Sequence record: PQ464595.1
DNA: 64,000 nucleotides
Strand: one strand, 5' to 3'
Shown here: piece by piece, positions 1 to 64,000 of the stretch
Layout of the letters: each line of letters opens with the position of its first letter
How positions within the stretch are numbered: the stretch's first letter is position 1
Made by a program: the position numbers and the translations under genes
Notes under the pieces: generated by a model
Databases searched by the model: none
The model's input: the letters and a program-made list of their open reading frames with translations, nothing else
Told to the model about the DNA's origin: nothing

Positions 1-1849
1 CGAAGTAAGATGTATTAGGGGAATAATATAACGCAATAGTACTTGATGATGGGGATAATCCTTGATTTGCCAATATACTATTTTTCAAATTAGTTAGTAC
101 TGTATTTGAAATAGATATTGTTTTATCGTACAATAGAGTTGTTGGATTTAACAAATAACCAGCAGTTAACACATTATTCTCTACAAAAACTGTTCCATAA
201 AATGTCACATTTCCTGAAGCATCACAATAAGATATTCCACCATATGTTGAATTTTCAGTAATAGTTGGTAATGGTAAACGAGTTGCTTGCGGAGCATAAC
301 CAGTACTTGTTCCAGTTGAAAATGAATTGTATGTATAGGTTCTTGTGGTTCCAATATCTGAAATACCTTTTGTATATTTTAAATATTTTGTTCCATTATA
401 TGTTCCAGTACCACTAAACATCATTCTACTAGAACTAATTGGAATTCCACCCATAAGCTGATCACCAACCCTTGAAGCATAATCAGCATATACATCATAT
501 TGAACAACACTATTAAATGTTCTTCCTCTGATATTATAAGCATTTACTTTATTAGTAAAGCTGTTTATTTTTCCTGAATATACTGGATAATAATCACTAA
601 GAATATATTTTTCACGAATATAATATTGTGTTCCATTTTCTGTAATATACCATGTTCCATTCAAGCTATCAGAAACTGATGAACCAACACCGAACATATT
701 AGTTGTTGTTATAGCATAGGGGTTATTCCATGTAATAGTACCAGAACTGCCACCAGTAGCAACTACTGGAGCACCAGTGGTTAAATCTGTCGTAAATGCT
801 TTTGTATTCACATTATAGAACACTCTAAAAGAAGGTCTTGTATCTACACGTGCTGTTATATTTCTAACGAACGAATTATTATTCATTGAAATAACTAAAT
901 TTGTTCCATCAAAAATACATTTTAAAATCCCATACATTGAATATGTATAACCAAAACATTGTGACAACGCAGCACTATATCGCAACCATGATTTAGAACC
1001 ACTTTCAATAGTACTTTGCCAAAGGTCAGCAATTCTAATATATCCTTGAGAACCTTGAGAATCTCCATATAGAGTATTACCTGTAATTCCTGTAATTTGT
1101 TCAACAGTACTTACAGTACCTGCTTGAATTTGAGAAACTGGAATTCTATATAATATGAATTGGAATGGATCATTTCCATTATAATATACACCAGTAGGAT
1201 TATTAATATCATATACTGATGAATACAATGAAACAATATACATATATGATCCAACAACAGTTGAATTCATAATATAATACGGAATTAAGTTACGATTAAT
1301 CGTTGCTGTTTGGTGATTAGCTTTTGCCATAGTTCCATTAGTTAGTACTAAATGAAGTATGTTATTACCAACTTCTTCATATGTTAGGCATGATTTGGCA
1401 TCACTATCATGAAATAAAATTTTCTTCCATGAACCTGTATAATACGAGTTTATAGTCGTAAATGGTTGCATTGAAGCACTTGGGTTATTGATATAAGTAT
1501 AGTAATAATTAATAGAACTACCATTCGTTCCTGGGCGAAGATATACTAATGACCCATCATCTTCAAGAAGTACGGGCATAGCTGAGTAATATGACAGTGT
1601 ACTACCGCCATCGAATGTTCCTGCTACACCAGGGGCGTTATTGTTTAACGCCCCATATTGTGAAAGAGGAAGTTGTTTTAAAATGTAATCCACATCGGAT
1701 TTGGACGGTAAAGGTAAATCTACGTGTCCAGTAGTATCAGCCAAGTAAACAGTACTATTACCTGTTGTTGTTATACTAGTACCGACATTTTTACTTTGTA
1801 CTGTTATATTTCCGGTGACATTCACATCACCTTTAATGACATATGCCAT
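1..1849 (-). CDS. Tail-fibre-like virion protein, partial (runs off the left edge); paralog of 1862..4555
   Basis: Not in the ORF track because it has no stop in the window. Hand translation from ATG at 1849 (SD AGGA): MAYVIKGDVNVTGNITVQSKNVG...LPLSQYG...EDDGSLVYLRPGTNGS, matching LPLSHYG...EDDGTLMILRPGTNGA of the neighbour. The frame is open at both ends checked. Confidence 0.8.
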   Translation of the reverse strand, partial: MAYVIKGDVNVTGNITVQSKNVGTSITTTGNSTVYLADTTGHVDLPLPSKSDVDYILKQLPLSQYGALNNNAPGVAGTFDGGSTLSYYSAMPVLLEDDGSLVYLRPGTNGSSINYYYTYINNPSASMQPFTTINSYYTGSWKKILFHDSDAKSCLTYEEVGNNILHLVLTNGTMAKANHQTATINRNLIPYYIMNSTVVGSYMYIVSLYSSVYDINNPTGVYYNGNDPFQFILYRIPVSQIQAGTVSTVEQITGITGNTLYGDSQGSQGYIRIADLWQSTIESGSKSWLRYSAALSQCFGYTYSMYGILKCIFDGTNLVISMNNNSFVRNITARVDTRPSFRVFYNVNTKAFTTDLTTGAPVVATGGSSGTITWNNPYAITTTNMFGVGSSVSDSLNGTWYITENGTQYYIREKYILSDYYPVYSGKINSFTNKVNAYNIRGRTFNSVVQYDVYADYASRVGDQLMGGIPISSSRMMFSGTGTYNGTKYLKYTKGISDIGTTRTYTYNSFSTGTSTGYAPQATRLPLPTITENSTYGGISYCDASGNVTFYGTVFVENNVLTAGYLLNPTTLLYDKTISISNTVLTNLKNSILANQGLSPSSSTIALYYSPNTSYF

Positions 1850-1861
1850 ATGTAAATCCTT

Positions 1862-4555
1862 TTACCAGTTGATTGTTCCTGAATCAGTAGGTAGACCATA
1901 ACTCACAGGGATTGAAGAACCCGCAGCTTCTAGTGAAGTGCCAAACACATCTAAACGACTGCGTTTAAAAATGTTAATTGTTTCAATTTGTAGAGCATTG
2001 GTTGTTACTGTACCAATCCAGAATGTGTTATATGCGGTTGTTCCTGATTCAGCAATTACCGTTTCCGTTGCAATATATTTTGCTAATCCTTCTTGCATTA
2101 CTGCGTATATGTAAAAAGTACTATTAGCTGGGTTGGCTTTCACTGTTGACAGATCAATATTTTGTACTGGCAATGTGAACGATTTACCACTGAGTAGTAA
2201 CGATGTTGGTTCTGTAAAGTAAATTATAAACCCTTGAGCAACATCCTGTGATGCTAATAGAATTGGAGAACCTACATCAGTCCACGCATTATATTGTGCT
2301 AGAGTAGTACCACATGAACGGAATATTAATCTAACAGCATCGTCAGCCCATGAAGCAACATAATCAATATATCCAAAACCAATTCCTGGAGCGGCGAACG
2401 GCATTGAACCAACATTAGGAACATGGTTCTGATAGGTACTAGTCGGAATGAAACTATCCATTTGACCAGTACTTTTTGTTACTTTAGCTCTGAAAGTAAT
2501 AGCATTACTATCACCAGTAGTTTTATAAATGTATGGATCAGCACCACCAATGAAGTAGAATGTTCCTGCATCATAAATTGTCAATCCAGTGCTTGCTTGA
2601 GATACACCATAGGTTGCCGGTTGAGCAATTGAATCAAATTGACCAGAATCTTCATAAACAAGTCTCTTTAACGTTAATGATGTAATAGCTCCAGTTCTTG
2701 TATTAACATTCACTTCCACCACTTTAACATAACTTGTTTGTGTTGTGGTAACTGCTGTAATTAGAGCAAATGCTGGACAATCAGTTTGTTGTGGAACATA
2801 CAGAGTAATATTACTTACATTTGATGAATCCAAAGTAATTGTACTAGATGCTAATTGTGAATTTTTAAATGATGTTAAAAGCGAATTAGCAATACTCATT
2901 GAGCCAGTACTATTCATATCACCATCATATGTTACACCAGATGAAATTTTATTATTCTCAATGAACATACCACCATTTGTTGTAACTGTACTTCCATTAA
3001 TAGTACTAATGAAGAAACGATGATCATTATCGTATGTAGTTCTGTAACGATTAACTGTTGGTTGATAACCTTGAATTGTTCCAAATGATACTGAATCAAA
3101 AGTATATGTAGCACCTGGAACATATTGGTTAACTGAGTTAACCCATGAGCCGATCTGAGAATTTACTCTATATCTATTATTAGGCAACCACTCCATGCTC
3201 ATTAAATTAGAACCAACTGGTGAACCATATTGATAGTTCATATTTGATTGAGTATAATTTATGCTTGTTGGATAGCTACGAACCTGTAAAGTATCATATA
3301 CTGATGTTGCATTTGGATAATTACCACGACTTATTAACGTGTTACCTTGGTTTGGAGAAGCGATAGCTATTGTTGTACCATTATCAAAATAATAATATCC
3401 CATTACATAGTTTGAACGTTGGGTATTAATAGTTGGAATTGGATCAGTAGAATAAGTTGAACCAGATACATTAAGTACTGTCCCACTACCTGGATCTGTA
3501 ATTGTCAATGGAGCAATATTGCCAGCTTCAAGAGTCGCAGTCTTAGTTGTCATATTCAATAAGAAACTAAATGTATGTTTAGGACGTGCATTTCTAAGTG
3601 CTGTTGTACACCAAGCATCACCAACAACTCTAAGTCTAATTGTTCCAGCACTATTTTGAGCAGCGTATATATCAACACCTGTCATAAACAAACCTGCACC
3701 GGTCGTAGCTGCTGGAATTAACATATAAGGATTAGCAGCAGCACTAGTACTTTGAAGTAATGGTATAATTGTTAATTCAGTACTATTAGTAACTGTACCA
3801 TAAAAGCCTGTAGTACTCCAAGTAGCATAATTCGTAATAGTATATGAACCACCTGCTTGTACTTGAGAAATAGGAATTGACCTAATTTCAAATGATAAAT
3901 TAGAACCAGTACTGACTTCTGTAAAGAAGTAAATGTTGGTATTACCAGTCATCACAAAACGCACTGTACCACTCGGCACAATTGTTGCTAGTGGGATTAG
4001 AATACCAGTATGTTGTGTATCATTTAATGTACCATTCATCCATGATACAAATACATATGGATCATTGGATGTATTAAATGCCACACCAGAAGTCACTCTG
4101 TTGTCTGTAGCATACAAATACTTTGCTGTATAAGTTGATCCGAAATAACCTGGTTTGTATTCTTTATTTGTATTAATTGATGTTGATAATGTTGTAGTAC
4201 TTAAAATGTTATTCAAATATGAATAGTAAACACCACGTTTAGCACCATTTGTGCCCGGACGTAGAATCATTAATGTTCCATCATCTTCGACGAATAGTTT
4301 ACGGTATCTGTAGCTTATTACATCACTCGCACCTTCATAAGAACCGTAAACTCCAGCAGGAATGTAGTTAAAGGAACCATAGTGAGATAGTGGTAATACA
4401 CTAACTATTTTGTTGAATTCATCTTGGGTGTAAGAATCGATCTCTAGACTTCCTGAAGTACTAAAGTTTGCTCCCTCAACTGAACGTGTTAAGTTTCTTC
4501 CTTGAGAAGAAGCATATCTTCCAACCTGTAAATTTCCTAGAATTTTTTTAGCCAT
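1862..4555 (-). CDS. Large S/T/N/G-rich beta-strand virion protein (tail fibre/appendage-like), 897 aa
   Basis: ORF track; composition typical of fibres; late-promoter motif upstream. Confidence 0.65.
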   Translation of the reverse strand: MAKKILGNLQVGRYASSQGRNLTRSVEGANFSTSGSLEIDSYTQDEFNKIVSVLPLSHYGSFNYIPAGVYGSYEGASDVISYRYRKLFVEDDGTLMILRPGTNGAKRGVYYSYLNNILSTTTLSTSINTNKEYKPGYFGSTYTAKYLYATDNRVTSGVAFNTSNDPYVFVSWMNGTLNDTQHTGILIPLATIVPSGTVRFVMTGNTNIYFFTEVSTGSNLSFEIRSIPISQVQAGGSYTITNYATWSTTGFYGTVTNSTELTIIPLLQSTSAAANPYMLIPAATTGAGLFMTGVDIYAAQNSAGTIRLRVVGDAWCTTALRNARPKHTFSFLLNMTTKTATLEAGNIAPLTITDPGSGTVLNVSGSTYSTDPIPTINTQRSNYVMGYYYFDNGTTIAIASPNQGNTLISRGNYPNATSVYDTLQVRSYPTSINYTQSNMNYQYGSPVGSNLMSMEWLPNNRYRVNSQIGSWVNSVNQYVPGATYTFDSVSFGTIQGYQPTVNRYRTTYDNDHRFFISTINGSTVTTNGGMFIENNKISSGVTYDGDMNSTGSMSIANSLLTSFKNSQLASSTITLDSSNVSNITLYVPQQTDCPAFALITAVTTTQTSYVKVVEVNVNTRTGAITSLTLKRLVYEDSGQFDSIAQPATYGVSQASTGLTIYDAGTFYFIGGADPYIYKTTGDSNAITFRAKVTKSTGQMDSFIPTSTYQNHVPNVGSMPFAAPGIGFGYIDYVASWADDAVRLIFRSCGTTLAQYNAWTDVGSPILLASQDVAQGFIIYFTEPTSLLLSGKSFTLPVQNIDLSTVKANPANSTFYIYAVMQEGLAKYIATETVIAESGTTAYNTFWIGTVTTNALQIETINIFKRSRLDVFGTSLEAAGSSIPVSYGLPTDSGTINW

Positions 4556-4588
4556 ATATATCCCTATAGTTTAAGATATTCATTGTTG

Positions 4589-4596
4589 TATTTATG
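4589..4596 (-). promoter_or_regulatory. T4-like late promoter CATAAATA
   Basis: Reverse complement of tatttatg, about 35 nt upstream of the 897-aa gene and just downstream of a terminator. Confidence 0.6.
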
Positions 4597-4608
4597 CAGG
4601 GTACAAAC

Positions 4609-4630
4609 AAAAAAAGCACCCATTGGGTGC
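4609..4630 (-). terminator. Rho-independent terminator
   Basis: GCACCC-AAT-GGGTGC followed by a U-tract. Confidence 0.8.
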
Positions 4631-4804
4631 TTATTCTTCATCAGGATCATAGTCTGGTGGTGTGTATGTTACCGTAACAGTGAATGTACCGTGAGCATCA
4701 CCAAACGCATCAGTAACAACATCATCATTGTCTAAGAAATCAATTGGATCAATAGACTCAACCGAATTACCTTGAAATGTTTTGTCGTATATAACTTTAC
4801 TCAT
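4631..4804 (-). CDS. Small acidic hypothetical protein (57 aa, MSKVIYDKTF...PDEE)
   Basis: Hand translation; SD AAGGA; fills the gap between nrdG and the terminator. Confidence 0.65.
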   Translation of the reverse strand: MSKVIYDKTFQGNSVESIDPIDFLDNDDVVTDAFGDAHGTFTVTVTYTPPDYDPDEE

Positions 4805-5270
4805 AATCTTTTCCTTTTATCAGTACTCTCTGATTTTCAGAACCTCTAAATGGAAGTTGTAGGTTTTTAAGTTCTTCAACAAATTTCCCATCAACTAACA
4901 CATCAACATAATTAAGAATATCATGAGCATGATTTTGTAGCACTTCTTCTAGTGTATAACCAGTCCAGCACCATATATTTTTTGTAGGAAACTCGTCTTT
5001 TACTACTTTACACAACTCAAGAACAGTACTGATATTTTTAGGCATCAGAGCATCACCACCAAGTAGAGTTAATCCTTCTACATAAGGTTTAGATAATTCT
5101 TCTCTTATTGTATTAATTTGTTCTTCCCCAAATGGTGTTCCAGATCGGTAATCCCAAGCTGATTCATTGAAACAGCCAGGACAGCCGTGACTACAACCTG
5201 ATACATATAAACTTACACGAACACCAGTGCCGTTTATTAGGTCATCTTTTACTATTGTTTGATAGTTCAT
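4797..5270 (-). CDS. nrdG: Anaerobic ribonucleotide reductase activating protein (radical SAM)
   Basis: DDLINGTGVRVSLYVSGCSHGCPGCFN (CxxxCxxC), LVDGKF, FRGSENQR. Confidence 0.95.
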   Translation of the reverse strand: MNYQTIVKDDLINGTGVRVSLYVSGCSHGCPGCFNESAWDYRSGTPFGEEQINTIREELSKPYVEGLTLLGGDALMPKNISTVLELCKVVKDEFPTKNIWCWTGYTLEEVLQNHAHDILNYVDVLVDGKFVEELKNLQLPFRGSENQRVLIKGKDYE

Positions 5271-5719
5271 TAGTAGTTACTCATTAGAAATTCGTGAGTA
5301 TCATAAATTTCATCAAAATACGTGATACCTTCTAAAAACTCAATAGCATGTTCACGATCTTTGAACCGCATAATTTTGTCACCATCATCACAACCAACAA
5401 AAATAACAACATATTTGTTATCATTGAAATTTTGAATATAGTCATCGCGATAGATTTCATGCCGTAATACATCTACTTCTCGTGATTTTGGTGACAATGA
5501 TTCACGCATAAAGAAATCTTCTTCAGCAGTTGTCCATTCATCACTAACTTGGTACTGGTAGCATGGAACAACTCGGCGATGTTCTGCTTCAGGGTGCAGG
5601 TTCTCACACGAATAGTAACTGATAGCATTAAAATCTTCATCAAAAACTGGCAGGTATCCTAGAAGTTCAGAATCATTAAATCGTAAACCCCATATTGTAT
5701 TAACTTTTTCATGTATCAT
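5270..5719 (-). CDS. Hypothetical protein
   Basis: ORF track; stop/start overlaps with neighbours. Confidence 0.7.
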   Translation of the reverse strand: MIHEKVNTIWGLRFNDSELLGYLPVFDEDFNAISYYSCENLHPEAEHRRVVPCYQYQVSDEWTTAEEDFFMRESLSPKSREVDVLRHEIYRDDYIQNFNDNKYVVIFVGCDDGDKIMRFKDREHAIEFLEGITYFDEIYDTHEFLMSNY

Positions 5720-6234
5720 AACTTATCCTTAGAGAATATAGGAATGTAATTATTGATTTTAGTACTGAATATTAGAGCATCACGAGTACTTCCACTAAAA
5801 TTACTATCATCAATGATAATAGAATTTTGCTTCACTACAGTCCTTGTAAAAAGATGCTCTATATATTTTGTTCGTTGGGTTGCTTTAAGCATATTGATCT
5901 TAAAGGTATCCCCCATTTCTTCCATACGTTCTAAATGACTACGTAATTCAGCCTTTTGAAGACCAAGCGTAGGAGATAAGTCTTTAAAGTACTGAATATT
6001 ATTTTTCTTCGCAATACGAATATCTTTTCCTAAGTTCTTCACAACTTTAAAAATAAAATCAGAAGAACTTTCAGGAATAATAATAGTACTTCTCGTCTTG
6101 ACATATGGCTCAAGAGCACAACTTATTGTATGAATCATTATATTACGATTATCACCCAAGGTGTAACCATGTTTCTCTTTAAGAGCAAAATACAGAAGCA
6201 TGTTTTCGCGTTTTGTCAAGTCGAGTGGAATCAT
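5716..6234 (-). CDS. Phosphoribosyltransferase-fold-like protein (degenerate)
   Basis: IIIDDSNFSGST resembles the PRPP-binding loop; earlier IIIPESS strand. Confidence 0.45.
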   Translation of the reverse strand: MIPLDLTKRENMLLYFALKEKHGYTLGDNRNIMIHTISCALEPYVKTRSTIIIPESSSDFIFKVVKNLGKDIRIAKKNNIQYFKDLSPTLGLQKAELRSHLERMEEMGDTFKINMLKATQRTKYIEHLFTRTVVKQNSIIIDDSNFSGSTRDALIFSTKINNYIPIFSKDKL

Positions 6235-6235
6235 A

Positions 6236-6865
6236 TTAAGTATTCATTATGTTAAAGATAACGCCATTACCTGCGTAGAATGGCTTAATTTTTCCAGCAA
6301 TATCATCTAAAGCATAGAAAACAGGATAATTATCACCGTTGATGATAACAAAGTAGTTACCAAATGACAAATCATGAACATGATTCAGAGTTGTTACCTG
6401 ATCTACATCGTGTGAGCACTTTGTAAAGACAAATTCATCATCACCCATATAGGAAGTGAATTCGTCGATATTTCCTTTACGAACTGGCTTAGACGCAATG
6501 TACAGGATTTTATCTCCAGCGTGGTCTTTAGTTACAATCTTCGGTTTAATCTGAGTAAACTTACTAACCACCAACTCGATATGATCACCAGTGTGGTTAT
6601 AAGTATAATCAGAAACATGTTCCATGTAATAATCTAGTAATTCATATAAACCATTCTTAGCTTCTAACAAAAGGTTAATCTGAGATACAGATTCCCTTGC
6701 TTTTTCTAAGAAGTATGAACCATCTTCAATTTTATCAAATGTTGCCAGAATGTCTGGAATATCACCACGAATACTGGCTACAGTAATCTTACCTTCACCT
6801 AGACCCGTAATTAATTTTGATAATACATCTACTACTTTCTGTTTACTTTGAGATAAATCTTCCAT
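6236..6865 (-). CDS. Hypothetical protein (likely start MEDLSQ at 6865)
   Basis: ORF track 6236..7018 trimmed to the ATG just after the nrdD stop. Confidence 0.7.
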   Translation of the reverse strand: MEDLSQSKQKVVDVLSKLITGLGEGKITVASIRGDIPDILATFDKIEDGSYFLEKARESVSQINLLLEAKNGLYELLDYYMEHVSDYTYNHTGDHIELVVSKFTQIKPKIVTKDHAGDKILYIASKPVRKGNIDEFTSYMGDDEFVFTKCSHDVDQVTTLNHVHDLSFGNYFVIINGDNYPVFYALDDIAGKIKPFYAGNGVIFNIMNT

Positions 6866-6866
6866 T

Positions 6867-8672
6867 TTAGCTTCCGTGTTTGATTCTTTGTATAACTTCT
6901 TGTTGTTTACCAGTATTGAAAGGTCTACTATTCGGAGCACTAAGATAACCAGATACTCTACGAATAACTGACATAGTACCTTCTTCTCGGTTATCACATT
7001 GTGGACAATGGAAACCAACTTTATCTACCGAAAATTCACCTTCAAATTCACACTTATAACACTTATCGACTGGTTGGTTAATTCCAAAATATGGAATACG
7101 CTCATACGCATAATCGATCAGTACTTCTAAGGCTTTTAAATTGTTAGAAAGATTCGGAGTCTCAACATAACTGATGTTTCCACCATTGCTCAAGTACGCA
7201 AAACTTTCTTCATAATCAAACTTCCTGAAAGGAGATGATTCAATCCATACTGGTTGGTGGAATGAATTTGTTATGAAATCTCTTTTTAGTACATTTGGAT
7301 ATTTTTCTTCTATTGCTTTCGCAAATTTATAACATAAGCTCTCTGCTGGTGTACCATATAAACTAAATGCGATAGTACTTTCATCTTTGAACTGTTCACA
7401 TTTGTATTTCATATAGTGCAAGATGGATTTACAATAATCCTTACTTAACTGTTGTAGCATAATTTCAGAACATTCAGCTAGTCCAACATATCCAATACTG
7501 ATACTCGCATATCCATCATAGAATAACTGGTCAATTGTATCATCAGCATTTAAACGAGCAATAGCACCTTCCATAAACATAGTAGGGTTCTGTCGAGCTT
7601 TCATTGTTTTCAATCGTTCTACACGATTCATTTGTGCTCGATAAGCCATTGTCATGTGATAATCCAATTTACCGAAGAATTCACCATCGGATTTAGATTC
7701 AAGAGCAAGTAATGGAAGATTAATAGACACTACGCCTAAGTTAAATCTACCATCATATTGTTCAGTACCGTTATGTTCCCATTTACCAAGGAATGAACGA
7801 CAACCCATAGGCGATACAGCCATAGAAGTACTGCCAGTTACTTTCTTATTCAATGGTACTGATACGAAGTCTGGATAAATGCGTTTAGCACTGGTTTTCA
7901 TCGCTTGCTGTTTAAGGTCATAATTAGGATCAGACTCTTTCATATTCACCCCATCTTCTAGGAAGAAGACAACTTTAGGAAATACTGGAGTACTGCCATC
8001 TACACCTAAACCTTTCTCATGTACTTTTAAGTACGAATCGGTAATCATCTTACCGAATTTAGAGGTGTTTAGACCCATTGTAATCGTAACAAAGGGGGTT
8101 TGACCGTTACTGCTTGTGATGGTATTAACCTGGTACAGAAGTGCTTGCATAGCGTCGTACACCTCTTTCTGGAGTGTCTTCTGTACGTATTCATCCGGTA
8201 GACCGAATTCTTTTTGTTGCTCTAGGAGCTTGTTATAGGACTTCTGAACGTATGGTTCTAGACCGAAGTCAATATGTGCTAGTGTTTGACCACCGTATTG
8301 ACTTGCTGAAACTGCTAGTACTATTTGTGTCAGTACTGTACTTGCTACCCCAATACTATTAGGTGTACCAACTTGTGCGTTTCCAATCTTGAAACCGTTC
8401 TCCAACATGTCTCTGTAATTAACTAAACAACAGTTAGTCAAAGGGCTTATGAAGTAATCAAGATCATGTATATGTCCATATCCGTTCTTGTGCCAAAGCA
8501 TAAGTTCTTCTGAGATTTCATCCTCAGCGAAATGCTTAGATAAAATACCTGCTAGTAAGTCACGATGCGTGTTTACAATCTTCGCATCCTTATTAGCATT
8601 CTCATTCATTATATCTTTATTACTTTGGTTTATTAGTGCGGATACATCATTATACAGTCTGTCGTTATTCAT
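6867..8672 (-). CDS. nrdD: Anaerobic (class III) ribonucleoside-triphosphate reductase, no ATP cone
   Basis: HIHDLDY, LTNCC, SPMGCRSFL, RFNLGVVSINLP, YGTPAESLC, Zn CxxC..CxxC, RRVSGYL glycyl-radical motif. Confidence 0.97.
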   Translation of the reverse strand: MNNDRLYNDVSALINQSNKDIMNENANKDAKIVNTHRDLLAGILSKHFAEDEISEELMLWHKNGYGHIHDLDYFISPLTNCCLVNYRDMLENGFKIGNAQVGTPNSIGVASTVLTQIVLAVSASQYGGQTLAHIDFGLEPYVQKSYNKLLEQQKEFGLPDEYVQKTLQKEVYDAMQALLYQVNTITSSNGQTPFVTITMGLNTSKFGKMITDSYLKVHEKGLGVDGSTPVFPKVVFFLEDGVNMKESDPNYDLKQQAMKTSAKRIYPDFVSVPLNKKVTGSTSMAVSPMGCRSFLGKWEHNGTEQYDGRFNLGVVSINLPLLALESKSDGEFFGKLDYHMTMAYRAQMNRVERLKTMKARQNPTMFMEGAIARLNADDTIDQLFYDGYASISIGYVGLAECSEIMLQQLSKDYCKSILHYMKYKCEQFKDESTIAFSLYGTPAESLCYKFAKAIEEKYPNVLKRDFITNSFHQPVWIESSPFRKFDYEESFAYLSNGGNISYVETPNLSNNLKALEVLIDYAYERIPYFGINQPVDKCYKCEFEGEFSVDKVGFHCPQCDNREEGTMSVIRRVSGYLSAPNSRPFNTGKQQEVIQRIKHGS

Positions 8673-8717
8673 TAGACACTCCTTGTCAAATTGTTAGGTA
8701 GTTTATTTAAACCACTT

Positions 8718-8750
8718 AAAAATAAAATACCCCATACTAAGGGGTATTTT
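8718..8750 (-). terminator. Rho-independent terminator
   Basis: AAAATACCCC/GGGGTATTTT stem with U-tract. Confidence 0.75.
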
Positions 8751-8901
8751 CTTTGATCTAGATCAATGTTTTAGCACTTTGGTTAACGTTTGTTCAGGAA
8801 GCTACAGAAGTCCAAAATAACAAATATTACTAAAGCTCCAATGGAACTTAAGGCAATAACATAGAACCAAAACATAATCATTAAGAAAGTATAAAGCATT
8901 T

Positions 8902-9459
8902 TTAGACCCCTTTAGCCTCGAAGCCGTACTTTTCGCTCAGTACTTCAAGGATACGAATTGGCATTTCTTCATGAGTATATTCACGCATGTCAATGAATGG
9001 AATATTCATTTCTTCCAAATTGCGAACAAAGATAGCATCAATTTCTTTTGCCTGTTCCAGAGTCTGTGTGCGACCGTACTGATCATATTCTGGTTTACGT
9101 GGGAGCAGGAATACAACATTCTCATATTGATTATATAGCTCTAACGCAATTTCAGAACTTATATTATCAACATCATCATAGAATTCATTGTACATGATAC
9201 CATTCAGTAGTGAAGCATCAGATACGACAAAATCCACCTTTCCGTTTAAACGGAATAGGCGGTGATTTTGTTGAGCAGTAATTAGAACCTGGTCTTGCAT
9301 TGCCATTTTGTTTTCATCATAAACATAGTCTTTGATTACTTCAGTGACAATCTCAACTTTCTGTTTTGACTTTAGTTTTAGTGCTGCGAATAGACCAGCA
9401 GCAGTTGTTGATTTACCGCAGCACGGTCCACCAACAAGATTAATAACAACAGTATTCAT
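8902..9459 (-). CDS. P-loop kinase/ATPase of AAA_28 (NadR-like) type
   Basis: VINLVGGPCCGKST Walker A, VVSDASLL, YDQYGRTQTLEQA; start trimmed to MNTVVIN. Confidence 0.75.
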   Translation of the reverse strand: MNTVVINLVGGPCCGKSTTAAGLFAALKLKSKQKVEIVTEVIKDYVYDENKMAMQDQVLITAQQNHRLFRLNGKVDFVVSDASLLNGIMYNEFYDDVDNISSEIALELYNQYENVVFLLPRKPEYDQYGRTQTLEQAKEIDAIFVRNLEEMNIPFIDMREYTHEEMPIRILEVLSEKYGFEAKGV

Positions 9460-9716
9460 TCTAAGCCTCCATGTAACCCAATGAATCTTCTGTACCACGA
9501 TAGTAGTGGCCCATTAAAGTCTGCCTGATAGTGACCACGCAGACGTATGTGAATTTGAATAGCACTCTCGAAATGTTTCTTCATATCGTAAGTACCTGCT
9601 TCTTTTTCTTCACATATAGTTTTGAAGAGGAATTCAACAGTACTGATATACATGTCAGATTCCTCTCCCTTTTTGAATATATCAACAATTACGTTTAGTG
9701 ATTCTGGATATTCCAT
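9456..9716 (-). CDS. Hypothetical protein
   Basis: ORF track trimmed to MEYPES. Confidence 0.6.
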   Translation of the reverse strand: MEYPESLNVIVDIFKKGEESDMYISTVEFLFKTICEEKEAGTYDMKKHFESAIQIHIRLRGHYQADFNGPLLSWYRRFIGLHGGLE

Positions 9717-9717
9717 G

Positions 9718-9912
9718 TTACTTACGCCAATCGTTTTTAGATTCTTCGTAATTTTTAGACCATTCTGATAATGAATCAAGATATGGAAGTACATTTTCTT
9801 CAATATCTTTAGTTAGTTTCTTAGCTTCCGCAGTACGGATACGAGAAAGACAAGCATTGATCAGTTCATCAGTAGTTTCTTTGTCAAGTACAGTAAGTTT
9901 AGGTGTGCTCAA
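9718..9912 (-). CDS. Hypothetical protein
   Basis: ORF track; fits the gene-dense layout. Confidence 0.6.
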   Translation of the reverse strand: MSTPKLTVLDKETTDELINACLSRIRTAEAKKLTKDIEENVLPYLDSLSEWSKNYEESKNDWRK

Positions 9913-10264
9913 TTTCTTTTACTCCAAAAGCCTCTATTGCTTTCTGGCATATAGGGCATGGTTTAGCTGATAGTGGATTGCCATTTCGATCTATTCTGGC
10001 AATGAGAAGTTTATGAACTTCTTTCTTCGCAGCGATTAATGCTGCTATTTCGGCGTGGAGGAATATTGCTTCAGGTTTACCGACTAGTACTGCGAAGTGT
10101 TTTTGAAGAGGATGGGAGCACTCGTAATCGTTTGTTCTAATTGCCAGTACTCTACCTTTCTTGTCAAGAGCACACGCAATAACTTTATATCTCTTACGTG
10201 TGTTCTTGACTTGTTTCGGATGTGGCATATCGTTAAGTATACGAATCAGTTTCGTGATTTTCAT
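9899..10264 (-). CDS. Zn-dependent cytidine/CMP deaminase-fold protein
   Basis: HAEIAAL ... KPCPIC (HxE/PCxxC). Confidence 0.8.
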   Translation of the reverse strand: MKITKLIRILNDMPHPKQVKNTRKRYKVIACALDKKGRVLAIRTNDYECSHPLQKHFAVLVGKPEAIFLHAEIAALIAAKKEVHKLLIARIDRNGNPLSAKPCPICQKAIEAFGVKEIEHT

Positions 10265-10907
10265 CCCTGAAGCCATACCTTTCAACATCATATCCATGTC
10301 GTAATTGTAATTCGTACATATGAATATCGTGGTTGATTGCCACCATTTCATCTTCGAACAACAAATATTGTTCAAATGTAACACCACTATCAGTCATCCG
10401 AAGTTGCATTACTTCTTTTACTTTTTTAAGTTCATCCAGAGATTCCTGGCGGTCTTCCAGTTCTTCTGGAGTCAACATACGACGATTTTTGTAATCGCTT
10501 TTCATTTTAGCTTTCAGTTCCTCTAAGCTGAAACTATGAAAGTTACTTGGGTTAATACCCATTTTTACCAAGTACTGATTACGCTTGATGCGTTCATCTT
10601 CTTCGGTGTAGTCGCCGTGTTTTGCCAGAACGGTTAAGTACATAGCTTCAACTGCTGCTTCCCATGTATCACCGCCGCAATCCAGTTCGTAATCATGTGA
10701 GTACTGAACTGAGTTACTTTCTTCGTCATCGAAGGGTTCACCGATTTCTACCCAAAACTGTAACTTCGTGTTCAGGATGTGGTATTTCTCAACACGATCT
10801 GTTTCTGGACAAACCATGTGTGGTGTAATTTCGATCATAGCATCACACATATTTTGTGATAACTTTGGATGGTTCATTACCCAATAATACTTTTCAGCAA
10901 TATTCAT
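10233..10907 (-). CDS. Hypothetical protein
   Basis: ORF track; SD GAGGA. Confidence 0.7.
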   Translation of the reverse strand: MNIAEKYYWVMNHPKLSQNMCDAMIEITPHMVCPETDRVEKYHILNTKLQFWVEIGEPFDDEESNSVQYSHDYELDCGGDTWEAAVEAMYLTVLAKHGDYTEEDERIKRNQYLVKMGINPSNFHSFSLEELKAKMKSDYKNRRMLTPEELEDRQESLDELKKVKEVMQLRMTDSGVTFEQYLLFEDEMVAINHDIHMYELQLRHGYDVERYGFRDENHETDSYT

Positions 10908-10927
10908 TTTTTATCATCCTCTAAATT

Positions 10928-10952
10928 AAAAAAGCACCGTACTAGACGGTGC
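10928..10952 (-). terminator. Rho-independent terminator
   Basis: GCACCGT/ACGGTGC stem + U6. Confidence 0.8.
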
Positions 10953-10959
10953 TTACTTG

Positions 10960-11667
10960 TTAGCCATTGATGTACTTGGTAACAGATGCTTCGTGCTGAT
11001 CCGCCCAATTTTTCGGGAACCAGTCATCAGCTTTGAAGTACTTGTCATAACACCAGCGTTCGTTTGGTGCATTCGTTGCTTTAACGATACGGTCAACCAT
11101 TTCACCAGCTTCACGCCACTGGACAATGTTTTCAGATGTTACCATATCTGAACCCATGAACAGACGCATTACGCGGTCTTTCGGATCATCTGATTTACGC
11201 ATACAGATGTATGGGGTATTCAGACGGAAGATACCACTATTCATTTTCGGAATAGCTTCTTTTGCGGTTTTGATTTCCAGTGGATAACCAACGTTATCTT
11301 TGATAACCAAAATGTCCGGCCAGGATTGTGAACCATTCGGGTTGTGAACGATACAATCTGGAATTTCTTCACGCGAGTTGAACGCCAGAACATCTGGAGT
11401 GGTTTCTTCGTTCAATGCTGCGTACTTACCGCTTTCAGCCCAATGCTCTTTGTAGTTCTCTTTGAACTCCGCTGAGTACATGATTGGGAGATCCATGTTT
11501 GCTGCCATGTGTGCCATGAACAGTACTTCAATTTTGTTTACGTCTGTGCCGCCACGGACAACATAACGAACATCGAATACCTGATCTTTGTCAGCGGTTT
11601 TGAACATGAACAATGCGTCATTGATACTTTTTGCGATCTGAGTTTTTACGATGGTTGACATATACAC
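10960..11667 (-). CDS. Putative PD-(D/E)xK restriction-endonuclease-like protein
   Basis: NPNGSQSWPDILVIKDNVGYPLEIKT (PD..ExK); 6 nt downstream of a methyltransferase. Confidence 0.55.
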   Translation of the reverse strand: MYMSTIVKTQIAKSINDALFMFKTADKDQVFDVRYVVRGGTDVNKIEVLFMAHMAANMDLPIMYSAEFKENYKEHWAESGKYAALNEETTPDVLAFNSREEIPDCIVHNPNGSQSWPDILVIKDNVGYPLEIKTAKEAIPKMNSGIFRLNTPYICMRKSDDPKDRVMRLFMGSDMVTSENIVQWREAGEMVDRIVKATNAPNERWCYDKYFKADDWFPKNWADQHEASVTKYING

Positions 11668-11673
11668 TCCAGT

Positions 11674-12582
11674 TTATGAATATTTTCTAAGATATTCCTC
11701 AACAACATCTGCCTTTCCGAAGCCAGGTATCCCCGCATTCTTCTTAGACAATTGAACGAAGTCAAGGTTCAACAAATTTTCCAGTACTTCAGCATTATGT
11801 GCTTTAAAGAATATGTACTGACGTTTCGGGTTCAACTCGTCTTTACTTCGCACGATTTCAGAAAAATCATAGTACCCTTGACGGTGAACAGCAAAATCCC
11901 AATCGTAATCGAAATATTTCATTGCTGCTTCTGTTCTATTGTACTGGTACATTTCGAACATGTCAAGTTTAGTTTTAGGCTTTTCTACGATTCTTAGGTT
12001 TTCTTCTTCAAATTCACCGATTCCCCAAATTTGGAATGATGACCGAATACCATAAGATTCACCGACTATATTAAACGAGTCTTCTTCTAAGTCAATATCA
12101 TACAACAGTCTAGCTCGGCTGTCAAGCTGTTTTTGAGCAGAATATTTTCTGAACTGTACAGGGAGGATGAACCCCACGATAGTACTGTATTCAAAACACT
12201 TATTGATGAATTGAATAGCTAAATCTCCTTTCTTACCGAAAGGTGGATTTCCCAAAAACACCACGTCATTTTGTGGTAGATATTCTTCAATGTCGCCGTT
12301 GATGAAGTCCATTTGGATAATATTATCAGATTCAGGGAGAATGTCAAACCCTATTTTGTCTTCCTGAATAATATTAAGAAACGCTCCACCGCCAGCACTC
12401 GGCTCAATGATTGTGTACGGTTCTGACTTATACTTAGTACAGAACTTGACGAACTCTTGATAGCAGAATTCTGCTACTGAATCATTAGTGTAATATTTGT
12501 CAAGTTCTTTAGCTTCTTTTTTGTTCATTCCATCGTCCTTGTTGATTGCAAAAAGATATTTATAATCAACAATAAAGTCCAT
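11674..12582 (-). CDS. DNA adenine (N6) methyltransferase, gamma-type motif order
   Basis: DKYYT; IIEPSAGGGAF (motif I); FLGNPPFG (motif IV). Confidence 0.9.
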   Translation of the reverse strand: MDFIVDYKYLFAINKDDGMNKKEAKELDKYYTNDSVAEFCYQEFVKFCTKYKSEPYTIIEPSAGGGAFLNIIQEDKIGFDILPESDNIIQMDFINGDIEEYLPQNDVVFLGNPPFGKKGDLAIQFINKCFEYSTIVGFILPVQFRKYSAQKQLDSRARLLYDIDLEEDSFNIVGESYGIRSSFQIWGIGEFEEENLRIVEKPKTKLDMFEMYQYNRTEAAMKYFDYDWDFAVHRQGYYDFSEIVRSKDELNPKRQYIFFKAHNAEVLENLLNLDFVQLSKKNAGIPGFGKADVVEEYLRKYS

Positions 12583-12596
12583 TTTTCTTACTTAAA

Positions 12597-12715
12597 AGAA
12601 ATACATCGCCCTGGAAGCTGGTAGTTCTAACGAGTAGGGATCTTCCAGTACTAGCATCGAAGCGTAAACGGTCTTACATCTGGATTTTGCCAGAAAGCAC
12701 GGCTTATGTATTTCT
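12597..12715 (-). ncRNA. Candidate multi-stem structured RNA upstream of the methyltransferase
   Basis: AGAAATACAT/ATGTATTTCT closing stem; internal CTGGAAG/CTTCCAG and TCTGG/CCAGA stems; GC-richer than flanks. Confidence 0.4.
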
Positions 12716-12721
12716 CAATTC

Positions 12722-12973
12722 TTACTTACGCCAGTAACCCACTAGGTCAATAAGCATCAATGCCAGAAATGCGATGTTTAAAAATGGCACAAAGCCAGTT
12801 ATCATCAGAATTTTCCAACGTTTATCAGAACGGAAGCTGAACATAGGAATATGTTCATAACCATCCGTTTTGGGGTTATATACTTTCACATATTGTTCTT
12901 TCTTATCCAAGAAGTACAGAAAAATATTGAAAGCGATACCAATCAGTACTGAGAATATCAGAAAGGTGGTCAT
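12722..12973 (-). CDS. Small membrane protein
   Basis: Two hydrophobic segments. Confidence 0.7.
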   Translation of the reverse strand: MTTFLIFSVLIGIAFNIFLYFLDKKEQYVKVYNPKTDGYEHIPMFSFRSDKRWKILMITGFVPFLNIAFLALMLIDLVGYWRK

Positions 12974-12976
12974 ATT

Positions 12977-14245
12977 TTAACGCCTTAAGTTTTTCACTAC
13001 GACGAAAGCATTACGACCACGCTGAAGGACAAAATGTTTTGAATCAATCATGTCCACATCTTCAGTGAAGACGTTCTCTTTAGTATCGTAGAATTCGTTT
13101 ACCTTGCGACCATTAATCTTGATCGCACCATTATTGATGAACTCACGTGCCATCTTACGAGAATCAGCTAAACCTGAATCTACCAGGATTGCTACTAAAT
13201 CGAGTGTAGTAGTTTGTTCCTGTACTTTGAATCCACTGCTGATCATCATATCAACTGCTTCATCGTTTAGTTCGACATTCTTACCAAAGAAGAAGTCCGA
13301 CAAAGCACGAGCAGTATCAGCCGCTGCTGAACCATGAACAAGTAAGGTCATAGCATATGCGAACTGTAACTTAACGAGATTTGGTTCACCGTTAGTCATT
13401 TCATTCACAATGTTTTCTACACTAAATGTAAATGGTTTGAAGTACTGGTACAGTTTAGGTACTTCAGTATCTTCAATGTTACGCCAGAACTGGAAGAAAT
13501 GGTACGGCGTAGTACGCTGACCCGTCATCCAGATAGTACCAGATTCTGATTTACCGAACTTAGTACCATCAGCTTTAGTAACCAGCGGAAGGGTGATAAC
13601 ACCACATTCAGCATCATTACCATGAAGCTTATGGATTAAGTCAGTACCAGCAATCATATTACCCCACTGGTCTGAACCACCGATTTGAATCTTACAATTC
13701 ATTTCAGTGTACAGGAATTCGAAATCCATTCCCTGAAGAATTGGGTATGCGAATTCAGTAAAGGAAATACCTTGGTCTGGTCGTTCAATACGAGAACGTA
13801 CTGACTCTTTGTTGATCATGTTATTCACGGTGAATGCTTTACCGTAATCACGAAGGAACGTAAGCATATTAATGTCACGCATCCAATCGAAGTTATTCAC
13901 GATTTCAACATCATCACCGAGAATAGAAGTGATGACAGTACTAATACCAGCGACGTTACGACTGATTGTATCCCAATCCATCATAGAACGTTCTTCTGAT
14001 TTGAAACTCGGATCACCAATGGAACCCGTAGCACCGCCAACCAGGGCAATAACTTTTACGCCGTGTTTCTTGAACACTTTCATTACGGACAGTGGCAGTA
14101 AGCTACCGATGTGTAATGAATCAGCAGTTGGATCAAAGCCACAATACACTGCTGAACCTTCGTCAAGTAATTTTGACAGTACTGTAATATCAGTACTTTG
14201 ATTAATCAAACCGCGATCTTGTAACTCTACCAATGCCGAATGCAT
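12977..14245 (-). CDS. tyrS: Tyrosyl-tRNA synthetase
   Basis: YCGFDPTADSLHIGS, FAYPILQGMD, QIGGSDQWGN, KFGKS, C-terminal S4 domain; start trimmed to MHSALV (SD AAGGTG). Confidence 0.97.
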   Translation of the reverse strand: MHSALVELQDRGLINQSTDITVLSKLLDEGSAVYCGFDPTADSLHIGSLLPLSVMKVFKKHGVKVIALVGGATGSIGDPSFKSEERSMMDWDTISRNVAGISTVITSILGDDVEIVNNFDWMRDINMLTFLRDYGKAFTVNNMINKESVRSRIERPDQGISFTEFAYPILQGMDFEFLYTEMNCKIQIGGSDQWGNMIAGTDLIHKLHGNDAECGVITLPLVTKADGTKFGKSESGTIWMTGQRTTPYHFFQFWRNIEDTEVPKLYQYFKPFTFSVENIVNEMTNGEPNLVKLQFAYAMTLLVHGSAAADTARALSDFFFGKNVELNDEAVDMMISSGFKVQEQTTTLDLVAILVDSGLADSRKMAREFINNGAIKINGRKVNEFYDTKENVFTEDVDMIDSKHFVLQRGRNAFVVVKNLRR

Positions 14246-14246
14246 G

Positions 14247-14531
14247 TTATTCACCTTTATCTTGTTCAATTACACCTAGAATACAATCTTCTGGCATAAT
14301 AAGAATATCTTCATTATCAATCTTTTCAGAATGAACTCGTTTATCACCTTCTACGTAAGTAACAATGTCACCCACGTTTAGTTCAGAGAGGAAACCTGGT
14401 CCAATTAGCAGTACTTCAGCGTGAGTACTTTCGTCTTCACCTGAAGCTGTAAGCAGAATACCGCCAGCACTCTTTGCTTCTTTCACCACTTTCTTAGCGA
14501 TAATATGATTATGAACTGGACGAAGTTTCAT
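14247..14531 (-). CDS. groES: Co-chaperonin GroES
   Basis: MKLRPVHNHII...SAGGILLT...EVLLIGPG...VGDIV...EDCILGVI. Confidence 0.92.
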   Translation of the reverse strand: MKLRPVHNHIIAKKVVKEAKSAGGILLTASGEDESTHAEVLLIGPGFLSELNVGDIVTYVEGDKRVHSEKIDNEDILIMPEDCILGVIEQDKGE

Positions 14532-14799
14532 CTTTTACCTCAGCTTGTAGTCTATCATACTGTTCAATGAATTGCAAGGCCACTGCCGCAACTTGTACCA
14601 ATTCATCTCGTGCTGTACCCGCATGGGAACCGCCAAATTCGTCATGAAGAATAGCTTGACATACTTCGCCAAATTCTTCACCTAAAATCACTTGCCATAA
14701 GAAAGGATGTTGATTACGATCCGCACCCCATTTAGCATCTTGATTATTCATTTCCGCAAGAACGTCCGATAACGCTTTTGTTTTTGCGTGGTCTGTCAT
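14509..14799 (-). CDS. MazG-like nucleotide pyrophosphohydrolase
   Basis: KWG...ILGEEFGEVCQA...RDELVQVAAVA. Confidence 0.8.
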   Translation of the reverse strand: MTDHAKTKALSDVLAEMNNQDAKWGADRNQHPFLWQVILGEEFGEVCQAILHDEFGGSHAGTARDELVQVAAVALQFIEQYDRLQAEVKDETSSSS

Positions 14800-14819
14800 T
14801 TTAAATCCTTATCCGACCA

Positions 14820-15653
14820 TTATTGGTCTAGTGTTTCTTTCCATTTGTTCAGTTTCTTACCCATGTAATCAAGGAATAAGTACTGAATTTCTTCTGCTGT
14901 ATTATCTGGATGTTGTAATGCGAACATATCCATAGCACAAATTGCTAGGTCAACAGCTTCACCAGCAACGCCATCTGAACCAGCATCTTTATAAGACAAA
15001 CCATTTGCGATATTGTCTTCCAGTGCCATTTCACCTAATTCTTCCATGCATTTCTTGAATACATAGTTATTGGTACGAGTATCATCAGTACCTTTAGAAC
15101 CCAATTCTACTGAAAGCTGGAACATTTCAGTAAGGCCAGTATCCATTACCTGATTCCGGTGAGCTACGAAGTCATTCACTTCAATCTCAGGAATTGGTTT
15201 AGGTTGACCCCGACCCTGAAGTGCTTTCATAGCTGCGATGCGGTAATAGTGATTATACGCATCCTGTTCTTCACGAGTAAGCAAAGATACCATTGGCTCT
15301 ATCTCGGATTCATTGAACATATCAAGAGCCATGTAGATAGAGCGACCAGTTTTCAGGAAATGTTCTTCACCAGTAACACCAGCATCATAGAATTCAGCAA
15401 GGTTTGCGAATTCAGCAACTTGTTCACCGAGAATTGATACCTTAAAGATTTCAACTGAAGACTGTTCCGAGATTGAGATAACATCAGCCAGTACTAACAG
15501 TTTAGAATTAGTTAGCCACTCAATTACTTCAGCAGGATATTTGTCATATCCAGCACGAACATTGTATTCGTGATTGAATTGAGTACTGATTACTTCTCCT
15601 GGTTCTACATGCATCAGAAGATCACGAGCCAGAAATAAATTATCCGAATTCAT
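14820..15653 (-). CDS. Protein with C-terminal MazG-like domain
   Basis: KCMEELGEMA...GEAVDLAICAMD; start trimmed to MNSDNL (SD AGGA). Confidence 0.7.
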   Translation of the reverse strand: MNSDNLFLARDLLMHVEPGEVISTQFNHEYNVRAGYDKYPAEVIEWLTNSKLLVLADVISISEQSSVEIFKVSILGEQVAEFANLAEFYDAGVTGEEHFLKTGRSIYMALDMFNESEIEPMVSLLTREEQDAYNHYYRIAAMKALQGRGQPKPIPEIEVNDFVAHRNQVMDTGLTEMFQLSVELGSKGTDDTRTNNYVFKKCMEELGEMALEDNIANGLSYKDAGSDGVAGEAVDLAICAMDMFALQHPDNTAEEIQYLFLDYMGKKLNKWKETLDQ

Positions 15654-15681
15654 TGTGTTATTCCTAAAAGAAAAGGGAGCA

Positions 15682-16197
15682 TTAGCTCCCTTTGTGTTGA
15701 CGTTTACGTTTAGTACAATCTTTCCAAGAAAGACTGCGACGTGCGTGAATATCATCCCAAGGATTCGGTAGATTCCTGCGACGACCACGAAATTCTGGTT
15801 CACCTTCTTCTTTGATAACTGCTGCTACAGCCCGACGCTCAGCCATAGTTTCCATCTTACGGTTGTAAGTGGTACTATGTCCGGTACGATAACGCCAGAA
15901 TGGACCACCGTAACGCCATGACTTCATAGCATGAGTGAAGTACTCTCCTTTGAACAAGTCTGGTGAAACCATCATGTTATTAGAAGTGTACAGATAGAAC
16001 TCTAAGTAGTCCAGATCATAACGACTGCTGTAAGAAAAGTAACCCCACTTTGGACGGTCATATTTGCATAACCATTTCATGCGGTAGTAAAATTTCTCAG
16101 CACCACCAGGATAAGTACGAAGCCACCCTAGCAAGTCATGTGTTTCTACAAAACGTCCATCATCGAAGTAGATTTTAAAGGTTTGATCAAAGAACAT
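15682..16197 (-). CDS. Hypothetical basic/aromatic protein
   Basis: ORF track; SD AGGAGG. Confidence 0.75.
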   Translation of the reverse strand: MFFDQTFKIYFDDGRFVETHDLLGWLRTYPGGAEKFYYRMKWLCKYDRPKWGYFSYSSRYDLDYLEFYLYTSNNMMVSPDLFKGEYFTHAMKSWRYGGPFWRYRTGHSTTYNRKMETMAERRAVAAVIKEEGEPEFRGRRRNLPNPWDDIHARRSLSWKDCTKRKRQHKGS

Positions 16198-16273
16198 ATG
16201 TCCTCCTTCGTTAAGTTAAAGTACCTTAACGGAATGACATACGACCTTTAGTAAATTGTTTCATTTGTGTTCC

Positions 16274-16411
16274 TTAGCTAATATAAGCCCAATACCCGAA
16301 GCCCACAATAGCTCCGAGCGTTAAAAGACAAAGCAGAATCCAACGACCTGCCGCACCCATACATAACAGTTCTACGATCATTTCAATCAAAGCGAATACT
16401 AACTCACCCAT
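16274..16411 (-). CDS. Small membrane protein (45 aa, MGELVFAL...GYWAYIS)
   Basis: Hand translation; hydrophobic; fills a gap. Confidence 0.55.
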   Translation of the reverse strand: MGELVFALIEMIVELLCMGAAGRWILLCLLTLGAIVGFGYWAYIS

Positions 16412-16641
16412 TTGATGATGCTCCAGATGACAGGGAATGCTCCACCGTAATACATCAGTACTAGACCAACGATTACACTAATAAATCCAATCGGCACTTC
16501 CACCATATGTTGAAAATGCGTTAACTTGTTCATGTCACGAAGACCGCAAATCACCAATGCTATTCCAATAATGGAAATAACAAAATGGAGAATAGTGGGT
16601 ACAACTGCCATTAAATCCGTAAACATTAGTTCAGGTGTCAT
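16399..16641 (-). CDS. Small membrane protein
   Basis: Two hydrophobic segments. Confidence 0.7.
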   Translation of the reverse strand: MTPELMFTDLMAVVPTILHFVISIIGIALVICGLRDMNKLTHFQHMVEVPIGFISVIVGLVLMYYGGAFPVIWSIIKWVS

Positions 16642-16847
16642 TATAACACCTGAATGTAGTTAATACAAGCCATCCAGACTGTAAACAATCCAAATACTAC
16701 CGAAGAACCGAAGATCAGTGCTGGAGTTAGTGTGTGCTTACCGTTTGCTGTCCATACGAACAGATACAACCCCATACCTACTAAGATAAACCCCACACCA
16801 ATTGTGAGGAATAGTAAGAACAGTACTGTTGCAAGAACGAACATCAT
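16641..16847 (-). CDS. Small membrane protein
   Basis: Two hydrophobic segments. Confidence 0.7.
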   Translation of the reverse strand: MMFVLATVLFLLFLTIGVGFILVGMGLYLFVWTANGKHTLTPALIFGSSVVFGLFTVWMACINYIQVL

Positions 16848-17542
16848 GAGTTCACCTCTTTAGGGAACAGGATACGGAATCCTGTCATTGTCGAATTATG
16901 CGTTGCTTTTGCGTAGTTTAACACAACCTGACAACGTTCGTCAAGGGTTCCAGTACTGTTTTGATACAATTCGTACACTGTACGATGAATCTCATTCAAA
17001 TACACAATATCTTGCTCTTTAGTAGTTTCAGTACCAGGATGGTATTTCCACTTAGCATAATATGGGAACTTAAACGCATGGCAAATGTTTTTCAGTCCAA
17101 GTACTTCATCATAATCTTCTTCTATGGTGAGTTTCTTCTTACCTTTATCAAATGCTTTAGAAGCAATTGAACTGATACATGAACGCACTTCATGTGGTAA
17201 CTTAGAATCGAATGCCGAATCAATATCCTTCTGAATAGCTGGGTTACAGATACACATGAAGTATTTTGGTTGCATCGAACAAAGTTCACCTTCGAATGAT
17301 TTACGGTGCATAATTTCTACGTTAATTGGGAGATCGGTGAATCCCAAGTAGAATGTTTTGTGTCGTTTCTCTGGTGGTTCTTCATCAATCACCAGAGTAA
17401 CATCAATGTCGTTCGGTTGAACGTCGAAACCGTGGAACTGTTCAACATAGGAACCATAGATAATGATATTATGATAACCGAGTTCATTGAAATATTCGTG
17501 AATCTTATCCATTACTAATTGTTGTTCAGGTGTGATATTCAT
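16844..17542 (-). CDS. Pol-beta superfamily nucleotidyltransferase
   Basis: IIIYGSYV...NDIDVTLV (GS + DxD). Confidence 0.7.
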   Translation of the reverse strand: MNITPEQQLVMDKIHEYFNELGYHNIIIYGSYVEQFHGFDVQPNDIDVTLVIDEEPPEKRHKTFYLGFTDLPINVEIMHRKSFEGELCSMQPKYFMCICNPAIQKDIDSAFDSKLPHEVRSCISSIASKAFDKGKKKLTIEEDYDEVLGLKNICHAFKFPYYAKWKYHPGTETTKEQDIVYLNEIHRTVYELYQNSTGTLDERCQVVLNYAKATHNSTMTGFRILFPKEVNS

Positions 17543-17556
17543 TTTCGTTATCCAAT

Positions 17557-17580
17557 AAAAAAGGCCACATTGCGTGGCCT
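17557..17580 (-). terminator. Rho-independent terminator
   Basis: AGGCCAC/GTGGCCT stem + U6. Confidence 0.8.
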
Positions 17581-17693
17581 ATAAAGAATGTAATAAAACA
17601 ACATGGAGTCAAAATATTATTATTGTTATGTAACTATTTATGTTGTTTGTCATTCTACAGGCCAGAAATGGAGAGCCATTTTGCTGTTTAATA
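17557..17693 (-). ncRNA. Candidate small RNA (about 135 nt) between a promoter and a terminator
   Basis: Promoter 17699..17728; internal AAATGG/CCATTT hairpin; internal CATAAATA at 17635..17642; no SD-led ORF. Confidence 0.4.
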
Positions 17694-17698
17694 TCCAC

Positions 17699-17728
17699 AT
17701 TATAGCACAAAAAATCAGGGCGTTCCAA
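17699..17728 (-). promoter_or_regulatory. Early promoter TTGGAACG-N-TGCTATAAT
   Basis: Same motif and 18-bp spacing as 27385..27414. Confidence 0.7.
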
Positions 17729-17927
17729 CTATTTTTGCATAAAGATTTGAAAGTTTTGCGTTCAATTCATCATCAGTACTAGCAGTAATATTTGCTACAT
17801 CTTTAGTACTTGATAGTGTTCCAATACGTACATTGAAATTATAATTATCAAAACTATCAATAGCAACGAACGTGGTTCCCTCAAAGAATGAGGCAAAGTT
17901 TTCGGATACTTTCATATCAAAGATCAT
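17715..17927 (-). CDS. Hypothetical protein
   Basis: ORF track; SD GGAG. Confidence 0.6.
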   Translation of the reverse strand: MIFDMKVSENFASFFEGTTFVAIDSFDNYNFNVRIGTLSSTKDVANITASTDDELNAKLSNLYAKIVGTP

Positions 17928-17942
17928 AAGTCTTCTCCAATT

Positions 17943-17967
17943 AAAAAGGGGATACCAAGTATCCCCT
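17943..17967 (-). terminator. Rho-independent terminator after phoH
   Basis: GGGGATAC/GTATCCCC stem + U-tract. Confidence 0.8.
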
Positions 17968-17974
17968 AATGTTA

Positions 17975-19420
17975 TTATAGATTTTGTTCTGCGAATTCAG
18001 CAAGAACGGAACGTTGTACGCCCTCTAGCTCGATGATACGGCAACCTTCCCAATCTTTGAACTTCTCAGTTACATAAGTCAAACCTGAGTTGGTAGGACT
18101 GATGAACTTATTGTCAATCTGAGATAAGTTACCCATGATGATTACTTTACAGTTTTCACCAGCACGAGTTAGAATTGTTTTTGCCTGAGCAGGAGTAATG
18201 TTCTGGAATTCATCTACAATCAAGATTGTATTGATGAAACTACGACCACGAACAAAGTTCAATGCTTTGAATTGGAAGACATTACGTTTCATAATTTCTT
18301 CAATTGAACCTTGTGGGTTCGCATCATCTTTGTGTAGATACTCAAGGGCATCCACAGCAGCACCACAGAATGGCATTACTTTTTCTAGTTCTGAACCTGG
18401 CAAGAAGCCGATTTCTTCGAACTGAGAATCTTGAGTTTTAGAGAAAATAATACGGTCGTATTTCTTCTTCTCTAGTACTAATTCAAGAGCAGAAGCAACA
18501 GTGATCAACGTCTTACCAGTACCTGCTGGACCTAGTAGGATAGTTAGATGTACATCTTTATCCATGATAGAGTTGATAGCCATAGCTTGCTGAATGTTCT
18601 TGGCTTTAATTCCCCATACTTTACGAGATAGAGATTTATCAATACCTACGTCGCTGAAGCAAACCATATCACGATCATCATCGTGGTCAAGTACTGAAGC
18701 GAATCCTTCAAATACGAATAGACCATTAGTGTGATCATATACATAGTCACCGATACACAAATCAGCCGGAAGAATGTGTTTAACATTTTCTTCTGGAATC
18801 ATATGAATGAGTTTTGAGCCTTCCTGATTTGAATAAACTACATCACCAATCTCAGCCCAAAAATCTTCTACGTCCAATTCGTGATTGCCAGTATGGATTA
18901 GGTCTGAGTCCTCGATAGTTACATCGTGACGATAATCTTGTACTTCAACACCGTATGCCAGTGCTTTAATACGCATATTAATGTCGCGAGTTACGAGAAC
19001 CGCTTGTGAGAGTTTAGCAACGAGGATGATTTCATCATCTGGTACTGTACTTTTGAAAAGAGTTTCAAGCTTAGGATCGAAGCTATCAGATTCACCGATA
19101 TTTGGGTTCGCCAAATGCCAGATAGCTGTAAGTTCTTCGATGGTTAGTACGAATAGACGAGTATCTACGTTGATGTGGGGGTGGGTTTTAGAAATCTGAA
19201 CACCTTCAGTGCTGATTTCTTCGTGAGTTGCTGTTTCAAGGATAGTACTAATGTTGCGGATAGCAACACGAGCATCGCGTGAAATATCAACTTTACGACT
19301 CTTGATGGAATCTAATTCTTCCAGTACTTTGAACGGTAGAATTACATGTGAACCTTCGAACGCCAGGACTGCGTTAGGATCACCAAGAATCACGTTTGTG
19401 TCAAGAACATATTTTTTCAT
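17975..19420 (-). CDS. phoH: PIN domain + PhoH-like ATPase
   Basis: YVLDTNV (PIN), LVTRDINMRIKA, GPAGTGKT, RGRS, VDEFQN, TRAGENCK; start trimmed to MKKYVL. Confidence 0.93.
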   Translation of the reverse strand: MKKYVLDTNVILGDPNAVLAFEGSHVILPFKVLEELDSIKSRKVDISRDARVAIRNISTILETATHEEISTEGVQISKTHPHINVDTRLFVLTIEELTAIWHLANPNIGESDSFDPKLETLFKSTVPDDEIILVAKLSQAVLVTRDINMRIKALAYGVEVQDYRHDVTIEDSDLIHTGNHELDVEDFWAEIGDVVYSNQEGSKLIHMIPEENVKHILPADLCIGDYVYDHTNGLFVFEGFASVLDHDDDRDMVCFSDVGIDKSLSRKVWGIKAKNIQQAMAINSIMDKDVHLTILLGPAGTGKTLITVASALELVLEKKKYDRIIFSKTQDSQFEEIGFLPGSELEKVMPFCGAAVDALEYLHKDDANPQGSIEEIMKRNVFQFKALNFVRGRSFINTILIVDEFQNITPAQAKTILTRAGENCKVIIMGNLSQIDNKFISPTNSGLTYVTEKFKDWEGCRIIELEGVQRSVLAEFAEQNL

Positions 19421-19492
19421 AAACATCCTTTTTGTGTTTGTGTGTGGTAACACGTTTGTTTTCCTAACTGTATTTAATGCTCCAAAATACAG

Positions 19493-19795
19493 TTAGTTTT
19501 TGCTGGGTTCATAATCTACGTAGCAACGATTTCCTTTTGCTTCTTCGAACCAACATTCCTGATAAACCAGTTGTTCTAATGATACTGGTTTATCAGTTGT
19601 AGCATACTTTAATTCGCCATTTTTATCAGTGTATTGATAGGAACATGAACCGTCCTTACACTGGCCTAACGCAACAACTCGTCCGACGTTATAAGTAACG
19701 TTCTGGTGTTCAGTACTTTTTGTATTTTTGATAATGGAGACGAATCCCCATGTCAATATGGCAGAAAATATCAAACTCCAGATTAAACGTTTCAT
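19493..19795 (-). CDS. Membrane-anchored/exported Cys-containing protein
   Basis: N-terminal hydrophobic helix and four Cys. Confidence 0.65.
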   Translation of the reverse strand: MKRLIWSLIFSAILTWGFVSIIKNTKSTEHQNVTYNVGRVVALGQCKDGSCSYQYTDKNGELKYATTDKPVSLEQLVYQECWFEEAKGNRCYVDYEPSKN

Positions 19796-20700
19796 TATAG
19801 ACTCCGAATAAATTTAAATGCGTTATCCAAATAAGCAACGATATTCATCGCACCAATTGGATTAGCACTATGAACATGATATTCAAATGGTTTCCCAATC
19901 TGATTATCCATCATGTACTCGACTAAAAATTTGGCAAAGGTATAGCCAGTTTCTTCATCTTCATTTTCGGTATCACCTAAATCATGATCGAAAGAGATAA
20001 AGGACGGCAAACCATGTTCGTTGACGTAATAAACTGCTTCTTTATACGTTCGACAAACAACCATTTCTTCATTTGGATAGTACTTTTCAGCATCACGAAG
20101 ATCATCTAAGAACATCTTATATGAAGTTTCAGTTTTATCATCATCAACGTAGTCAATGAGAAGATTCTTTGAACGAACGAGCTTCATCAGTTCCATCTTA
20201 GCAGTACCAACAAAGTTTTGTTCTAAAAGAATGTTCCAACCACATTCAATCTTGTTACCCTTAAGGTAACGACACGTATGTAACAAGTTCACACCCGCAT
20301 TTTCAGCAGCGAAGTGTACACCATTATGTGCGTTATTACGAATGTCCAGAAGTTCTTCATAAGATACTTCTAAAGAAAACGCATGGTTGTGAGAACCGAT
20401 TACGGTATTTTTATAACTCACTAATGGCTGTAAACGATCCATCGGCAAATCATAATCAATTTCTTCTTTGGCTTCACGCATAACAGCGATTTCCAGACTC
20501 GGATCATCGTGTTCTACCATTCCACCTACTGCCCCCAGCAATCCATCGTAACGCAATTCTGACAGTACTAAACTCACGTTAGGAATGTCATTATACGGAT
20601 AGTTCGCATAAGGAGTACAGTTCTTCGCATAAATCCAGACGAACACACAATCATAACGTTCAGAACGTGTGCCGAATGGAATTTCTTGATACATAGCCAT
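19795..20700 (-). CDS. NUDT16-like Nudix hydrolase fused to a cyclic-phosphate-processing receiver-like domain
   Basis: LRYDGLLGAVGGMVE..SLEIAVMREAKEE Nudix box; C-terminal MFLDDLR...ISFDHDLG...TGY...HSANPIG. Confidence 0.8.
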   Translation of the reverse strand: MAMYQEIPFGTRSERYDCVFVWIYAKNCTPYANYPYNDIPNVSLVLSELRYDGLLGAVGGMVEHDDPSLEIAVMREAKEEIDYDLPMDRLQPLVSYKNTVIGSHNHAFSLEVSYEELLDIRNNAHNGVHFAAENAGVNLLHTCRYLKGNKIECGWNILLEQNFVGTAKMELMKLVRSKNLLIDYVDDDKTETSYKMFLDDLRDAEKYYPNEEMVVCRTYKEAVYYVNEHGLPSFISFDHDLGDTENEDEETGYTFAKFLVEYMMDNQIGKPFEYHVHSANPIGAMNIVAYLDNAFKFIRSL

Positions 20701-20702
20701 TT

Positions 20703-21494
20703 TTAGTAATCTTCTTCGTTATGTGACATGACTTCCATATGCTCATGGAGATACGCTTCAACCGTGTTGACTGCTTCGCTCATCGGCATATAAAGATTGT
20801 AATCAAACAGATCATCATTATCATGGGGTTCAGGATTCACGTTAATTACTAACGCAGGTGTTCCGATACCCATGTAAATGCTCCACGGAATAACTGTATC
20901 CGAAGAACCAATGACAACTACTACATCTTTAGACGTTAAGTTGTCGATGATTTCACCCATTTCACCATATACGGTTTTACGAACACCATCAGTGAAACGG
21001 AATACATCTCCGAACATTACGATGTTCGGTTTAGAAATAACCCCTGGTGTTGGAGTATGTTCAGTATAACCAATGTCACGAACTGAATAGTTCTGATCAT
21101 TAGTACTGTACGGTTCAACAACTTCAGTTAAGTAACCATGAACATGCATCGCTGTACCGCCAGCACGTTCAACAAGGTCATCAACATTCGCAGTGATGTG
21201 AATTACGTTTTCATCACCGTACATGCGTTCGATTTCGGCAATCATATGATGACCAATATTCGGTTCGTAGTTCTGTAAACCTACACGCATTTTGTTGAAG
21301 AAGTCGTGAATCATATGATAGTTCACGTTGAAGTTCGCAATATTACAAACCTGGTCAACATCTACCTGATCCCATAAGCCTTCTTCAGCGGCATCGCGGA
21401 ATGTATTAATACCAGACTCTTTAGATAGTCCAGCACCAGTACAGAAAACAATTCGTGGTGCACCTTTATTTTGGAGAAAGCGTTCGAGATTCAT
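20703..21494 (-). CDS. Sir2/sirtuin NAD-dependent deacylase
   Basis: GAGLSKESGINTFRD, ANVDDLVERAG, HVHG, KPNIVMFG, IGSS. Confidence 0.92.
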   Translation of the reverse strand: MNLERFLQNKGAPRIVFCTGAGLSKESGINTFRDAAEEGLWDQVDVDQVCNIANFNVNYHMIHDFFNKMRVGLQNYEPNIGHHMIAEIERMYGDENVIHITANVDDLVERAGGTAMHVHGYLTEVVEPYSTNDQNYSVRDIGYTEHTPTPGVISKPNIVMFGDVFRFTDGVRKTVYGEMGEIIDNLTSKDVVVVIGSSDTVIPWSIYMGIGTPALVINVNPEPHDNDDLFDYNLYMPMSEAVNTVEAYLHEHMEVMSHNEEDY

Positions 21495-21503
21495 TTATTG
21501 GCC

Positions 21504-21722
21504 TTATAAGTGAGAAAAATATAGTCGGCATCCACAGCTTGGACACTTCGGTTCTTTGATGTAATAGCCATCAGTCCCAGGAACTGTACGTGGAGCATCT
21601 TTGATTACATAAACATGGAAACAACGAGTACACGTAACTTTGTTATTCGCGGCTGGATGTTCATCAACCCATTTACCTGAGTACAGCTTTTTTAAGTGTG
21701 CTTCTAATTCTTCTTGAGTCAT
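21504..21722 (-). CDS. Small Zn-ribbon protein
   Basis: CTRC...CPSC. Confidence 0.7.
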   Translation of the reverse strand: MTQEELEAHLKKLYSGKWVDEHPAANNKVTCTRCFHVYVIKDAPRTVPGTDGYYIKEPKCPSCGCRLYFSHL

Positions 21723-21734
21723 GTTCGTTTTCCA

Positions 21735-22181
21735 TTAAACGGTGACTTTCAATTGCTCATTCCCAAAGGTTAATTCTTCGGGAAGAACCCCAAGATTAAA
21801 GACTAAATTGATCAAATCTTCATCTGTATCTTTTGGCTTATACACAATACTCATATGACATTTTAGATCATCGAATTTATGTTTAAACCCAGCATTGACT
21901 AATTCTTTATGGCGTTGTTGAATTTCGGGAGAATCTAGTAACAGTACTATAGCCTCCCATTCACCACCTGGCTTACCAAGTCGTTCAACACCAGTAATCT
22001 TTGCCGTATAAGTCTTATCATTCGAAAGTAAATCTATTTCAGGGTTACTTTCATCTTGCATCACTGTAACATGAAACTGCGAAGGTGTCAAGCAATCAAC
22101 ACCCGCTATTTTAAATAATTTTTGGATCTCTTTTGCCTGGTCAATATCCAGATCAAGACCCACGTATCCTTTTCCTGCCAT
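21735..22181 (-). CDS. acb1: 2H phosphoesterase, Acb1 / T4 gp57B-like anti-CBASS nuclease
   Basis: FHVTV and CHMSIVY 2H motifs; AIVLLLDSPEIQQRH..G.KHKFDD aligns with T4 gp57B from recall. Confidence 0.8.
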   Translation of the reverse strand: MAGKGYVGLDLDIDQAKEIQKLFKIAGVDCLTPSQFHVTVMQDESNPEIDLLSNDKTYTAKITGVERLGKPGGEWEAIVLLLDSPEIQQRHKELVNAGFKHKFDDLKCHMSIVYKPKDTDEDLINLVFNLGVLPEELTFGNEQLKVTV

Positions 22182-22190
22182 TATATATCC

Positions 22191-22388
22191 TTACATCGTT
22201 AAAATCAAGTATCCTAATACAAATAGGAACACACCTGCTATAACGAATAAGGCTACGCCAGAAAAGATATAAGCACCTTTCTTAAAGGTCATCGGAAGAC
22301 CCTTGAACTTCGATTTGTATTCCGAATAAGTTAGAAAACTAATAACGAAATACGCCAGTACTGATAGAAATAGCATGTATGTTAACAT
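22191..22388 (-). CDS. Small membrane protein
   Basis: Two hydrophobic segments. Confidence 0.65.
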   Translation of the reverse strand: MLTYMLFLSVLAYFVISFLTYSEYKSKFKGLPMTFKKGAYIFSGVALFVIAGVFLFVLGYLILTM

Positions 22389-22390
22389 AT

Positions 22391-23323
22391 TTAATATTCC
22401 CGTTCTTTGTCATCGCGGTACTTTTCAGCTAACTCAGCTACACTTTTATGAAAAGCAATGTGCGTATTGTAGTTAAATGATTGACCGCCAGTAATTGAAG
22501 GAACAACCTGAATATTCAATTGACGCAGATTAGTTTCAAATACCGACAACCCAATAATTTCTTCAGCATATACAAGGTAATCTTCGAGCTTCAACTCAAA
22601 TTTACGTTGTATGCCATGACGTTCAAGATGAACATCTTCATAAAATGGAAGTGGTGCTCGTCCAAATTCGATAACCATTTGAGCCATTGTTATTTCAGCC
22701 CAAATCTTTTCTTCCATTGTTTCTTCTTCTGGATTTTCAGCAATTACTTTTGCTTCATATTCAGCAATGAAAGTTTCATGATTAACAAAATAATCATAGT
22801 GTGGATGGTTACGAATTTCTTCAATCTGATCAGCAGTCTTTACAGTACCAGCATAATAAGTAAACTCTGAACTCAATGTTTCATAGATATGTTTATGTAC
22901 CGCATAAATGGTGACTGGTAATTGAATGAGATTTCCATCATAACCAGTGTAATTTACACTAATACCATCTTCCCAAATAATATCCTGAACATCGTCAAAT
23001 GTGAATGTCCAAGATTCAGGTTTATCCATATCTTCTTCCAGAAGAAAGTCTTCTTTATTAAGATTAGAACAAAGGAACTTGTTATACATTTCCCAAATTT
23101 CTTTGTTTCTTGTAGTTTCTTCTAACTTGTACTTACCATAATCATTATAGTAAGCAGCCATCGGAAGACCAACCAAATTATGGAAATGGTCGTTGTACAA
23201 GATTTTAGTACGGTTTATACCAGGAGATGCGATTGCTAACATTACAACAACTTCATCTTTTTCGCCGATAGGAAGTTGAGATACAGCACAAGATGTGTTA
23301 AAAGAACCCATTAATGTATCCAA
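22391..23323 (-). CDS. Hypothetical protein
   Basis: ORF track, 310 aa. Confidence 0.75.
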   Translation of the reverse strand: MDTLMGSFNTSCAVSQLPIGEKDEVVVMLAIASPGINRTKILYNDHFHNLVGLPMAAYYNDYGKYKLEETTRNKEIWEMYNKFLCSNLNKEDFLLEEDMDKPESWTFTFDDVQDIIWEDGISVNYTGYDGNLIQLPVTIYAVHKHIYETLSSEFTYYAGTVKTADQIEEIRNHPHYDYFVNHETFIAEYEAKVIAENPEEETMEEKIWAEITMAQMVIEFGRAPLPFYEDVHLERHGIQRKFELKLEDYLVYAEEIIGLSVFETNLRQLNIQVVPSITGGQSFNYNTHIAFHKSVAELAEKYRDDKEREY

Positions 23324-23547
23324 ATATAATAAATGGTTATAGCATAGTACGCACCGAAAGCAATAGTTGCCAGTACTGTTACTAAGTATAAACCGTATTG
23401 TGTTATTGTTTCTTTCCAGTTCCGAGGTCTAACGAATGCCATTAAACCACAACCAGCAAATAGATTCCAGAGTGCTGGAAATAGTACTGCTAAACCAAAT
23501 CCTACTGCCATAACTGTTAGGGCAACATCTTTGAGGAATTCTATCAT
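23311..23547 (-). CDS. Small membrane protein
   Basis: Two hydrophobic segments. Confidence 0.65.
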   Translation of the reverse strand: MIEFLKDVALTVMAVGFGLAVLFPALWNLFAGCGLMAFVRPRNWKETITQYGLYLVTVLATIAFGAYYAITIYYIWIH

Positions 23548-24044
23548 ACTAAAACCTCAATGTTATTATAATCGAATTTGATATATTTTGATTTTCCATT
23601 TTGAGAATATACCATATGTATATTATTTCCATCAGTATTAACTGATAGAACTCGGAAAGCACCAGATATTTTTTTACGAAGAGATTTAGATGGTTTAAAT
23701 TTCCAGGTTATACGCTGGGTATCACGATTAAATTCAATAACAGTACTGTACAAATTATTAGCTGCTAAGTTACCATGATTTTTACGTTCACTTTTTATAA
23801 AGCCAACAAAATCATGATATTCAAGATGTTGATTATGTAAAAACTCTTTTTTGAAGATTTTACTAGACCAGAATACACAATATGAAAGATGTGTATTACC
23901 AAAAATATCTTGGTATTTTTTCATCAATCCATCAACTTTTGGATTATCAAACCACATGTTTGCTAAAGCACAAGTGTTTCTTGAATAAAACTCTATAATA
24001 TTCATATGTGTTTCTCTCAATAAATTAAAAAGAAGGGAGAGCAA
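23544..24044 (-). CDS. Hypothetical protein (true start probably MNIIEF)
   Basis: ORF track. Confidence 0.65.
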   Translation of the reverse strand: MLSLLFNLLRETHMNIIEFYSRNTCALANMWFDNPKVDGLMKKYQDIFGNTHLSYCVFWSSKIFKKEFLHNQHLEYHDFVGFIKSERKNHGNLAANNLYSTVIEFNRDTQRITWKFKPSKSLRKKISGAFRVLSVNTDGNNIHMVYSQNGKSKYIKFDYNNIEVLV

Positions 24045-24055
24045 TTGCTCTCCCT
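24027..24055 (-). terminator. Terminator after NAMPT
   Basis: AGGGAGAGC/GCTCTCCCT stem + U-tract. Confidence 0.8.
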
Positions 24056-24060
24056 AAGTA

Positions 24061-25575
24061 TTACAAACCTTTGTTCGCACGTTCACGGACTTCATCGAAG
24101 TTACTGAGATTGAAAATCTCACCGTTAATGTACATATCAACCATCATATCTTTAAGGAAGTGGTTGATTTCCTGAAGCTCAATGCGTTCAGCAATGATCT
24201 TGTGGGAATTTGTACACTCATAAGTGGTCACACGACCGCGAAGTGAACGTTTACCCACATCAGTAATTGGGTCTTTGAACAGATCTTCCCAAGTACCATC
24301 AGCCAATTGCTGAGCAGAACCTTTCATTGCGAATGAATAGGTATCGCGACCTTTTTCTGGATGAACCAGTTTACCACCCATACCGAACACAAGGTTCTCA
24401 ATGGAGTAGTTCTTAGCTTCCAGGTTCGCAACGATTTGGCGAATGCTGTCTTCGTTGATACCATCACCCTGAATTACGCCGATGAAACTTGGAAGTACTT
24501 TAAAGCCATTAGCATTCACAGTAGTTCCGAATTTGTCTGCCAGAATATCCAGGATCTCAATTGGCATAGTAGTAGCATCACCACTATCTGGACGCATGAC
24601 GAGACGAGCACCAGGGCAACGTGCCGCGATTTCAAGGATCATCTCTTTCAGACGAGTGCCAATGAATTCACGAACGAAGCGGTAAGCATCATACGTATCA
24701 ATTACTACTGAAACGATTGGTGGAACACCAACTGAACCTTTAGCAAGGTACGCATTAACTTTTTTCTCCCACAGGCGAACCATTTTCAAAGCCATATTAA
24801 AATCGTCGCGTTTGTCTGCGTCAGAGTTAGAGCAAGTAGCACTATGCTCAGAAGCAGTTACGGAACTCAGATATGCTTTATCAGTGTGGAAGTACTTTTT
24901 AATGTAACGGTTCGCAGACAGACAATCAGAACCACTGAAGATCATTGCGTGAGACATACCCGCCAGAATCGCTGATTCATAGCTGGAAGCACCGCGATCA
25001 CCGAAGTTGTGAAGATGGTAGTCCACGAAGCGATGCCCCGCATGACGTTCCATAGTGTCTGCCAAAAACTCTTTAATGCTACGTGCATTACTTGCTACAG
25101 TAGTAGGGAACCACACAGCACGTTGTAACTGAGTCTCGATATAACTTGCGATAACGCAAACACGAGGATCAGTACTGAAAGAACGTACCAGAGGGCAACC
25201 AACCGGAACTACAGTACCTTCAGGAACAGCACGGATATGTACCGGAATTTTACCGCCGTGTACTTCCAGAATATGTTCCCAAAAACCGCGATCAAAATCA
25301 TCGCCACGTTGTTCGGTTTCAAGTTCTGCTTCATCAATATCTTCAATTGTGATAGTGATGTTCAAGTACTTCTGAATGTAGTATTGAAGACCAGCCATTA
25401 CAACATGCGTTGCGTATTTTGATGGTTTACGAGCGATGATGTTACTTTCAAGAGCTACTACGCCCTCTTTCATCATGAAGCCGTGACCAGTTTTATACGA
25501 GTCAACGTTGAGGATAAAGTTTACGTTATCAGAGAAATCAATAACGTCATTAAAAGTTTTGTTAGTAATAGTCAT
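24061..25575 (-). CDS. nadV: Nicotinamide phosphoribosyltransferase
   Basis: ILNVDSYKTGH, LHNFGDRG, ASEHS, VVIDTYD, MRPDSGD, IQGDGIN, VFGMGG, KDPITD. Confidence 0.95.
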   Translation of the reverse strand: MTITNKTFNDVIDFSDNVNFILNVDSYKTGHGFMMKEGVVALESNIIARKPSKYATHVVMAGLQYYIQKYLNITITIEDIDEAELETEQRGDDFDRGFWEHILEVHGGKIPVHIRAVPEGTVVPVGCPLVRSFSTDPRVCVIASYIETQLQRAVWFPTTVASNARSIKEFLADTMERHAGHRFVDYHLHNFGDRGASSYESAILAGMSHAMIFSGSDCLSANRYIKKYFHTDKAYLSSVTASEHSATCSNSDADKRDDFNMALKMVRLWEKKVNAYLAKGSVGVPPIVSVVIDTYDAYRFVREFIGTRLKEMILEIAARCPGARLVMRPDSGDATTMPIEILDILADKFGTTVNANGFKVLPSFIGVIQGDGINEDSIRQIVANLEAKNYSIENLVFGMGGKLVHPEKGRDTYSFAMKGSAQQLADGTWEDLFKDPITDVGKRSLRGRVTTYECTNSHKIIAERIELQEINHFLKDMMVDMYINGEIFNLSNFDEVRERANKGL

Positions 25576-25626
25576 ATCTAAGACTCCCTTAGTTATTAAG
25601 TTTAAGTGAAAGCTACAACGCTTTCA
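25576..25626 (-). promoter_or_regulatory. Conserved structured 5' leader, copy 1 (riboswitch-like), before NAMPT
   Basis: TGAAAGC-GTTGTA-GCTTTCA ... ATAACTAAGGGAGTCTTAGA-T-ATG. Confidence 0.65.
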
Positions 25627-25635
25627 TTATTTGGT

Positions 25636-26154
25636 TTATACCAAATGCTGTAGTAAATTTAATGGTATTTTAGCCATCAAATTATTGGGTTCAAACATAT
25701 TAGAATTCAACCTAATATACGAACGAATGTCATACGGATTGTTGTACAGGTTCAACGCAATTGCGTCAAGTGAAAACTCGTATTCATCACCATATTCATC
25801 AGATTCTCGGTAATGAATTGTACCATCATTCTGTACTATTATGTCCGATATGCCACGCGATACGAATAGATTTCCCCTATCTATCTGACCAAAGTACGTT
25901 TGTGCCATTCGATCACCCTTATGCGGCTCTAGGCCATTATTTGTGCCATAAGTTCGTAGTGCGAATACACGGTTCGTTTCTTCAGTTTCCGGTTCACTCA
26001 GAACCATCTTAATTAGATATTGAATAGGGTCAATATATTCAATCTTATCAGGTATTTGGTATTCTGTCAAGCAGATTTTTTTGATAAAACTTTCACGATT
26101 GTCAGAGATGTACTTCATCTCATTGTAAAAGCGTTCAGGTTGACAAAATAACAT
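25636..26154 (-). CDS. Hypothetical protein between the two NAD salvage genes
   Basis: ORF track; SD GAGG. Confidence 0.7.
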   Translation of the reverse strand: MLFCQPERFYNEMKYISDNRESFIKKICLTEYQIPDKIEYIDPIQYLIKMVLSEPETEETNRVFALRTYGTNNGLEPHKGDRMAQTYFGQIDRGNLFVSRGISDIIVQNDGTIHYRESDEYGDEYEFSLDAIALNLYNNPYDIRSYIRLNSNMFEPNNLMAKIPLNLLQHLV

Positions 26155-26169
26155 AACATCCTCTCAATT

Positions 26170-26194
26170 AAAATGGAGTACCTTTCAGTACTCC
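26170..26194 (-). terminator. Terminator after NadM-Nudix
   Basis: GGAGTAC/GTACTCC stem + U-tract. Confidence 0.7.
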
Positions 26195-26201
26195 AAAACT
26201 C

Positions 26202-27329
26202 TTACAAAATGCCAAGGAAAGTATCAATGATACTCAAATGGTCTTCAAAGAATTTATCACGGTTCTTGACCAACTCACCAAGCGGCATCCAGAATGCTTT
26301 TTCAGCATCATCAGAACCTTTTACTTTTGGTAAAGTATTGTCCTGAAGCTGGATATGAGCACAGCGAGTAATGATACGCCAACGAAGTGAACGGTTGAAA
26401 TCACCGAATTCCATACTTTCACGGATTGAACCTTCCAGTACTTTCATCGGAACATCAATCTTCGTTTCTTCTTTGAGTTCACGAAGTGCCGTTTGAACCT
26501 GATCTTTGTCTTGCCATGCGTCGAAGAACCCGCCAGGAAGTGCGTATAAACCTTTACCTGGGAAAGTACGACGCTTAACCAACAGTACGTGTCCAGCACA
26601 AATTACCAGAGCATCACCCGTCAGGAACGGAATGTTGTCATATGGCAGTTTTTCTTTCATCTCTGAACGATAACGTTGTACGAAGTTGAATTCGCCGATC
26701 AGGTTATCGAACACCATTGGTTTGGTCTTCATGAACTTCTCAAGAAACTCTTTAGTTTCTTCCGGCAATTCTTCTGGTACTTGTTTAGTACTGAAAAACT
26801 GCTGGCGAACAGCGGTACTGTTAAATGTTACTTTTACAGTAATATCGCGATGTTCAACATAATCTTTATGATTATAGTCATCTGACACAGTTTTGGTTAC
26901 AGTTTGTTCTGGAATAAAATCCTGATTCCACTGCGGGAAGAAGTTCAGGTAGAAAGTACTTGCGTCAGCTTCTTTCTGACAACCAGTAATGAAAATGTTT
27001 TCACTCTGAGTTACAGATTGAACTTGCTCGTGTACTTCCATCAGCCATTTGCTGTTGTTATATACGTAGTCGTGGATTGGAAGGATGTTAACCTTCACTG
27101 AACGCCCTTTAGCCCATTCTGCTTGTGCTAAACGACTAGACATAGCATCCAGTACTTGCTTGCGTTCATCGAACGTGAACGGATTCTTTGAATCACGTGC
27201 CATGTCGGAAGAACCAACCAGGATTACCAAACGGTCTGAATTTTCTAATGCGTGTTTAATGGTAGCTTCATGACCAGCATGTGCCATTTGGAAACGACCA
27301 ATATATACATAAACTTTTTCGTTTTTCAT
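26202..27329 (-). CDS. nadM: Bifunctional NMN adenylyltransferase / ADP-ribose Nudix hydrolase (NadM-Nudix, NatV-like)
   Basis: YIGRFQMAHAGH, KNPFTFDER, FNSTAVR, ALPGGF..ALRELKEET, GSDDAEKAFW; start trimmed to MKNEKV. Confidence 0.95.
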   Translation of the reverse strand: MKNEKVYVYIGRFQMAHAGHEATIKHALENSDRLVILVGSSDMARDSKNPFTFDERKQVLDAMSSRLAQAEWAKGRSVKVNILPIHDYVYNNSKWLMEVHEQVQSVTQSENIFITGCQKEADASTFYLNFFPQWNQDFIPEQTVTKTVSDDYNHKDYVEHRDITVKVTFNSTAVRQQFFSTKQVPEELPEETKEFLEKFMKTKPMVFDNLIGEFNFVQRYRSEMKEKLPYDNIPFLTGDALVICAGHVLLVKRRTFPGKGLYALPGGFFDAWQDKDQVQTALRELKEETKIDVPMKVLEGSIRESMEFGDFNRSLRWRIITRCAHIQLQDNTLPKVKGSDDAEKAFWMPLGELVKNRDKFFEDHLSIIDTFLGIL

Positions 27330-27376
27330 TTCTAAGACTCCCTTAGTCATTATTGAAACAAGGCTACAACGCCTTG
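27330..27376 (-). promoter_or_regulatory. Conserved structured 5' leader, copy 2, before NadM-Nudix
   Basis: CAAGGC-GTTGTA-GCCTTG ... ATGACTAAGGGAGTCTTAGA-A-ATG; begins at the predicted transcription start. Confidence 0.65.
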
Positions 27377-27384
27377 ATGTGTAC

Positions 27385-27414
27385 ATTATAGCATAAAAGT
27401 CAACGGCGTTCCAA
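27385..27414 (-). promoter_or_regulatory. Early promoter TTGGAACG-N-TGCTATAAT
   Basis: Motif shared with 17699..17728. Confidence 0.7.
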
Positions 27415-27449
27415 GTTTTTTTGGTTCGTTGAGTTGCTAGAACAGTGAA

Positions 27450-27478
27450 ATATTAGCAAATTGCGTCCTGGTCGTCAA
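27450..27478 (-). promoter_or_regulatory. Sigma70-like promoter TTGACG-17-TAATAT
   Basis: Reverse complement of atattagcaaattgcgtcctggtcgtcaa. Confidence 0.55.
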
Positions 27479-27580
27479 GCACTTTTTGTGGTTCAAAAGT
27501 AAATATTAATAGCAATAGCTAGTTTTCGGTATCTTAATAAATACTGAATATAATTATATAACTTTCTTAGGAGACTAAAA

Positions 27581-28486
27581 ATGGGAAAACCAATTGCTGG
27601 TCGTAATAAATCCCCATTCGGTGTTGACGGTATCAATGTAGATGCTGCTGTTCTATCCGATGGTACACAATTGACTAATGTTCGCATTAGCAAACAACGT
27701 TCCATCAACGTATTTGATCTAATCAGTGCTGATGGTGCGACACTTTATCCATTCGTAAAAATCACAGGTGTTGACGCAACTGGTGCAAACCTTTCTGTTG
27801 CTGATGATGCTGCTACCCTAGCTGGTAAACTAGCTAATGGTTCATTCTGTATCAGTATTGTTGATACCGCTGGTGATGTTGTTGGATTTGCTATCCGTCT
27901 ACTACTAAACAAAGTAGTTCTACAAGATGGTTCAGTACAATTCTTAACAGATTACACTGGTCAAGGTGAATTAACTGTAGCGGTAACAGGTGTTACTGTT
28001 GCTCCAAGTACTCTAGCAGTACTAGTTGGTGGTACTAGTACTCTAACCGCAACAATCGCTCCAGTTAACGCAACTAACAAAAATGTTACTTGGGTATCTG
28101 GTACTCCAGGTGTTGCTACTGTAAGTTCTGCTGGTCTAGTTACCGGTGTTGCTAATGGTACTTCAACTGTAGTTGCTACTTCTGTTGATGGTTCATTCAC
28201 ATCATCTTCCGTTGTAACTGTTACTACCGCCGTAACTGGTGTTACTCTTGCTCCAGCAACTGTAACTCTAAGCCTAGCTGGAACTACTACACAACAACTA
28301 ACACCAACTATCGCACCTGCTACCGCAAGTAACCAAGCTGTTACTTACATTTCAAGTGCTCCTGGTGTAGCAACTGTTAGTGCTTCAGGTCTAGTAACTG
28401 CTGTAGCTGTAGGTACTGCTACTATCACTGTAACAACAACTGATGGTTCACACACTGCGACTTCTGCTATCACAGTAAACGCATAA
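27581..28486 (+). CDS. Virion protein with two C-terminal Ig-like (Big_2) domains
   Basis: VTGVTVAPSTL...VTWVSGTPGVATVSSAGLVTGVANGT repeated twice; AATAAATA late-type motif and SD AGGAG upstream. Confidence 0.85.
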   Translation: MGKPIAGRNKSPFGVDGINVDAAVLSDGTQLTNVRISKQRSINVFDLISADGATLYPFVKITGVDATGANLSVADDAATLAGKLANGSFCISIVDTAGDVVGFAIRLLLNKVVLQDGSVQFLTDYTGQGELTVAVTGVTVAPSTLAVLVGGTSTLTATIAPVNATNKNVTWVSGTPGVATVSSAGLVTGVANGTSTVVATSVDGSFTSSSVVTVTTAVTGVTLAPATVTLSLAGTTTQQLTPTIAPATASNQAVTYISSAPGVATVSASGLVTAVAVGTATITVTTTDGSHTATSAITVNA

Positions 28487-28506
28487 TTCTTAATTAAAAA
28501 AGAAAC

Positions 28507-28537
28507 AAAAAAAGGACGCCGAAGCGTCCTTTTTTTT
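28507..28537. terminator. Bidirectional terminator
   Basis: A7-GGACGC-CGAA-GCGTCC-T8 between convergent genes. Confidence 0.9.
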
Positions 28538-28802
28538 ATGAATTCAGTTTTTGACATACAAAGTCGGCTTTCACCTTATCTTTGTACATTACACGGAACC
28601 CAAAAGAATTAGTAACTGGTTCATCATATGTGTCCATTTCGTTCACGATGAAGTACTTTTCTTGTGCTGCGTCGAAACGCACTTTATGATTCTGAGTGTT
28701 TTTCTTAGCAACTGGCTTTTTATCTTTAGCGACTGAGTACAGTACCGCTGCGACGAAAGCAATTGCGAGAAGAATCATTATTAAGATGATAATAGTTTTC
28801 AT
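28536..28802 (-). CDS. Membrane-anchored hypothetical protein
   Basis: N-terminal hydrophobic helix. Confidence 0.7.
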   Translation of the reverse strand: MKTIIILIMILLAIAFVAAVLYSVAKDKKPVAKKNTQNHKVRFDAAQEKYFIVNEMDTYDEPVTNSFGFRVMYKDKVKADFVCQKLNS

Positions 28803-29278
28803 TTTGTATCCTCTATGTCCGATAGTCTTTTTACAATTATACCAGCATTTCTGAGCACGTCAAGTGCTTGTTCGGGTGTCCGGTGATATTCTGTATCATA
28901 AATGACACGCTTTATCCCACTACCCGCAATTAGCAGAGAACAGACGTAGCACGGCTGTAGAGTACAGTACAGGGTCGCACCATCTCTGTCAACTGGATTC
29001 GCAAATAAAAGTGCATTATGTTCAGCATGAAGTTCATGTAATTGACTCCAATCATGGTGCTCATGTTTTGCTTCATCAGAAACCCAATTCTGAAATTCTC
29101 CGTTGTGTACTAAATGTGAATTAGCATCGCAACAATTCTCTTGTTTAGCTGGTGAGCCATTGTATCCAGTACTAACAATTCGGTCGTTCTTTACAATAAC
29201 AGCACCTACATGTTGTGAGATACACTTACTTTCATCAGCCACGATTTTCGCGATATTCATCCAAGTTGAATGCTTCAT
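28799..29278 (-). CDS. cd: dCMP deaminase
   Basis: SKCISQHVGAVIVK..IVSTGYNG, HAEHNAL, TLQPCYVC. Confidence 0.93.
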   Translation of the reverse strand: MKHSTWMNIAKIVADESKCISQHVGAVIVKNDRIVSTGYNGSPAKQENCCDANSHLVHNGEFQNWVSDEAKHEHHDWSQLHELHAEHNALLFANPVDRDGATLYCTLQPCYVCSLLIAGSGIKRVIYDTEYHRTPEQALDVLRNAGIIVKRLSDIEDTK

Positions 29279-29759
29279 AATCTAATCCAATTCCTTTTGC
29301 TACTTCAATTGTTTCATTGTGATATGCGACCAGTTCTTGATAGTAGATTACATCTTTTTCTTCTATCTTGAATGGGCGGTCTGCGTATTTACTCCAACGC
29401 TCAAATGTCTTTTCGAGGTCTTCTTTCTTTTCGTAAAAGTACTCGTCGGTATGGTCTTCTACAATACATTCAGCTTTAGTGTATGGAGTCATTAATTTCA
29501 ATACAAAGAATGAATTATAGCTTTCCCAAATCCTACCACCAATCAATTCACATTCTTCTTTGTAAAGAAGTTTACCTAAGAAGTTTGAACGATACTTCGC
29601 TTGATATTCGTTCAACATAATAATATGTCGATCTTTGGATTTTTCAACAAGTAATTCGTTTAAATCAATTACTTTTTTAAGGTTATTAATCCATACATGA
29701 GTATTTCGTTCAGTTAGTTCTTTATACAGCATTCTTAGCCTCGTAATATTCTTTAGCAC
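29235..29759 (-). CDS. Hypothetical protein, paralog of 29722..30300
   Basis: KYADRPFKIEEKDV. Confidence 0.7.
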   Translation of the reverse strand: MLKNITRLRMLYKELTERNTHVWINNLKKVIDLNELLVEKSKDRHIIMLNEYQAKYRSNFLGKLLYKEECELIGGRIWESYNSFFVLKLMTPYTKAECIVEDHTDEYFYEKKEDLEKTFERWSKYADRPFKIEEKDVIYYQELVAYHNETIEVAKGIGLDYEAFNLDEYRENRG

Positions 29760-30300
29760 TTTTAGTTTGACGTTCTAGAATTTCAAGAATTTCCACATCA
29801 TCTTTATCGAATTCAAATGGACGATGTGCGTATTTAACCAGAGTGGCATACCATTCACGGAATGTATAACGCTCAAAGAAATAATAAGTACTGCCAGCAG
29901 CACGATTCAGTACTTCAGTATCATATTGTGTCCAACCTTGAACACCGTACTTAATGAAATGATTATCATAATAACGAAGTTTAGGATCAAAACGACAGTA
30001 CGCAAAAGTTTCAGTGAAGTTTTCTTCAAAGAATATGTAAGAAGACAAATATGAATCTTTGGGGTCGTATACTGTAAATTTAGTACTTTCATTATAGAAG
30101 CATTTAGCAATGAACTTATCACGAGGTAATGGCTTACGTTTAAAGATTAAACCAGGCGTGAATGCTTCCAAGTACTCTTGATATTTTGCGTCAAAAAGAG
30201 TAATCGCATCTTTGTTAACATCGACAATGAAATTACAGATAAGTTTAATATTCTGTAGTAATTCGTCGGTTTCTTCTGCGGTATATACACGTAATTTCAT
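29722..30300 (-). CDS. Hypothetical protein, paralog of 29235..29759
   Basis: KYAHRPFEFDKDDV. Confidence 0.7.
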   Translation of the reverse strand: MKLRVYTAEETDELLQNIKLICNFIVDVNKDAITLFDAKYQEYLEAFTPGLIFKRKPLPRDKFIAKCFYNESTKFTVYDPKDSYLSSYIFFEENFTETFAYCRFDPKLRYYDNHFIKYGVQGWTQYDTEVLNRAAGSTYYFFERYTFREWYATLVKYAHRPFEFDKDDVEILEILERQTKSAKEYYEAKNAV

Positions 30301-30316
30301 TTCATTTCCTTAATAG

Positions 30317-30341
30317 AAAAAGGCCACCGAAGCAGCCTTTT
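30317..30341 (-). terminator. Rho-independent terminator
   Basis: AGGCTGCTTCGGTGGCCT + U-tract. Confidence 0.7.
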
Positions 30342-30344
30342 GAA

Positions 30345-30797
30345 TTATTTCGGTACGTAGTTGTACTTACTGAGATCATGTTCATCCAGGATACCGCTAT
30401 CATATCCGTACTGAAGAATAATATCAAATCCTTCGTCAACCATACGTACAACATCTGCGTAACGGCGAACTTTGTCTTTGTTCTTTTCTACAGCCTTGAT
30501 TAGCTCATTTAGTACTGGAGCCAGAGCAGGGATATTGTGTAGCTTATTGTAACGTGGGCGACGAGTTGCCGCTAGAATATCGTTCCAATCCGGTACAAAT
30601 ACTTCACCACGAGTCGGAATGTTAGAAAGAACAAATGGGAAGTTTTGATTACTCTTCTTCATTTGATCTTCCTGAGCAGTACGATAACCGCGACGGAAGA
30701 ATGGATGCATTTGTTTTAATGCTTCAGGAGTTAGAGGTTCATTTCTTTTGTCCTGAAAGAACGTATATCCTAGAGTGTATTGATCATTTGTAGCCAT
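30345..30797 (-). CDS. Hypothetical protein
   Basis: ORF track. Confidence 0.7.
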   Translation of the reverse strand: MATNDQYTLGYTFFQDKRNEPLTPEALKQMHPFFRRGYRTAQEDQMKKSNQNFPFVLSNIPTRGEVFVPDWNDILAATRRPRYNKLHNIPALAPVLNELIKAVEKNKDKVRRYADVVRMVDEGFDIILQYGYDSGILDEHDLSKYNYVPK

Positions 30798-30803
30798 AAA
30801 AAT

Positions 30804-31103
30804 TTAGTCCTTTGGTACTGCCACTTTCTTATCGAAAGTTCCTTTAGTATTACGTAATTCACTTGCGTGTTCAAACAGAAAATCTGGTTGAATATTTTTA
30901 GCTACGAGATATTGATGCATTAATTCAAGAATATCTGCCATAGCATCCAGTACTGGTTCAGCTTCAGTTGAACCTTTCACTGTTAATGCGGTACTCGCAA
31001 TTTGTTCAAGTGCCACATCCATAAATTCTGAGGTACTTAGTGTCTCAGAATTAGCGGGAACCTCGTTCCCGCGAACTAATTGTTTAGCCATGATTACACC
31101 CAA
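30804..31103 (-). CDS. MazG-superfamily house-cleaning NTP pyrophosphatase-like protein
   Basis: LVRGN...DAMADILELM...RNTKGTFDKKV. Confidence 0.6.
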   Translation of the reverse strand: MGVIMAKQLVRGNEVPANSETLSTSEFMDVALEQIASTALTVKGSTEAEPVLDAMADILELMHQYLVAKNIQPDFLFEHASELRNTKGTFDKKVAVPKD

Positions 31104-31777
31104 TCAAATGAGCCATCGCGACGTTTAACTTTATACTGGCCTTTAGCATTACGCTCACCAACCAGAATACCGTCAACGAAACCTTTAGTACCGTACTGAA
31201 GTGATTCTTCAGCATTCAGCCACAGGTCACGGTCACAGTCTTTCATGAACTGTTCATAGTCCTGACCTACTGCTTCGGCAATCTGAGTAGTCAGAAGGGT
31301 ATTCAGACGGTCAGAGTGTGCCAGAGCAATCTTCTGGTCAGTGATCAACCCCTGAGTACCAGATGATACCTGGTGTGCCATAATGAACGCATCAGCACCC
31401 ATCAGACGCATTCCAGGAGTACCAATGACCGATTGGGTATAGCAACCCATAGACGCCGCATAACCCATTACAATCGTTTTAATAGGGGAACGGCAGTTCT
31501 TAGCAACATCTTTGATACCCAGGCCGTCATGTACAGAACCACCCGGAGAAGTTACGAAGATCGTAATTGGCTGAGAACTACGAGAATCCAGATACATCAA
31601 CTGCATCTTGATAATGTGAGCCATGTGAGAGTTGAAATCGGTATCAATCATGATGATACGTTCTTGCATCATACGTGAAGCGAGGTCATACGAACGCTCA
31701 CCTTCAGCAGATTTTTCCAGTACGAATGGAATAGAGATAGAGCCAGTTGGTGCTACAATTTTGTTGGTATCGGTCAT
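31094..31777 (-). CDS. clpP: ClpP-like serine protease
   Basis: YDLASRMMQERII, FVTSPGGSV, AASMG, MAHQ, DRDLWLNAEE. Confidence 0.92.
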   Translation of the reverse strand: MTDTNKIVAPTGSISIPFVLEKSAEGERSYDLASRMMQERIIMIDTDFNSHMAHIIKMQLMYLDSRSSQPITIFVTSPGGSVHDGLGIKDVAKNCRSPIKTIVMGYAASMGCYTQSVIGTPGMRLMGADAFIMAHQVSSGTQGLITDQKIALAHSDRLNTLLTTQIAEAVGQDYEQFMKDCDRDLWLNAEESLQYGTKGFVDGILVGERNAKGQYKVKRRDGSFDWV

Positions 31778-31787
31778 AATTTTATCC

Positions 31788-32213
31788 TTAGTAAATATCG
31801 CCAGAAATGGTACTTACGTTACCATTAATATCATCACAGTTAACATCGCCAGAAATTGTATTAACATTCCCAGCAACATCATCACAATCTATGTCTCCAG
31901 ATGTAGTTGTAACGTTCCCTTGAACATTTTCACAAAATACATGTCCAGAGACAGTACTAATTCCATTGGTTACATTAGCACACTTAATTGTGCCTGAACC
32001 TAAAGTAATGGACTCAACATCACCATTTACTTCAATGTTTATTTCAACATCATCTCCAACAACTGGTATGCCATCAATCATAACGACAGTACCACCATCA
32101 GAAGTTTTCTTTACTACCATTTCGCTGAAAATAGTCGTTTGTCCATTAACAGTTACTTGAGTATTCTTAGCAACCATTTGCATAAGACGCATCAAAGAGT
32201 CATTACCCGCCAT
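31788..32213 (-). CDS. Beta-strand repeat protein (adhesin/DUF4097-like)
   Basis: Repeats GNVTTTSGDI, GNVNTISGDV, GNVSTISGDI. Confidence 0.7.
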   Translation of the reverse strand: MAGNDSLMRLMQMVAKNTQVTVNGQTTIFSEMVVKKTSDGGTVVMIDGIPVVGDDVEINIEVNGDVESITLGSGTIKCANVTNGISTVSGHVFCENVQGNVTTTSGDIDCDDVAGNVNTISGDVNCDDINGNVSTISGDIY

Positions 32214-32215
32214 GA

Positions 32216-33001
32216 TTATACCTCGAACGTTAAAGTACTGTTAAAGTTTGAATTTTCAGACGCACGTTGACCATAACCACGTGGATTACAGATTACGCGA
32301 GTATCGCCAATCATATAATCTGCGGATTGATGAATGTGACCATGTACCCAAACCAGCGGATTCAATTCACCGATGTAATAATCCATGAATGAACAGTAAC
32401 ATCCATTCAGTTTATCACCGATGTACATTTCAGGTACACTTTGGAAACTAGGAGAGTGGTGAGTCATCACCAGTACTTTAATAGTATCGCACGTTTCCCG
32501 AACTGTGTCAACCGCATTTTTGATATAAAGTTTAGATATGTGGTGAATTGCCTCAACGTCTTCTGGTTTCAGCTTACGTTGCCACGGCACACCAACTGGC
32601 CCGTGCCTGATATGTTTGTAATCGTTCATCTCAATGGATGCCAGATAACGAGTCAGTGGATTCTGACCATCAAAATCAGTCCACAGAGTACTTCCAATGA
32701 TCATTACATCATCAAATGTACGATAGTTATCTTGTAAGAAATGGAAGTTCTCAATCGAATCATCCAGTGCTTTCAAACGATCATGAGTTCGATGAATATT
32801 ACCTTTGTAGTATTCATGATTGCCTGGTACTAACAGTACTTCTTTGTACTTGTCAGCCAGAATTTGAACGTGTTCACCGTATGAAGAACGGCAAACTTCT
32901 CCCAAATCACCAGGCAACAGAAGAATAGTATCTTCTTGTTCTGGCAATTCGTGGATGAAATCTATATATCCGTGTAAATCGGACATAACTGCGAATTTCA
33001 T
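32216..33001 (-). CDS. Calcineurin-like metallophosphoesterase
   Basis: SDLH, PGD, GNHEYY, MTHHSP, HGHIH, NPRGY. Confidence 0.92.
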   Translation of the reverse strand: MKFAVMSDLHGYIDFIHELPEQEDTILLLPGDLGEVCRSSYGEHVQILADKYKEVLLVPGNHEYYKGNIHRTHDRLKALDDSIENFHFLQDNYRTFDDVMIIGSTLWTDFDGQNPLTRYLASIEMNDYKHIRHGPVGVPWQRKLKPEDVEAIHHISKLYIKNAVDTVRETCDTIKVLVMTHHSPSFQSVPEMYIGDKLNGCYCSFMDYYIGELNPLVWVHGHIHQSADYMIGDTRVICNPRGYGQRASENSNFNSTLTFEV

Positions 33002-33025
33002 GGTGAATCTCCTTTGTTGGAATAC

Positions 33026-33053
33026 ATTCTATCAGATCCTCGCAGCCTGTCAA
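33026..33053 (-). promoter_or_regulatory. Sigma70-like promoter TTGACA-16-TAGAAT
   Basis: Read directly from sequence; extended TG present. Confidence 0.7.
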
Positions 33054-33060
33054 GGACTTT

Positions 33061-34479
33061 TTACGATTCCAAGCGAGCTAATTTTTCGCGTAAAACATGT
33101 ACAGCACTTTCACGGATTTCTTGAATACGCTCGTAAGTATCGCAAGTGTCTTTGTCGAAGCGGAATTCTACCCAAACAGGTAAGAACAAACTTGGACGAC
33201 CAGTACGTTTGTCAATAGTAATAGCAGTACTTTCAACTGTACAAATACAGTCTTCGATTTCATCCCAACGATCCATCATCGTTTGGAATGTCCACTCAGC
33301 ACCTTTTTCTTTTATGCCAGTACCGCAACCAACTTCAAGAATACTATCTTCGGACTCCAAAATCAAGGAGCCAATCATACCTTTACGTTTCCCTTCGCCT
33401 GGATTGTAACCAATTACACGCAAATCAATTTGCATCTTCAGTTTCAATTTAAGCTGTTTAGGAGAAGTGTGAGACTTCCAAATACCACTTTCGCATTTTA
33501 GAATAACACCTTCTTCGCCATTCTCAATCGCTTGAGTATTATGGTCGAATGCTTCACCAATGTCAGAAACTTTACGGTACTCAACAAGACGTACAAATTC
33601 AGAATCAATAGTACTGATTGCTGCTTCAAGAAGTTCACGACGCTCTTTACGTTCAACATTCCATAAACCATTACGGAAACAATCAAACGGTATAACATCC
33701 CACAGGACGAATACTACACGCATAGCTTCTGAATCAGAAATACTATCTTTACCAGCTTTCTGAATGATACCATTACCTGTTTCACGTGGAAGAATATTCC
33801 CGTTATCATCAAGTACTAGACATTCGCCGTTAAAGACTACACCACTACTGAAACGGTCATCAATGTTCTGTACAGCAGTAGCCAGTTCAATCATGTCTTG
33901 GTCTTTATGTCCCAAGAAGTCATAGATTTTACCATTACGTGACGTACAAAGCAAGGTGTTATTTACGACAGCACTGTTCAGATATTGACCATCCATCTTA
34001 ATTTCAGAGACAGCATATCCATGAGTTTTGAAGGAAGTAATATTCGGAATAGTCTTTTCTGTTACTAATGAACAACGCATGTAAGGTTCATCTTTTATGA
34101 AGTCCTTACCGTATACATCATTCGCATTTTTTTCTTGAATACCACAATCCAGATTCTTCAGTACTACACGACGAATAACTTCTGCGTCGTCTTCATCTAA
34201 AGAACCTAATAGTTCACTTAGGAAGTGACGAGCAGCATTACCAGTCACTTCACGATTGTATAGATTGTCCAGTTGGTCAAGTGCTTCGCTTAGAGTCAGA
34301 GATTGTTCTGTCTCAAATGGTTCTGGAATCTTTTTAATCCCACTAACAATCGAAGGCTCAAGTGCCAAATGAATGGCACGTTTAAGATCTACGTTGTTGA
34401 TATTCTCACTGAGAATATCCTTCTTAGCATTAGTACTAGAAGTTTCTTTGATTTCTAAGATAATATCTAAAACAGACAT
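33061..34479 (-). CDS. lig: ATP-dependent DNA ligase (T4 gp30-like)
   Basis: EIKMDG adenylation motif, FNGEC, EGVILK, KLKLK, C-terminal OB fold. Confidence 0.95.
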   Translation of the reverse strand: MSVLDIILEIKETSSTNAKKDILSENINNVDLKRAIHLALEPSIVSGIKKIPEPFETEQSLTLSEALDQLDNLYNREVTGNAARHFLSELLGSLDEDDAEVIRRVVLKNLDCGIQEKNANDVYGKDFIKDEPYMRCSLVTEKTIPNITSFKTHGYAVSEIKMDGQYLNSAVVNNTLLCTSRNGKIYDFLGHKDQDMIELATAVQNIDDRFSSGVVFNGECLVLDDNGNILPRETGNGIIQKAGKDSISDSEAMRVVFVLWDVIPFDCFRNGLWNVERKERRELLEAAISTIDSEFVRLVEYRKVSDIGEAFDHNTQAIENGEEGVILKCESGIWKSHTSPKQLKLKLKMQIDLRVIGYNPGEGKRKGMIGSLILESEDSILEVGCGTGIKEKGAEWTFQTMMDRWDEIEDCICTVESTAITIDKRTGRPSLFLPVWVEFRFDKDTCDTYERIQEIRESAVHVLREKLARLES

Positions 34480-34488
34480 TCTATTTCC

Positions 34489-35715
34489 TTATAGAGTGTA
34501 ATAACCTACTTCAATAGTTTGAGGTAGACGGAAGTTCAGGTAATCGTCGCCACGATATGAAGAATAACGGTTGACAGCAACTCGTGGTGAGCCATTTTCA
34601 TTATATCCAGTAATACGAACACCCACAATACCAACTAACGTGTAATTGACATTACTATAAAAGTTGTAATACGTGGTTACTGGATCACGAGAACTGTAGT
34701 GAGAATAATCAGTACGTGGTCCACTGTATGTTTGCTGAGTGTATTCCTGACGGAATGAAGTCATTTTGGTATCAGGGTCAATACGATAAATCTTATTACT
34801 TTCTAAGTAATTGATAGTACTGAACGGTACTTCATGATATTCCACATGAGTATCTTCTAACTTATATGGCTTATCATTCAGGAACATGATAGACAACGCA
34901 TTTGGGATATAGTTAATCTGATAATATGCGTTTCCAGTATATTCGTGAGTATTACGAATCTGTTCATTCATTTCTGAAATAACAGTCGCACGATCAATCT
35001 CAACATTACTACCGATATTAAAGTCCGGTAATTTACTCAGAGCATAATAACGGTTATCGTCGGTATTCTTCACAACGAATTTCAGAGAACTTTTTGAAGT
35101 GAATTCAGAACTGTCATTCTTAGAAACATTGATAGCATGATACTTACCACAGTACACAACAGTTACTGATTCAGGGCTTTGCTGATGGCTAGTATTACCA
35201 GAAGTAGTTTGCTCAAGTGGGAAAGTAAGAATATCACCGACTTCAACTTCCTGAACATTCTTCTTCTGTTCTTTCTTATGTTCTTCACGAGCAATCAAAT
35301 CTGCGAACAGTTTTGTTTTCTCATTAACCAATTTCTTATTATGAGTGAAGAACAAAGGATCTTGGAATTCACCTTCAACAATGGTGTTAGTTTCCAGAAG
35401 GTCACACAAGTTATCAGAAGTAATCTCGAACTCGAAACCTTCTGGATGCATAATACGCCATACAACGTTAGAAGTACTGTAACGACTTACGTTAGTAACC
35501 ATACGGAAACCAGTACGTGGTTCATTATCAACATAAATTGGTTCCATAGCTTTCTGTTCAGAATGATGGTATGGAGTAGCCCAACGATCAGCACGTTCTT
35601 TAGTCTGCTTGAATTTTTTTGTTTCTTCGTTATCTGCTACTACCATCCAACCAAGCATTTCTTCTGCTGAACGATAAACACGTGTAACATAAAACTTCTC
35701 AGGAATAACAGCCAT
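34489..35715 (-). CDS. Hypothetical protein (408 aa)
   Basis: ORF track. Confidence 0.8.
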   Translation of the reverse strand: MAVIPEKFYVTRVYRSAEEMLGWMVVADNEETKKFKQTKERADRWATPYHHSEQKAMEPIYVDNEPRTGFRMVTNVSRYSTSNVVWRIMHPEGFEFEITSDNLCDLLETNTIVEGEFQDPLFFTHNKKLVNEKTKLFADLIAREEHKKEQKKNVQEVEVGDILTFPLEQTTSGNTSHQQSPESVTVVYCGKYHAINVSKNDSSEFTSKSSLKFVVKNTDDNRYYALSKLPDFNIGSNVEIDRATVISEMNEQIRNTHEYTGNAYYQINYIPNALSIMFLNDKPYKLEDTHVEYHEVPFSTINYLESNKIYRIDPDTKMTSFRQEYTQQTYSGPRTDYSHYSSRDPVTTYYNFYSNVNYTLVGIVGVRITGYNENGSPRVAVNRYSSYRGDDYLNFRLPQTIEVGYYTL

Positions 35716-35726
35716 TGTTTGTTCTC

Positions 35727-36197
35727 TTATTTTGCTAGTGGTAAAAATGCGATTGCTTCAAGTACTAGAATGCCATAACGACCGTATGAGTCATGCATTT
35801 CCAGATGTAATTGTTCGTAATCTTCAGTATCCGGTTTAGTACTACGAATACGTGCCATATAATCAACAGCTACTGCATCCATTACAACACTGATACTCGT
35901 TAGTGCGTTATTTACACCTGGTTCAAAAAATGGTGCGAACGGCATTACTTCTTGTGGGTCTTTACGTTCCCATTCTTCAAGAAGTTCCAGAAGACTACAC
36001 AGAGCATCATGCATACCACCATTCAGAACAACAGTAGTTTTAGCATACTTAGCCCAAGTGTATACAACACTTCCCAAATGAGAAGTTGCTGAATTAGTCA
36101 TTGGATATTTTACAAATAACTCAGCAGTACTATGCTGAGTCTGGATGCCAGCATGAATGCCAGCCATATACATATTTGTGATGCTATATAAACGCAT
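35727..36197 (-). CDS. Peptidyl-tRNA hydrolase (PTH2)-like protein
   Basis: AGIQTQH...WAKYAKTTVVLNGG...EPGVNNALTSI; TAATG-coupled start MRLYSIT. Confidence 0.6.
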   Translation of the reverse strand: MRLYSITNMYMAGIHAGIQTQHSTAELFVKYPMTNSATSHLGSVVYTWAKYAKTTVVLNGGMHDALCSLLELLEEWERKDPQEVMPFAPFFEPGVNNALTSISVVMDAVAVDYMARIRSTKPDTEDYEQLHLEMHDSYGRYGILVLEAIAFLPLAK

Positions 36198-36976
36198 TAG
36201 TATTCCTTTATTGTGAAACCTGCGTCTGGACCCCATTCATCAGGAATCACAGCGAAGAATTTCATTATCATTGTTTCTGTATCCATCTGACCAATGGTGA
36301 AAGAACCATTACGGAATTGTGTATCTAACCATACACGGTTCCCAAATACCAAAGGCTCAGGTACTCCAGTGTGACCATGAATTACATAATCAACACCTTC
36401 AACTACAGCTTCTAGCTTTTCTTTTGGCGGTACTTGATGATCATAAATTGCGTACTGAATCGCATCACGATCCCAAATCAACTGATAACGGTACTCAGGA
36501 TTATTTTCAGTATATTCCTTAATGAGATCCCATGTATTGATAGCTGGATAATGTGGAATGCCAGCATGTGATACACCAATTTTATAACCTCGATGATTTA
36601 CTTCAATCAAGTACGGTACTTCTTCAAGTAAAGTACAGAAATGATTAACACCTGGTAGACCAATTTCATCAAGGGTCTTCTGACCACCATTCTGTTTCCA
36701 GCACATATCCCATTCACGGCTGTTACGTGCGTCCATCATCATACGTTCATGATTTCCAAGAACCATATGACGGTTTTCTTTATTCAGAAATTCGAATAAA
36801 GTTTTGGCGTTGTATTGACCACGGTCAACTAAATCACCAACACTAATTAATACATCATCATCGGTTATACCCAATTCATGTAATGTACTTTGGAACAATT
36901 CGAAGTTCCCATGAATATCACCGATGAAATAGACATTTTTATCATCAGGAACGTCAATAACTTTTACAAAGCTCAT
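36197..36976 (-). CDS. Ser/Thr protein phosphatase (PphA/NinI-like)
   Basis: IGDIHG, VGDLVDRG, LGNHE, HGHT. Confidence 0.92.
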   Translation of the reverse strand: MSFVKVIDVPDDKNVYFIGDIHGNFELFQSTLHELGITDDDVLISVGDLVDRGQYNAKTLFEFLNKENRHMVLGNHERMMMDARNSREWDMCWKQNGGQKTLDEIGLPGVNHFCTLLEEVPYLIEVNHRGYKIGVSHAGIPHYPAINTWDLIKEYTENNPEYRYQLIWDRDAIQYAIYDHQVPPKEKLEAVVEGVDYVIHGHTGVPEPLVFGNRVWLDTQFRNGSFTIGQMDTETMIMKFFAVIPDEWGPDAGFTIKEY

Positions 36977-37215
36977 GTGGCTTTCCTCTTTTTAATAATA
37001 GGTTTAGACAACCATTTGTATAAAATTACGCCTATGCGTAAAATAATTTCTAACCACCACACACAAATACAAAGAAGAAATATTCCTAATAATTGTAATG
37101 TATTCATATTAACATCTCGGTCTTCTTGTTTATGTAAGAAGACCAAATATGAAATAAATGTAATGACAGCACCAAAACCATATAGGATCAGTACTAAATC
37201 CCAATTAATGCTCAT
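36973..37215 (-). CDS. Small membrane protein
   Basis: Two hydrophobic segments. Confidence 0.65.
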   Translation of the reverse strand: MSINWDLVLILYGFGAVITFISYLVFLHKQEDRDVNMNTLQLLGIFLLCICVWWLEIILRIGVILYKWLSKPIIKKRKAT

Positions 37216-37501
37216 TTTCTTTTTCCTTATTTTTCACAAGGTCAGTATCTTTATCACCAATAGGTAATAAATTTTTTGGCATATATAGACAACCATCGTC
37301 ACATAACCACCAATATTTTGAATCACTAAGATAGTTTTTCATATCTTCATTTAGATCTAGCATAAGTGATTCTAGACCGACACGAACTGAACCTGTTGAT
37401 GGATCTTGTATTTCAACTAATGTTACACATTTACCATTATTTTGAACATTTTTCAATAGTCCATAAACCATAGCAATTGTGCCGACTTTCAATTCACCCA
37501 T
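37205..37501 (-). CDS. Hypothetical protein
   Basis: ORF track. Confidence 0.65.
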   Translation of the reverse strand: MGELKVGTIAMVYGLLKNVQNNGKCVTLVEIQDPSTGSVRVGLESLMLDLNEDMKNYLSDSKYWWLCDDGCLYMPKNLLPIGDKDTDLVKNKEKENEH

Positions 37502-37502
37502 A

Positions 37503-38402
37503 TTATACCTCGTATGGTTTCAGTACTTCTTGGTTCTGGTGGAACCTATTTACGTAATCTTTTTCACCACTTTTACGATACATAGTAATAATAGTGTCAA
37601 AGTTTTCCCATGCATATTCCCTGAACCAGCCAGAAGTAATACTTGTACAAACCTTAATTAGAGCAGTTACAAATGAACTACGTGGATCTAATTCAAAGTT
37701 GTTAGGGATTTGTGAACGTTCCAGTGCGAGTACGCAAGTTTCCTCATATACACCCAGGAGTTTAATACGATCCGGTTGAGCAAAGAATTTCTCTTTACTT
37801 GTCATCACATCAGCACCATCAACGATATAATTCATGTAAGCAGGTTTATCATCAATCATGATTGCTTCATGAATGGTATCGTGGTCATAGATGTAGTTAA
37901 CACCATCACCACTGAAGAATGATGCTTTAGCCTGATCCAGTACTGGATGCTTGTAGTTATACGTTTCCTTCTCACGAAGTTTGAAGATTTCATACAATAC
38001 AGGGTCATCCATATTCGCACCCATTTTACGCATTAACATAATATCACGATGCGTTTTAATGAAGTGCGGAGAATTACGTAAGTAACGATGTGACATTTTA
38101 ATTGCGTACAGTACATCCAATGGTGCTGTAATTATATCATGTTCAGCGTGCCAGTACTTGATTAATTGTTCAGTACTGTTATTAGAATGTCCAATATAGA
38201 TTTCAACATCAATATAACCATACGCATTTTTAATATGCATATAATCATCTGTTACTTTTTCAATGGTCATATCTGTATAAAGCTTAGTCCATTCCAAAAC
38301 TACACGTTGACATTCATCAGACATCATCATAACATCAAGATCAGTTTCTTTATTTGCCGGACGAATAGCATCAGGAAAAGCAGTACTACCAATAATCAAC
38401 AT
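37503..38402 (-). CDS. Nucleotidyltransferase-like protein
   Basis: MLIIGSTA...ETDLDV (GS + DxD). Confidence 0.6.
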   Translation of the reverse strand: MLIIGSTAFPDAIRPANKETDLDVMMMSDECQRVVLEWTKLYTDMTIEKVTDDYMHIKNAYGYIDVEIYIGHSNNSTEQLIKYWHAEHDIITAPLDVLYAIKMSHRYLRNSPHFIKTHRDIMLMRKMGANMDDPVLYEIFKLREKETYNYKHPVLDQAKASFFSGDGVNYIYDHDTIHEAIMIDDKPAYMNYIVDGADVMTSKEKFFAQPDRIKLLGVYEETCVLALERSQIPNNFELDPRSSFVTALIKVCTSITSGWFREYAWENFDTIITMYRKSGEKDYVNRFHQNQEVLKPYEV

Positions 38403-38417
38403 AATAATCACCAAAGA

Positions 38418-39056
38418 TTAGGGCATATGATAGCCGTCAGTATCTGCTGGATCATCATAGGGATGATGTTCAGCTATATATTCAAGTGCTTCATTCAGCA
38501 GTTTAAATGCTTTCACTTCACGGCGACGATGCCAAGCAATAACAGATAACGCCCATTCTTCTTTATCTTTATCATAGATAAGACTATATGAACCAAACTC
38601 TGAACAGGTATATTCAAAAACTCGGAAGATGATTATTTCACCTCGTTCATATTCTGAACCATCAATAGGCAGCATATGAGGAAGTACTTTGTTAATACCT
38701 TCAACCGTACTGTCGATATTATCACCATTATTATCAATACGAAGTTGAAAACCTGCTTGATTGGTTGCGGGAAAATACCCACTAACATCAAGACCAAGCG
38801 ATTCAAAGAAACGTTTACGAGCATAATAATGATCCATACCATGAGATATACCATCATCTACTATATAGAACTTAATCATGTCGTCTTCAGTTTCAATTAC
38901 TTCTGACTGAAGTTTTAGTACTTGAGCCTGTAGTTCCTGAATTTCATCAGTTAACATGCTATTTTCTTTATACAATGGTTGCATAGCTTGTTTGTTAGAT
39001 TCACGTTTTTTAGTTAATTCTTCAATACGTGCTTCAATTGCTTCGATAACTGTCAT
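38418..39056 (-). CDS. Hypothetical protein with N-terminal coiled coil
   Basis: ORF track. Confidence 0.75.
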   Translation of the reverse strand: MTVIEAIEARIEELTKKRESNKQAMQPLYKENSMLTDEIQELQAQVLKLQSEVIETEDDMIKFYIVDDGISHGMDHYYARKRFFESLGLDVSGYFPATNQAGFQLRIDNNGDNIDSTVEGINKVLPHMLPIDGSEYERGEIIIFRVFEYTCSEFGSYSLIYDKDKEEWALSVIAWHRRREVKAFKLLNEALEYIAEHHPYDDPADTDGYHMP

Positions 39057-39104
39057 AATTATCTCCAGTTTAAATTAAAATGGGGAATAAACTTCCCCAA
39101 TAGA

Positions 39105-39347
39105 TTAGCAGAAATCAGAACTACCCATCCAACGACCAGTTTCGCCGTATTCTTCAGCGTACCAATCATCCAGATATTCATAGTTATCTGAATCTTCATC
39201 GCACATTTCTTTGATCTTGCTGCCTGGATAGAATGTTTCATCCATAACAGAGAATTGCTGACCAGTTTCGTTAGCCAGTTCTTCACCTTCGTTGATCAGT
39301 GCTTGAATTTCTTTCTCAATTTGAGATAAACGTTTTGCTTTGCTCAT
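39105..39347 (-). CDS. Small acidic protein ending WxxSSxxC
   Basis: ...GRWMGSSDFC; paralog of the next gene. Confidence 0.7.
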   Translation of the reverse strand: MSKAKRLSQIEKEIQALINEGEELANETGQQFSVMDETFYPGSKIKEMCDEDSDNYEYLDDWYAEEYGETGRWMGSSDFC

Positions 39348-39356
39348 TGTAGTGCC

Positions 39357-39599
39357 TTAGCAAGTTTGGCTGGATGCTACCCAACCACCTTGATCTGCGT
39401 CCATATAGTATTCATCTACAGCCCAAGATTCTTCACCTTGAAGAAGTACTGGTGGGTAATAAGTTCCACCCATACCATAAGAAATATCAAGATTAATAGT
39501 AAGTCCATGTTCATCAGCAATAGCCATTGCTTCTGCTAATGCTTCATCAACTTTCTTCATCGCAACTTGCAACTGTTGCTGTGGGGTTAAATCACTCAC
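39357..39599 (-). CDS. Small acidic protein ending WxxSSxxC
   Basis: ...GGWVASSQTC. Confidence 0.7.
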   Translation of the reverse strand: MSDLTPQQQLQVAMKKVDEALAEAMAIADEHGLTINLDISYGMGGTYYPPVLLQGEESWAVDEYYMDADQGGWVASSQTC

Positions 39600-39850
39600 T
39601 CGTCGTCTCCATCTTCACATTTCCATGAATCATCGACCCATTGTGAAATCATTTGTTTAACTTCTTTTTCTTCTGCATCAGTTGTTTCATCATCAAAAGC
39701 ATAATAATAGTCACCAACTGGTGCATACCATTCCATTCCATCGTACAATTCAGTTTTAATTTCTTCAACTGTTTTGTTTACGAACAACTCAGTATAGTGA
39801 TCTGCTGACTCACTAATAATATGTAAAGCTACAATCATCTTCCAATCCAT
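39596..39850 (-). CDS. Hypothetical protein
   Basis: ORF track. Confidence 0.65.
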   Translation of the reverse strand: MDWKMIVALHIISESADHYTELFVNKTVEEIKTELYDGMEWYAPVGDYYYAFDDETTDAEEKEVKQMISQWVDDSWKCEDGDDE

Positions 39851-40191
39851 TCAACATTAGCATCACTACTGCGATACTTGCTAGTACTTTGATCTTCATG
39901 CCACCGCTGTTCACAACATTTACACGTAATAACGTACCAGTATGAATCGTCGGACTTACACCAGTTTCCAGTATCGGATTCTGGTTTTACAGTGACATAT
40001 GGGTGTTCACAATTCGATTGGAACTCAAATAGGTCAGAGTTTGCTTTGCCAGCAATTTCACGTAAACGTAAGAACTCCATACGTTTTTCAGCAAAATCTT
40101 GGTCTTTAGCATCTTTAAGCTCCTGGTATTCCACGGCATCTTCTTTAGAAGTGAATTCAGTACCATCAGGAGTTACATAGATTTTAGTCAT
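39835..40191 (-). CDS. Hypothetical protein with Cys/His cluster
   Basis: CEHP...C...CKCC. Confidence 0.65.
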   Translation of the reverse strand: MTKIYVTPDGTEFTSKEDAVEYQELKDAKDQDFAEKRMEFLRLREIAGKANSDLFEFQSNCEHPYVTVKPESDTGNWCKSDDSYWYVITCKCCEQRWHEDQSTSKYRSSDANVEWIGR

Positions 40192-40421
40192 TAGGTTTTA
40201 TCCTTTTTAAAATATTCTTCAATCTTGAGATAGATTATCATAGGCCAGAAAACACCTGCGAATACCGCCATCAAGAAAGCGAATAAAGCAAAAATAATAC
40301 CTAGACTACTATCAACATCAATTTCGTGAGTAAGTTCCCCGAAATGATGAATAAATGATACGATAGCACCGATGATATAAATCACCAGTACTACACATAG
40401 TATCGAGAGGAATGTGGTCAT
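40191..40421 (-). CDS. Small membrane protein
   Basis: Two hydrophobic segments, FWP motif. Confidence 0.65.
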   Translation of the reverse strand: MTTFLSILCVVLVIYIIGAIVSFIHHFGELTHEIDVDSSLGIIFALFAFLMAVFAGVFWPMIIYLKIEEYFKKDKT

Positions 40422-40621
40422 TTACTTTTCCTGTCCTTATATTCTTCATAGATAATAGCAGGAACAAGAACAGGCCACAGTACTGCTACACCAGCGACAA
40501 TACAAAAACCAATTGGTTCATTCCAGCTTTTACCAATTGTATTACCAACAACGATTGTCAATGCTAATCCAATTAGATAAGCAATTCCCACCATAATAAG
40601 AATGTCAATCATTAATCCCAT
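40418..40621 (-). CDS. Small membrane protein
   Basis: Two hydrophobic segments, LWP motif. Confidence 0.65.
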   Translation of the reverse strand: MGLMIDILIMVGIAYLIGLALTIVVGNTIGKSWNEPIGFCIVAGVAVLWPVLVPAIIYEEYKDRKSK

Positions 40622-40965
40622 CCTAAACGATACCGCCAGCCATTACTACCGAACGCATCGTCTTGATCGCCAGCGTCAAGAATACTAATCATGAATTCGA
40701 TTTCATTAGAAACCATATCACCATCAACCGGAATTGATTTAGATATATTGTCTAGTACTTCTAAGGTTAAAGGGGTGTAGTTTTCAAATAAATCATCAGG
40801 ATCTACGTCTTCATCGTCGCCATAGTATTCACGGTCGAAATCTACAACTAGATTATACATAGTGCGGAGGTCACGAATAAAAGAATCACGGTCGGCATCA
40901 TTACGAAATGAACCGTTAATTTCTAATTCATTCTGAAGTTTTCCAAAGGTACGTTCGTCACTCAT
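40612..40965 (-). CDS. Hypothetical protein
   Basis: ORF track. Confidence 0.7.
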   Translation of the reverse strand: MSDERTFGKLQNELEINGSFRNDADRDSFIRDLRTMYNLVVDFDREYYGDDEDVDPDDLFENYTPLTLEVLDNISKSIPVDGDMVSNEIEFMISILDAGDQDDAFGSNGWRYRLGWD

Positions 40966-41237
40966 ATATAACGCTCCATAAAATAATCAAAAACATCCTT
41001 CAATGTTTTTCCAGTATACCAATCAACCATTTCTAAGCTGTCAAATGAATCACGATCATCTTCGTCCGCATGTTCGTAGATTTCAATCATCCATTCTTTT
41101 TTATAGTTAATATCAATTTTTAAGACCAATTCATGAAAAGTACTTTCTTCGATAGCATCCATCATATCTGAGATGTAATCAAATTGTACTTCTTCTGATT
41201 GGTCTTCGGGGAATACATATTGTACTTCGTTAGCCAT
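40962..41237 (-). CDS. Hypothetical protein (start MANEVQ)
   Basis: ORF track trimmed. Confidence 0.65.
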   Translation of the reverse strand: MANEVQYVFPEDQSEEVQFDYISDMMDAIEESTFHELVLKIDINYKKEWMIEIYEHADEDDRDSFDSLEMVDWYTGKTLKDVFDYFMERYI

Positions 41238-41394
41238 AACTTTTACCAAATAACCACAGGCCAATTAGTGCCAGTAGTGGGGAGAATACTAGTGCTACTA
41301 AACCCCAAATGAAAACATTGCGGTTCTGTTTGTTTGCGAAAACAATGACCAGAATGAATGCTGCGAACCAAATCAGGGTGAAAAGAATGCTCAT
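41230..41394 (-). CDS. Small membrane protein (54 aa, MSILFTLIW...NRNVFIWGLVALVFSPLL)
   Basis: Hand translation; SD AAGGA. Confidence 0.65.
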   Translation of the reverse strand: MSILFTLIWFAAFILVIVFANKQNRNVFIWGLVALVFSPLLALIGLWLFGKSYG

Positions 41395-41397
41395 GTT

Positions 41398-41514
41398 TTA
41401 TTCCTTAATGTGATTTTCTAATACGTAAGTTGAATCAGAACCTTTTTGTTTCCACTTAGGCCATGATTCAACAATTTTGCTTGCTTCTTCTAAGTACTTA
41501 AAGAAATCAGTCAT
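41398..41514 (-). CDS. Small protein (38 aa, MTDFFKYLEEASKIVESWPKWKQ...)
   Basis: Hand translation; fills a gap. Confidence 0.5.
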   Translation of the reverse strand: MTDFFKYLEEASKIVESWPKWKQKGSDSTYVLENHIKE

Positions 41515-41761
41515 ACATACCATCCATAATAATATCATAATAGTTATCAAGAAATTCGTCTTCATCGAAACCATAATGTTTAGTATGAATGGTTATATCA
41601 CAAATTTCGTAGTTTGGATTATTTCGGAAAACATCAATCTTAGTCTTAAGACTATTATGAATTTCTTCTGGAGATGCGTTAATAAACATATCACTCCATG
41701 AGTAGTTATTTTCGTCAAAGAATCCTAGTACTACACAGATAAAAACTACTTTATCACACAT
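41507..41761 (-). CDS. Hypothetical protein
   Basis: ORF track. Confidence 0.6.
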   Translation of the reverse strand: MCDKVVFICVVLGFFDENNYSWSDMFINASPEEIHNSLKTKIDVFRNNPNYEICDITIHTKHYGFDEDEFLDNYYDIIMDGMYD

Positions 41762-41960
41762 TTTGATTTCCAGGACTTGTCATTACATCAACAGAAATAT
41801 CATATTCTTCTTCTGAATAGATATTACGCAGAGAATTTATACGACCACCAACTCCTTGTGCACCACCAATTGCGTTGATATAAGTCTCAGTACTTTGTGA
41901 GATAATATCATAGATTTCTTTACTATCTTTTTTACGAATCGTATATACAACGTGAATCAT
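41754..41960 (-). CDS. Hypothetical protein
   Basis: ORF track; SD AAGGAG. Confidence 0.65.
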   Translation of the reverse strand: MIHVVYTIRKKDSKEIYDIISQSTETYINAIGGAQGVGGRINSLRNIYSEEEYDISVDVMTSPGNQNV

Positions 41961-41985
41961 GTTGTACTCCTTATATTGTTTAATT

Positions 41986-42011
41986 AAAAGAAAGGGATAC
42001 CGAAGTATCCC
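41986..42011 (-). terminator. Rho-independent terminator
   Basis: GGGATAC-TTCG-GTATCCC + U-rich tail. Confidence 0.75.
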
Positions 42012-42022
42012 ATGTTTTTTTA

Positions 42023-42229
42023 TTAAATGTCAACAGTATAATCGTCGTCAACATCTCTTTGATCTAAAAATCGTACTGTATGGTTAATACCGCCAAAGAA
42101 TATATCAGATTGTTCTTTGCTTGTAAAGATTCTTGTTACTTTACTGTATTCAACTTCAGGTTCACCACTTTTAGTTTCATGTGCTGCTTTAACAGCGGTT
42201 ATTTCAATGGTTTCTACCAAATATTTCAT
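42023..42229 (-). CDS. Hypothetical protein
   Basis: ORF track; own extended -10 TGTGGTATAAT at about 42243. Confidence 0.65.
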   Translation of the reverse strand: MKYLVETIEITAVKAAHETKSGEPEVEYSKVTRIFTSKEQSDIFFGGINHTVRFLDQRDVDDDYTVDI

Positions 42230-42299
42230 ATTAGTTCCTTCTATTATACCACATAATGACTACCTGATTCATAAATATTTTTACAACTAAGGAGCCTAT

Positions 42300-42965
42300 A
42301 TGGATTATCAAAAAATTTACAATAACTTAATGCTAAAACGTAAAACAGTACTGTTAGAAAATCAGTATACTGAAAGTCATCATATTGTACCTAAATGCTT
42401 AGGTGGTGGCAATGAAAAAGATAATCTGGTTAATTTAACACCAGAAGAACACTTTCTAGCACATCAGTTGTTGGTTAAGATTTATCCAGAACATAAAGGA
42501 TTAAAATATGCTTTATACCTAATGACTATATCACCATCAGGTAAAAGAAATAATAATAAACTCTATGGTTGGATTAAGCGAGACTATCAATCAAATAGAG
42601 CAACATCATCTGGATTTACGGGAAGAACACATAAACCGGAAACTATAGCTAAAATGAAAGAAGCTCGTGCTAAACAGGTGATCACTGAAGAAACTAAACA
42701 AAAAATTAGCAGTACTAAGACTGGTGTCAAATTAACACAAGAAGCTAAAGATTCATTAAATGAAAAACGTCGAAATCATCCAACTTGGTTAGAGTCACAT
42801 CGAAATAAATCAGTTTCTGAAGAAGCTAAAGCTAAGATTAGTGCGGCTAATAATGGTAGAATTTTTCCAGAAAAGACGTGTCCACATTGCTTAAAAAATG
42901 GAGCAGGTCCGAATATGACCCGCTACCATTTTGATAATTGTAAGTTTAAAAATCTCCAGGGTTAA
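42300..42965 (+). mobile_element. Free-standing HNH homing endonuclease with NUMOD3-like repeats
   Basis: ESHHIVPKCLGGGNEKDNLVNLTPEEHFLAH; HKPETIAKMK/TEETKQKIS repeats; C-terminal CPHC; opposite strand; CATAAATA at 42270. Confidence 0.9.
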
Positions 42966-43872
42966 CCTGATAAACTTTCAAACCCAGCAGCTTACGCCAC
43001 ATATCTACTACTTTCGTGCGGTCGTCGAAGACTTTCTTCACATCGAACTTGTCAAAGACATGGTTCATGTACAGTTCGTACTTCACAATGTCGTCCGAGC
43101 GGCTATCTTCAGCACCACGCATGAAGATATGATCGTATGGAATACCGTACTTCTGTAACCATGCTTCAGTATCTTCTTGACAGGTTTCGTGACGACCACT
43201 CATGATGATCACAGTACGACCAAGATAGTTCTTCTCTGCCAGTACTGACAGAATTACTTCTGCGTCTGGATCATCAACAGATACTTTCTTTTCTTCGTAT
43301 GGACCACGTTTGCCGTTCATGTGAGCCAAAGTACCGTCAATATCAACAACGATGGCTTCAGGAAGATCAGTATTCGTCGGTACTGGAGCCGTGAAAGCAC
43401 TGTAGAAGTACTTTTCTGCCATACCGTCGATCACTTCTTCCGGTACTGATTTTTCACGCAGCAGGTTACGTTCTTTACACAGTTTAACATACTCCTTAAC
43501 TGCGAAGAACTCATGTACGAAAGTTTTACCTTTCTTGAATTCTTCAAAGAAGTTTTGTTCTTTGTAAGTGTAACCGTGCTCTTTGGCGAACTCTTTCCAC
43601 TTCTCACGAACGGAAGGGTTCAGGCCAGTGTCGCCAACAATGATGTTCCACTTGTTAGCAGCCGCATGTACCGCAGCACTGTACTGAGCGTTTTGCACGT
43701 ACTGTTCGTTGTCTTTGCGGAACTTGTAGTTACTATGGGAACCAGCCATTGTCTGACGAATGTCATCAAGGTTTACAATAACAGTCTTTGACCGTGCTGA
43801 TTTCACTTGTTCATTCGCCCAGGTGGTCTTACCGCATCCCGGCAACCCGATTGTTACTGTTACTTGTGGCAT
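42946..43872 (-). CDS. pseT: Polynucleotide 5'-kinase / 3'-phosphatase
   Basis: TIGLPGCGKTT, NLDDIR, VDIDGTLA (HAD DxD), VFDDR. Confidence 0.95.
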   Translation of the reverse strand: MPQVTVTIGLPGCGKTTWANEQVKSARSKTVIVNLDDIRQTMAGSHSNYKFRKDNEQYVQNAQYSAAVHAAANKWNIIVGDTGLNPSVREKWKEFAKEHGYTYKEQNFFEEFKKGKTFVHEFFAVKEYVKLCKERNLLREKSVPEEVIDGMAEKYFYSAFTAPVPTNTDLPEAIVVDIDGTLAHMNGKRGPYEEKKVSVDDPDAEVILSVLAEKNYLGRTVIIMSGRHETCQEDTEAWLQKYGIPYDHIFMRGAEDSRSDDIVKYELYMNHVFDKFDVKKVFDDRTKVVDMWRKLLGLKVYQVNPGDF

Positions 43873-44086
43873 TTTCTTTTCCTATTCCAAATTTATCAGA
43901 GAATTTTTTCAGTACATTTTCGGACAAACGAATGCTCGCCGTATCCTCACGTGAACTGTATTTCAACGGTGTCCATTCTAATCCACTTGAATCGAGAAAG
44001 TCAAGCCCACGGAAGTAATCTTTTAACGAATTAAATTTGATTACGGTCATATCCTGGACGATGCTATGTTGCACTTGTACTTTCAT
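43829..44086 (-). CDS. Hypothetical protein
   Basis: ORF track; SD AGGAG. Confidence 0.65.
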   Translation of the reverse strand: MKVQVQHSIVQDMTVIKFNSLKDYFRGLDFLDSSGLEWTPLKYSSREDTASIRLSENVLKKFSDKFGIGKENATSNSNNRVAGMR

Positions 44087-44097
44087 GGGATTCTCCT

Positions 44098-44322
44098 TTA
44101 GATTATAATGTACTTGTCATGGTACTTCATCGTCAGATTGAAGAAAGCTCCCTCGTCGAAGTAGAACTCTCCATCGACAATAAAGGCCACGTCACCTATA
44201 TTTCTTACATATTCAAGCATCTGTCGCATAGTGTATGTCGGCAGTGCTGTATTTGGGATAACTGAAAATTCCTGATCTCGGTATACTACTTTAGACGTTT
44301 GTAATGTTACTTGATTACTCAC
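44098..44322 (-). CDS. Hypothetical protein
   Basis: ORF track. Confidence 0.6.
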   Translation of the reverse strand: MSNQVTLQTSKVVYRDQEFSVIPNTALPTYTMRQMLEYVRNIGDVAFIVDGEFYFDEGAFFNLTMKYHDKYIII

Positions 44323-44554
44323 GAGCGTATCTTCCTAAATCATAAATTTTTGGTTTTTTGTTTTTGGGCTTACGATCCTTCTTATACGCAGATGAACTAA
44401 CTCCAAAAGTATTTTTAAGACGCTTAGCAGATTTCTGAACCCCTTTCCTTGAGCGTTCAGACTGTACAGCGTCTATCTCTTGTAGTATTCTTCTATGTTC
44501 TTCAGGAGTTCGTACTTCGCCCTTTGTTGCTTTATACTTTGGTTTAGCCATCAC
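44315..44554 (-). CDS. Small basic hypothetical protein
   Basis: ORF track; SD AAGGAG. Confidence 0.65.
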   Translation of the reverse strand: MMAKPKYKATKGEVRTPEEHRRILQEIDAVQSERSRKGVQKSAKRLKNTFGVSSSAYKKDRKPKNKKPKIYDLGRYARE

Positions 44555-44586
44555 TACTCCTTGTGGTAGGCTATTTAGAAGTACTG

Positions 44587-45735
44587 TTAGACTACAAAAT
44601 CCTTCAGTACTTCTTTCATGTATTTCAGCATCACAACCTTGTAATCAACAGGACGTTGTTGATACAGGCTGAACGCAATACCTGGCTTACCGAGTTCGTT
44701 AGGCAGAACCTTCTGAACCTGTAATGCGTATTCCTTACGTTCAAGATGCTTGTTCTGATTGTAAAACGCTTCACTTTCAGTGACTAAAGCATTATAGCAC
44801 GAAAATACAAGCTGTTCCATTTTTTCAATCTTTTTCATTGCGTATACGTCAGTACTGAACATCTGTTTCAGGTCATCTGACGCACCCTGTACTACTGTTT
44901 CGTACAAGCGTGAATCGACGTTGATGCCGTCTTTGGTAAAGTGTAAAGCACAGTACCAGTCAGTTTTGATCTTACACATACGACCATCTTTCAGGATCAG
45001 TACGTAACCTTCAATGTCTTGCATTGAACGACACGCTTCGATACTTTCGAACAGTGTTTCTTTCATAGGGAATGTTGAATCAACTTCACCATACTTAGCA
45101 AACACGGAACGTTCATACAGCAATGGTGAAATCTGTTTCAGATCTTCACCGACAATAAGTTCACCTGAGTTGCGGTTACGCAGGTTCAGCACTGTTAAAC
45201 CGTCTTCTTGATACGGAAGAACAATACGGAATTCAGGTGAAGTATATTCGAGGTTCACAGTATAACCAGTAGCTTCTACGAAATGAATCTCGTTCAGAAG
45301 TTCTTTGTCTGCGTGAATCATAGCAGTACTGTTAATCGCATGGTCAGAATTCAAAGACGCATGAGACTTAGTACGGATCTGGAAATCCACATCCATAAAG
45401 GTACTGATGATAGAACCATCCAGTTTATCCATTACTACGGAGATTTCAGTACTTAAAGTACTACGATCAAACATAGTGAATGGGTTCTCGTATGCGTTGA
45501 AGAACTTTTGCGGTGTACGAGAGGCACACGCCAAATAGTTACCTTCTTCGTCAACACGGAACATTGAACCGCGACATTCCAGTGCGTTAGGCTCCAGAAA
45601 ATCAGAATAACTCGCCAGGCGATATGAGAAAATACGGAAGATACCACCACCAACAGAGGTGAAGTCTTTCCACATAAACGCTTCGTTCTTAGCGGTTAAA
45701 GCCATCAGATCGTTAAAAATAGTTTCAGTACTCAT
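44587..45735 (-). CDS. rnlA: RNA ligase 1 (T4 Rnl1-like)
   Basis: FSYRLASYSDF, ECRG, KFFN, DKLDGSII, NLEYTSP, IEGYV, KIKTDWY. Confidence 0.95.
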   Translation of the reverse strand: MSTETIFNDLMALTAKNEAFMWKDFTSVGGGIFRIFSYRLASYSDFLEPNALECRGSMFRVDEEGNYLACASRTPQKFFNAYENPFTMFDRSTLSTEISVVMDKLDGSIISTFMDVDFQIRTKSHASLNSDHAINSTAMIHADKELLNEIHFVEATGYTVNLEYTSPEFRIVLPYQEDGLTVLNLRNRNSGELIVGEDLKQISPLLYERSVFAKYGEVDSTFPMKETLFESIEACRSMQDIEGYVLILKDGRMCKIKTDWYCALHFTKDGINVDSRLYETVVQGASDDLKQMFSTDVYAMKKIEKMEQLVFSCYNALVTESEAFYNQNKHLERKEYALQVQKVLPNELGKPGIAFSLYQQRPVDYKVVMLKYMKEVLKDFVV

Positions 45736-45766
45736 TGGTAAATCCTCATTAATTAAGTAAGGGAAC

Positions 45767-45795
45767 AGTCTACACTAAAGCAGCCTGTCTGTCAA
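45767..45795 (-). promoter_or_regulatory. Sigma70-like promoter TTGACA-17-TAGACT
   Basis: Read directly from sequence, upstream of rnlA. Confidence 0.75.
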
Positions 45796-45796
45796 C

Positions 45797-46102
45797 TCAA
45801 TATTCGCAAGTGTCGTCAATATTTTTCTGAAGGTCATACTTGTACATGCGTACTTTAAGCATCAGATCAGCAGGATAATGATAACATATTCCGTTATCAT
45901 GCCGCAAGTAAACCATATCAGAATCACGACCGTAACGGTTATAATTTGTTCGTAGTAAATGTTGCTGAGGTTTTTCATGAGTAATTGTGTACAGTACTTC
46001 ACCGGATGGTTTCTGAACAACGGTTCCTTCTTCAATTCTTCCAGCCGGAACAAGTATTGTAACATAATCAATATTAGTTAAATCAATCATTTGTCGTCCC
46101 AC
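45797..46102 (-). CDS. Hypothetical protein, paralog of the next gene
   Basis: GTVVQKPSGEVLYTI. Confidence 0.65.
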   Translation of the reverse strand: MGRQMIDLTNIDYVTILVPAGRIEEGTVVQKPSGEVLYTITHEKPQQHLLRTNYNRYGRDSDMVYLRHDNGICYHYPADLMLKVRMYKYDLQKNIDDTCEY

Positions 46103-46386
46103 ATAACTACATCTTGTAAATCGTAATACAAATCACCAATATTCATATAAACCATTAATTCAGTACTATCAGCAATCATGTTGATATTTCCTTGTTCATC
46201 TACTAAGAACACATTATCAACATCACATGTAATTTCCTGTTGATTCTCTCCGTAGATTTTAATACTTCTACGTAATGTATATTTCTTTTGTCCAGTTGGT
46301 TTCGTTACTGTAGCACCATCATCTATGTATTTTGCTCTTAGAAGTAAACGAATATCTTCTGGCATGTATCTTACGCTTATAGTCAT
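46087..46386 (-). CDS. Hypothetical protein
   Basis: GATVTKPTGQKKYTL. Confidence 0.65.
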   Translation of the reverse strand: MTISVRYMPEDIRLLLRAKYIDDGATVTKPTGQKKYTLRRSIKIYGENQQEITCDVDNVFLVDEQGNINMIADSTELMVYMNIGDLYYDLQDVVMWDDK

Positions 46387-46397
46387 TTCTTTTCCTT

Positions 46398-46420
46398 AAA
46401 GAAAGCCCCAATTAAGGGGC
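46398..46420 (-). terminator. Rho-independent terminator
   Basis: GCCCC-TTAATT-GGGGC + U-rich tail. Confidence 0.65.
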
Positions 46421-46425
46421 AAACA

Positions 46426-47157
46426 TTAGAATAGTTGAACCATACCCATCAGTACTGAATCATCAGGACGTGAATATGATTGTTTAGCAATTTTGAAATA
46501 GAATGAATCTGCGTCTTCTAAACAGTATCGCTTCTTCAAACATCTCGTATAAGTTGAATTGTTTGGGTGAACCCATTCGTAAACCTGAATTCCTTCATCG
46601 TTATATCCAACTATACTTGTACGGTTTCCCTCATGTCTATTGAAGTTCTTACTACGTTCAGTGAAATACTTCACCTCAACCATAGTCGGTTCTTCATAGA
46701 CATAAGGCATTTCAGTTAGACGGAAGTAATAATGTGATTCATCCTCTGAATAACCCACTAAGATAGTCTCTGTTGTAGAAACTCCATAGTGTTCTAAACT
46801 TTTAGATTCATTATCCTTTACATCCTGAAGCACCTCTCTTAGTACTTCAACTGGATCACCATTTGGATTGGTTACTCCAGAAATCCTACGTTCAATAATA
46901 GGATCGGTATATCGTCTTTCTTCCTGAACTACACCGTTCATGAAATGACCAACAAAATCATCCTTATATGTTTTAACGGAATATTGAGTACTGTTTAAAG
47001 TACTGAATACATCTGCCAACATATTAGCTTGTCCACACTGTACACCATCTACACTTCCAGCAGTTGCGTATTCTGCCATAACGGAAGTCAATGTTTGAAA
47101 GTTCGACATATTGAGTTCATTAGCCATTTCTGTTGCAAATTTAATACGATCAATCAT
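46426..47157 (-). CDS. Hypothetical protein
   Basis: ORF track; SD AGGAG. Confidence 0.75.
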   Translation of the reverse strand: MIDRIKFATEMANELNMSNFQTLTSVMAEYATAGSVDGVQCGQANMLADVFSTLNSTQYSVKTYKDDFVGHFMNGVVQEERRYTDPIIERRISGVTNPNGDPVEVLREVLQDVKDNESKSLEHYGVSTTETILVGYSEDESHYYFRLTEMPYVYEEPTMVEVKYFTERSKNFNRHEGNRTSIVGYNDEGIQVYEWVHPNNSTYTRCLKKRYCLEDADSFYFKIAKQSYSRPDDSVLMGMVQLF

Positions 47158-47197
47158 CGCACCACACTCCTTGTGAATAAATCTGCTTGTTACTCCC

Positions 47198-48301
47198 TTA
47201 AGATTTTGTTCCTATCAATCGCATCTTACCTGTTGCGTGATAGTTAACTACGCTGCGTGTTACTTCAACATCAACGTATTGTATCAATCCATAAACATAC
47301 CCGTCATGGATCATCCACGAACGAACTTCAGATTCATCGTATATTGCGATTATCCCTCGGTTCTTATCAGTGGCTTTAATTTCTACTTCTTTACCATCAC
47401 TTGGGAAATTAGTTCCAGTTAATGGATCATGATAGAATGTCTTTCCATTTATATCTTGTTTCTTCAAACGATGGAAAATAAGAGTTCGTTTCTCATATGG
47501 ATTACCAGCAATCAAGAACATAATCTGGTCGAATGATGGAGCAATAATTTCACTCTCAGGTAATTCATATACCTTATCAAGCATATCTAATGCCGCTTCC
47601 ATAGTGAACGGTACTTCCTTGTTGAACAAGTCAGATACTTCTACACCATAGAAACCACTCAACTGATCAATAAGCTTTTCCCACGAATCCAGATTCAACA
47701 TACTACAAGTTAACCCAATCTTAAACATCTCTTTACGGTTAATGGTATAACCACGATCAATGTATTTCTGAACACGTAAAGTACTCATAATAGGATAACG
47801 AGTATGTTCATTGAAGGTCAAACGCCGAGCAGCAACACTTTCCAGGAAGTACGGATGGATAATGAAGTCTTCAGTACTGAAATCAAACGCAGCCATGTTA
47901 ATATGGAAGTCGTAGCTTTCAAAGATTTCTTCAGCATTCTGGAAGTACGCGAAGTGGATTAACTGGATAGTATTACTATTTTGAGTGAAAGTGATACTAC
48001 GGGCAGTCTGATTCTGGCATGTAATGTTAAATGCATTTTCGAATTTTACTTTTTGTTCATCGGTTAAGACGTACAGATCTTCTTCGTTTTCAGTACTGCC
48101 ATGCTTTTTATAAGCATTACGAATGAATACAATCATGTCTTCCTTTGAACGAAAATACACATCGAAATCATTGATCTCAGACTGACTAAACAAAGAAGTG
48201 ATGCTACCACCAGCGATGATAGCATTTGATTTTTTAAGAAGTGTAACCATATCTTCTCCGAGGATACGGAGAAGAATAGTCTTATAGCGTTCGTATTGCA
48301 T
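47198..48301 (-). CDS. Nucleotidyltransferase (CCA/poly(A)-polymerase-head-like)
   Basis: IIAGGSITSLF...INDFDVYF; YDFHIN; RVQKYIDRGY. Confidence 0.75.
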   Translation of the reverse strand: MQYERYKTILLRILGEDMVTLLKKSNAIIAGGSITSLFSQSEINDFDVYFRSKEDMIVFIRNAYKKHGSTENEEDLYVLTDEQKVKFENAFNITCQNQTARSITFTQNSNTIQLIHFAYFQNAEEIFESYDFHINMAAFDFSTEDFIIHPYFLESVAARRLTFNEHTRYPIMSTLRVQKYIDRGYTINRKEMFKIGLTCSMLNLDSWEKLIDQLSGFYGVEVSDLFNKEVPFTMEAALDMLDKVYELPESEIIAPSFDQIMFLIAGNPYEKRTLIFHRLKKQDINGKTFYHDPLTGTNFPSDGKEVEIKATDKNRGIIAIYDESEVRSWMIHDGYVYGLIQYVDVEVTRSVVNYHATGKMRLIGTKS

Positions 48302-48996
48302 TAAATCCCTTTGAGGCGGTTTACCAATTGTTCTGCGGTATAAGTTTTCTTACGTTCAGCTTCCTGATCACCAATGATAGTCAGGAACTTGCGAATAGTA
48401 CGAACTTCAGTCATCAACATGAATTTCAGTACTTCATATACTTCACGTTGATTGAAGTTGCTTTTCGCTTTATGCATCATATCCAGGAAGTATTTTTCTA
48501 CTTCGTTACAGTACTCGGCAAGTTTCTCATTGCTGAAAACACCTACGGCAGTACTTAGATTATGAATGCGGTCGATCAGTTTAACCACTGAGCATACTTC
48601 ACATTCAGATACACGGTTGAAATAACCATAGTACAGATCTTCGTCATGAGAGAAGTCTTTGAACTTCGCAAGACGATGACTGAATTGAACAGCATCAGGG
48701 AACATCTCTTGTAGTACTGGTTGAGTTTCAGGATAGTCTTCAATGGTATCATGTACAATGATAGCCATATAAACGGAATACGGATCAATCAGTGAGTTAT
48801 GTAAACTCAAACCGAGTGAAAGCATTTCCAACTGATGTGAAAACTCTGGAGTACCATCACGGCGTTGATTACTATGTACACCTTCAGCGTACACAATAGC
48901 ACGACGAACGTTAAAGTAACGTGCGTCAGAAAGAGTCAACCCTTCAATGATGCCGAGGATTTTAGTACGAAGTTTGGTATATTCAGTCTTTTCCAT
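48301..48996 (-). CDS. HD-domain hydrolase, SpoT/Mesh1-like
   Basis: HSNQRRDGTPEFSHQL...IVHDTIED...VKLIDRIHNL. Confidence 0.8.
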   Translation of the reverse strand: MEKTEYTKLRTKILGIIEGLTLSDARYFNVRRAIVYAEGVHSNQRRDGTPEFSHQLEMLSLGLSLHNSLIDPYSVYMAIIVHDTIEDYPETQPVLQEMFPDAVQFSHRLAKFKDFSHDEDLYYGYFNRVSECEVCSVVKLIDRIHNLSTAVGVFSNEKLAEYCNEVEKYFLDMMHKAKSNFNQREVYEVLKFMLMTEVRTIRKFLTIIGDQEAERKKTYTAEQLVNRLKGI

Positions 48997-49381
48997 TGTT
49001 CTTATCCTTATATAAGGCAGAGTTGTTTTGCTCTTTAAGTTTATGTTCTTTTAATAACATCTTACGAATAGACTTGATCTGTTTAGCAGAAATATGTGGA
49101 GAAGTACCCCATTCTACTTTACGATTATCTTCAGCTTCATCGGTTCCAGCTTGTTCTTTCATTTCTTGCATTAAACGTTGAATGTTTTCATTACGTTCTC
49201 TGCATTCTTTTTCTTCAATAGCAACTGGTGAAGAAATAGTTAAAGTACTACCATTCGAATCAGATATAATTACTGAACCACCCTGACACAATTGTTCAAA
49301 CTGAGCAGGGGTGATAATGATATTACTTTGAATACTTCCTGAAGTTATTTCTTGACCATTTTCGTCTTCACGATAGATCAT
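48983..49381 (-). CDS. Hypothetical protein
   Basis: ORF track. Confidence 0.65.
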   Translation of the reverse strand: MIYREDENGQEITSGSIQSNIIITPAQFEQLCQGGSVIISDSNGSTLTISSPVAIEEKECRERNENIQRLMQEMKEQAGTDEAEDNRKVEWGTSPHISAKQIKSIRKMLLKEHKLKEQNNSALYKDKNNGKD

Positions 49382-49593
49382 TTTTTATCAGCCTTGTTCA
49401 GAATATCTTTAATTAATGATTTCAGTTTTGCTGCTTCAGTTGTTAAAATCTCAAGAAGTTCATCAACGGATTTGTCCTTAAATTGATTTAAGTAATCCCG
49501 ATCTTCTTTCTTATGGTCACGCATTTGTTTCTCCAATGAAAAAGAGCGAGATATTCTCGCTCTAATTTTACTTATGTCCACCTTCAGTGTCAT
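49378..49593 (-). CDS. Hypothetical protein (true start probably downstream)
   Basis: ORF track. Confidence 0.5.
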   Translation of the reverse strand: MTLKVDISKIRARISRSFSLEKQMRDHKKEDRDYLNQFKDKSVDELLEILTTEAAKLKSLIKDILNKADKK

Positions 49594-50134
49594 CGAGATT
49601 CAATACATCCACTTTAGGATGACTGAAGTCTTCGAAGATGAAGTTATTTCCTTGTCCAGTTACCATCAGGACAAAGTTCTCTGCTGGGGTGAACTCTGGT
49701 TCTTCGCCAGTTTGTGCTCCAATCAGTTTCTTCAAACGTGATACCGCTTCTTCAAACGCAGCAGGATCAATGAAGTCCATCATGAAGTGAGCAAACTCAC
49801 CTTCGCGATCACCAAAAGTACAATTCAGTTGCTGACCACAACCTACACGTACCCATACATCTGAACCGATTTTGGATTTGGCCTCTGCGTAGATCGCAGC
49901 AATCACTTCATGATGACGATCAATCATCAATTCACGTGCTTCCAGGCATTCCAGAATGTACGATACATCTGCGTCGATTTCATAGTCGCCCATGTCATCT
50001 ATAGTGTATTGTACATTATCATGGTACAGGCTGTACATGTAGTCACCATCTTTCCAGTTACCCCTTACGGTGCGTGGAATGATACCCATACGCAAGTACT
50101 TCGCGAACGTTTTAGTCATACGACTTTGCGGCAT
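49568..50134 (-). CDS. Hypothetical protein
   Basis: ORF track. Confidence 0.75.
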   Translation of the reverse strand: MPQSRMTKTFAKYLRMGIIPRTVRGNWKDGDYMYSLYHDNVQYTIDDMGDYEIDADVSYILECLEARELMIDRHHEVIAAIYAEAKSKIGSDVWVRVGCGQQLNCTFGDREGEFAHFMMDFIDPAAFEEAVSRLKKLIGAQTGEEPEFTPAENFVLMVTGQGNNFIFEDFSHPKVDVLNLDDTEGGHK

Positions 50135-50167
50135 AGTTAATTTCCTTTTAGGTGTGAAAATTTAATC

Positions 50168-50458
50168 CTACACATTTCCTTCTATGCTGTCAAGGAAATT
50201 TTGCATTTCATCAACAGTTAAAGAATCAGTGCATAAAAAATCCATCAGCCCTGGCAGTACTGCGAACATGTCAGAGAACGTCTGTACCTCGTCCTGCTTG
50301 AATGAAAAGCCCATCGGTACTACTTGGGTCATCCACTCTCCGCTAATCTTGTGAGCCGTTACAGCCATTAATACTCGGTCATTATGCTCTACTGAGATAT
50401 GTCGGTATCCAGTACTTTCATTTTCATCCCAAAACATACGTTTAGTCTTGAAGATCAT
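50168..50458 (-). CDS. Hypothetical protein
   Basis: ORF track. Confidence 0.65.
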   Translation of the reverse strand: MIFKTKRMFWDENESTGYRHISVEHNDRVLMAVTAHKISGEWMTQVVPMGFSFKQDEVQTFSDMFAVLPGLMDFLCTDSLTVDEMQNFLDSIEGNV

Positions 50459-50991
50459 TTTACACCCATTAGTTTACTTATTTCGTCGAAGTACTTTTTG
50501 TTCCTACCAAATGAACCATAGGGCATAAGGGAACAGAACTCACCAAAGTCTTTGTCCAATATAGACTTGCGAACATTAGTACTGCTAAATTTATTGTCAT
50601 CCCTCTGACCAGCACATACAGAAGTAATGCTATCAAAGTTATACAGTAATCCGTTGTACTTGTCAAGGAGCTTTTGAAATTCAAATGACCTGTCAGAACC
50701 ACCAACAATGATTATATCACTATAGGATTCATCAAGTTCTTCTAGTATTCCAAACAAAGTACTACTATGTTCTTCCTGAATGTATTGTGCCGTCCAAGGA
50801 TAATAATCTTTCATCATATCTAATTTGAACTGATACGGAAGAACATTAGTGTCATTCTCTGTAGTACTAGAATATATTTTAAGTTCAGAATACGGATTGT
50901 TCTTATGAATAGTTAATGCTGTATTCAGAAGTTTACCGTGCCCTTGATGGACGGGGTTGAACCGTCCAAATGTCATTACGCAAGTCTTCAT
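50455..50991 (-). CDS. Cytidylyltransferase-like (HxGH) nucleotidyltransferase
   Basis: TFGRFNPVHQGH, VGGSDR, SSTNVR. Confidence 0.85.
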   Translation of the reverse strand: MKTCVMTFGRFNPVHQGHGKLLNTALTIHKNNPYSELKIYSSTTENDTNVLPYQFKLDMMKDYYPWTAQYIQEEHSSTLFGILEELDESYSDIIIVGGSDRSFEFQKLLDKYNGLLYNFDSITSVCAGQRDDNKFSSTNVRKSILDKDFGEFCSLMPYGSFGRNKKYFDEISKLMGVK

Positions 50992-50994
50992 ATT

Positions 50995-51540
50995 TTACTC
51001 AGTGTATGGTTGAACTACAAACCCAAGACTTTTCAGTACTTCAATCTTTTCTTCAGTAAGATTGTTATCATAGATAACTAGCATACTTGGGAATGGAGCA
51101 CCGGATTTTTTATGTGAACCATCTTCTGTCCACGAAGGTAAGCTCCGGTTATCGAATTTTAAACGACCTTTCACAAAACAAATTGCGGTTGCTGCTGTTG
51201 CTACGAACTTGTGGAAGTAAGTAGTATCAGTACGTGCTGGTGGTAGAGCTACGATAGTAGTACCGTTCTCTGTAAATTCCTCATGCATCTTTTTGAACCA
51301 TTTACTGATTTCTCGACCGTAAGGAGGATTACACCAAACAGTTTCGCCTTCCCATGAATGTGCTAGGCCGTCTGTTTCAGGTGTGTAGTACTTCTCACAT
51401 TTTGCTGTATCATCCATAGCAGCAGGATCTAGTGTGAAGTTCCATACAGCATTTAGTTTCTCATAAAAATCATCTGGAGTATCCCAGGTATTTGATGCTG
51501 AACTAAAGTGCACAGATTGTGTATTCTTTTCTTCTTCCAT
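50995..51540 (-). CDS. Phage DNA N6-adenine methyltransferase (lambdoid Dam-like)
   Basis: WDTPDDFY, FTLDPAA, VWCNPPYG, PARTDT, GRLKF. Confidence 0.9.
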   Translation of the reverse strand: MEEEKNTQSVHFSSASNTWDTPDDFYEKLNAVWNFTLDPAAMDDTAKCEKYYTPETDGLAHSWEGETVWCNPPYGREISKWFKKMHEEFTENGTTIVALPPARTDTTYFHKFVATAATAICFVKGRLKFDNRSLPSWTEDGSHKKSGAPFPSMLVIYDNNLTEEKIEVLKSLGFVVQPYTE

Positions 51541-51555
51541 GAAGATTTCCTTATG

Positions 51556-52083
51556 TTATAAACTACTATAACAGTACTGAGTAATATAATCGAAGTCAGT
51601 ACTCTTTCGTCCTGATTCATCTACGAACCTAAAATAATGACCGTACTTAGCCATTATGTTAAACATCTCGTCCTCACGAAATTCGTAGTACTTGAAATTA
51701 GAAACATCATCCGTATATCCAATGAACCTGATTATGTCATTAGTTACGTCAATTCCATTGACAAAATATTTCCTGTCAAGTAAATCTCCTTGAGCAGAAT
51801 ACTTCTGGTATTCACCATAAAGTTTCCCATCAAAGCGGTATGAAAGATTACTTACGCGATTATTATTGTACCGTTCTTCTATGTGTCCATTGTATTCAAC
51901 CATATGAATAATTGGCGTTAGCGTGGGTCGGTAATCTATCTTTGCTAGTACTTCATTGTACCGCATTTCAGTTACCTTACTAATCTTATTGTGGTCTATC
52001 TGAATACGATAGCCATCAAAATTATTCAAATCTACGGAGTCCATTACGTCTCCAGTTGTCTTGCACTTGTATACAATTTTCAT
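51556..52083 (-). CDS. Hypothetical protein with MORN-like repeat
   Basis: DGKLYGEYQKYSAQGDLLDRKYFVNG. Confidence 0.65.
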   Translation of the reverse strand: MKIVYKCKTTGDVMDSVDLNNFDGYRIQIDHNKISKVTEMRYNEVLAKIDYRPTLTPIIHMVEYNGHIEERYNNNRVSNLSYRFDGKLYGEYQKYSAQGDLLDRKYFVNGIDVTNDIIRFIGYTDDVSNFKYYEFREDEMFNIMAKYGHYFRFVDESGRKSTDFDYITQYCYSSL

Positions 52084-52121
52084 TTACATCTCACATTCTG
52101 AATCAGTACTTAGCTGATTCA

Positions 52122-52705
52122 CATTATACAAGGAACTACCTTCGGTAGCTCCAGTAAATCTCTTCTGAACTTCACTTACGTTACGTTCTTTTGAGATTTA
52201 CGCTCTCTTACTTAATATACGTTCAGTACTATTACTGACGAGATTTGTTGACGCATTTTCATCCCCCCGAAAGAGGAACGAATTAATCTGACGATGATAG
52301 TCATAGCAATTTCATGTCACGAATTTCTTATTAGAGCGGAAGCGGGTTGTCCTGTTTCTCCCTATCGCGGTTCTTTACAACGGTCGTAGTCTTACTACAC
52401 TTAATACAATAGCCACATGAACAGCATTGTACTTGTCAAAATTTGGACGGATTTATATTGTATAAATCAATCGCCAATTTTAACTCCCTTATACATTAGG
52501 TAGGTGCGATCCTATATGTCTATCTAGGCATGAACTTATGTAGTACTGTCATGCTTTATACAGCCGCATTGCCGTGAGTGGTACAAACTATGCCAACATC
52601 TAACGGGTTTCTTTTGCTGTTCGTACTGAATGAACTACTCAACTGATATTCTACTTTTCGATTATCAGGGTCAAAACTATCCTTGTTCTCAAGGTCATTC
52701 AGAGT
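52122..52705 (-). ncRNA. Candidate large structured non-coding RNA (about 580 nt)
   Basis: ORF-free on the gene strand; about ten predicted stems; G-U wobbles and a UUCG loop favour the minus strand; early promoter upstream. Confidence 0.5.
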
Positions 52706-52749
52706 TTTTCTCAATTAAAAAAGGACGGTGCTCTCGCATCGTCCTATAC

Positions 52750-52779
52750 ATTATAGCACAAAATTTTAAAACGTTTCAC
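52750..52779 (-). promoter_or_regulatory. Early promoter GTGAAACG-N-TGCTATAAT
   Basis: Same class and spacing as 17699, 27385 and 55491. Confidence 0.7.
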
Positions 52780-53560
52780 CGGAAATCTGCATCATTTGCC
52801 AACACAAAGCACCCATTAGCTTTAAACCAGAAGTGTGATTTTCTTTGTTTTCCATAATGTCTTTATCATCATTCATAAAGAAGTCAAAGGTTTTCATCAC
52901 GGCGGAGTACTGTAAAGAAGTACCAGTGTATTGAATCTTGTCCGTGTCCTTTTCTATCATCCCATTAAAGAGCAAATCTATGAAATTAGTTTCACGTTCA
53001 AGAATGTCAGTAATTTCTTTGAACAAATAATTCTTTTCATACGAAATGTACTGACGTAATTCATCCAGTACTTGAGAATAGAAATTATCAGGGCAGGTAT
53101 AAGTGAAAGGTTCGTCTTTTTTAACACGTTCTGGATAGTAATTGAAGAAGTGTTCAGACTCATTACCATTTATGAATCCACTAGAACCCCTTGCACGATG
53201 TTTAGTATCACCAGACCAGGTTGCCATGTAAGCATTGTACTGAGTATTACCGAAACCAATCTTAAGTGTTTCTAAGTTATAGGTACAGTACGAGTACTCT
53301 GCTACGCATAATGCTTCAAGCTGAAACATTGCTGCGTCTTCTACGTTAATGAGAATTTCACGTGTGAAGTACGAATTTTGTGTGTACTGAGATTCACGAT
53401 TAAGTTTTCTGGCAAGTCCAGTTTTTAAACGGTCAAATGAAACAATCTCAGGTACTTTATAGTTGTTATGTGATGAACCTGTTTGACGCTGGGAACCTGA
53501 ACTCCCAGCAACACGAAAGTCTCCATCATCATTGTAGGAAAGGAAAAACCTTAAAAACAT
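52766..53560 (-). CDS. Hypothetical protein
   Basis: ORF track; TAATG coupling. Confidence 0.75.
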   Translation of the reverse strand: MFLRFFLSYNDDGDFRVAGSSGSQRQTGSSHNNYKVPEIVSFDRLKTGLARKLNRESQYTQNSYFTREILINVEDAAMFQLEALCVAEYSYCTYNLETLKIGFGNTQYNAYMATWSGDTKHRARGSSGFINGNESEHFFNYYPERVKKDEPFTYTCPDNFYSQVLDELRQYISYEKNYLFKEITDILERETNFIDLLFNGMIEKDTDKIQYTGTSLQYSAVMKTFDFFMNDDKDIMENKENHTSGLKLMGALCWQMMQISGETF

Positions 53561-54315
53561 TAATCAATCTCTTGTAAAGTTACATTACCTTCTTGGTCAA
53601 TAGTACTGGTATACATGCTGCCAGTACATTCATCATCCATAAGCTTCTGTAAAATCAAATGACGGCGTACCGCTTCTTCGTACTTACCAGTTACTTGACG
53701 ATCTTCTGAAGGTGATAGTTGTGGGATGTGAATATCATAATCGAACTTAGTATTACGTAGTTGAACAGCACGTTCAAGTTTACCTAAATTGGTTTCACCA
53801 AAACTACGACTAAAGTTCTTACGATTTTCATCAATAAAATTAAGTACACCACCATACGCAATGATATTAACAGTCTCATTGTTTCCAGTTAATGTATAAG
53901 AATTACGATTCCAATAAGGACGTATTTGGTAACGGTATTCAAGAGAACGTATTCCCTCAACAACACCTTCCAAGTCCACGCATGGAATGTAGTCAGATGG
54001 TACACGACAATCGAAGGTCGTGGTTTCTTCACCAGTACTAGTACGATAACCAGTACATGGTAGTACTAATGACGCTTCATTAATTGTATTACATAAAACA
54101 TTATGAAGATACATAGCACGTTTATTGTGGAATTCATTAATTTTTGGTTGAATAAGTTCTTCGAACCATACTTGGTACTGCTGATTCCTGTACTTATCAT
54201 TGAACAAATCTTCATAATTTAAGATCCCAAGTAACTTGGGATCAATATTATTTCCAATGTTCATGATTTCAGTGTACGTGGAATGTTGATAATCTATGAA
54301 CTCTTTAATCTTCAT
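53560..54315 (-). CDS. Hypothetical protein
   Basis: ORF track. Confidence 0.75.
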   Translation of the reverse strand: MKIKEFIDYQHSTYTEIMNIGNNIDPKLLGILNYEDLFNDKYRNQQYQVWFEELIQPKINEFHNKRAMYLHNVLCNTINEASLVLPCTGYRTSTGEETTTFDCRVPSDYIPCVDLEGVVEGIRSLEYRYQIRPYWNRNSYTLTGNNETVNIIAYGGVLNFIDENRKNFSRSFGETNLGKLERAVQLRNTKFDYDIHIPQLSPSEDRQVTGKYEEAVRRHLILQKLMDDECTGSMYTSTIDQEGNVTLQEID

Positions 54316-54662
54316 TATTCGTTCTCAATACGTTCACGTGCCTTTTTGATACTACTACCAAGTAGTAAAAAGATACCAAAAGGCCATAGGAAAAATCCAA
54401 CAAGAGTATAAGCCAGAGCGGGTAGTGTAGTCATGACTATTACTTCAATCCACGAATCACTATCCGAGTTAGGCCATTGCCAGTACTGTACGCCGAAATA
54501 TGTTTGAATTTTTGATGGACGTACATACTTAGAAGTATATAACTGGCGAATGTATTCAAAACACGCACGTAGGTGTGATACAAACACGTATACTGAAAAC
54601 AATGTTCCTATGGAAAAATAAGCAATAGCAAAGTACAACATAAGATAGTTCCTTATACGCAA
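54315..54662 (-). CDS. Membrane protein
   Basis: Two hydrophobic segments, FLWPF. Confidence 0.65.
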   Translation of the reverse strand: MRIRNYLMLYFAIAYFSIGTLFSVYVFVSHLRACFEYIRQLYTSKYVRPSKIQTYFGVQYWQWPNSDSDSWIEVIVMTTLPALAYTLVGFFLWPFGIFLLLGSSIKKARERIENE

Positions 54663-54682
54663 AAAGGGGCATTATGCCCCTT
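54661..54682 (-). terminator. Rho-independent terminator
   Basis: AGGGGCA-TAA-TGCCCCT + U-tract. Confidence 0.7.
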
Positions 54683-54685
54683 CTA

Positions 54686-55045
54686 TTAATGGTTAGTACT
54701 GTAAGCGTAAGCTGGACGTAAAAGTTCTTGTGGGTTGATTTCAGGTTTCAGTACTGTAACTTTAACTTGATAATCTTCACCAGTAACAGGATGCTTATGC
54801 GTCTCGAAGTAAACACCTTCAATGAATGTTTCGTATTCTTCTTGAGAACGAGAAACTACTGAAGATGCGAACTTTTTACGACTTTCAGTTTTCATAGTGA
54901 TGCTGACAATTTCTACAATTTCTTCAGCATCACTGTATTCGTTATCAACATTATCTGAAACATCAGCGTCATCGTGAAGCACTTTACGTACTTTTGGTTC
55001 TTCAAAGTTTTCGAACATGTTGAATTTGTCATTTCCGTTTGACAT
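54686..55045 (-). CDS. Acidic hypothetical protein
   Basis: ORF track; SD AAGGA. Confidence 0.7.
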   Translation of the reverse strand: MSNGNDKFNMFENFEEPKVRKVLHDDADVSDNVDNEYSDAEEIVEIVSITMKTESRKKFASSVVSRSQEEYETFIEGVYFETHKHPVTGEDYQVKVTVLKPEINPQELLRPAYAYSTNH

Positions 55046-55068
55046 AATAATCTTCCTTGAGTTTTTGT

Positions 55069-55461
55069 TTATTCTGCGGTGTATTCGGTAATTGCTTCTT
55101 TCAGCATTTGAATACGTTTCTCAACGTCTGCTTTAGCAACAATCTCCGGTACTTCTTCGTTCAACTGCTTACATGCTTCCACCAGGAATTCGTAATCAGT
55201 ATCACAGTTTTCATGAGCTTGCGACAGGGCTTTCCAGTCGTTCGAGATGTTCTCATTTTCATCTTTGTAATGAGGCCACAACTTCCCGTACTGATCAACT
55301 GACTTCCCGTATAGTACACGTACTGCGTTGAAAATCTGACCAATAGTGAAGTGCTTAGTACGGGTGAGGTCTTCTACGCAACAAAGCATATCAGTACCAT
55401 CTTTCCTGATTAGTACTACACCAGTAATTGCCTTTAAGTAACCCGAATGTGATGTGTTCAT
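55069..55461 (-). CDS. Hypothetical protein
   Basis: ORF track; own early promoter. Confidence 0.7.
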   Translation of the reverse strand: MNTSHSGYLKAITGVVLIRKDGTDMLCCVEDLTRTKHFTIGQIFNAVRVLYGKSVDQYGKLWPHYKDENENISNDWKALSQAHENCDTDYEFLVEACKQLNEEVPEIVAKADVEKRIQMLKEAITEYTAE

Positions 55462-55490
55462 TTTATAACCCTCTCGTTTTAGGTGTGTAC

Positions 55491-55520
55491 ATTATACCAC
55501 AATAATTTATTCCGTTTCAT
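55491..55520 (-). promoter_or_regulatory. Early promoter ATGAAACG-N-TGGTATAAT
   Basis: Same class and 18-bp spacing. Confidence 0.65.
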
Positions 55521-55836
55521 CTTTTGTGTCGGAATAATCTGTACTTAACATTTTATGCCATTCGCGAAAGTCTGTCAATAGCAGATAGAAATTATCTTCA
55601 TCTTCTTCATCCATCACGTGTGCCAGGGCGAACATATACTTAGCCGCATTCGTTTCATCCATCTGAATTGATGAATTAAAAATACGTTCCATAGCAGCCT
55701 TGTAGTTCGGTGCTTCAGAGATGTATATAGTACTGCCATCGTGGAACTGAACTTCTTCAGCTATACGAGGTTTCCCACGCTTACCTAACCAGATATACTT
55801 AGGAGCATCGTCAATGAACTTCAATTTACGCTTCAT
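55507..55836 (-). CDS. Hypothetical protein
   Basis: ORF track. Confidence 0.65.
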   Translation of the reverse strand: MKRKLKFIDDAPKYIWLGKRGKPRIAEEVQFHDGSTIYISEAPNYKAAMERIFNSSIQMDETNAAKYMFALAHVMDEEDEDNFYLLLTDFREWHKMLSTDYSDTKDETE

Positions 55837-56719
55837 ATTTTATTGTGTTCTCGTTAATTTGTGCTAACATGTTCCGAAATAAGTCTTTCTCATAAGGAGC
55901 AGTCTCAGACCTTTGCTGTACTAAAGTACGCAACTCTTCTAAACCATATTGGTAAGCAGTATATAACCCAGCATCTGGAATCATCAAGTCAATGAAGAAA
56001 CAGTTGTGGTCATTGTACAGATTAACAATACTCGCATCTTTCAGTTCTGGTAATTTAATGTTCTTCAACATATAACCGGATTTAGAATCTCCTTGACATA
56101 AGAACTCAACAGCACCATTAGTTAAGTGAAGTTGAATAGAACCATGACCAGATTCATATGGAAAATGAAATAGGCTTTTGGTACATACTCCCTTACTGTT
56201 ATAAGTCTCATACAACTCACAGCCAGTATAAGGGAAGATAATAGAATGGTCAGTTATCCCATTCTTCAGTATACGACGAGTGTAAGTATGAGAACCAAAA
56301 CAAATAGACTTATAAGTTCTGTCCTCATAGTTAACTTCTACATTTCGTTCACCGAAATGATACGATTTAGAATGAACTCTAGTTTCACCTTTCTTGTTTA
56401 TTTTAATCTTAGAATAAACATTCTTGAAACTGATTATCTCTTTAAAAGTACTTAAATGGTAGTACATACGATTTCCGAGAATATTAAATTCTCTCAATGT
56501 TGGCTGTACTAAACTACGGGCTTTGACAAAATGGTTTCCCTCGTATGGAATACTTTGGGCGAAGTTATATGTACCAGTTTGTGTCCTTGAACCACTCTGT
56601 CCTAACATAAGTGGTGAATCAATTGGACCATTGAAAATATGGTCTAAATGTTCTTTTAGTGAATGTGCTTTAAAGTCCAACAAAGTATTAACCCTTAGAA
56701 ACGTCAAAGGACGCATCAT
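55826..56719 (-). CDS. Hypothetical protein (likely start MMRPL)
   Basis: ORF track trimmed to the ATG with SD AAGGA inside a hairpin. Confidence 0.65.
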   Translation of the reverse strand: MMRPLTFLRVNTLLDFKAHSLKEHLDHIFNGPIDSPLMLGQSGSRTQTGTYNFAQSIPYEGNHFVKARSLVQPTLREFNILGNRMYYHLSTFKEIISFKNVYSKIKINKKGETRVHSKSYHFGERNVEVNYEDRTYKSICFGSHTYTRRILKNGITDHSIIFPYTGCELYETYNSKGVCTKSLFHFPYESGHGSIQLHLTNGAVEFLCQGDSKSGYMLKNIKLPELKDASIVNLYNDHNCFFIDLMIPDAGLYTAYQYGLEELRTLVQQRSETAPYEKDLFRNMLAQINENTIKYEA

Positions 56720-56867
56720 AGCGTCCTTTGTGTTTAGTTTTTCCATTCTTCGAATCTTTTTTACGATCAACATGCGTTGCTGCTTTGTTGAAAGTGTTCA
56801 TGTGCTTCGCAACGAAGTTCTGAACGTCAGGTACTTCAGAAGTACTTTTCTTCTTGGACTTAGCCAT
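56688..56867 (-). CDS. Small basic protein (59 aa, MAKSKKK...NFVAKHMNTFNKAATHVDRKK...KHKG)
   Basis: Hand translation; SD GGAG; the motif resembles small basic proteins of T4-like phages. Confidence 0.7.
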   Translation of the reverse strand: MAKSKKKSTSEVPDVQNFVAKHMNTFNKAATHVDRKKDSKNGKTKHKGRYDASFDVSKG

Positions 56868-56873
56868 TTGTAA

Positions 56874-57386
56874 TTACTCCACGTATGGGTTCTTTAGTGT
56901 TAAACTTTCTATGTCTTCAGCAGTAATCATAACATGTGGCTCTCCCTCTGTAAAGAGGAAATCGTGATAACTTTCACGTACCGTGAAATTATCCATGACA
57001 TAGCCTTTAGATAAGAACATCAAAATGTGCTTCTCGTCAGGTTTAGTATAGGTGTTTCTAAGTTTCTCCACTTCAGATTGTGGAGTCTTATCTTTGTTGT
57101 TACGCATCACGCATTCATTGAATTCTGTATTCATTGTCATGGGTGTTGCCATAATCCATTTATCAGTACTGTTAATCGTAACAGCAAAGCAATTACACAT
57201 TGGATTATTGAAAAATTCGTACATTGTCGAACTACATAGGAAAAGGCATTGTACAATGTCCTTTATATTAAACATAATCCCATGTACTTCAAAGGCTTCT
57301 TTAGTGATCACATCATCAATCGGCCCATTCTCTTTGTGAATAATATTCATGTGTTCACTCCCTTGAACTCTTTTAATGCACCGCAT
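56874..57386 (-). CDS. Hypothetical protein, late-promoter driven
   Basis: ORF track; TATAAATA at 57401..57408. Confidence 0.7.
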   Translation of the reverse strand: MRCIKRVQGSEHMNIIHKENGPIDDVITKEAFEVHGIMFNIKDIVQCLFLCSSTMYEFFNNPMCNCFAVTINSTDKWIMATPMTMNTEFNECVMRNNKDKTPQSEVEKLRNTYTKPDEKHILMFLSKGYVMDNFTVRESYHDFLFTEGEPHVMITAEDIESLTLKNPYVE

Positions 57387-57400
57387 CGGTGCTCTAAAAG

Positions 57401-57408
57401 TATTTATA
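57401..57408 (-). promoter_or_regulatory. T4-like late promoter TATAAATA
   Basis: Exact consensus, followed by a GCACCG/CGGTGC hairpin. Confidence 0.65.
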
Positions 57409-57430
57409 CTCGTCCTTGAGTACTGTTTTG

Positions 57431-57874
57431 TTATGATGTGGTTAATTTCCGCAAGAATTCCTCATGGACTCTACGGCACATCGTAATCGTTTCTTGCATT
57501 GTATCATAATCGAACTGAACTGGCAAGCCAAAAACAGAACCATTATTTGTAAACGCAGTTGGGAGTTCTTCTAAACTAAAGGAACCTTCAAAGAGATTAG
57601 TACTCAATTCGGTTCCCGCCTGAACGAAGAAAAATTCAGGACTATAACGTATTACAAGTTTCTTCTTGTCAATACCAATATTACACAAATCTTGTAAGTT
57701 CTGTGTGCGTACTTTTAACTTGTACACATTCTTACGAACTTCCTGAACATCCAAAGAGTATCCTTCACCTATGTAAAAGTTGTTCTTAGGAGCGAGTTCT
57801 AAACCATTGATGTTACTTAAAACATCCTGGATAATGAAATTGATTGGGTCGATATTCTCAATTATGTTCAGCAT
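57431..57874 (-). CDS. Orphan, divergent member of the FQxLT family
   Basis: SPEFFFVQAGT. Confidence 0.6.
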   Translation of the reverse strand: MLNIIENIDPINFIIQDVLSNINGLELAPKNNFYIGEGYSLDVQEVRKNVYKLKVRTQNLQDLCNIGIDKKKLVIRYSPEFFFVQAGTELSTNLFEGSFSLEELPTAFTNNGSVFGLPVQFDYDTMQETITMCRRVHEEFLRKLTTS

Positions 57875-58562
57875 TCTGTTCTTCCAATTTATGTACTAAT
57901 TTTCTATATTCTTCAATATGACGTTCATTAAAAATCCTGTCCATATTGATAGTCAAAGAGACATAATTACCAATCCAAAGATTTTCTAAAGTTCTTTGGA
58001 CTTCAATGAAGTATTCTTCTTCTGGTAAATCTACTTGAGTTAGTTTTTGGAAGTACCAAGCTTCATCATGTTCCAAATTATCATTTAATCTGTATTCAGT
58101 ACAGTCAAGTACGTTCATACCTCGATTCATTGGTGAATAAGAAAACTTATCCTGATTAACATGATTACCATCGTTAATATCACTGAAATGAATTAACGCA
58201 GCATCATGCCATGATTCGTGATTGTTCACTACGTACTTCATATAGAAGTGTACGCAATTATCCTGTACATATTGAATACGAAACATGCCACAATCAGAAT
58301 CAATCTCTTTGAACTCTGGATTTGAAATACAGTAGTTCTCAGCAATTTCCAGTAGTGGTAACATCTGTTCAACAAGAATTAATTCTTTAAGGAACGGATC
58401 ATCGCATTCATCATAACTGAATCGTGCCATGTGTTTCAAAATATCCATATCGACTGCTGCTGTTACTTCAGCATCAATCTCTGCTTGTAGCATTGCCATG
58501 AAGTCATCTTCATCTGGACTAGTAATAATGTCCCTGATAGCCTTCGAAAGTGAATTTTCCAT
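57858..58562 (-). CDS. Orphan, FQxLT family
   Basis: DEAWYFQKLTQVDLPEE. Confidence 0.75.
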   Translation of the reverse strand: MENSLSKAIRDIITSPDEDDFMAMLQAEIDAEVTAAVDMDILKHMARFSYDECDDPFLKELILVEQMLPLLEIAENYCISNPEFKEIDSDCGMFRIQYVQDNCVHFYMKYVVNNHESWHDAALIHFSDINDGNHVNQDKFSYSPMNRGMNVLDCTEYRLNDNLEHDEAWYFQKLTQVDLPEEEYFIEVQRTLENLWIGNYVSLTINMDRIFNERHIEEYRKLVHKLEEQNAEHN

Positions 58563-58953
58563 TTAGTATATCTTCCGCAATATCCATATGCATTGTGCTA
58601 TGGTCTAAAATTTTAATATTTGTTGTGTCAAAAAGACAGAATGATGGCATAATATCTGGTTCATATTCGTTGATATATTTAATAGAATCGAAATCGACAT
58701 TATCGCGTAAAAGTATATTGTGTAATTTACGCCAACCATCATCTGAACCTTCATCAAAGGATTCATACGGGTTAGTACTGATAAGCTCACACTGATGTAT
58801 GTGAATACTGTCAATGTAATGGCCTTTTCCACGCCCTTCATATAACTTACGCAGAGCACATTCAATAGCACTCTGGTATCCACCTACATGTAAACCACCA
58901 TAAGGAATATAGAATTCCTCAATCTTTACAGTACTAGCATGAAATACAATCAT
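58519..58953 (-). CDS. Putative ADP-ribosyltransferase-fold (ART-PolyVal-like) protein
   Basis: VFHAST...GLHVG...FDSIKYINEYE...SFCLFDTTNIKI. Confidence 0.45.
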   Translation of the reverse strand: MIVFHASTVKIEEFYIPYGGLHVGGYQSAIECALRKLYEGRGKGHYIDSIHIHQCELISTNPYESFDEGSDDGWRKLHNILLRDNVDFDSIKYINEYEPDIMPSFCLFDTTNIKILDHSTMHMDIAEDILNGKFTFEGYQGHYY

Positions 58954-59546
58954 ATTACCCTGAACCCTTCTAGTGTTTTTAAATTGAATAATTCCATATT
59001 GGAAATATTAATCATAATATCTTCTCGTAATAAATTAGGAAGAACTAGATTATAGTACCAGTTAACTTCTTGCTGGAATAATTCGTATGGAATAATGTTC
59101 TGTACTGTTAGCTGTTGGAAGAAATATTCTTCACCATATTCATCAAAGACTTCATTCGCATCAGAACTACTATTCAGTCCAATGTAACGCTTCTCCCAAT
59201 TCTTTGAATGATCTCCAACAACAATACATAAACTATCATTGTATCTACCATTGTACCACTGAAACTCACTGTCTGACAAGGAAAATTCAGCCCAAACCGC
59301 GTGTTCTCGTTTAATACTTTCTATATGAAATACTGGATATTCTGTATCCGTTTCATCATACACAGCAAAGTAATTAGGTCGCATTACAACATTCTGACCT
59401 GTTCTTCTGAAGTTAATGAATTCGAAATTGTAACTTTCTTCAGTATCTACCAAATGTGAATACTTTTCTTCCATCTGGAGATACAACTGATATACATAAC
59501 GAATCATGTAAAACGTTTCAGAAGTACTGAAATCTTCACGCTTCAT
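58950..59546 (-). CDS. Orphan, FQxLT family
   Basis: GEEYFFQQLTVQNIIP. Confidence 0.75.
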   Translation of the reverse strand: MKREDFSTSETFYMIRYVYQLYLQMEEKYSHLVDTEESYNFEFINFRRTGQNVVMRPNYFAVYDETDTEYPVFHIESIKREHAVWAEFSLSDSEFQWYNGRYNDSLCIVVGDHSKNWEKRYIGLNSSSDANEVFDEYGEEYFFQQLTVQNIIPYELFQQEVNWYYNLVLPNLLREDIMINISNMELFNLKTLEGFRVI

Positions 59547-60117
59547 CTAAGTACCTTTTTATTTGTTCTAAGAACGTACTCCAGTACTGTTCAGTGTAGG
59601 TAAAATTGAAACTCATTTTAAATGGAAGTTCTCTGATAGTATTGTGAATATCATCATATTCTTCCATGTCTTCAAAGTATGGAATATCGTGTAAAGTTAA
59701 TAACTGGAACATCCATTCCTCAGTAATCTGTTCTGGTAATATAGCAACTACATTACCTCCAGTACTCATAAAGTACGCATTACTCTCAGGAATGTTATTC
59801 ATAGAAATTTGATTATGTATCTTGGATATATTATTGAAAAACCAGGCCACATCATAGACAACACTTAATGAACATAGTGTTTGTACTGAGGCGGCAACAT
59901 GACAAATAGAACTTCTATTTAATGTGAAATTTATTTGCTTTTGATGGTGGGCTGGATTGTCAGATTCCTTAACACTAAAAGAATGTTGTATCTGATAGCC
60001 AGTACTCATATAATCATGATCAATATTAGTATCACTCGTTTTAAGAACGAATGGTTTATCTCTGAGCTTAGGTAGCTCCTTTACGATTTCATGTAATGAT
60101 TTTAGTACTTCTAACAT
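59536..60117 (-). CDS. Orphan, FQxLT family
   Basis: TEEWMFQLLTLHDIP. Confidence 0.75.
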   Translation of the reverse strand: MLEVLKSLHEIVKELPKLRDKPFVLKTSDTNIDHDYMSTGYQIQHSFSVKESDNPAHHQKQINFTLNRSSICHVAASVQTLCSLSVVYDVAWFFNNISKIHNQISMNNIPESNAYFMSTGGNVVAILPEQITEEWMFQLLTLHDIPYFEDMEEYDDIHNTIRELPFKMSFNFTYTEQYWSTFLEQIKRYLDEA

Positions 60118-60120
60118 AAA

Positions 60121-60729
60121 TCATAATCCCGCTGTTCTTCTTATTGCGTATTCTACTATCTTCAAAGAATCCTTTACCTTTTTCATCGAAGTACTATCAT
60201 TCAGCACAGTACTGAATTGATTAATACCATCTGACCCAGGTTCAGTAATTAATTGTAGAACACATTGATGGTCTTTCTTAATGTCCACGAAGTACTGATA
60301 TAATTCTTCTGAACTTAAATCTAACAAGGTTAAATTCTGGAAGTACTGTTCTTCTGGAATAGGATGATGAAGTACTTTAAGACGTTCACGGTCTTGTACC
60401 CATATCTTATTAGTATCTTGTACTTTACCAAAATTGATTCCAGTACCTTCTGATGAACCAAAGAATTGACAACAATCCCAACTATCATGCTCGAAGTCCA
60501 TGCTGTATTCGAACACGAAGTCCTTTCCGATCATCTTTAACTGTATCCAATATGAAGTACAAATTAATCTATAGGATAAGTCACCATGACTGCCACCCAT
60601 ATCAGTAGTACTGTAAGAACCTTTCTTTACTGTATCAAGTACTAAATTGTCTACAAGCTGAATTAAAACATTCTGTTCTTCATAAAACTGCTTCAATAAC
60701 TCACAATTTCTCACACGCTTCCCTCGCAC
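60121..60729 (-). CDS. Orphan, FQxLT family
   Basis: PEEQYFQNLTLLDLS. Confidence 0.75.
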   Translation of the reverse strand: MRGKRVRNCELLKQFYEEQNVLIQLVDNLVLDTVKKGSYSTTDMGGSHGDLSYRLICTSYWIQLKMIGKDFVFEYSMDFEHDSWDCCQFFGSSEGTGINFGKVQDTNKIWVQDRERLKVLHHPIPEEQYFQNLTLLDLSSEELYQYFVDIKKDHQCVLQLITEPGSDGINQFSTVLNDSTSMKKVKDSLKIVEYAIRRTAGL

Positions 60730-60820
60730 CGTTCCCGCCGCCCACTATACCTTGATCATAATAATGAGAAGCGGAAATTTTTTTAGGTTATTTTTTGAAC
60801 AGCTTTTTTAAGGTGAAGAC

Positions 60821-61519
60821 TTATTTATCTCCGTGAAAATCATCAAAATGTTCACGTTCTACCTTTGCCGCCCATTCTTCATCACGAGCATCAATCCGGT
60901 CTTTCTCAACCTGTATCAATCCATCCAAAACTTCCTGTACTGATTGTACCATACTTTCTTTGTTCGTTTCATCTATTTGATTCTCCGCAATCCATCCTGC
61001 GTTGAACGAATAAGCAATAAATTCTGAATTACCTTCCATTACATATTGTCCTGTACGCATGAACAAATCCATATTAATCTCTAACGGTACTGGAAACCTC
61101 GTTAACTCCTGAAACACTTGTTCCTCTTGTAATGGGTACTGTAACGAACATTGTTCAGATTTTTGTAAACCAATTGTGTGACTTATTAACAATGCGGTAC
61201 TATCTTTCCGGTACGTACTGAATCCTATGTTCTCACAATTCGAATCTAACCGGAAATGTGATGAACGCAAATTCTGTACTACTGTACCTGTATCGTAAAA
61301 ACCCGTACAATGAATTATCTCATAATCCGTGTCTTCACCTAACGCATAAGCATTAAATGTCATCCTGTCATCACGCACTCGCACTAAACGACAACGAACA
61401 CTACTGTTCGTGAATGCAATATCATTCATTACACCCGGCTCAAATGATTGAAGCATTTTTTTCAATACATCTTTGAACGCATCTTGTACGTAAAGGTTCT
61501 TAAACGTTGTCTGTACCAT
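60821..61519 (-). CDS. Orphan, FQxLT family (start MVQTTF)
   Basis: QEEQVFQELTRFPVP; SD AGGAG. Confidence 0.75.
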   Translation of the reverse strand: MVQTTFKNLYVQDAFKDVLKKMLQSFEPGVMNDIAFTNSSVRCRLVRVRDDRMTFNAYALGEDTDYEIIHCTGFYDTGTVVQNLRSSHFRLDSNCENIGFSTYRKDSTALLISHTIGLQKSEQCSLQYPLQEEQVFQELTRFPVPLEINMDLFMRTGQYVMEGNSEFIAYSFNAGWIAENQIDETNKESMVQSVQEVLDGLIQVEKDRIDARDEEWAAKVEREHFDDFHGDK

Positions 61520-62141
61520 TTCGCCGCTCCTGTATCTCTGCCTCAATAACTTCTATTAACTCTAATATCTCTTCTTCAGATAAAATATCCAGTACTCGAT
61601 AATCTAACTTCATCGTACAAAAGAAACCTTTTTGATCCCTCTCGTACTCAGTCATGTTGTGTGGATATACCTGTAAAGCAATTAACTGCGTCAGGACTTC
61701 ATTCATTGTATAACGTGTGAGGTTCTGAAAGATTATCGGATCAATTATATCTGATTCAAGACTTGTACCAGCCTGAAGTACTGGATATGTCTGAGCCATC
61801 TTATCTAATCTAGATAAACTTGCACGACGTATTCCACGACTCTGCCACCAAGTATAAGGCCATCGTGTAGGAAATATCGCTCTTACATCATCCCATATCT
61901 CAGGTTGGTATGGTTCGGTATTCGCATCGAAGTATAAAAATTCCGTACAACCCTCAAATGCTTTATCAAGCATCTCTATGTATGCTATGCTTGAATTGAC
62001 TGATGTACGATAATTTTTACCTGTACTTAACTGCTTAACCAGAAATGTAAATCCTAATCCTTCATCTAACCTGTACATACAATACAGGTCATCCAGTACT
62101 TTCATTAGTCGTACAATTTCATCAAACTTTGGAGGCTTCAT
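61500..62141 (-). CDS. Orphan, FQxLT family
   Basis: IDPIIFQNLTRYTM. Confidence 0.75.
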   Translation of the reverse strand: MKPPKFDEIVRLMKVLDDLYCMYRLDEGLGFTFLVKQLSTGKNYRTSVNSSIAYIEMLDKAFEGCTEFLYFDANTEPYQPEIWDDVRAIFPTRWPYTWWQSRGIRRASLSRLDKMAQTYPVLQAGTSLESDIIDPIIFQNLTRYTMNEVLTQLIALQVYPHNMTEYERDQKGFFCTMKLDYRVLDILSEEEILELIEVIEAEIQERRNGTDNV

Positions 62142-62754
62142 GTTCTAATCCTATTACAGTACTGTAATACAAATCTTTTAACGCAGCTTCACGTTCTTCA
62201 CCTAATCCAACATATGGTGCTAAGTTCACCACGTACTTCTGAATACCAACATCTTCATTGATAAGAACCTGATTCAGTAGTATAGCAGTTAAATCTACCA
62301 TACCATACTTAGTCATAAGCATGAATTCCATAACTTCTAATTCTTCTGGATCATTTTCATGAAGCATCTCAAATACCTTAGTAGGATGATTACCCTTCAT
62401 GAAGTAATAAGGGTTTTCTGCTTTTGGTAGAGTGTTAAGACGACGACCATCATAATTACTGATATATTGTGGCTGCTGTTCATGAGTAGTCATCGAAAAC
62501 ATTTGCTCACGATTGCTTTTATAAAGCCGAACACTATGAAAACTCAAATGAGCATTATCATAAGAAACATGGATATTACATAGTACCGTAGCACCAAACG
62601 CTTCGTAGTACTTAGATGTTGTATATTCAAAAGTACTTCCATATCCAGCTACCTTCATAGCCTCAATACGAGGAAACATTTTTAAGTACAGTTCACGTAA
62701 ATGAACAATCAGTGGATAGTGAAAATTAAGCGTCTGTAACATCATATTCTCCAT
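62122..62754 (-). CDS. Orphan, divergent FQxLT family member
   Basis: EELEVMEFMLMTKYG. Confidence 0.7.
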   Translation of the reverse strand: MENMMLQTLNFHYPLIVHLRELYLKMFPRIEAMKVAGYGSTFEYTTSKYYEAFGATVLCNIHVSYDNAHLSFHSVRLYKSNREQMFSMTTHEQQPQYISNYDGRRLNTLPKAENPYYFMKGNHPTKVFEMLHENDPEELEVMEFMLMTKYGMVDLTAILLNQVLINEDVGIQKYVVNLAPYVGLGEEREAALKDLYYSTVIGLEHEASKV

Positions 62755-63328
62755 TTAAGTACGGAACTAGTAAATCCAGTACTTGCTGTACATCTAAACT
62801 GTAATCTTTCAGTACCATCCCAATCGTTACTGCTGGGTGATCATTCTTACTGAGTACATTAATCATCTTCTCACACTGTTCATCCCATAGTGCGTAATCT
62901 TCTTCAGGTAACGTTTCCTGTACTGTCATACGCTGGAAGAAATATTCTTCAGGAAAAGGAAAAGAGATGAAAGTATGCTGCTGACCATTCCTACCATTCG
63001 TAGGATCGTACAGTGCGTAGTACCTTGGATGTGATTCTTTCCAGAACGCAATACGTATTCCATCAGTATTAAGGTCAAAAGTACTTAAGTATTGAGTACT
63101 CGTGTTAAAGGATATGCTGAATATAATGTCCTCTTGCCAACGACCACCGTTACCAAATAACTTTAAGATGTGCTGGTACTCAGTACCATCACTCCACCGT
63201 GCTACTGAAGCACTGAATTCATCAGTTAACTGAACAAAGGCTTTATCTTGAAAAGGTATCTTAGGTACAAGGTGTTCCCACGTTCCAAGAAACATTTCTT
63301 TTAGTTTTTCGTATTTGTCGTAGTCCAT
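62726..63328 (-). CDS. Orphan, FQxLT family
   Basis: PEEYFFQRMTVQETLPEEDY. Confidence 0.75.
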   Translation of the reverse strand: MDYDKYEKLKEMFLGTWEHLVPKIPFQDKAFVQLTDEFSASVARWSDGTEYQHILKLFGNGGRWQEDIIFSISFNTSTQYLSTFDLNTDGIRIAFWKESHPRYYALYDPTNGRNGQQHTFISFPFPEEYFFQRMTVQETLPEEDYALWDEQCEKMINVLSKNDHPAVTIGMVLKDYSLDVQQVLDLLVPYLNGEYDVTDA

Positions 63329-63329
63329 A

Positions 63330-63935
63330 TTAGATGTATCCTAACTCCGATGCTTTTTGAATAATCTGTTCTACAACACCTTTATATGACTCTAAATCAA
63401 TAGGTGCTTCAACATGCTTCCCGTAAATCATGAAAGTACGGTACTTCTCATTCTGTAAGTACTGAATGCTTTCTTTTAACGTTTCGAACATGCCGAGGCC
63501 GTTAGGTGAGTAGTACCCTGTATCAGAACCCTGGAGTACCACCATTCCCTGACCGACGAATGAATAACCTTCCAGTACTTCGTAATCGTATTCAGTGCGA
63601 AGCATACCAATACGAACGTGTGGATCAAAGAAGTCGCCGATTGTGATTGCGGAAGAATTGGCCTGAACAGTATATGTCACGGTAAGACCTATAGTACCGC
63701 CAAGTTCTAAAAGAGTATGTTCGACCTGATCGCTAAGAATGCTAGTACGACCACCCTGAAGTTTATCTTCGATTTGTAGAAGTAACTGAATCAGTGTTTC
63801 AGAGATTTTTAGGAATCGTGTGTAATAATCTTCGCCGAGGTTAATGAGGGATAAACCGTTATGAGCATTTTGTTTAATACGATTCAGGCGAGAATTCCAT
63901 TCACGATTAGCTAAGCCGCAAGCAGTGCTTTCCAT
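63330..63935 (-). CDS. Hypothetical protein
   Basis: ORF track; SD AAGGA. Confidence 0.7.
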   Translation of the reverse strand: MESTACGLANREWNSRLNRIKQNAHNGLSLINLGEDYYTRFLKISETLIQLLLQIEDKLQGGRTSILSDQVEHTLLELGGTIGLTVTYTVQANSSAITIGDFFDPHVRIGMLRTEYDYEVLEGYSFVGQGMVVLQGSDTGYYSPNGLGMFETLKESIQYLQNEKYRTFMIYGKHVEAPIDLESYKGVVEQIIQKASELGYI

Positions 63936-64000
63936 GTTATTTCCTTAATGTGGGATTAATTGTATAGGGTAATACTTATACCCCGTTTATAAGGGTGCTA

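Follow-up and report, generated by a model that had tools for sequence, protein, structure and literature searches.

The palindrome AGTACT is the most frequent hexamer in the genome of the Erwinia jumbo phage Kaldavass (Mimasvirus, RaK2/GAP32-like). Our analysis suggests that positive selection favours this word in the double-stranded phage chromosome and that its copies constitute a putative site array for a symmetric DNA-binding factor, a reading to which we assign a probability of about one half. The window, by which we mean the whole 64,000-base stretch analysed, corresponds to the terminal 64 kb of this phage. It contains 206 copies of AGTACT (3.2 per kb), while dinucleotide-preserving shuffles yield 18.7 ± 4.0 copies (maximum 30), which amounts to a 10.8-fold excess; order-0 and order-1 Markov models predict 19–21. 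The word is the top-frequency hexamer both in the window and in 364 kb of the Kaldavass genome, where 1101 copies are found against 117 expected, and no 1-kb bin of the window lacks a site. These data agree with a preliminary description of the sequence, which had noted a roughly tenfold over-representation and the partial counts of which (20 in 60001–64000, 8 in 44580–46000 and 7 in 1–1800) are exact. Its density of 4–5 sites per kb holds for those dense stretches only, and the GC content of the window is 37.4%, not near 35% as it had stated. We found no prior account in the literature of AGTACT in jumbo phages, of its extended form CAGTACTG, or of GTAC over-representation. The features discussed below are collected in Table 1.

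Table 1 AGTACT sites and associated features in the window.
Feature	Position	Strand	Remarks
AGTACT array, dispersed	1..64000		206 sites; mean spacing 310 bp; biggest gap 1175 bp
Gamma-class N6-adenine DNA methyltransferase, 302 aa	11674..12582	-	Motifs EPSAGGG and NPPF; recorded as 'hypothetical'
Intergenic AGTACT sites	12647..12652, plus 26187, 44580, 52225, 52542, 56841, 57419		7 in total
Terminator-like hairpin	26174..26195	-	5' arm holds AGTACT site 26187-26192
HNH/NUMOD3 homing-endonuclease gene	42300..42965	+	Two AGTACT sites, 42347 and 42711
Phage Dam-type N6-adenine methyltransferase	50995..51540	-	PF05869 at 5e-28; clade-conserved
Densest AGTACT gene of the window	60121..60714	-	7 sites, 11.8 per kb

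AGTACT is enriched in all reading frames and between genes

The target of selection is the word as DNA, in every frame and between genes. Shuffling of synonymous codons within genes leaves 51 ± 6 copies of AGTACT, compared to the 199 observed, and the excess extends over frames 0, 1 and 2, with 96, 31 and 72 sites observed versus 24, 11 and 15 after shuffling. A codon Markov model that preserves dicodons also under-predicts the two frames in which the word spans three codons (31 versus 19.4 and 72 versus 36.8). The three most biased codon pairs, AGT-ACT, GTA-CTG and CAG-TAC, represent this one word placed in each of the three frames. Outside genes, 7 sites lie in 2717 intergenic bases where 0.91 are expected (Poisson P = 4.5e-5). 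Three of the intergenic positions given in the preliminary description (12647, 52225 and 52542) stand, while its fourth, 52105, falls inside a doubtful 30-codon annotated ORF; the sites that it had placed in a terminator stem and in the HNH gene were both recovered. The HNH gene is missing from the syntenic place in the related phage XbC2.

Selection on AGTACT costs codon choice and even amino-acid sequence. Sixty-eight percent of Ser-Thr dipeptides are written AGT-ACT, and the excess of the word has raised the frequencies of the Ser-Thr (142 versus 83 expected) and Val-Leu (151 versus 109 expected) dipeptides; the reversed dipeptide, Thr-Ser, occurs 85 times against 83 expected. A cause at the level of translation, in which a codon, codon-pair or tRNA-driven preference favours AGT-ACT and kindred codons, might be suspected from the facts that AGT-ACT has the strongest codon-pair bias (96 versus 12.7) and that the phage has its own tRNA-Ser and tRNA-Thr genes. 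Codon-pair bias, however, would produce an excess that is confined to a single frame and removable by a dicodon model, and the data show neither: the excess persists under the synonymous and dicodon-preserving models, and the same enrichment occurs in a prophage lineage (see below). The frame-1, frame-2 and intergenic excess thus effectively refutes this explanation, which we regard as scarcely credible, and bears out the earlier suggestion that codon bias alone is insufficient.

AGTACT sites are retained, replaced and evenly spaced

Selection retains existing AGTACT sites and replaces lost ones. Sites in Kaldavass are conserved at 86% in XbC2 and at 65% in CBB, compared to 60% and 27%, respectively, for all hexamers. 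As conservation is nearly as high for TTCTTC, a frequent codon pair for Glu-Glu, hexamer-level conservation is not decisive by itself. At the third, synonymous position of GTA, the base is retained in 91% of cases inside AGTACT sites versus 53% elsewhere (P = 1e-5). Gains and losses have occurred in both compared lineages while density has been maintained, and several of the recent gains involved two to four simultaneous base changes.

In the jumbo phages, selection also holds the spacing of the sites more even than chance. The coefficient of variation (CV) of the spacing is 0.78, compared to 0.99 ± 0.07 when sites are placed at random (P < 0.0005), and it lies below 1 at 12 of 12 jumbo-phage loci, while other frequent hexamers give 1.0–1.3. 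No helical phasing of 10–11 bp was detected, the codon period being the only periodicity, which rules out that binding is cooperative along one face of the helix. Within genes, the sites are distributed uniformly and accumulate at neither the start nor the end, and this excludes a per-gene regulatory element.

The information in the motif is confined to a palindrome of 6–8 bp. G is disfavoured at position -1, nothing is specified beyond ±1, and the sites are frequently extended to CAGTACTG, which is likewise a perfect palindrome; the flank preferences are symmetric. The copies have no common flanks beyond the core, ruling out a dispersed repeat or miniature mobile element. Near-cognate words that match AGTACT at five of six positions are enriched 1.6–3.5-fold, and among single-mismatch precursors none is strongly depleted (minimum 0.55), which excludes a drain of one precursor word of the very-short-patch kind. 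NGTACN contexts in general are mildly enriched, 1.4–3.5-fold, and all ten that are untouched by restriction avoidance lie above expectation, by 1.1–3.5-fold when AGTACT is set aside; such an excess could equally reflect some physical property of the GTAC core, or former sites that have decayed.

AGTACT richness and GCGC absence occur together in two unrelated phage groups

We sampled 25 clade members, whose DNA ligases are at least 61% identical: XbC2, CBB, GAP32, RaK2, ph0011, Hallingskeid, another contig and 18 of the IMG/VR loci listed. AGTACT is enriched 6–14-fold or higher in all 25. No enrichment was seen outside the clade in T4 (4 versus 3.4 expected) or in Schizotequatrovirus ValKK3 (4 versus 3.7). 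The comparison with host density draws on one 30-kb E. coli sample and on 2.4 kb of flanking Leclercia sequence; the E. coli sample has 0.07 AGTACT per kb, about 45 times below the phage, and the host samples contain 6–10 GCGC per kb.

Phages are known to avoid short palindromes, and the Kaldavass genome is itself an extreme case of such restriction-site avoidance: 24 of the 64 palindromic hexamers, as well as the tetramer GCGC (0 versus 365 expected), are missing from the 364 kb. AGTACT departs from expectation in the opposite direction by an order of magnitude, despite the existence of ScaI-type and GTAC-specific enzymes. It is not a by-product of palindrome avoidance or GCGC loss, as the supply of lost words is far too small; the expected numbers of GCGC, GGTACC and CGTACG are 365, 38 and 42, whereas the surplus amounts to about 1000 copies for AGTACT and about 1800 for GTAC.

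The same combination is found in an unrelated temperate, lambda-like siphovirus lineage of Enterobacterales. In prophages of Leclercia, Phytobacter and Yersinia, and in the matching IMG/VR contigs listed, AGTACT is enriched 11–16-fold, is present in all frames, and GCGC is at zero; this signature stops sharply at the prophage/host junction. The spacing of the sites in this lineage has a CV of about 1, so even spacing is seen in the jumbo phages only. Searches with tblastn and phmmer, which could have missed small or very divergent proteins, identified only a lysozyme and a patchily distributed methylase as genes common to the jumbo phages and the AGTACT-rich prophages. Nor do the two groups share a general genome signature: their tetranucleotide correlation drops from 0.78–0.87 to 0.54–0.65 when GCGC and GTAC are left out, and this residual correlation is not above that with T4. 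Thus, AGTACT richness travels with complete GCGC absence, and the siphovirus lineage converged on both independently of the jumbo phages.

No support for a link between AGTACT and the phage methyltransferases

HIP1, the highly iterated palindrome of cyanobacteria (GCGATCGC), contains the methylase targets CGATCG and GATC and is linked to methyltransferases. The preliminary description had suggested that AGTACT may likewise be created or used by one of the two adenine methyltransferases encoded in the window (Table 1), a proposal that finds no support in the distribution of the genes, in phage rV5 or in the published methylomes. Within the clade, the 302-aa methylase is present in Kaldavass and XbC2 only. 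CBB and GAP32 have no such gene at the syntenic place, yet are equally AGTACT-enriched, while rV5 carries a homologue alongside one AGTACT site versus 4.2 expected; the enzyme is thereby ruled out as the cause of the enrichment. The Dam-type enzyme has syntenic homologues (CBB_72 and XbC2_56) and matches TIGR01712 at 3e-22, but with 78.8 bits, below the curated cut-off of 97. It probably writes the published GATC methylation. Equal enrichment in relatives lacking both genes, which had been named as evidence against the link, therefore applies to the 302-aa methylase and cannot apply to the conserved Dam-type enzyme.

In the study that described Kaldavass, comparison of native with whole-genome-amplified DNA by nanopore sequencing revealed modification of GATC, CCWGG and TGCAT in Kaldavass and of GATC and CCWGG in Hallingskeid (PMC11780129), which is equally AGTACT-rich. 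AGTACT was never reported as modified in either phage according to the authors' analysis, as distinct from the raw signal (PMC11780129). The three modified motifs are accounted for by Dam-like, Dcm-like and YhdJ/CcrM-like enzymes, and none of the four methylases that we classified, in a comparison among methylases only, fits as an AGTACT-cognate enzyme of the ScaI/Eco255I type.

Nevertheless, a link through methylation, in which AGTACT is the target of a phage methylase acting on adenine or on N4 of cytosine and the methylated sites are either selected or made by methylase-coupled repair, an idea put forward for HIP1, has points in its favour. Type II enzymes typically recognise a discrete 6-bp palindrome of this kind, with no information in its flanks; the 302-aa methylase is the sole non-lysis gene family common to Kaldavass and the AGTACT-rich prophages; and the assignment of the published motifs to three other enzymes leaves none for it. 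Set against these are its absence from most of the clade, the poverty of rV5 in sites, the failure of the nanopore comparison (PMC11780129) to return AGTACT, the top hexamer, when rarer motifs were detected (1101 AGTACT sites versus 349 of TGCAT/ATGCA in Kaldavass), and the lack of any drained precursor word, unlike in very-short-patch repair. We consider this link improbable. A more economical reading is that such methylases were acquired because a GTAC-rich genome faces GTAC- or AGTACT-specific restriction.

Physical, mutational and other explanations

Evenly spaced AGTACT sites might instead serve as hinges that, through indirect readout, ease the sharp bends of packaging or capture by type II topoisomerases and require no dedicated reader. 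Consistent with such a role, the TA step within GTAC has been described as the single most deformable step and as lying at the centre of a gyrase G-segment (PMC13284261), the phage encodes its own topoisomerase II, all ten NGTACN contexts that escape restriction avoidance are above expectation, and spacing in the jumbo phages is even. However, TGTACA, which is at least as flexible, is enriched only 1.09-fold (0.49 in the prophage) compared to 9–15-fold for AGTACT, so that a mechanical explanation would need base-specific reading of the outer A/T pair. The missing 10–11 bp phasing, the equally dense packaging of DNA by T4 and Schizotequatrovirus phages that are not AGTACT-rich, and the AGTACT richness of a lambda-like siphovirus also argue against mechanics, which we judge unlikely. 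A little less probable still is a bias of mutation or repair, whereby polymerase error, mismatch repair or gene conversion keeps making functionless AGTACT. It would account for the gain of several sites by changes of two to four bases at once, for the enriched near-cognate words and for a strength sufficient to change protein sequence. But strong depletion is seen in none of the single-mismatch neighbours, bias alone would not under-disperse AGTACT while other frequent words cluster, the trait arose in two phage groups whose replication machineries are unrelated, and the excess halts exactly at the prophage boundary.

Two further readings place the word in a host or RNA context. AGUACU in long polycistronic transcripts could be read by a ribonuclease or RNA-binding protein, and because nearly the whole window is transcribed from one strand, the intergenic enrichment is compatible with RNA. 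Yet AGTACT and CAGTACTG are perfect palindromes with symmetric flank preferences, the form to be expected where a dimer reads double-stranded DNA and one that RNA does not need, and the sites are positioned uniformly within genes; we hold a signal at the RNA level to be very unlikely. The even less probable recruitment of SlmA would have this host nucleoid-occlusion factor, which we take to be present in the hosts of both phage groups, drawn to AGTACT, thereby blocking division of infected cells. The SlmA site GTGAGTACTCAC has AGTACT as its central hexamer (PMC3020112) and shares the host order with the phage sites. SlmA binding, however, requires G at position 1 and T at position 2 (PMC3020112), and these outer positions are not enriched in the phage: there are no full sites, half-site flanks occur 18 times versus 20 and 20 times versus 29 expected, and G is depleted at position -1. 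The sites are hence not SlmA-binding sites, which are 12-bp palindromes that need the outer G/T as well as A and G at positions 4 and 5.

A putative recognition array on the phage chromosome

We favour the explanation that the AGTACT sites form a dense recognition array for a putative symmetric, probably dimeric, sequence-specific DNA-binding factor that would read them with restriction-enzyme-like precision, binding being inferred from the form of the motif. Such a factor would distinguish the phage chromosome from host DNA. Its binding may protect the DNA from nucleases, or mark it for replication, transcription or compaction, or have some other effect. The alternative offered in the preliminary description, in which the sites are used by a protein of DNA binding, packaging or recombination, appears in this light to be the best available reading. 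Because none of the genes found to be common to the AGTACT-rich prophages and the jumbo phages is a plausible reader, the putative reader more probably comes from the host, or is provided in trans, than from a phage gene specific to the clade.

A bolder and, in our estimate, unlikely extension is that sequence content alone allows RaK2-like jumbo phages to distinguish their unmodified DNA from that of the host. A nuclease directed against GCGC could degrade the host chromosome and spare the GCGC-free phage, while the evenly spaced AGTACT array would be read as "self" by a dimeric factor. The Leclercia, Phytobacter and Yersinia siphoviruses would then have copied both features to survive or exploit the same machinery, be it that of a superinfecting jumbo phage or that of a host system shared across Enterobacterales.

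Contrary to the usual phage avoidance, one palindrome is thus favoured throughout a clade that comprises the largest enterobacterial phages, some of them under consideration for biocontrol or therapy. The pattern points to an undescribed interaction of a DNA-reading factor with phage chromosomes, which could bear on self/host discrimination by phages with unmodified DNA. These genomes offer a small, tractable system for asking why highly iterated palindromes exist. In practical terms, ScaI and RsaI would reduce them to small pieces and HhaI-type enzymes would make no cuts, and the description "AGTACT-rich, GCGC-free" provides a cheap metagenome marker for such phages and prophages.

Comparison with known iterated words

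By analogy, AGTACT may be viewed as the phage counterpart of a "highly iterated palindrome". Similar to HIP1, it is a short perfect palindrome that recurs once per 310–330 bp (HIP1, roughly 300–350), occurs in all frames and between genes, and is conserved beyond neutral expectation; the comparison that had been proposed fits in density and frame-independence. The genome-wide excess, codon-independence and conservation between relatives are all HIP1-like. However, HIP1 belongs to cellular genomes and AGTACT is carried by a phage, no cognate methylase tracks it, and the published nanopore data report no modification at AGTACT that would make it the methylated target of a resident methyltransferase.

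Chi (GCTGGTGG), uptake sequences and KOPS are also short words over-represented across a chromosome, and they let a DNA-processing machine tell its own chromosome from foreign DNA. These words are asymmetric, strand-oriented and read single-stranded or directionally, whereas AGTACT is palindromic. AGTACT is not a stand-in for Chi, as the Chi octamer is separately enriched in the phage (31 versus 3.6, ~9-fold). The motif-associated nicks of T5-like and Pseudomonas tf-like phages likewise involve a phage-specific short word recurring along the genome, but their strand-specific sites number roughly a dozen in each genome, compared to more than 1000 palindromic AGTACT sites; strand-specific coverage drops were reported for phage Rembedalsseter only (PMC11780129).

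Results

Window positions 20000–40000 are 100% identical to Erwinia phage Kaldavass (PQ464595.1, 366,556 bp), in which the window occupies record coordinates 302557–366556. Kaldavass, a jumbo myovirus, is placed in the genus Mimasvirus and belongs to the RaK2/GAP32/CBB/121Q group, distant kin of T4 (PMC11780129). The window is 95.8% coding, nearly all on the minus strand. AGTACT occurs in it 206 times, compared to 18.7 ± 4.0 (maximum 30) in dinucleotide-preserving shuffles and Markov expectations of 21 (order-0) and 19 (order-1); it is the most frequent hexamer, and its overlapping neighbors CAGTAC and GTACTG rank next by excess. These data bear out the tenfold over-representation claimed in the preliminary description, whose local AGTACT counts were every one exact on recount. 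Across 364 kb of Kaldavass (record positions 2557–366556) AGTACT is again the commonest hexamer, with 1101 copies versus 117 expected.

Its density peaks at record 2.5–32 kb (45–60 per 10 kb) and is lowest in the structural block (16–27 per 10 kb). The small unknown genes at the record start (2557–32556) have about twice the density of the structural/replication block (150–290 kb). The widest gaps, of ~2 kb, coincide with genes under strong constraint, among them the major head protein gene, where a 2-kb stretch contains no site. Positions 60001–64000, with 20 sites, are among the densest stretches of the window; at 58950–63935 (minus strand) lie eight adjacent ORFs of similar length (193–241 codons), a putative tandem paralogue family.

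The tenfold excess is more pointed because the genome is under extreme anti-palindrome pressure: GCGC is absent from the window (53 expected), from the 364 kb (365 expected) and from every clade member sampled, and 24 of the 64 palindromic hexamers are absent from the 364 kb, with expectations of 10–56 each. GATATC occurs there 6 times versus 104 expected.

The excess belongs to the DNA word, not to coding. In the window, AGTACT occupies all three frames, with 96 sites in frame 0 (AGT-ACT, Ser-Thr), 31 in frame 1 (xAG-TAC-Txx) and 72 in frame 2 (xxA-GTA-CTx), and seven further sites fall in 2717 intergenic bases (0.91 expected, P = 4.5e-5). Shuffling synonymous codons within genes gave 51 ± 6 sites versus 199 observed (24, 11 and 15 in frames 0, 1 and 2); as this shuffle keeps proteins and codon usage, its expectation already holds part of the signal. 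A codon-level first-order Markov model keeps all dicodon counts, and hence frame-0 sites by construction, and predicted 19.4 and 36.8 sites in the three-codon frames 1 and 2, compared to the 31 and 72 observed. Thus, the earlier suspicion that codon bias is insufficient was correct, and the excess survives the dicodon-preserving control proposed with it.

The three most over-represented codon pairs, AGT-ACT (96 versus 12.7), GTA-CTG (51 versus 7.8) and CAG-TAC (28 versus 6.3), are a single DNA word in three frames. This DNA-level pressure has altered protein composition. Ser-Thr, spelled AGT-ACT in 96 of 142 cases in window coding sequences, is 1.7-fold enriched (83 expected) versus 85 Thr-Ser (83 expected), and Val-Leu is 1.4-fold enriched (151 versus 109) compared to 112 Leu-Val (109 expected).

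AGTACT sites are also retained between relatives. They are intact in 86% of cases in XbC2 (90% identity), 65% in CBB and 56% in GAP32, compared to 60%, 27% and 25% for all hexamers. Because TTCTTC, a frequent codon-pair word, was conserved nearly as well, identical codons inside and outside sites were also compared. Inside sites, GTA keeps its synonymous third base in 98%, 91% and 84% of cases (XbC2, CBB and GAP32) versus 80%, 53% and 52% outside (P = 4e-4, 1e-5 and 7e-4), with AGT, ACT and TAC showing the same direction. Polarized against CBB and GAP32, the Kaldavass and XbC2 lineages have each gained ~7 sites and lost two to eight; several of the new sites required two to four base changes, and density was upheld throughout.

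Sites are, moreover, evenly spread. The coefficient of variation of their spacing in the window is 0.78, compared to 0.99 ± 0.07 for random placement (P < 0.0005), every 1-kb bin contains a site (2.6 empty bins expected) and the coefficient is below 1 in 12 of 12 jumbo-phage loci. For the other eleven most frequent hexamers it ranges from 0.84 to 1.32; the three below 1 overlap AGTACT, while the eight unrelated words give 1.05–1.32. We found no preference for gene starts, ends or any gene part, and neighboring sites showed a codon period only, with no 10–11 bp phasing.

Flanks were analyzed over 986 sites pooled from eleven clade members and are nearly information-free, save that at −1 G is disfavored (7% versus 18%) and C favored, mirrored at +1. 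Rare G at third codon positions probably explains part of this deficit. The palindrome CAGTACTG is the commonest octamer (188 copies). Words matching five of six positions are 1.6–3.5-fold enriched and GTAC in non-palindromic contexts 1.4–1.9-fold. TGTACA is at 1.09-fold, and neither GGTACC nor CGTACG occurs. Among single-mismatch neighbors none is strongly depleted, the lowest being at 0.55. The flanks exclude SlmA, which binds a site centered on AGTACT.

The enrichment is clade-wide. Syntenic regions of 43–50 kb contain 160 sites in XbC2 (13.6 expected), 178 in CBB (12.5) and 129 in GAP32 (10.1), and AGTACT is 6–14-fold enriched in 18 of 18 IMG/VR loci with a DNA ligase 61–99% identical, as well as enriched in RaK2, ph0011 (Asteriusvirus) and Hallingskeid. 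A ligase search of the phage collection gave 59 records of at least 60% identity, and sampled more distant matches stood at ~33% or below. Beyond this gap there is no enrichment (T4, 4 versus 3.4; ValKK3, 4 versus 3.7), indicating that the trait is old and, among T4 relatives, clade-specific.

The same pair of features recurs in an unrelated lineage of temperate lambda-like siphoviruses from Enterobacterales. An IMG/VR scan for clusters of three AGTACT in a span of ~80 bp returned, among the matches listed, clade members and ~30-kb contigs with a lambda-like tape measure, tail-tip J protein, portal and protease-capsid fusion. Their capsid gene led to prophages of Leclercia tamurae (95%), another Leclercia, Phytobacter diazotrophicus and Yersinia pekkanenii, which contain 49–106 AGTACT per 21.8 kb (11–16-fold) and no GCGC (17–39 expected). 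In the Leclercia contig the signature stops abruptly beside a serine-recombinase gene (L154, about position 18300), the prophage itself having ~4.7 AGTACT per kb and lacking GCGC, versus no AGTACT and 8–11 GCGC per kb outside. By frame, the lineage has 52, 15 and 41 sites, 108 versus 25 ± 4 in synonymous shuffles; 44% of its sites take the CAGTACTG form, and under-dispersed spacing was not found in it. Atlantibacter prophages that are more distantly related members of this phage family (L150 and L151, with capsids 31–32% identical to that of L052) show the reverse, with 0–1 AGTACT per 21.7 kb, depleted GTAC (22 versus 55) and normal GCGC.

The tetranucleotide correlation between the two AGTACT-rich groups is 0.78–0.87 and falls to 0.54–0.65, no higher than that of Kaldavass and T4, when GCGC and GTAC are removed. 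The lists of avoided palindromes are broadly alike (r = 0.4–0.7); thus, the groups share exactly those two features and a similar list of avoided palindromes. By tblastn and phmmer, which small divergent proteins may escape, the only genes common to the prophage ORFs and Kaldavass were a lysozyme and the patchy gamma-class methylase.

Coordinates and assignments of the features discussed
Feature	Position	Strand	Basis or accession
Candidate gamma-class N6-adenine methylase (record label 'hypothetical protein')	11674-12582	-	motif order and residues EPSAGGG, NPPF
Dam-family enzyme gene	50995-51540		PF05869, TIGR01712
HNH/NUMOD3 homing-endonuclease gene	42300-42965	+	one of few plus-strand genes
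CDS0509, YhdJ/CcrM-like N6/N4 methylase	record 294920-295780 (outside window)		
CDS0246, Dcm-like C5 methylase	outside window		
AGTACT-rich siphovirus loci, prophages	L146, L154; L147-L149		Leclercia tamurae JAMHKS010000078.1 (L146, L154)
AGTACT-rich siphovirus loci, IMG/VR	L052, L085, L089, L090, L133		

The preliminary description tentatively linked the excess to one of the two adenine methylases of the window, or to a DNA-binding, packaging or recombination protein. The product of the gamma-class gene has no Pfam match, and tblastn found the gene in Kaldavass and XbC2 and elsewhere at <60% identity in scattered phages only (rV5-like, phAPEC8-like, Pseudomonas KIL, Atu_ph07 and a Helicobacter phage); ph0011 and a Leclercia prophage carry homologues that are more distant. 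No homologue was found at the syntenic place in CBB and GAP32, which are enriched, yet rV5 has one and contains a single AGTACT (4.2 expected). The link is therefore disfavored for this gene; the Dam-type gene is clade-conserved, and the relatives do not separate it from the excess.

Nanopore comparison of native with whole-genome-amplified DNA found modification of GATC and CCWGG in both Kaldavass and Hallingskeid and of TGCAT in Kaldavass, with motifs identified by manual inspection and AGTACT unmentioned (PMC11780129). These three motifs match three enzymes, and AGTACT, suggested earlier as a possible methylase site, is unmodified according to these manually inspected data. Kaldavass contains 1101 AGTACT, 349 TGCAT/ATGCA and 444 CCWGG sites. 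The best family match of CDS0509 is the YhdJ-type adenine methylase model PRK11524, at 51.6 bits far below the 292 cut-off. E. coli YhdJ methylates ATGCAT, and CDS0509 may write the TGCAT modification of Kaldavass. TGCA is fourfold depleted in Kaldavass (368 versus 1482), and the Yersinia prophage L149 is also poor in it (17 versus 96).

The HNH/NUMOD3 gene is missing from XbC2 at the matching place (L003 36479–36539), suggesting that it was inserted recently next to the polynucleotide kinase gene.

Discussion

AGTACT is a strongly selected, frame-independent, clade-wide double-stranded DNA word that evolved convergently and is coupled to the absence of GCGC; in the jumbo phages it is evenly spread and, per published data, unmodified in virions. 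A perfect palindrome with no information beyond six to eight bases would suit a symmetric dimer of restriction-enzyme-like precision, and the array probably serves such a reader. The second lineage has no candidate gene in common with the jumbo phages, which makes it more likely that the reader comes from the host, as a factor shared across Enterobacterales, or is supplied in trans. Its purpose may plausibly be to tell phage from host DNA, because AGTACT density differs ~45-fold in a small host sample (two sites, or 0.07 per kb, in 30 kb of E. coli K-12). We conjecture that a GCGC-directed nuclease sparing the phage would fit the total lack of GCGC.

Among physical alternatives DNA mechanics is the most serious, as the TA within GTAC is the most deformable step (PMC13284261) and all GTAC contexts are mildly enriched, but AGTACT and TGTACA differ ninefold in enrichment, which speaks for base-specific reading. 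Creation of the sites by mutation bias is disfavored by their even spacing, the lack of a drained precursor word and the convergence of two phage lineages. A methylase acting on AGTACT retains a small probability: no motif is assigned to the gamma-class enzyme, whose gene family is the only relevant one that both groups have, but the patchy distribution of this enzyme, unenriched rV5 and published motifs without AGTACT stand against it. The shared family is more simply accounted for if genomes rich in GTAC benefit from taking up protective methylases.

The nearest known likeness to the AGTACT array is the cyanobacterial HIP1 palindrome; by this analogy the array would be a phage-borne, unmethylated HIP1 variant built on another word. 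A full-text search found no literature linking AGTACT, CAGTACTG or GTAC over-representation to RaK2-like phages, and the excess goes unmentioned in the papers on CBB, XbC2 and Kaldavass. The E. coli Chi octamer GCTGGTGG is enriched separately from AGTACT, ~9-fold in Kaldavass (11 + 20 on the two strands, 31 versus 3.6 expected), and occurs in the Leclercia prophages in one orientation only.

What the first reader, a model, noticed from the sequence alone, without database searches (positions are those of the whole stretch)
19795..20700. Phage protein with a full-length NUDT16 (U8 decapping)-like domain fused to a receiver-like phosphatase
Seen and recalled: the N-terminal 180 aa align along their length with animal NUDT16. 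Examples (phage vs NUDT16): LRYDGLLGAVGGMVE vs MRFDGRLGFPGGFVD; SLEIAVMREAKEE vs SLEDGLNRELREE; LLEQNFVGTAKMEL vs FLENSFIGSAREQL. The C-terminus has FLDD-R, SFDHDLG and HSANP of the cyclic-phosphate-processing receiver family. Established: NUDT16 decaps RNA and trims ADP-ribose from modified substrates, leaving phosphoribose. Inference: a two-step eraser of ADP-ribosyl marks or NAD caps, directly adjacent to Sir2.
Basis: partly seen in the sequence, partly recalled or inferred. Interest (0 to 1): 0.7.

Follow-up and report, generated by a model that had tools for sequence, protein, structure and literature searches.

The report
Phage NUDT16-like Nudix fused to cREC
A jumbo Erwinia phage gene really does fuse a NUDT16-type Nudix pyrophosphatase to a receiver-like "cREC" phosphoesterase next to a sirtuin. 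This fusion and its gene neighbourhood were already described by comparative genomics in 2021-2022, and its chemistry has still not been tested.

Summary
Window 19795-20700 (minus strand) is a 301-aa ORF of Erwinia phage Kaldavass. Residues ~1-186 are a full-length, catalytically intact member of the Nudt16-like Nudix family (Pfam E 1e-15). Human NUDT16 is the best PDB match by sequence (E 1e-8) and by fold (E 2e-13, TM 0.8). Residues ~194-296 are a cREC domain (Pfam E 2e-23) with all family-invariant motifs and a four-unit receiver fold.

The gene lies in a tightly packed co-directional run between two terminator-like hairpins: 2H/Acb1-like, Zn-binding protein, Sir2, Nudix-cREC, small membrane protein, PIN-PhoH. 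This run sits beside NAMPT and NadM. Related jumbo phages carry the two halves as adjacent genes.

An NAD/ADP-ribose role is plausible. An "eraser of ADP-ribosyl marks or NAD caps" is no better supported than the published prediction (Iyer et al. 2021, 2022), in which Nudix and cREC process ADP-ribose derivatives made by the phage sirtuin during NAD-dependent RNA repair. That work describes this neighbourhood and the fused gene in Serratia phage BF, a 76%-identical orthologue. The architecture is therefore already known, and no experimental study was found. The nearest relatives are phage proteins, not animal NUDT16.

The parts
19795..20700 (-). Nudix-cREC fusion gene, 301 aa (stop codon 19795-19797)
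   Evidence: ORF list. Identical to the Kaldavass CDS annotated 'nudix hydrolase'. Two Pfam domains. PHROG 9999 plus PHROG 1479.
20143..20700 (-). Nudt16-like Nudix domain, aa 1-186
   Evidence: Pfam PF22327 E 1.3e-15 over the full profile. PDB phmmer hits NUDT16 at 1.3e-8. Foldseek top 39 hits are NUDT16, X29 or TIRR. R50, G56, G59, E76, E79, E80 and E133 are conserved in at least 148 of 150 family representatives.
20458..20535 (-). Nudix box, aa 56-81 (G56, G59, G60 ... R75, E76, E79, E80)
   Evidence: Aligned to the NUDT16 Nudix box. Invariant in alignments A1, A2 and A4. Roles of the human residues come from PMC4485890 and PMC6459841.
20122..20142 (-). Short linker, aa 187-193. It corresponds to the stop codon and intergenic spacer of the split versions.
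   Evidence: pLDDT below 50 at aa 188-192. The split Nudix proteins end here. PBECO4 has a TAG plus 9 nt in the same frame at this point.
19813..20121 (-). cREC (cyclic-phosphate-processing receiver-like) domain, aa 194-296
   Evidence: Pfam PF20274 E 1.9e-23. Invariant D199, D200, R202, S236-F-D-H-D-L241, H277-S-A-N280, G283 and N286 (domain numbering plus 186). Domain model pLDDT 90. VIA-align top hits are receiver domains, Z 9.4-7.7, about 88 residues aligned. Foldseek also finds REC domains, weakly.
20703..21494 (-). Sir2 (CobB-like sirtuin without zinc-ribbon cysteines), immediately upstream
   Evidence: Pfam SIR2 E 1.4e-22. PHROG 2162. The best PDB matches are CobB-type deacylases, E 2e-20, with the catalytic HG motif kept and the Cys-rich segment replaced.
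21504..21722 (-). Small phage zinc-binding protein
   Evidence: Pfam Phage_zn_bind_2 E 6e-23.
21735..22181 (-). 2H phosphoesterase, Acb1-like
   Evidence: Pfam Acb1 E 2.3e-15 and 2_5_RNA_ligase2 E 6e-5. PHROG 755.
19493..19795 (-). Conserved 100-aa membrane protein; its start overlaps the fusion gene's stop
   Evidence: PHROG 14661 E 8e-45. Occupies the same position in RaK2 and PBECO4.
17975..19453 (-). PIN-PhoH (nuclease plus P-loop ATPase), last gene of the unit
   Evidence: Pfam PIN_4 E 1.4e-21 plus PhoH E 3e-44. Same position in RaK2, PBECO4 and L007.
17947..17967 (-). Terminator-like hairpin just after PIN-PhoH
   Evidence: 9-bp stem with 5 G-C pairs and a T-run. Terminator-like sites are enriched in this region: 20 found against 6.8 expected.
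24034..24055 (-). Terminator-like hairpin just after NAMPT, the upstream boundary of the unit
   Evidence: 9-bp stem with 6 G-C pairs and a T-run.
24061..25575 (-). Nicotinamide phosphoribosyltransferase (NAMPT), neighbouring NAD+ salvage
   Evidence: Pfam NAMPT_N plus NAPRTase. GenBank annotation.
26202..27329 (-). NadM-type NMN adenylyltransferase fused to a second, generic Nudix domain
   Evidence: Pfam CTP_transf_like plus NUDIX.

Best explanation
The gene encodes a bifunctional enzyme that most likely breaks down the ADP-ribose-derived by-product made when the upstream phage sirtuin consumes NAD+.

Proposed roles:
- The NUDT16-type Nudix half cuts the ADP-ribose pyrophosphate bond and releases AMP. 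In human NUDT16 this fold holds the adenosine and leaves the distal ribose exposed, so it tolerates a substituent there.
- The cREC half is a receiver-fold enzyme with an Asp/His active site. It would open or remove the phosphate ester on the distal ribose.
- The most likely substrate is ADP-ribose 1'',2''-cyclic phosphate or ADP-ribose 1''-phosphate, if the sirtuin acts as a KptA/Tpt1-like RNA 2'-phosphotransferase as proposed by Iyer et al. 2022. Otherwise it would be O-acyl-ADP-ribose or ADP-ribose.
- The products would be mononucleotide and ribose phosphates, next to the phage's NAMPT/NadM NAD+ salvage genes.

Shown here: domain identities, intact catalytic residues, gene fusion and fission between related phages, conserved gene order, the terminator-bounded unit, and the RNA-end-repair context of cREC in other phages.

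Inferred: the substrates, the order of the two steps, and the sirtuin's activity.
For: - Both domains are high-confidence family members with all catalytic or invariant residues.
- The two halves are separate adjacent genes in RaK2, K64-1, PBECO4 and a 47%-identical metagenomic phage, and are fused in the GAP32/CBB/BF/fHe-Yen9-04/Kaldavass clade. In PBECO4 a single in-frame stop separates them. This is the classic sign of a shared pathway.
- The order Sir2, Nudix, cREC, membrane protein, PIN-PhoH is conserved with overlapping or abutting stops and starts across these phages. NAMPT and NadM lie nearby in Kaldavass, RaK2 and L007 (not PBECO4), and the 2H gene is also there in Kaldavass and L007.
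- In the window the unit is bounded by strong terminator-like hairpins.
- Another Nudt16-like gene sits inside a NAPRTase/NMNAT/NAD-synthase operon. This links the microbial branch of the family to NAD metabolism.
- In rV5 the run Rnl1, cREC, Sir2 is equally tight, so the cREC-sirtuin link recurs in an unrelated phage.
- Human NUDT16 binds ADPr with the distal ribose exposed (PMC6459841).
- The prediction was published independently for this neighbourhood (PMC9503650 section 3.7.3 and PMC7824862).
- The phage already has a generic ADPRase-type Nudix in NadM, which suggests the Nudt16-like enzyme has a different, substituted substrate.
Against: - No cREC, phage sirtuin of this clade or phage Nudt16-like enzyme has been assayed.
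- The sirtuin is most similar to CobB-type deacylases. Nothing here shows RNA 2'-phosphotransferase activity.
- Among 67 IMG/VR cREC loci, only the 7 jumbo-clade loci have a Sir2 within 10 kb. cREC therefore does not depend on a sirtuin in general, and its core activity may be on RNA ends rather than on ADPr derivatives.
- The operon also holds a 2H enzyme that could do the cyclic-phosphate step itself.
- The inter-domain geometry of the model is uncertain (pTM 0.61).
Confidence: 0.42

Rival explanations
1. It is an RNA-end processing enzyme. The Nudix half would remove a 5' NDP-X group from RNA (NAD cap, 5'-triphosphate or 5'-adenylate). The cREC half would heal a 2',3'-cyclic or 3'/2'-phosphate end. 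It would work with PIN-PhoH and with the phage's Pnk and RNA ligase in RNA repair or programmed RNA decay. This covers the reader's 'NAD cap' idea.
For: - Mammalian NUDT16 removes m7G, NAD, FAD and dpCoA caps (PMC7337524 abstract, listed; the NUDT16-FAD complex 6x7u is the top PDB sequence hit).
- An unbiased Pfam census of genes flanking 40 non-jumbo cREC loci is led by metallophosphoesterases, ATP-dependent ligases, RNA ligase, RtcB, CCA-adding enzyme and Pnkp-type HAD.
- rV5 has Rnl1, cREC, Sir2 in a row. Aeromonas phage CC2 has cREC next to a CCA-adding enzyme and an HD protein.
- PIN-PhoH is the last gene of the same unit.
- Pnk and an Rnl1-type ligase are encoded about 23 kb away.
Against: - It does not explain the strict coupling to Sir2 and the neighbouring NAD salvage genes in the jumbo clade.
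- Anticodon-nuclease damage leaves a 5'-OH end, which a Nudix cannot heal.
- No RNA-binding module is evident.
Confidence: 0.22
2. This is the first reader's main idea: a two-step eraser of macromolecular ADP-ribosylation. Targets could be DarT-modified DNA, CmdT-modified RNA or ADP-ribosylated proteins. The Nudix half would trim ADPr to phosphoribose and cREC would remove the remnant.
For: - Human NUDT16 processes protein-linked mono- and poly-ADPr, because the distal ribose is solvent-exposed (PMC6459841).
- The phage domain keeps the fold and the catalytic residues.
- The gene cluster is centred on NAD and ADP-ribose.
Against: - After Nudix cleavage a phosphoribosyl adduct remains. A phosphomonoesterase would leave a ribosyl adduct, so the mark is not erased.
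- No macro, ARH or NADAR partner is in the operon.
- PADLOC gives no hit.
- cREC contexts are RNA-end enzymes, not ADP-ribosyltransferases.
- The gene's fixed partner is a phage sirtuin, not a host-toxin-related gene.
Confidence: 0.1
3. It is a counter-defence enzyme that destroys ADPR-based or cyclic-nucleotide immune signals, such as Thoeris 2'/3'cADPR, His-ADPR, N7-cADPR or CBASS/type III signals. The Nudix half would cut the pyrophosphate and cREC a phosphodiester.
For: - Iyer et al. 2021 raise cADPr processing as one possibility for cREC.
- An Acb1-family 2H enzyme is in the same unit.
- Phages are now known to degrade cADPR isomers and feed the product into NAD+ synthesis, using an unrelated RyR-domain enzyme (PMC13232231).
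Against: - It does not explain the conserved sirtuin and PIN-PhoH partners.
- No experimental link was found between any Nudix or cREC and Thoeris evasion.
- PADLOC and PHROG give no anti-defence label.
Confidence: 0.1
4. It is a nucleotide-pool house-cleaner. Like NUDT16 it would hydrolyse (d)IDP/(d)ITP or similar non-canonical nucleotides, and cREC would dephosphorylate the product. The Sir2 adjacency would be incidental.
For: - Human NUDT16 is an IDP/ITP-preferring enzyme (PMC4485890).
- One family representative is fused to a Ham1/ITPase domain.
- The surrounding region has many nucleotide-metabolism genes.
Against: - Q170, which hydrogen-bonds to the base in NUDT16 (N1 of hypoxanthine; the adenine amine in the ADPr complex), is Glu in the phage protein and in 124 of 150 family representatives. 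The GFP motif is GAV in the phage protein.
- The conserved translationally coupled order with Sir2 across divergent phages argues against incidental adjacency.
Confidence: 0.05

Closest known systems
Nudix-cREC fusion of Serratia phage BF and its sirtuin/2H/Nudix/cREC/PIN neighbourhood (Iyer, Burroughs, Anand, de Souza, Aravind 2021 and 2022; PMC7824862, PMC9503650)
   Same: It is an orthologue: 76% amino-acid identity over the full length. It has the same two domains, the same neighbours (Sir2, 2H, PIN-PhoH) and belongs to the same jumbo-phage group.
   Different: Only the host and phage differ (Erwinia phage Kaldavass). Those papers did not place the Nudix half in the NUDT16 family. They assign most phage Nudix domains to T4 NudE-like or NadM-like clades.
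Human NUDT16 and Xenopus X29 (U8 snoRNA-decapping enzyme; (d)IDP/ITPase; ADPr, PAR, NAD-cap and FAD-cap hydrolase)
   Same: Same fold over the whole domain (TM by target about 0.8). Same Pfam family. Identical R50, D52, G59, E76, E79 and E80, with phage E133 matching human E136. An aromatic stacking residue is kept at the H24 position, as F20.
   Different: Only 22-25% identity. Human Q170 corresponds to phage E170, F57 to A57, F61 to M61 and D132 to H129. The phage protein is fused to cREC and sits in a phage operon. It is not the sister group of animal NUDT16 in the tree.
Receiver (REC/CheY-like) domains of two-component systems
   Same: The cREC model superposes on beta1-alpha4 of receiver domains (Z 9.4-7.7, about 88 residues, rmsd 2.1-2.9). 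Acidic residues sit at the ends of beta1 and beta3, as in REC.
   Different: It has four beta-alpha units, so the REC beta5-alpha5 unit is absent and with it the place where REC carries its conserved lysine. It has extra invariant His residues (DHD and HSAN motifs). It is never found with histidine kinases (PMC7824862). It is mostly viral.
Yeast Tpt1, Cpd1 (2H) and Poa1 (macro) pathway for ADP-ribose 1'',2''-cyclic phosphate (from my own knowledge of the tRNA-splicing literature)
   Same: It is a functional analogy. An NAD+-consuming transferase is followed by a cyclic phosphodiesterase, a phosphatase and finally a Nudix ADPRase. The operon offers one candidate for each step: Sir2, 2H, cREC and the Nudt16-like domain.
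   Different: None of the phage proteins except the 2H enzyme is homologous to its yeast counterpart. The activities are untested.
T4 polynucleotide kinase-phosphatase (Pnkp)
   Same: It is an analogy only: one polypeptide joins two end-processing or phosphate-processing activities, one of them an Asp-based phosphoesterase of Rossmann-like fold.
   Different: No homology. Pnkp has a kinase, not a Nudix. Kaldavass has its own Pnk elsewhere.
NadM-type NMNAT-Nudix of the NARP2 NAD+ reconstitution pathway
   Same: It is a phage Nudix fused to a second enzyme in the same NAD gene cluster.
   Different: It is a different Nudix clade (generic PF00293 only, no Nudt16-like match) with a different partner domain. 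It is a separate gene at 26202-27329.

Membership tests
Nudt16-like Nudix family (Pfam PF22327) | Full-length match to the family profile above the curated threshold | tested here: met
   58.1 bits against a cut-off of 27, over profile positions 2-161 of 161. All 150 best relatives are also PF22327.
Nudt16-like Nudix family (Pfam PF22327) | NUDT16-type fold, including the N-terminal extension and C-terminal helix | tested here: met
   The Foldseek top 39 PDB hits are all NUDT16, X29 or TIRR, with TM by target 0.7-0.83. There is a 1000-fold E-value gap to the next Nudix.
Nudt16-like Nudix family (Pfam PF22327) | Catalytic and metal- or phosphate-binding residues (R50, D52, G59, E76, E79, E80, E136 in human numbering) | tested here: met
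   All are present, with E136 as E133. Roles come from PMC4485890 and PMC6459841.
Animal NUDT16 orthologue group (U8 decapping / IDPase) | Base-recognition residues H24, F57 (GFP motif) and Q170, and clustering with animal sequences | tested here: not met
   The phage protein has F20 at the H24 column, A57 (GAV) and E170. Animal-type rows rank 65th or lower of 162 by path distance, and the jumbo-phage rows form their own clade.
Animal NUDT16 orthologue group (U8 decapping / IDPase) | Decapping, IDPase or ADPr hydrolase activity | not testable with these tools
   This needs enzyme assays.
cREC domain (Pfam PF20274; Iyer et al. 2021) | Full-length match to the family profile above threshold | tested here: met
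   83.4 bits against a cut-off of 27, over profile positions 1-88 of 88. Atlas nearest clusters are 100% cREC_REC.
cREC domain (Pfam PF20274; Iyer et al. 2021) | Conserved acidic/His motifs (DD.R after beta1, SFDHDLG after beta3, HSAN after beta4) | tested here: met
   These are the invariant columns in 21 diverse cREC sequences, and all are present in the query.
cREC domain (Pfam PF20274; Iyer et al. 2021) | Receiver-like Rossmannoid fold | tested here: met
   VIA-align: 49 of the top 50 entries carry a receiver (REC) domain, Z 9.4-7.7. Foldseek gives REC domains at E 3e-3 to 0.1. Atlas structural neighbours are REC domains, TM 0.6-0.67.
cREC domain (Pfam PF20274; Iyer et al. 2021) | Context: no histidine kinase; linked to NAD/ADPr or RNA-repair genes | tested here: met
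   Seen with Sir2, 2H and PIN-PhoH in the window, with Rnl1 and Sir2 in rV5, and with ligases, RtcB, CCA-adding enzyme, Pnkp-HAD and metallophosphoesterases elsewhere. No HisKA or HATPase appears among the 25 most frequent of 44 neighbour families (the rest were not displayed) or in the contexts.
cREC domain (Pfam PF20274; Iyer et al. 2021) | Cyclic-phosphate phosphodiesterase or phosphatase activity | not testable with these tools
   The activity is only predicted in the literature. No solved structure matches by sequence.
Sirtuin-centred phage neighbourhood type 1 (PMC9503650, section 3.7.3) | [quoted passage not shown] | tested here: met
   All five components lie at 17975-22181 on one strand. 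The arrangement is conserved in RaK2, PBECO4, L007 and five IMG/VR jumbo contigs.
Two-component response-regulator receiver | Five-unit fold with the conserved beta5 lysine, a partner histidine kinase and an output domain | tested here: not met
   The model has four beta-alpha units and aligns only to REC residues about 1-100. No kinase is in the context. The partner domain is an enzyme, a Nudix.
NARP2 NAD+ reconstitution pathway | The two-gene set NAMPT plus NMNAT | tested here: not met
   NAMPT and NadM are present 3.4-6.6 kb upstream. The target gene is neither of them, so it is a neighbour and not a member.

The most novel reading that the evidence does not exclude
The fusion closes an NAD+ recycling loop.
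1. The phage sirtuin consumes NAD+ as a Tpt1-like transferase and gives nicotinamide plus ADP-ribose 1'',2''-cyclic phosphate.
2. The NUDT16-like half splits this product into AMP and 5-phosphoribosyl 1,2-cyclic phosphate.
3. The cREC half opens the cyclic phosphate to ribose 1,5-bisphosphate.
4. Host ribose-1,5-bisphosphate kinase turns that into PRPP.
5. The adjacent NAMPT and NadM rebuild NAD+ from PRPP and nicotinamide.

This would be a third chemical route for phage NAD+ reconstitution and the first enzymology for the cREC domain. The PRcP to ribose-1,5-bisphosphate to PRPP steps are recalled from the C-P lyase pathway literature. They were not tested here.
Probability: 0.1. Interest if true: 0.7.

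Novelty: already known. Interest (0 to 1): 0.38.

Why it matters
The cREC domain is mostly found in phages (at least 579 loci in IMG/VR), and no member has ever been assayed or solved. The phage sirtuin family next to it occurs in about 1000 sequenced phages, including T5-like and rV5-like phages, and its function is also untested.

The fused Nudix-cREC protein is a convenient single polypeptide for working out what these NAD-linked phage modules do. The candidates are RNA repair, NAD+ recycling and counter-defence. Its NUDT16-type fold suggests a substrate with a substituted distal ribose.

For this scan, the finding is a correct reading of the sequence that rediscovers a published, still untested, comparative-genomics prediction.

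Tried and rejected
1. Scan of bacterial and archaeal genomes for relatives of the Nudix half. The first scan used patterns specific to the jumbo clade and found nothing. So I could not measure how common the family is in cellular genomes. The Atlas does show a Campylobacterota cluster as well as viral and animal clusters.
2. I expected the animal-type (Q170) sequences to form one clade sister to the phage group. In the quick tree the smallest split holding all 17 has 92 leaves. Only the 8 rows with H at the H24 column look animal-type. I make no claim about donor or direction of transfer.
3. I first equated human H24 with phage Y24 from collinear numbering. The 150-sequence alignment shows that H24 aligns with F20.
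4. I tested whether cREC is generally tied to Sir2. In 67 IMG/VR cREC loci only the 7 jumbo-clade loci have Sir2 within 10 kb. My Sir2 model was built from enterobacterial phage sequences and may miss distant sirtuins.
5. Sequence search of the cREC half against the PDB found nothing at E up to 10.
6. PADLOC gave no hit for the target or for Sir2, and NCBIfam gave none for the target.
7. Literature searches for experimental work on cREC, phage sirtuins, or a phage Nudix acting on Thoeris signals found none.
8. Public runs hold near-identical phage DNA, but there is no infection transcriptome, so expression timing was not examined.
9. Promoter-like hits are not enriched (44 found against 39.8 expected) and were not used.
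10. A suspected paralogue array at the window's 3' end is not one.
Full report
**What is there.** The window is the last 64 kb of Erwinia phage Kaldavass. This is a 366.6-kb jumbo phage (PQ464595.1) related to GAP32, CBB, XbC2, Serratia phage BF and Yersinia phage fHe-Yen9-04. The finding's coordinates, 19795-20700 on the minus strand, are one 301-aa ORF. GenBank annotates it as 'nudix hydrolase' and starts it two codons further in. Homologues keep the longer N-terminus.

**The N-terminal half is a NUDT16-family Nudix domain.**
- Pfam Nudt16-like (PF22327) matches aa 18-181 across the whole profile (E 1.3e-15, 58 bits against a cut-off of 27). The generic NUDIX model covers only the Nudix box.
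- A phmmer search of every PDB sequence returns only NUDT16, Xenopus X29 and NUDT16L1/TIRR.
- A profile of 14 phage homologues raises this to E 4e-12. The next Nudix appears at 1.5e-3, over the Nudix box alone.
- An AlphaFold2 model (mean pLDDT 86) gives 39 NUDT16, X29 or TIRR chains as its best Foldseek matches (E 2e-13 to 5e-10, TM by target 0.7-0.83). An unrelated CoA pyrophosphatase follows at 3.6e-7.
- An exhaustive profile search of 1.84 billion representatives finds only 559 relatives at E up to 1e-3. All of the best 150 are Pfam Nudt16-like. Named ones include tick and horsehair-worm U8 snoRNA-decapping enzyme-like proteins.

**Residues.**
- The residues that bind metal and phosphate in human NUDT16 are R50, D52, G59, E76, E79, E80 and E136 (PMC4485890, PMC6459841). 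All are present in the phage protein, with E136 as E133. All except D52 are conserved in at least 148 of 150 family representatives (R50, G59, E76 and E80 are invariant); D52 is D in 135 of 150.
- The purine-stacking H24 aligns with phage F20. That column is F in 137 rows and H in only the 8 animal-type rows.
- Q170, which hydrogen-bonds the base in NUDT16, is E170 in the phage and in 124 of 150 representatives. The GFP motif is GAV.
- I read this as an active pyrophosphatase of the NUDT16 fold whose base pocket is not that of the animal IDP-preferring enzyme. Any preference for adenine is an inference only.

**Phylogeny.** In a quick maximum-likelihood tree of 163 domains, the jumbo-phage proteins form their own group (SH-aLRT 75). 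Their nearest neighbours are metagenomic proteins. The five whose contigs I inspected are phage-like or lie in an NAD operon. Animal-type sequences are distant, ranking 65th or lower of 162 by path distance. Atlas clusters of the family are viral, Campylobacterota, arthropod and chordate. So the domain is 'NUDT16-like' as a family statement, not an animal-derived orthologue.

**The C-terminal half is a cREC domain.**
- Pfam cREC_REC (PF20274) matches aa 194-293 over the full profile (E 1.9e-23).
In protein numbering these are D199, D200, R202; S236 to L241 (SFDHDL); H277 to N280 (HSAN); plus G283 and N286.
- No PDB sequence matches it.
- A domain model (pLDDT 90) has four beta-alpha units. It superposes on beta1-alpha4 of receiver domains: 49 of the top 50 VIA-align entries carry a REC domain, Z 9.4-7.7, about 88 residues aligned. 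Foldseek and the Atlas agree more weakly.
- The domain was named by Iyer et al. 2021, who noted that it never accompanies histidine kinases and predicted cyclic-phosphate or cADPr processing (PMC7824862). The 2022 paper says it remains experimentally uncharacterised.

**Context.**
- The gene lies in a co-directional run between two strong terminator-like hairpins, at 24034-24055 after NAMPT and at 17947-17967 after PIN-PhoH.
- The last six genes of that run are an Acb1-family 2H phosphoesterase (21735-22181), a zinc-binding protein (21504-21722), Sir2 (20703-21494), the fusion gene, a 100-aa membrane protein (19493-19795) and PIN-PhoH (17975-19453). Four uncharacterised ORFs (22191-24044) lie between NAMPT's terminator and the 2H gene.
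- Sir2's stop codon is 2 nt from the fusion gene's ATG.
- Upstream are NAMPT and a NadM-type NMNAT-Nudix, the NARP2-type NAD+ salvage pair (pathway named in PMC13464706).
- Pnk and an Rnl1-type RNA ligase lie about 23 kb away.
- The Sir2 is most like CobB-type deacylases (E 2e-20 over the full length, catalytic HG kept), but the zinc-ribbon cysteines are absent. Its family occurs in 1001 phage records.

**Fusion and fission.**
- The protein is fused in the GAP32/CBB/BF/fHe-Yen9-04/Kaldavass clade.
- It is two adjacent genes in RaK2, K64-1, PBECO4-like phages and a 47%-identical metagenomic phage. The order is always Sir2, Nudix, cREC, (membrane protein), PIN-PhoH.
- In PBECO4 the two ORFs are in the same frame, separated by TAG plus 9 nt that carry a GGAG. 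One stop codon is therefore the difference between split and fused.
- This is good evidence that the two activities serve one pathway.

**What cREC associates with elsewhere.**
- In rV5 I verified the tight run Rnl1, cREC, Sir2.
- In Aeromonas phage CC2, cREC sits beside a CCA-adding enzyme and an HD protein.
- IMG/VR holds at least 579 cREC loci. Among 67 of the best 80, only the 7 jumbo-clade loci have Sir2 within 10 kb.
- I ran a Pfam census of 63 larger same-strand neighbours from 40 dereplicated loci. It is led by metallophosphoesterases (5), ATP-dependent ligase domains (3), RNA ligase (2), CCA-adding/poly(A) polymerase (2), RtcB (1) and Pnkp-type HAD (1).
- The general theme is nucleic-acid end processing. 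The sirtuin link is specific to some lineages.
- Separately, one Nudt16-like gene lies inside a NAPRTase/NMNAT/NAD-synthase operon. This ties that Nudix family to NAD metabolism in microbes.

**Prior knowledge.** Iyer et al. [quoted passage not shown] They propose that the sirtuin acts like KptA/Tpt1 to remove RNA 2'-phosphates. The 2H, cREC and Nudix enzymes would then either resolve cyclic phosphates or process the resulting ADPr cyclic phosphate. The BF protein is 76% identical to the Kaldavass one. I found no experimental follow-up. The architecture is therefore already known as a prediction. What this analysis adds:
- the firm NUDT16-family placement of the Nudix half
- the residue map onto human NUDT16
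- the one-stop-codon fusion/fission
- the terminator-bounded unit
- an independent census of cREC contexts

**Mechanism.**
- My preferred reading (confidence about 0.4) is that the fusion dismantles the ADP-ribose derivative left by the sirtuin's NAD+ consumption. The Nudix half releases AMP. It uses a fold that, in human NUDT16, holds the adenosine and leaves the distal ribose free for a substituent. The cREC half opens or removes the ribose phosphate.
- This maps one-to-one onto the yeast Tpt1, Cpd1, Poa1, ADPRase sequence (recalled knowledge). It also explains why the phage carries a second Nudix besides NadM.
- The main rival (about 0.2) is direct RNA-end processing: 5' NAD, ppp or App removal plus 3' cyclic-phosphate healing. 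It is favoured by the cREC contexts and the PIN-PhoH partner, but it does not explain the sirtuin coupling.
It also has no supporting partner genes.
- Destruction of immune signals (about 0.1) and nucleotide-pool cleaning (about 0.05) remain possible.
- All substrate assignments are inferences. Only assays can decide.

**Verdict.** The finding is already known as a computational prediction. Interest is moderate-to-low for novelty, but it is a good, compact target for the first biochemistry of cREC and of phage sirtuin modules.

Noticed in passing
window 24061-25575 and 26202-27329 (minus strand): NAMPT and a NadM-type NMNAT-Nudix, the NARP2-type phage NAD+ reconstitution pair. Each is followed by a strong terminator-like hairpin (24034-24055 and 26174-26195).
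   Followed up: partly
window 21735-22181 (minus strand): A 148-aa 2H phosphoesterase that matches the Pfam anti-CBASS Acb1 family (E 2.3e-15) and is annotated 'RNA ligase' in GenBank. It could be a cyclic-nucleotide degrader or the cyclic phosphodiesterase of the sirtuin module.
   Followed up: partly
window 20703-21494 (minus strand): The phage Sir2 aligns over its full length with CobB-type deacylases and keeps the catalytic His. It has no cysteines where the zinc ribbon should be. Relatives occur in about 1000 phage records, including T5-like, rV5-like and Vibrio phages.
   Followed up: partly
L005:7541-7555 (Escherichia phage PBECO4): [quoted passage not shown] A single stop codon distinguishes the split form from the fused form.
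   Followed up: yes
L006:3798-8837 (metagenomic contig of 888 kb): A 278-aa Nudt16-like protein sits between NAPRTase, NMNAT and a glutamine-dependent NAD synthase, as if it were part of an NAD biosynthesis operon.
   Followed up: partly
Proteins among P0060-P0208: One Nudt16-like representative is fused to a Ham1/ITPase domain, two carry HD_4 domains and one carries ankyrin repeats. None of the other 149 representatives is fused to cREC.
   Followed up: no
window about 42300-45735 (minus strand, from GenBank annotation): Polynucleotide kinase and an Rnl1-type RNA ligase ('RNA ligase and tail fiber attachment catalyst'), with a homing endonuclease on the opposite strand beside them. This is the phage's classical RNA-repair pair.
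   Followed up: no
window 12977-14531 (minus strand, from GenBank annotation): A phage-encoded tyrosyl-tRNA synthetase followed by a GroES-like co-chaperonin.
   Followed up: no
window 20694-20700 and 19420-19453: GenBank starts the fusion gene two codons downstream of the first ATG, and starts PIN-PhoH 11 codons downstream of the first GTG. Homologues support the longer N-terminus for the fusion gene.
   Followed up: partly
window 19795-21494: Near-identical DNA (0.8-0.95 of sampled words) is present in food, food-production, phyllosphere, silage and freshwater metagenome runs. This phage lineage is therefore common on plant-associated material.
   Followed up: no
L017:1810-2370 (Aeromonas phage PX29 'nudE'): A standalone Nudt16-like Nudix lies in the early region of a T4-like Aeromonas phage, between rIIB and an ndd-like gene, with no Sir2 or cREC nearby. 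The gene named nudE there is not a generic Nudix.
   Followed up: partly

Follow-up and report, generated by a model that had tools for sequence, protein, structure and literature searches.

A structured leader holding the Shine-Dalgarno sequence precedes both NAD-salvage genes of Erwinia phage Kaldavass and recurs at NAD genes of distant phages and some bacteria

What governs the output of the NAD-salvage genes carried by the Rak2/GAP32-like jumbo Erwinia phage Kaldavass (366 kb)? The 64,000-nt stretch analysed here (the window) is the end of its genome and encodes on the minus strand a 375-aa NadM-Nudix protein (NMN adenylyltransferase / ADP-ribose pyrophosphatase; 26202-27329, GenBank CDS), a cytidylyltransferase-Nudix fusion according to Pfam (CTP_transf_like and NUDIX), and a 504-aa nicotinamide phosphoribosyltransferase (NAMPT; 24061-25575; Pfam NAPRTase and NAMPT_N, PF04095 and PF18127). 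With NAMPT and NadM, a pair referred to as NARP2, phages restore the NAD+ destroyed by Thoeris, DSR, SIR2-HerA and similar defences. NARP2 causes NAD+ over-production and PRPP consumption, and the KVP40 operon is toxic in E. coli (bioRxiv 10.1101/2024.02.11.579819), so that its cost provides a rationale for limiting expression of the enzymes. Between the two genes and on the same strand lies a gene for a 172-aa protein of unknown function (25636-26154; phrog_25832), which had no match in a Pfam search and, judging from its upstream sequence, has an ordinary ribosome-binding site (RBS) without leader.

As the initial annotation had claimed, both NAD genes are immediately preceded by the same element, here read on the minus strand. 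The two leaders consist of four parts: a stable 5' hairpin with the loop GUUGUA (hairpin 1), an A/U-rich linker, the exact 17-mer ACUAAGGGAGUCUUAGA and the AUG. In the NAMPT leader (copy 1), hairpin 1 is UGAAAGC-GUUGUA-GCUUUCA at 25607-25626 (stem 25626-25620, loop 25619-25614, stem 25613-25607), as read from sequence and covariation, followed by the 14-nt linker CUUAAACUUAAUAA (25593-25606) and a block spanning 25573-25592, namely the hairpin CUAAG-GGAGU-CUUAG (25592-25578), AU and the AUG (25575-25573). In the NadM-Nudix leader (copy 2), hairpin 1 is CAAGGC-GUUGUA-GCCUUG at 27359-27376 (stem 27376-27371, loop 27370-27365, stem 27364-27359) and stands at the predicted 5' end of the transcript. 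It is followed by the single-stranded 12-nt linker UUUCAAUAAUGA (27347-27358), a possible ribosome standby site whose 3' end is the AUGA of an earlier proposed pseudoknot partner, and by the same hairpin (27346-27332), AA and the AUG (27329-27327), a block spanning 27327-27346. Thus, the linkers measure 12-14 nt and not 8-10 nt as first described, whereas the common loop was read correctly, as was the complementarity that the closing stems keep despite their different sequences. Hairpin 1 folds at -8.8 kcal/mol (z -4.9) in copy 1 and at -9.3 kcal/mol (z -5.0) in copy 2. The hairpin formed by the 17-mer, with the Shine-Dalgarno (SD) sequence in its loop, is weak on its own (-3.3 kcal/mol) and is absent from the minimum-energy fold of the NAMPT leader.

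The element occurs nowhere else in the window, as had been stated: with 3 mismatches allowed, the 17-mer ACTAAGGGAGTCTTAGA was found exactly twice (0.18 expected), and the 61-nt element is present at only 2 places in the whole Kaldavass record. SD-in-loop hairpins also exist at other Kaldavass genes, for example at the divergent Big_2 gene (27566-27583, plus strand), with about 14 loose matches in the window, so within Kaldavass the SD hairpin by itself does not mark NAD genes specifically.

A promoter scan identified a sigma-70-type promoter for the NadM-Nudix transcript (27385-27414, minus strand), with a -35 TTGGAA at 27414-27409, a TG at 27393-27392 and a -10 TATAAT at 27390-27385 (18-nt spacer, 10/12 matches with TG). 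The predicted start at about 27378, that is ~2 nt 5' of hairpin 1, agrees with the earlier placement of copy 2 at a transcription start, and TGnTATAAT is kept at the same place in GAP32, CBB, BF, Munch and RaK2. The true start of NadM-Nudix is the ATG at 27329; the automatic ORF call starts at an upstream ATG (27386), inside the -10 box. For the NAMPT transcript, the sequence suggests an extended -10 promoter, TGgTATAAA (25635-25643, minus strand), which overlaps the stop codon of the 172-aa gene. Lacking a -35, this candidate received no score in the promoter scan, and it is conserved as TGGTATAA(A/C/G) in GAP32, CBB, L017, L024 and Yen9-04.

The 15-nt SD hairpin also stands before NAD genes of Ochrobactrum phage OC, Vibrio phage 2.275.O and contig L026, whose NAD proteins are only 34-54% identical to those of Kaldavass. 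Among IMG/VR matches to CTAAGGGAGTCTTAG-N0-4-ATG, 26 of 27 precede NadM or NAMPT. A two-hairpin leader of the same architecture was found 5' of NadM, NAMPT, NadA and co-operonic small ORFs in more than 100 unrelated viral contigs, as well as in the cultured phages Synechococcus B23 and Roseobacter DSS3P8 and before some proteobacterial nadM genes. The cultured carriers were located through their NadM protein; BLAST of main-class leaders against GenBank phages gave no match. Family members share a 5' hairpin, an unstructured A/C/U-rich linker of 8-14 nt, a hairpin with the SD in a 5-nt loop and an AUG 0-3 nt further on, with a tight loop-to-AUG spacing of 36-44 nt. Both Kaldavass copies show this architecture and also the placement typical of the family, which either directly precedes a gene of NAD biosynthesis or salvage or heads an operon of such genes.

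The hairpin-1 loop varies by clade (GUUGUA, AUAGA, AGAGA, AGUGA, GGAGU, GGGGU, ACGGA). In the main class a G-AUAGA-C loop is invariant, its place is taken by Y-G(W)(W)GUA-G in Kaldavass and the Rak2-like clade, and bacterial versions have GGA(G) in both loops. Contig L026 bridges two forms, with a GAUAGAC loop and the exact Kaldavass SD hairpin. From these sequences, the Kaldavass copies can be described as a divergent variant, with the loop GUUGUA, within a widespread family in which the G-AUAGA-C loop is the most frequent. By sequence, the leaders of NadM and those of NAMPT fall into distinct subtypes. When the commoner form was scanned for independently, about 24 true instances emerged, and wherever enough downstream DNA was available, the operon behind the leader included NadM, NAMPT or both. 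In one contig, NadA, NadM and NAMPT are each preceded by a copy. The family model gave 107 matches in 92 loci, all 107 on the NAD-gene strand. Each complete Rak2-like genome has 2 copies of the leader. The main-class model (R1) produced no correctly aligned Kaldavass match. The broader model (R2) aligned both copies in the correct register, with 19.2 bits (E 0.03) for copy 1, the top match in the window (25573-25631), and 13.8 bits (E 0.67) for copy 2, which ranked third; these scores are borderline. No matching family exists in Rfam 15, and in the literature searched we found neither the 15-/17-mer nor any riboswitch or RNA motif linked to phage NAMPT or nadM. The leader family is apparently undescribed.

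Is the structure itself under selection? In the family alignment, 84.8% of cells are paired compared to 56.7% in shuffled alignments, and 370 cells are changed on both sides. First, six of the seven hairpin-1 stem pairs in the Rak2 clade show changes on both sides. Second, the arms of the SD hairpin covary freely across the family, with UA, AU, GC and CG pairs all seen, almost no unpaired cells, and swapped arms in the RaK2 NadM leader. Third, in leaders whose hairpin reaches the start codon, the AUG is paired with UAU in 27-33 of 35 seeds. Linker length and sequence, in contrast, are not conserved among relatives. Thus, the search across phage genomes revealed strong covariation in both stems, and the proposed association with NAD genes extends to very distant phages and some bacteria whether one starts from the motif or from the gene. 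Together, these features show that the leader did not simply arise by duplicating a strong RBS locally, and argue that selection maintains a genuine RNA structure where translation of the two NAD-salvage genes begins.

Covariation also bears on readings at the DNA level. The hairpins are inverted repeats in the DNA, copy 1 begins 9 nt past the stop of the upstream gene, and bacterial NAD genes are often under DNA-binding repressors, so one could think of an operator palindrome for an NrtR/NadR-like repressor or of an intrinsic terminator of the upstream gene. We give such readings almost no credence. The stems keep their complementarity and not their sequence, which is the RNA type of covariation; the element is strand-specific (107/107) and lies at a fixed distance from the SD and the AUG. 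As for a terminator, hairpin 1 is followed by CUUAAAC or UUUCAAU and has no U-tract, while a terminator scan found minus-strand terminator-like hairpins elsewhere, 3' of NadM-Nudix (26195-26174; UGGAGUACUGAAAGGUACUCCA followed by UUUUAAU, kept in relatives) and 3' of NAMPT (24055-24034; AGGGAGAGCAAUUGCUCUCCCU followed by UCUUUUU). The covariation pattern largely refutes a DNA-level element.

Alternatively, the leader could be a generic mobile cassette of the PeSL type (promoter plus stem-loop), or be co-inherited with a transferred gene cassette, with no NAD-specific function. T4-like phages do use promoter/stem-loop cassettes (PMC4122927), and the leader resembles PeSLs in combining an early sigma-70-like promoter with a conserved stem-loop, in large myoviruses and near accessory genes and small ORFans. 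Each copy would come with its own promoter (copy 2 with the promoter at 27414-27385 and a hairpin from 27376, copy 1 with the inferred extended -10 only), unrelated small ORFs of the NAD locus share the leader, as expected if cassettes mediate gene shuffling, and the NadM- and NAMPT-type subtypes look as if each travelled with its own gene. However, PeSLs are generic: a genome has many of them, nearly identical, in hyperplastic regions and next to diverse genes (PMC4122927), and their stem-loop is terminator-like, e.g. A3-4G3-loop-C3T3-4 (PMC2839356, PMC4122927). The leader occurs at NAD loci only (the 2 Kaldavass copies, 2 per complete Rak2-like genome, all of the about 24 unbiased matches), lacks a U-tract and has a second, SD-holding hairpin. 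Moreover, compensatory changes preserved its structure even as protein identity fell to 35-40%, and this requires that the RNA itself be under selection. A cassette is therefore highly improbable.

The initial annotation had gone further and proposed that the GUUGU part of the loop pairs with AURAC downstream, forming an H-type pseudoknot. This pairing can form in both Kaldavass copies, but the pseudoknot is unsupported across the clade. In 17 Rak2-clade leaders, 76.5% of its cells are paired compared to 75.3% in shuffles (248/500), and one pair shows any double change. Loop position 2 changes from U to A in 8 of these 17 leaders, with only 2 compensated (10 and 2 in a 19-leader tally), and the pairing is broken in GAP32, CBB, BF and RaK2. 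For the main class we considered a pseudoknot between the loop and downstream sequence and rejected it: 5-nt complementarity is present in 61 of 91 leaders versus 40 when shuffled, but this modest excess falls on U-runs or the near-palindromic UAU and is unconvincing. Instead of the compact pseudoknot aptamer seen in preQ1-I and NAD+-II, the data support two independent hairpins. We found no conserved alternative (anti-sequestor) pairing of the SD-hairpin arms, which was equal to shuffles; thus, the leader has one static fold.

These results weigh on the idea that the leader is a metabolite riboswitch binding NAD+, NMN, ADPR, nicotinamide or PRPP and thereby altering SD accessibility, so that NAD reconstitution is switched on once defence systems have depleted NAD+. 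It fits the strict association with NAD genes in many lineages, with separate copies on nadA, nadM and NAMPT, the strong covariation, the invariant loop and tight spacing of the main class, and a position over the SD like that of known translational riboswitches; the cost of NARP2 gives a rationale for regulation, and the niche is one without any Rfam family. Yet, the SD aside, no nucleotide is universally conserved, the hairpin-1 loop changes by clade despite the same pathway, and the linker varies in sequence and length. The pseudoknot lacks covariation support, main-class loop complementarity is weak and of low complexity, no conserved alternative pairing was found, and very little conserved unpaired sequence remains for a pocket. 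We therefore consider a metabolite riboswitch rather unlikely.

Nor does the leader fall into a named riboswitch family. Neither the NAD+-I/II models nor any other Rfam model matched at gathering score in the window, at E up to 10 in 25500-27600 or at E up to 1 in ten family loci. The NAD+-I (nadA motif) model had no match in the loci scanned and hence does not describe the family with its nadA-linked copy. preQ1-I riboswitches have an H-type pseudoknot, a conserved loop and an A-rich tail, and the leader is like them in its size of about 50 nt and its SD-proximal position. It is also, like NAD+-I and NAD+-II, small, cis-acting and located on NAD-metabolism genes. NAD+-II forms a hairpin followed by a tail covering the RBS and controls translation initiation (PMC7749635); the present leader is likewise placed at the translation start. 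However, the conserved nucleotides of NAD+-I/II are unlike those of the leader, the NAD+-II pseudoknot of hairpin with RBS tail is unsupported here, and NAD+-II goes with pnuC in Streptococcus whereas this leader goes with nadM, NAMPT and nadA in phages and proteobacteria. Its partners are NadM-Nudix, NAMPT, NadA and small ORFs and not pnuC; phage OC does have a pnuC, but this gene lacks its own leader.

Could a protein operate the leader? In targets of T4 gp32, gp43 and RegA and in MS2-type coat-protein operators, a hairpin whose loop is conserved and whose stem is free to vary lies next to the SD/AUG or covers it, and CsrA/RsmA sites present GGA in a hairpin loop. The leader shares these traits, and a phage or host RNA-binding protein could recognise the hairpin-1 loop and/or the GGA-containing SD loop, repressing or activating translation of an NAD regulon in the manner of the T4 RegA, gp32, gp43 or coat-protein operators. 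A loop that is invariant within a clade on freely covarying stems is the classic signature of a protein-recognised hairpin, loop changes between clades are expected of a co-evolving protein partner, one static fold suffices, and several genes of one locus carrying the element would make a regulon. The bacterial versions, with GGA(G) in both loops, are reminiscent of two-site binders, of which CsrA is one. However, the leader loops do not match those of the known operators, the regulon is NAD-specific and no binding protein is predicted. A search for a candidate protein gave no result, only the enzymes themselves being always present. The small ORFs of these operons represent several families that are unrelated to one another and without assigned function (no Pfam family, PHROGs of unknown function only). 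A universal third protein was rejected: B23 encodes no homologue of the 172-aa Kaldavass protein, and its gp47 is unrelated to it. Because hosts span cyanobacteria and alpha-, beta- and gammaproteobacteria, a single host factor is unlikely. We thus regard a protein-operated translational operator, taken as a whole, as an unlikely but reasonable alternative.

The explanation towards which we lean, with limited confidence, is that each copy is a cis-acting RNA leader acting on translation initiation of a NARP2 enzyme mRNA (NAMPT or NadM-Nudix), as its position and structure point to. The leader probably sets the amount of these costly enzymes and probably also affects 5'-end stability. Its parts follow one another in order: a host-type promoter, a stable hairpin close to or at the 5' end, a linker and a weak hairpin with a strong SD (AAGGGAG). 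The 5' hairpin might protect and insulate the transcript end, the linker might be a standby landing site for the 30S subunit, and the marginally stable SD hairpin might act as a gate on initiation, so that together they would give both enzymes an equal, capped translation rate regardless of sequence context. Ribosome standby, in which a structured SD is flanked by a single-stranded landing pad, is a general mechanism and not a family, and the leader resembles it in having a weak SD hairpin after an unstructured A/U/C-rich segment between two helices. A purely constitutive role, however, leaves unexplained the loop invariance within clades and the confinement to NAD loci, two features that the standby model does not account for. 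The weakness of the SD hairpin and its absence from the minimum-energy fold of the NAMPT leader, the SD-in-loop hairpins at other Kaldavass genes and the borderline model scores also speak against this explanation. Because the hairpin-1 loop is constant within each clade and specific to it, some partner that co-evolves with it, in all likelihood a protein, may bind this loop and stabilise or open the SD hairpin.

A structured leader conserved by compensation on NARP2 genes offers a concrete handle on the regulation of this pathway. More than 100 distinct sequences contain it, from jumbo phages, cyanophages and roseophages as well as from certain nadM genes of bacteria, and with about 50 nt it is short enough for direct biochemistry; cultured systems are at hand in Kaldavass/Erwinia aphidicola, GAP32, DSS3P8/Ruegeria pomeroyi and B23/Synechococcus. 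If it turned out to be constitutive, the leader would still be a portable, context-insulated translation-initiation module of practical use. If it sensed a ligand or a protein, it would be a new class of NAD-linked RNA regulator. Tentatively, and with more doubt than belief, the family might even be a new class of NAD-pathway sensor, either a metabolite riboswitch or an RNA switch operated by an NAD- or ADPR-responsive protein, that turns on NARP2 or proteobacterial nadM upon NAD+ depletion. Were that true, no earlier sensory RNA would be known to govern a pathway with which phages counter host defence.

By reading both leaders in mRNA sense, we confirmed that the same element precedes the ATGs of the NAMPT gene (24061-25575, minus strand; NAPRTase and NAMPT_N domains) and of the NadM-Nudix gene (26202-27329, minus strand; cytidylyltransferase and NUDIX domains), between which lies a gene for a 172-aa protein of unknown function (25636-26154, minus strand). 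The NadM leader is CAAGGC-GUUGUA-GCCUUG, UUUCAAUAAUGA, CUAAG-GGAGU-CUUAG, AA and AUG, and the NAMPT leader UGAAAGC-GUUGUA-GCUUUCA, CUUAAACUUAAUAA, CUAAG-GGAGU-CUUAG, AU and AUG. The element has no other site in the window, as the initial annotation had proposed, since the 17-mer of its Shine-Dalgarno (SD) hairpin was counted exactly twice with three mismatches allowed. In the complete genome of Erwinia phage Kaldavass (PQ464595.1, 366,556 bp), whose record ends with the 64 kb of the window and is 100% identical to it over 24000-28000, the 61-nt element also has two places. The 5' hairpin (hairpin 1) is stable in both copies (-9.3 and -8.8 kcal/mol, z about -5), and the SD hairpin by itself is weak (-3.3 kcal/mol).

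A promoter scan found TTGGAA-18-TATAAT with an upstream TG, ending at 27385, so that the NadM transcript is predicted to start about 2 nt ahead of the hairpin, in line with the suggestion that this copy begins at the transcription start. Ahead of the NAMPT copy, a TGgTATAAA conserved in relatives, read by eye with no tool score, is a possible extended -10. The ORF call for NadM-Nudix (26202-27386, minus strand) reaches an upstream ATG at 27386, within the -10 box; the true start is 27329, fixed by the conserved leader. In the GenBank CDS of Xanthomonas phage XbC2 (L002 3702-4769), the start is annotated 60 nt too far downstream. Terminator-like hairpins follow both NadM-Nudix (26174-26195, minus strand; conserved in GAP32, CBB and BF) and NAMPT (24034-24055, minus strand; terminator scan), which suggests that NadM is largely its own transcript and NAMPT the end of a unit.

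Both leaders were found in every Rak2/GAP32-like jumbo phage examined, relatives of Kaldavass that include XbC2, Cronobacter GAP32, Pectobacterium CBB, Serratia BF, Yersinia fHe-Yen9-04, Salmonella Munch and Klebsiella RaK2. Across 17 distinct leaders, the hairpin-1 stems (GAAAGC, CAAGGC, CAAGGU, CAAAGC, GCCGAU, AGAGAAC and others) carry compensating changes: 97% of cells were paired, 6 of 7 pairs were changed on both sides, and none of 500 shuffles reached this level. The loop is G-N-N-G-U-A, with UU, AA, AU or UA at positions 2 and 3. The SD hairpin is invariant with two exceptions, namely Munch-like phages (CUAAG-GAGUA-CUUAG) and RaK2 NadM, where swapped arms (CUUAG-GGAGUA-CUAAG) constitute a compensatory change. 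The same data do not bear out the H-type pseudoknot proposed between loop GUUGU and AURAC. Full pairing was seen in 6 of 19 leaders (72 of 95 cells paired overall), and in the 17-sequence alignment 76.5% of cells were paired versus 75.3 ± 1.9% with shuffled partners, 248 of 500 shuffles being as high. Moreover, loop position 2 changed from U to A in eight of these sequences and was compensated in only two. Thus, as judged from sequence, the pseudoknot is possible in Kaldavass but without comparative support, because pairing is at shuffle level and loop changes are mostly uncompensated. In the relatives, the strand of NAMPT also encodes, 2-3 kb further downstream, a Sir2-like protein and a Nudix hydrolase (L005/L006 834-1625; L004 1-395; L023 5586-6877), placing the NAD genes in a larger NAD/ADP-ribose neighbourhood; the leader is absent from these two downstream genes.

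Short BLAST with the Kaldavass leader also matched NAD genes of unrelated phages. Identical CUAAGGGAGUCUUAG and AUG precede NadM and NAMPT of Ochrobactrum phage OC (Kyanoviridae), whose first hairpin is different (loop GGGGU), NMNAT of Vibrio phage 2.275.O and NAMPT of RaK2, these proteins being only 34-54% identical to their Kaldavass counterparts. Scanning IMG/VR for the exact pattern yielded 27 matches, of which 26 stand immediately upstream of a NadM or NAMPT ORF; one of those 26 is in L026, a different contig of 172 kb. From the gene side, we took 80 viral loci with a NadM relative (36-42% identity for the majority), and nearly all show the same architecture before NadM or before a small ORF heading the operon: a promoter of sigma-70 type, a hairpin whose loop is most often the invariant G-AUAGA-C, a linker of 8-14 nt, a 5-7 bp hairpin with loop GGAGU or GGAUU, and AUG 0-3 nt later. 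NAMPT in those loci has its own leader copy of a distinct subtype (AAGUCC...GGCA, loop-2 GGAAC/GGAGC). An unbiased scan with GATAGAC-N12-28-AAGGATTTT returned mostly chance matches and about 24 genuine instances; wherever a genuine instance is followed by sufficient DNA, its strand encodes NadM and/or NAMPT at a distance of 0-4 kb. Linkage to NAD genes holds across phage genomes in both scans. Contig L166 (IMGVR_UViG_3300020045_011377; 7118-9401, minus strand) carries three copies in a row, before NadA (quinolinate synthase; Pfam E 1e-83), NadM and NAMPT; this viral contig comes from a phage whose leader-bearing genes include one for de novo NAD biosynthesis.

The leader-bearing ORFs that head NAD operons just upstream of NadM (L040, L043, L062, L070, L071, L094, L098, L037 and L152) comprise a 213-aa family and no fewer than four mutually unrelated families of small proteins (105-125 aa), among them one with a conserved HNHTDGCGW motif and another with GEDPNCDxGG. 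These proteins matched no Pfam family and only PHROGs of unknown function, and may represent additional counter-defence or NAD-related functions. Many small ORFs of the same metagenomic phages (L062-L104; for example L094 5207, 6026 and 6778) are preceded by another conserved RBS box, ACATTTCGGAGTTGAAGA-ATG, which has no relation to the NAD leader.

With 35 seeds as its basis, a first covariance model (R1; E < 0.01) gave 107 matches in 92 loci, all 107 on the strand of the NAD gene. The covariation noticed between the two Kaldavass copies extends across phages: among 95 distinct sequences, 84.8% of cells were paired versus 56.7% in shuffles, with both-side changes in 370 cells. The two outer SD-hairpin pairs use UA, AU, GC and CG, and virtually none of their cells is unpaired. 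Where this hairpin abuts the start codon, the preceding (U/C)AU pairs with AUG in 27-33 of the 35 seeds, which places the start codon, too, in the stem; the spacing between loop and AUG stays within 36-44 nt. Among cultured phages, the main form (loop G-AUAGA-C) is carried on both genes by, for example, Synechococcus phage B23 and Roseobacter phage DSS3P8, and Aeromonas phage Aeh1 and RB43 retain the SD hairpin only. Some nadM genes on bacterial contigs share the two-hairpin layout (L229-L247; Caulobacter, Erythrobacter, Xenophilus, Variovorax and others); they are nadM-Nudix genes from alpha- and betaproteobacteria, whose two loops each include GGA(G). First loop and SD hairpin are GAUAGAC and UGAG-GGAGU-CUCA in Caulobacter zeae, GGAGU or GGAGA and UCGAG-GGAGU-CUCGA in Erythrobacter and other alphaproteobacteria, and ACGGA and UGGG-GGAUU-CCCA in Comamonadaceae.

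R1 did not recognise the Kaldavass copies. With a broader model from the 107 matches (R2), in which L026 is the sole Rak2-clade sequence, the NAMPT leader came top of the whole window at 19.2 bits (E 0.03), and third place went to the NadM leader at 13.8 bits (E 0.67), each in correct register. Rank two, at 29578-29627 on the plus strand (16.5 bits, E 0.15; hairpin CGAUA...CG then ATG), opposite to the local genes, is probably chance. In L026, a first hairpin with GAUAGAC is joined to an SD hairpin exactly as in Kaldavass. Given these ranks and registers and this bridging contig, we regard the elements in Kaldavass as a divergent family variant, for which the statistical support is borderline.

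No Rfam 15 model matched the window or ten family loci, even at permissive thresholds; hence the leader is not an NAD+-I or NAD+-II riboswitch. The Streptococcus pnuC motif has its own consensus (PMC7749635). A literature search found neither the sequence nor an RNA motif tied to phage NAMPT or nadM. Among described phage features, the PeSL cassettes of T4-like phages come closest; unlike the NAD leader, they are generic, multi-copy and terminator-like (PMC4122927). The NAD-linked leader therefore appears undescribed. The riboswitch interpretation thus stands as to a genuine NAD-linked structured regulatory leader, but not as to a pseudoknot or a known riboswitch class. We also consider it unlikely that a metabolite operates the leader: against a classic riboswitch, the SD alone is universally conserved, the first loop varies by clade (GUUGUA, AUAGA, AGAGA/AGUGA, GGAGU/GGAGA, GGGGU, ACGGA; G at position 4 is common to all), the linker is free, the pseudoknot is unsupported, and we found no conserved alternative partner for the SD-hairpin arms (36/81 versus 35.9 in shuffles). 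A loop fixed per clade and different among clades, on stems free to covary, is the pattern expected of a co-evolving protein partner, yet no candidate protein emerged, and operation by a protein seems to us doubtful.

SD-in-loop hairpins are also present at other Kaldavass genes, with about 14 loose matches in the window. At a divergent Big_2-domain "major tail protein" gene, CTTAGGAGACTAAAA-ATG (27566-27583, plus strand; ATG 27581) forms a 4-bp hairpin, UUAG-GAGA-CUAA, whose loop contains the SD and which looks like the RaK2 NadM version with its swapped arms; such hairpins are thus not exclusive to NAD genes in Kaldavass. Specificity for the NAD genes lies in the composite element and how it is conserved rather than in the SD hairpin by itself, and a generic cassette or DNA-level element is very improbable.

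Together, these data establish a leader positioned at the 5' end over SD and AUG, with two helices under selection, and specific to strand and NAD locus. We lean slightly towards a cis-acting translational leader. NAMPT and NMN adenylyltransferase form the NARP2 pathway, by which phages rebuild NAD+ and overcome Thoeris and DSR2; NAD+ is over-produced and PRPP consumed, and the KVP40 operon was toxic in E. coli (bioRxiv 10.1101/2024.02.11.579819). The leader would act as RNA on translation initiation: the 5' hairpin may be protective, the single-stranded stretch may serve as a standby site, and the marginally stable SD/AUG hairpin would add to setting output. Jointly, the three parts would give a defined, capped output of enzymes that are costly when over-expressed.
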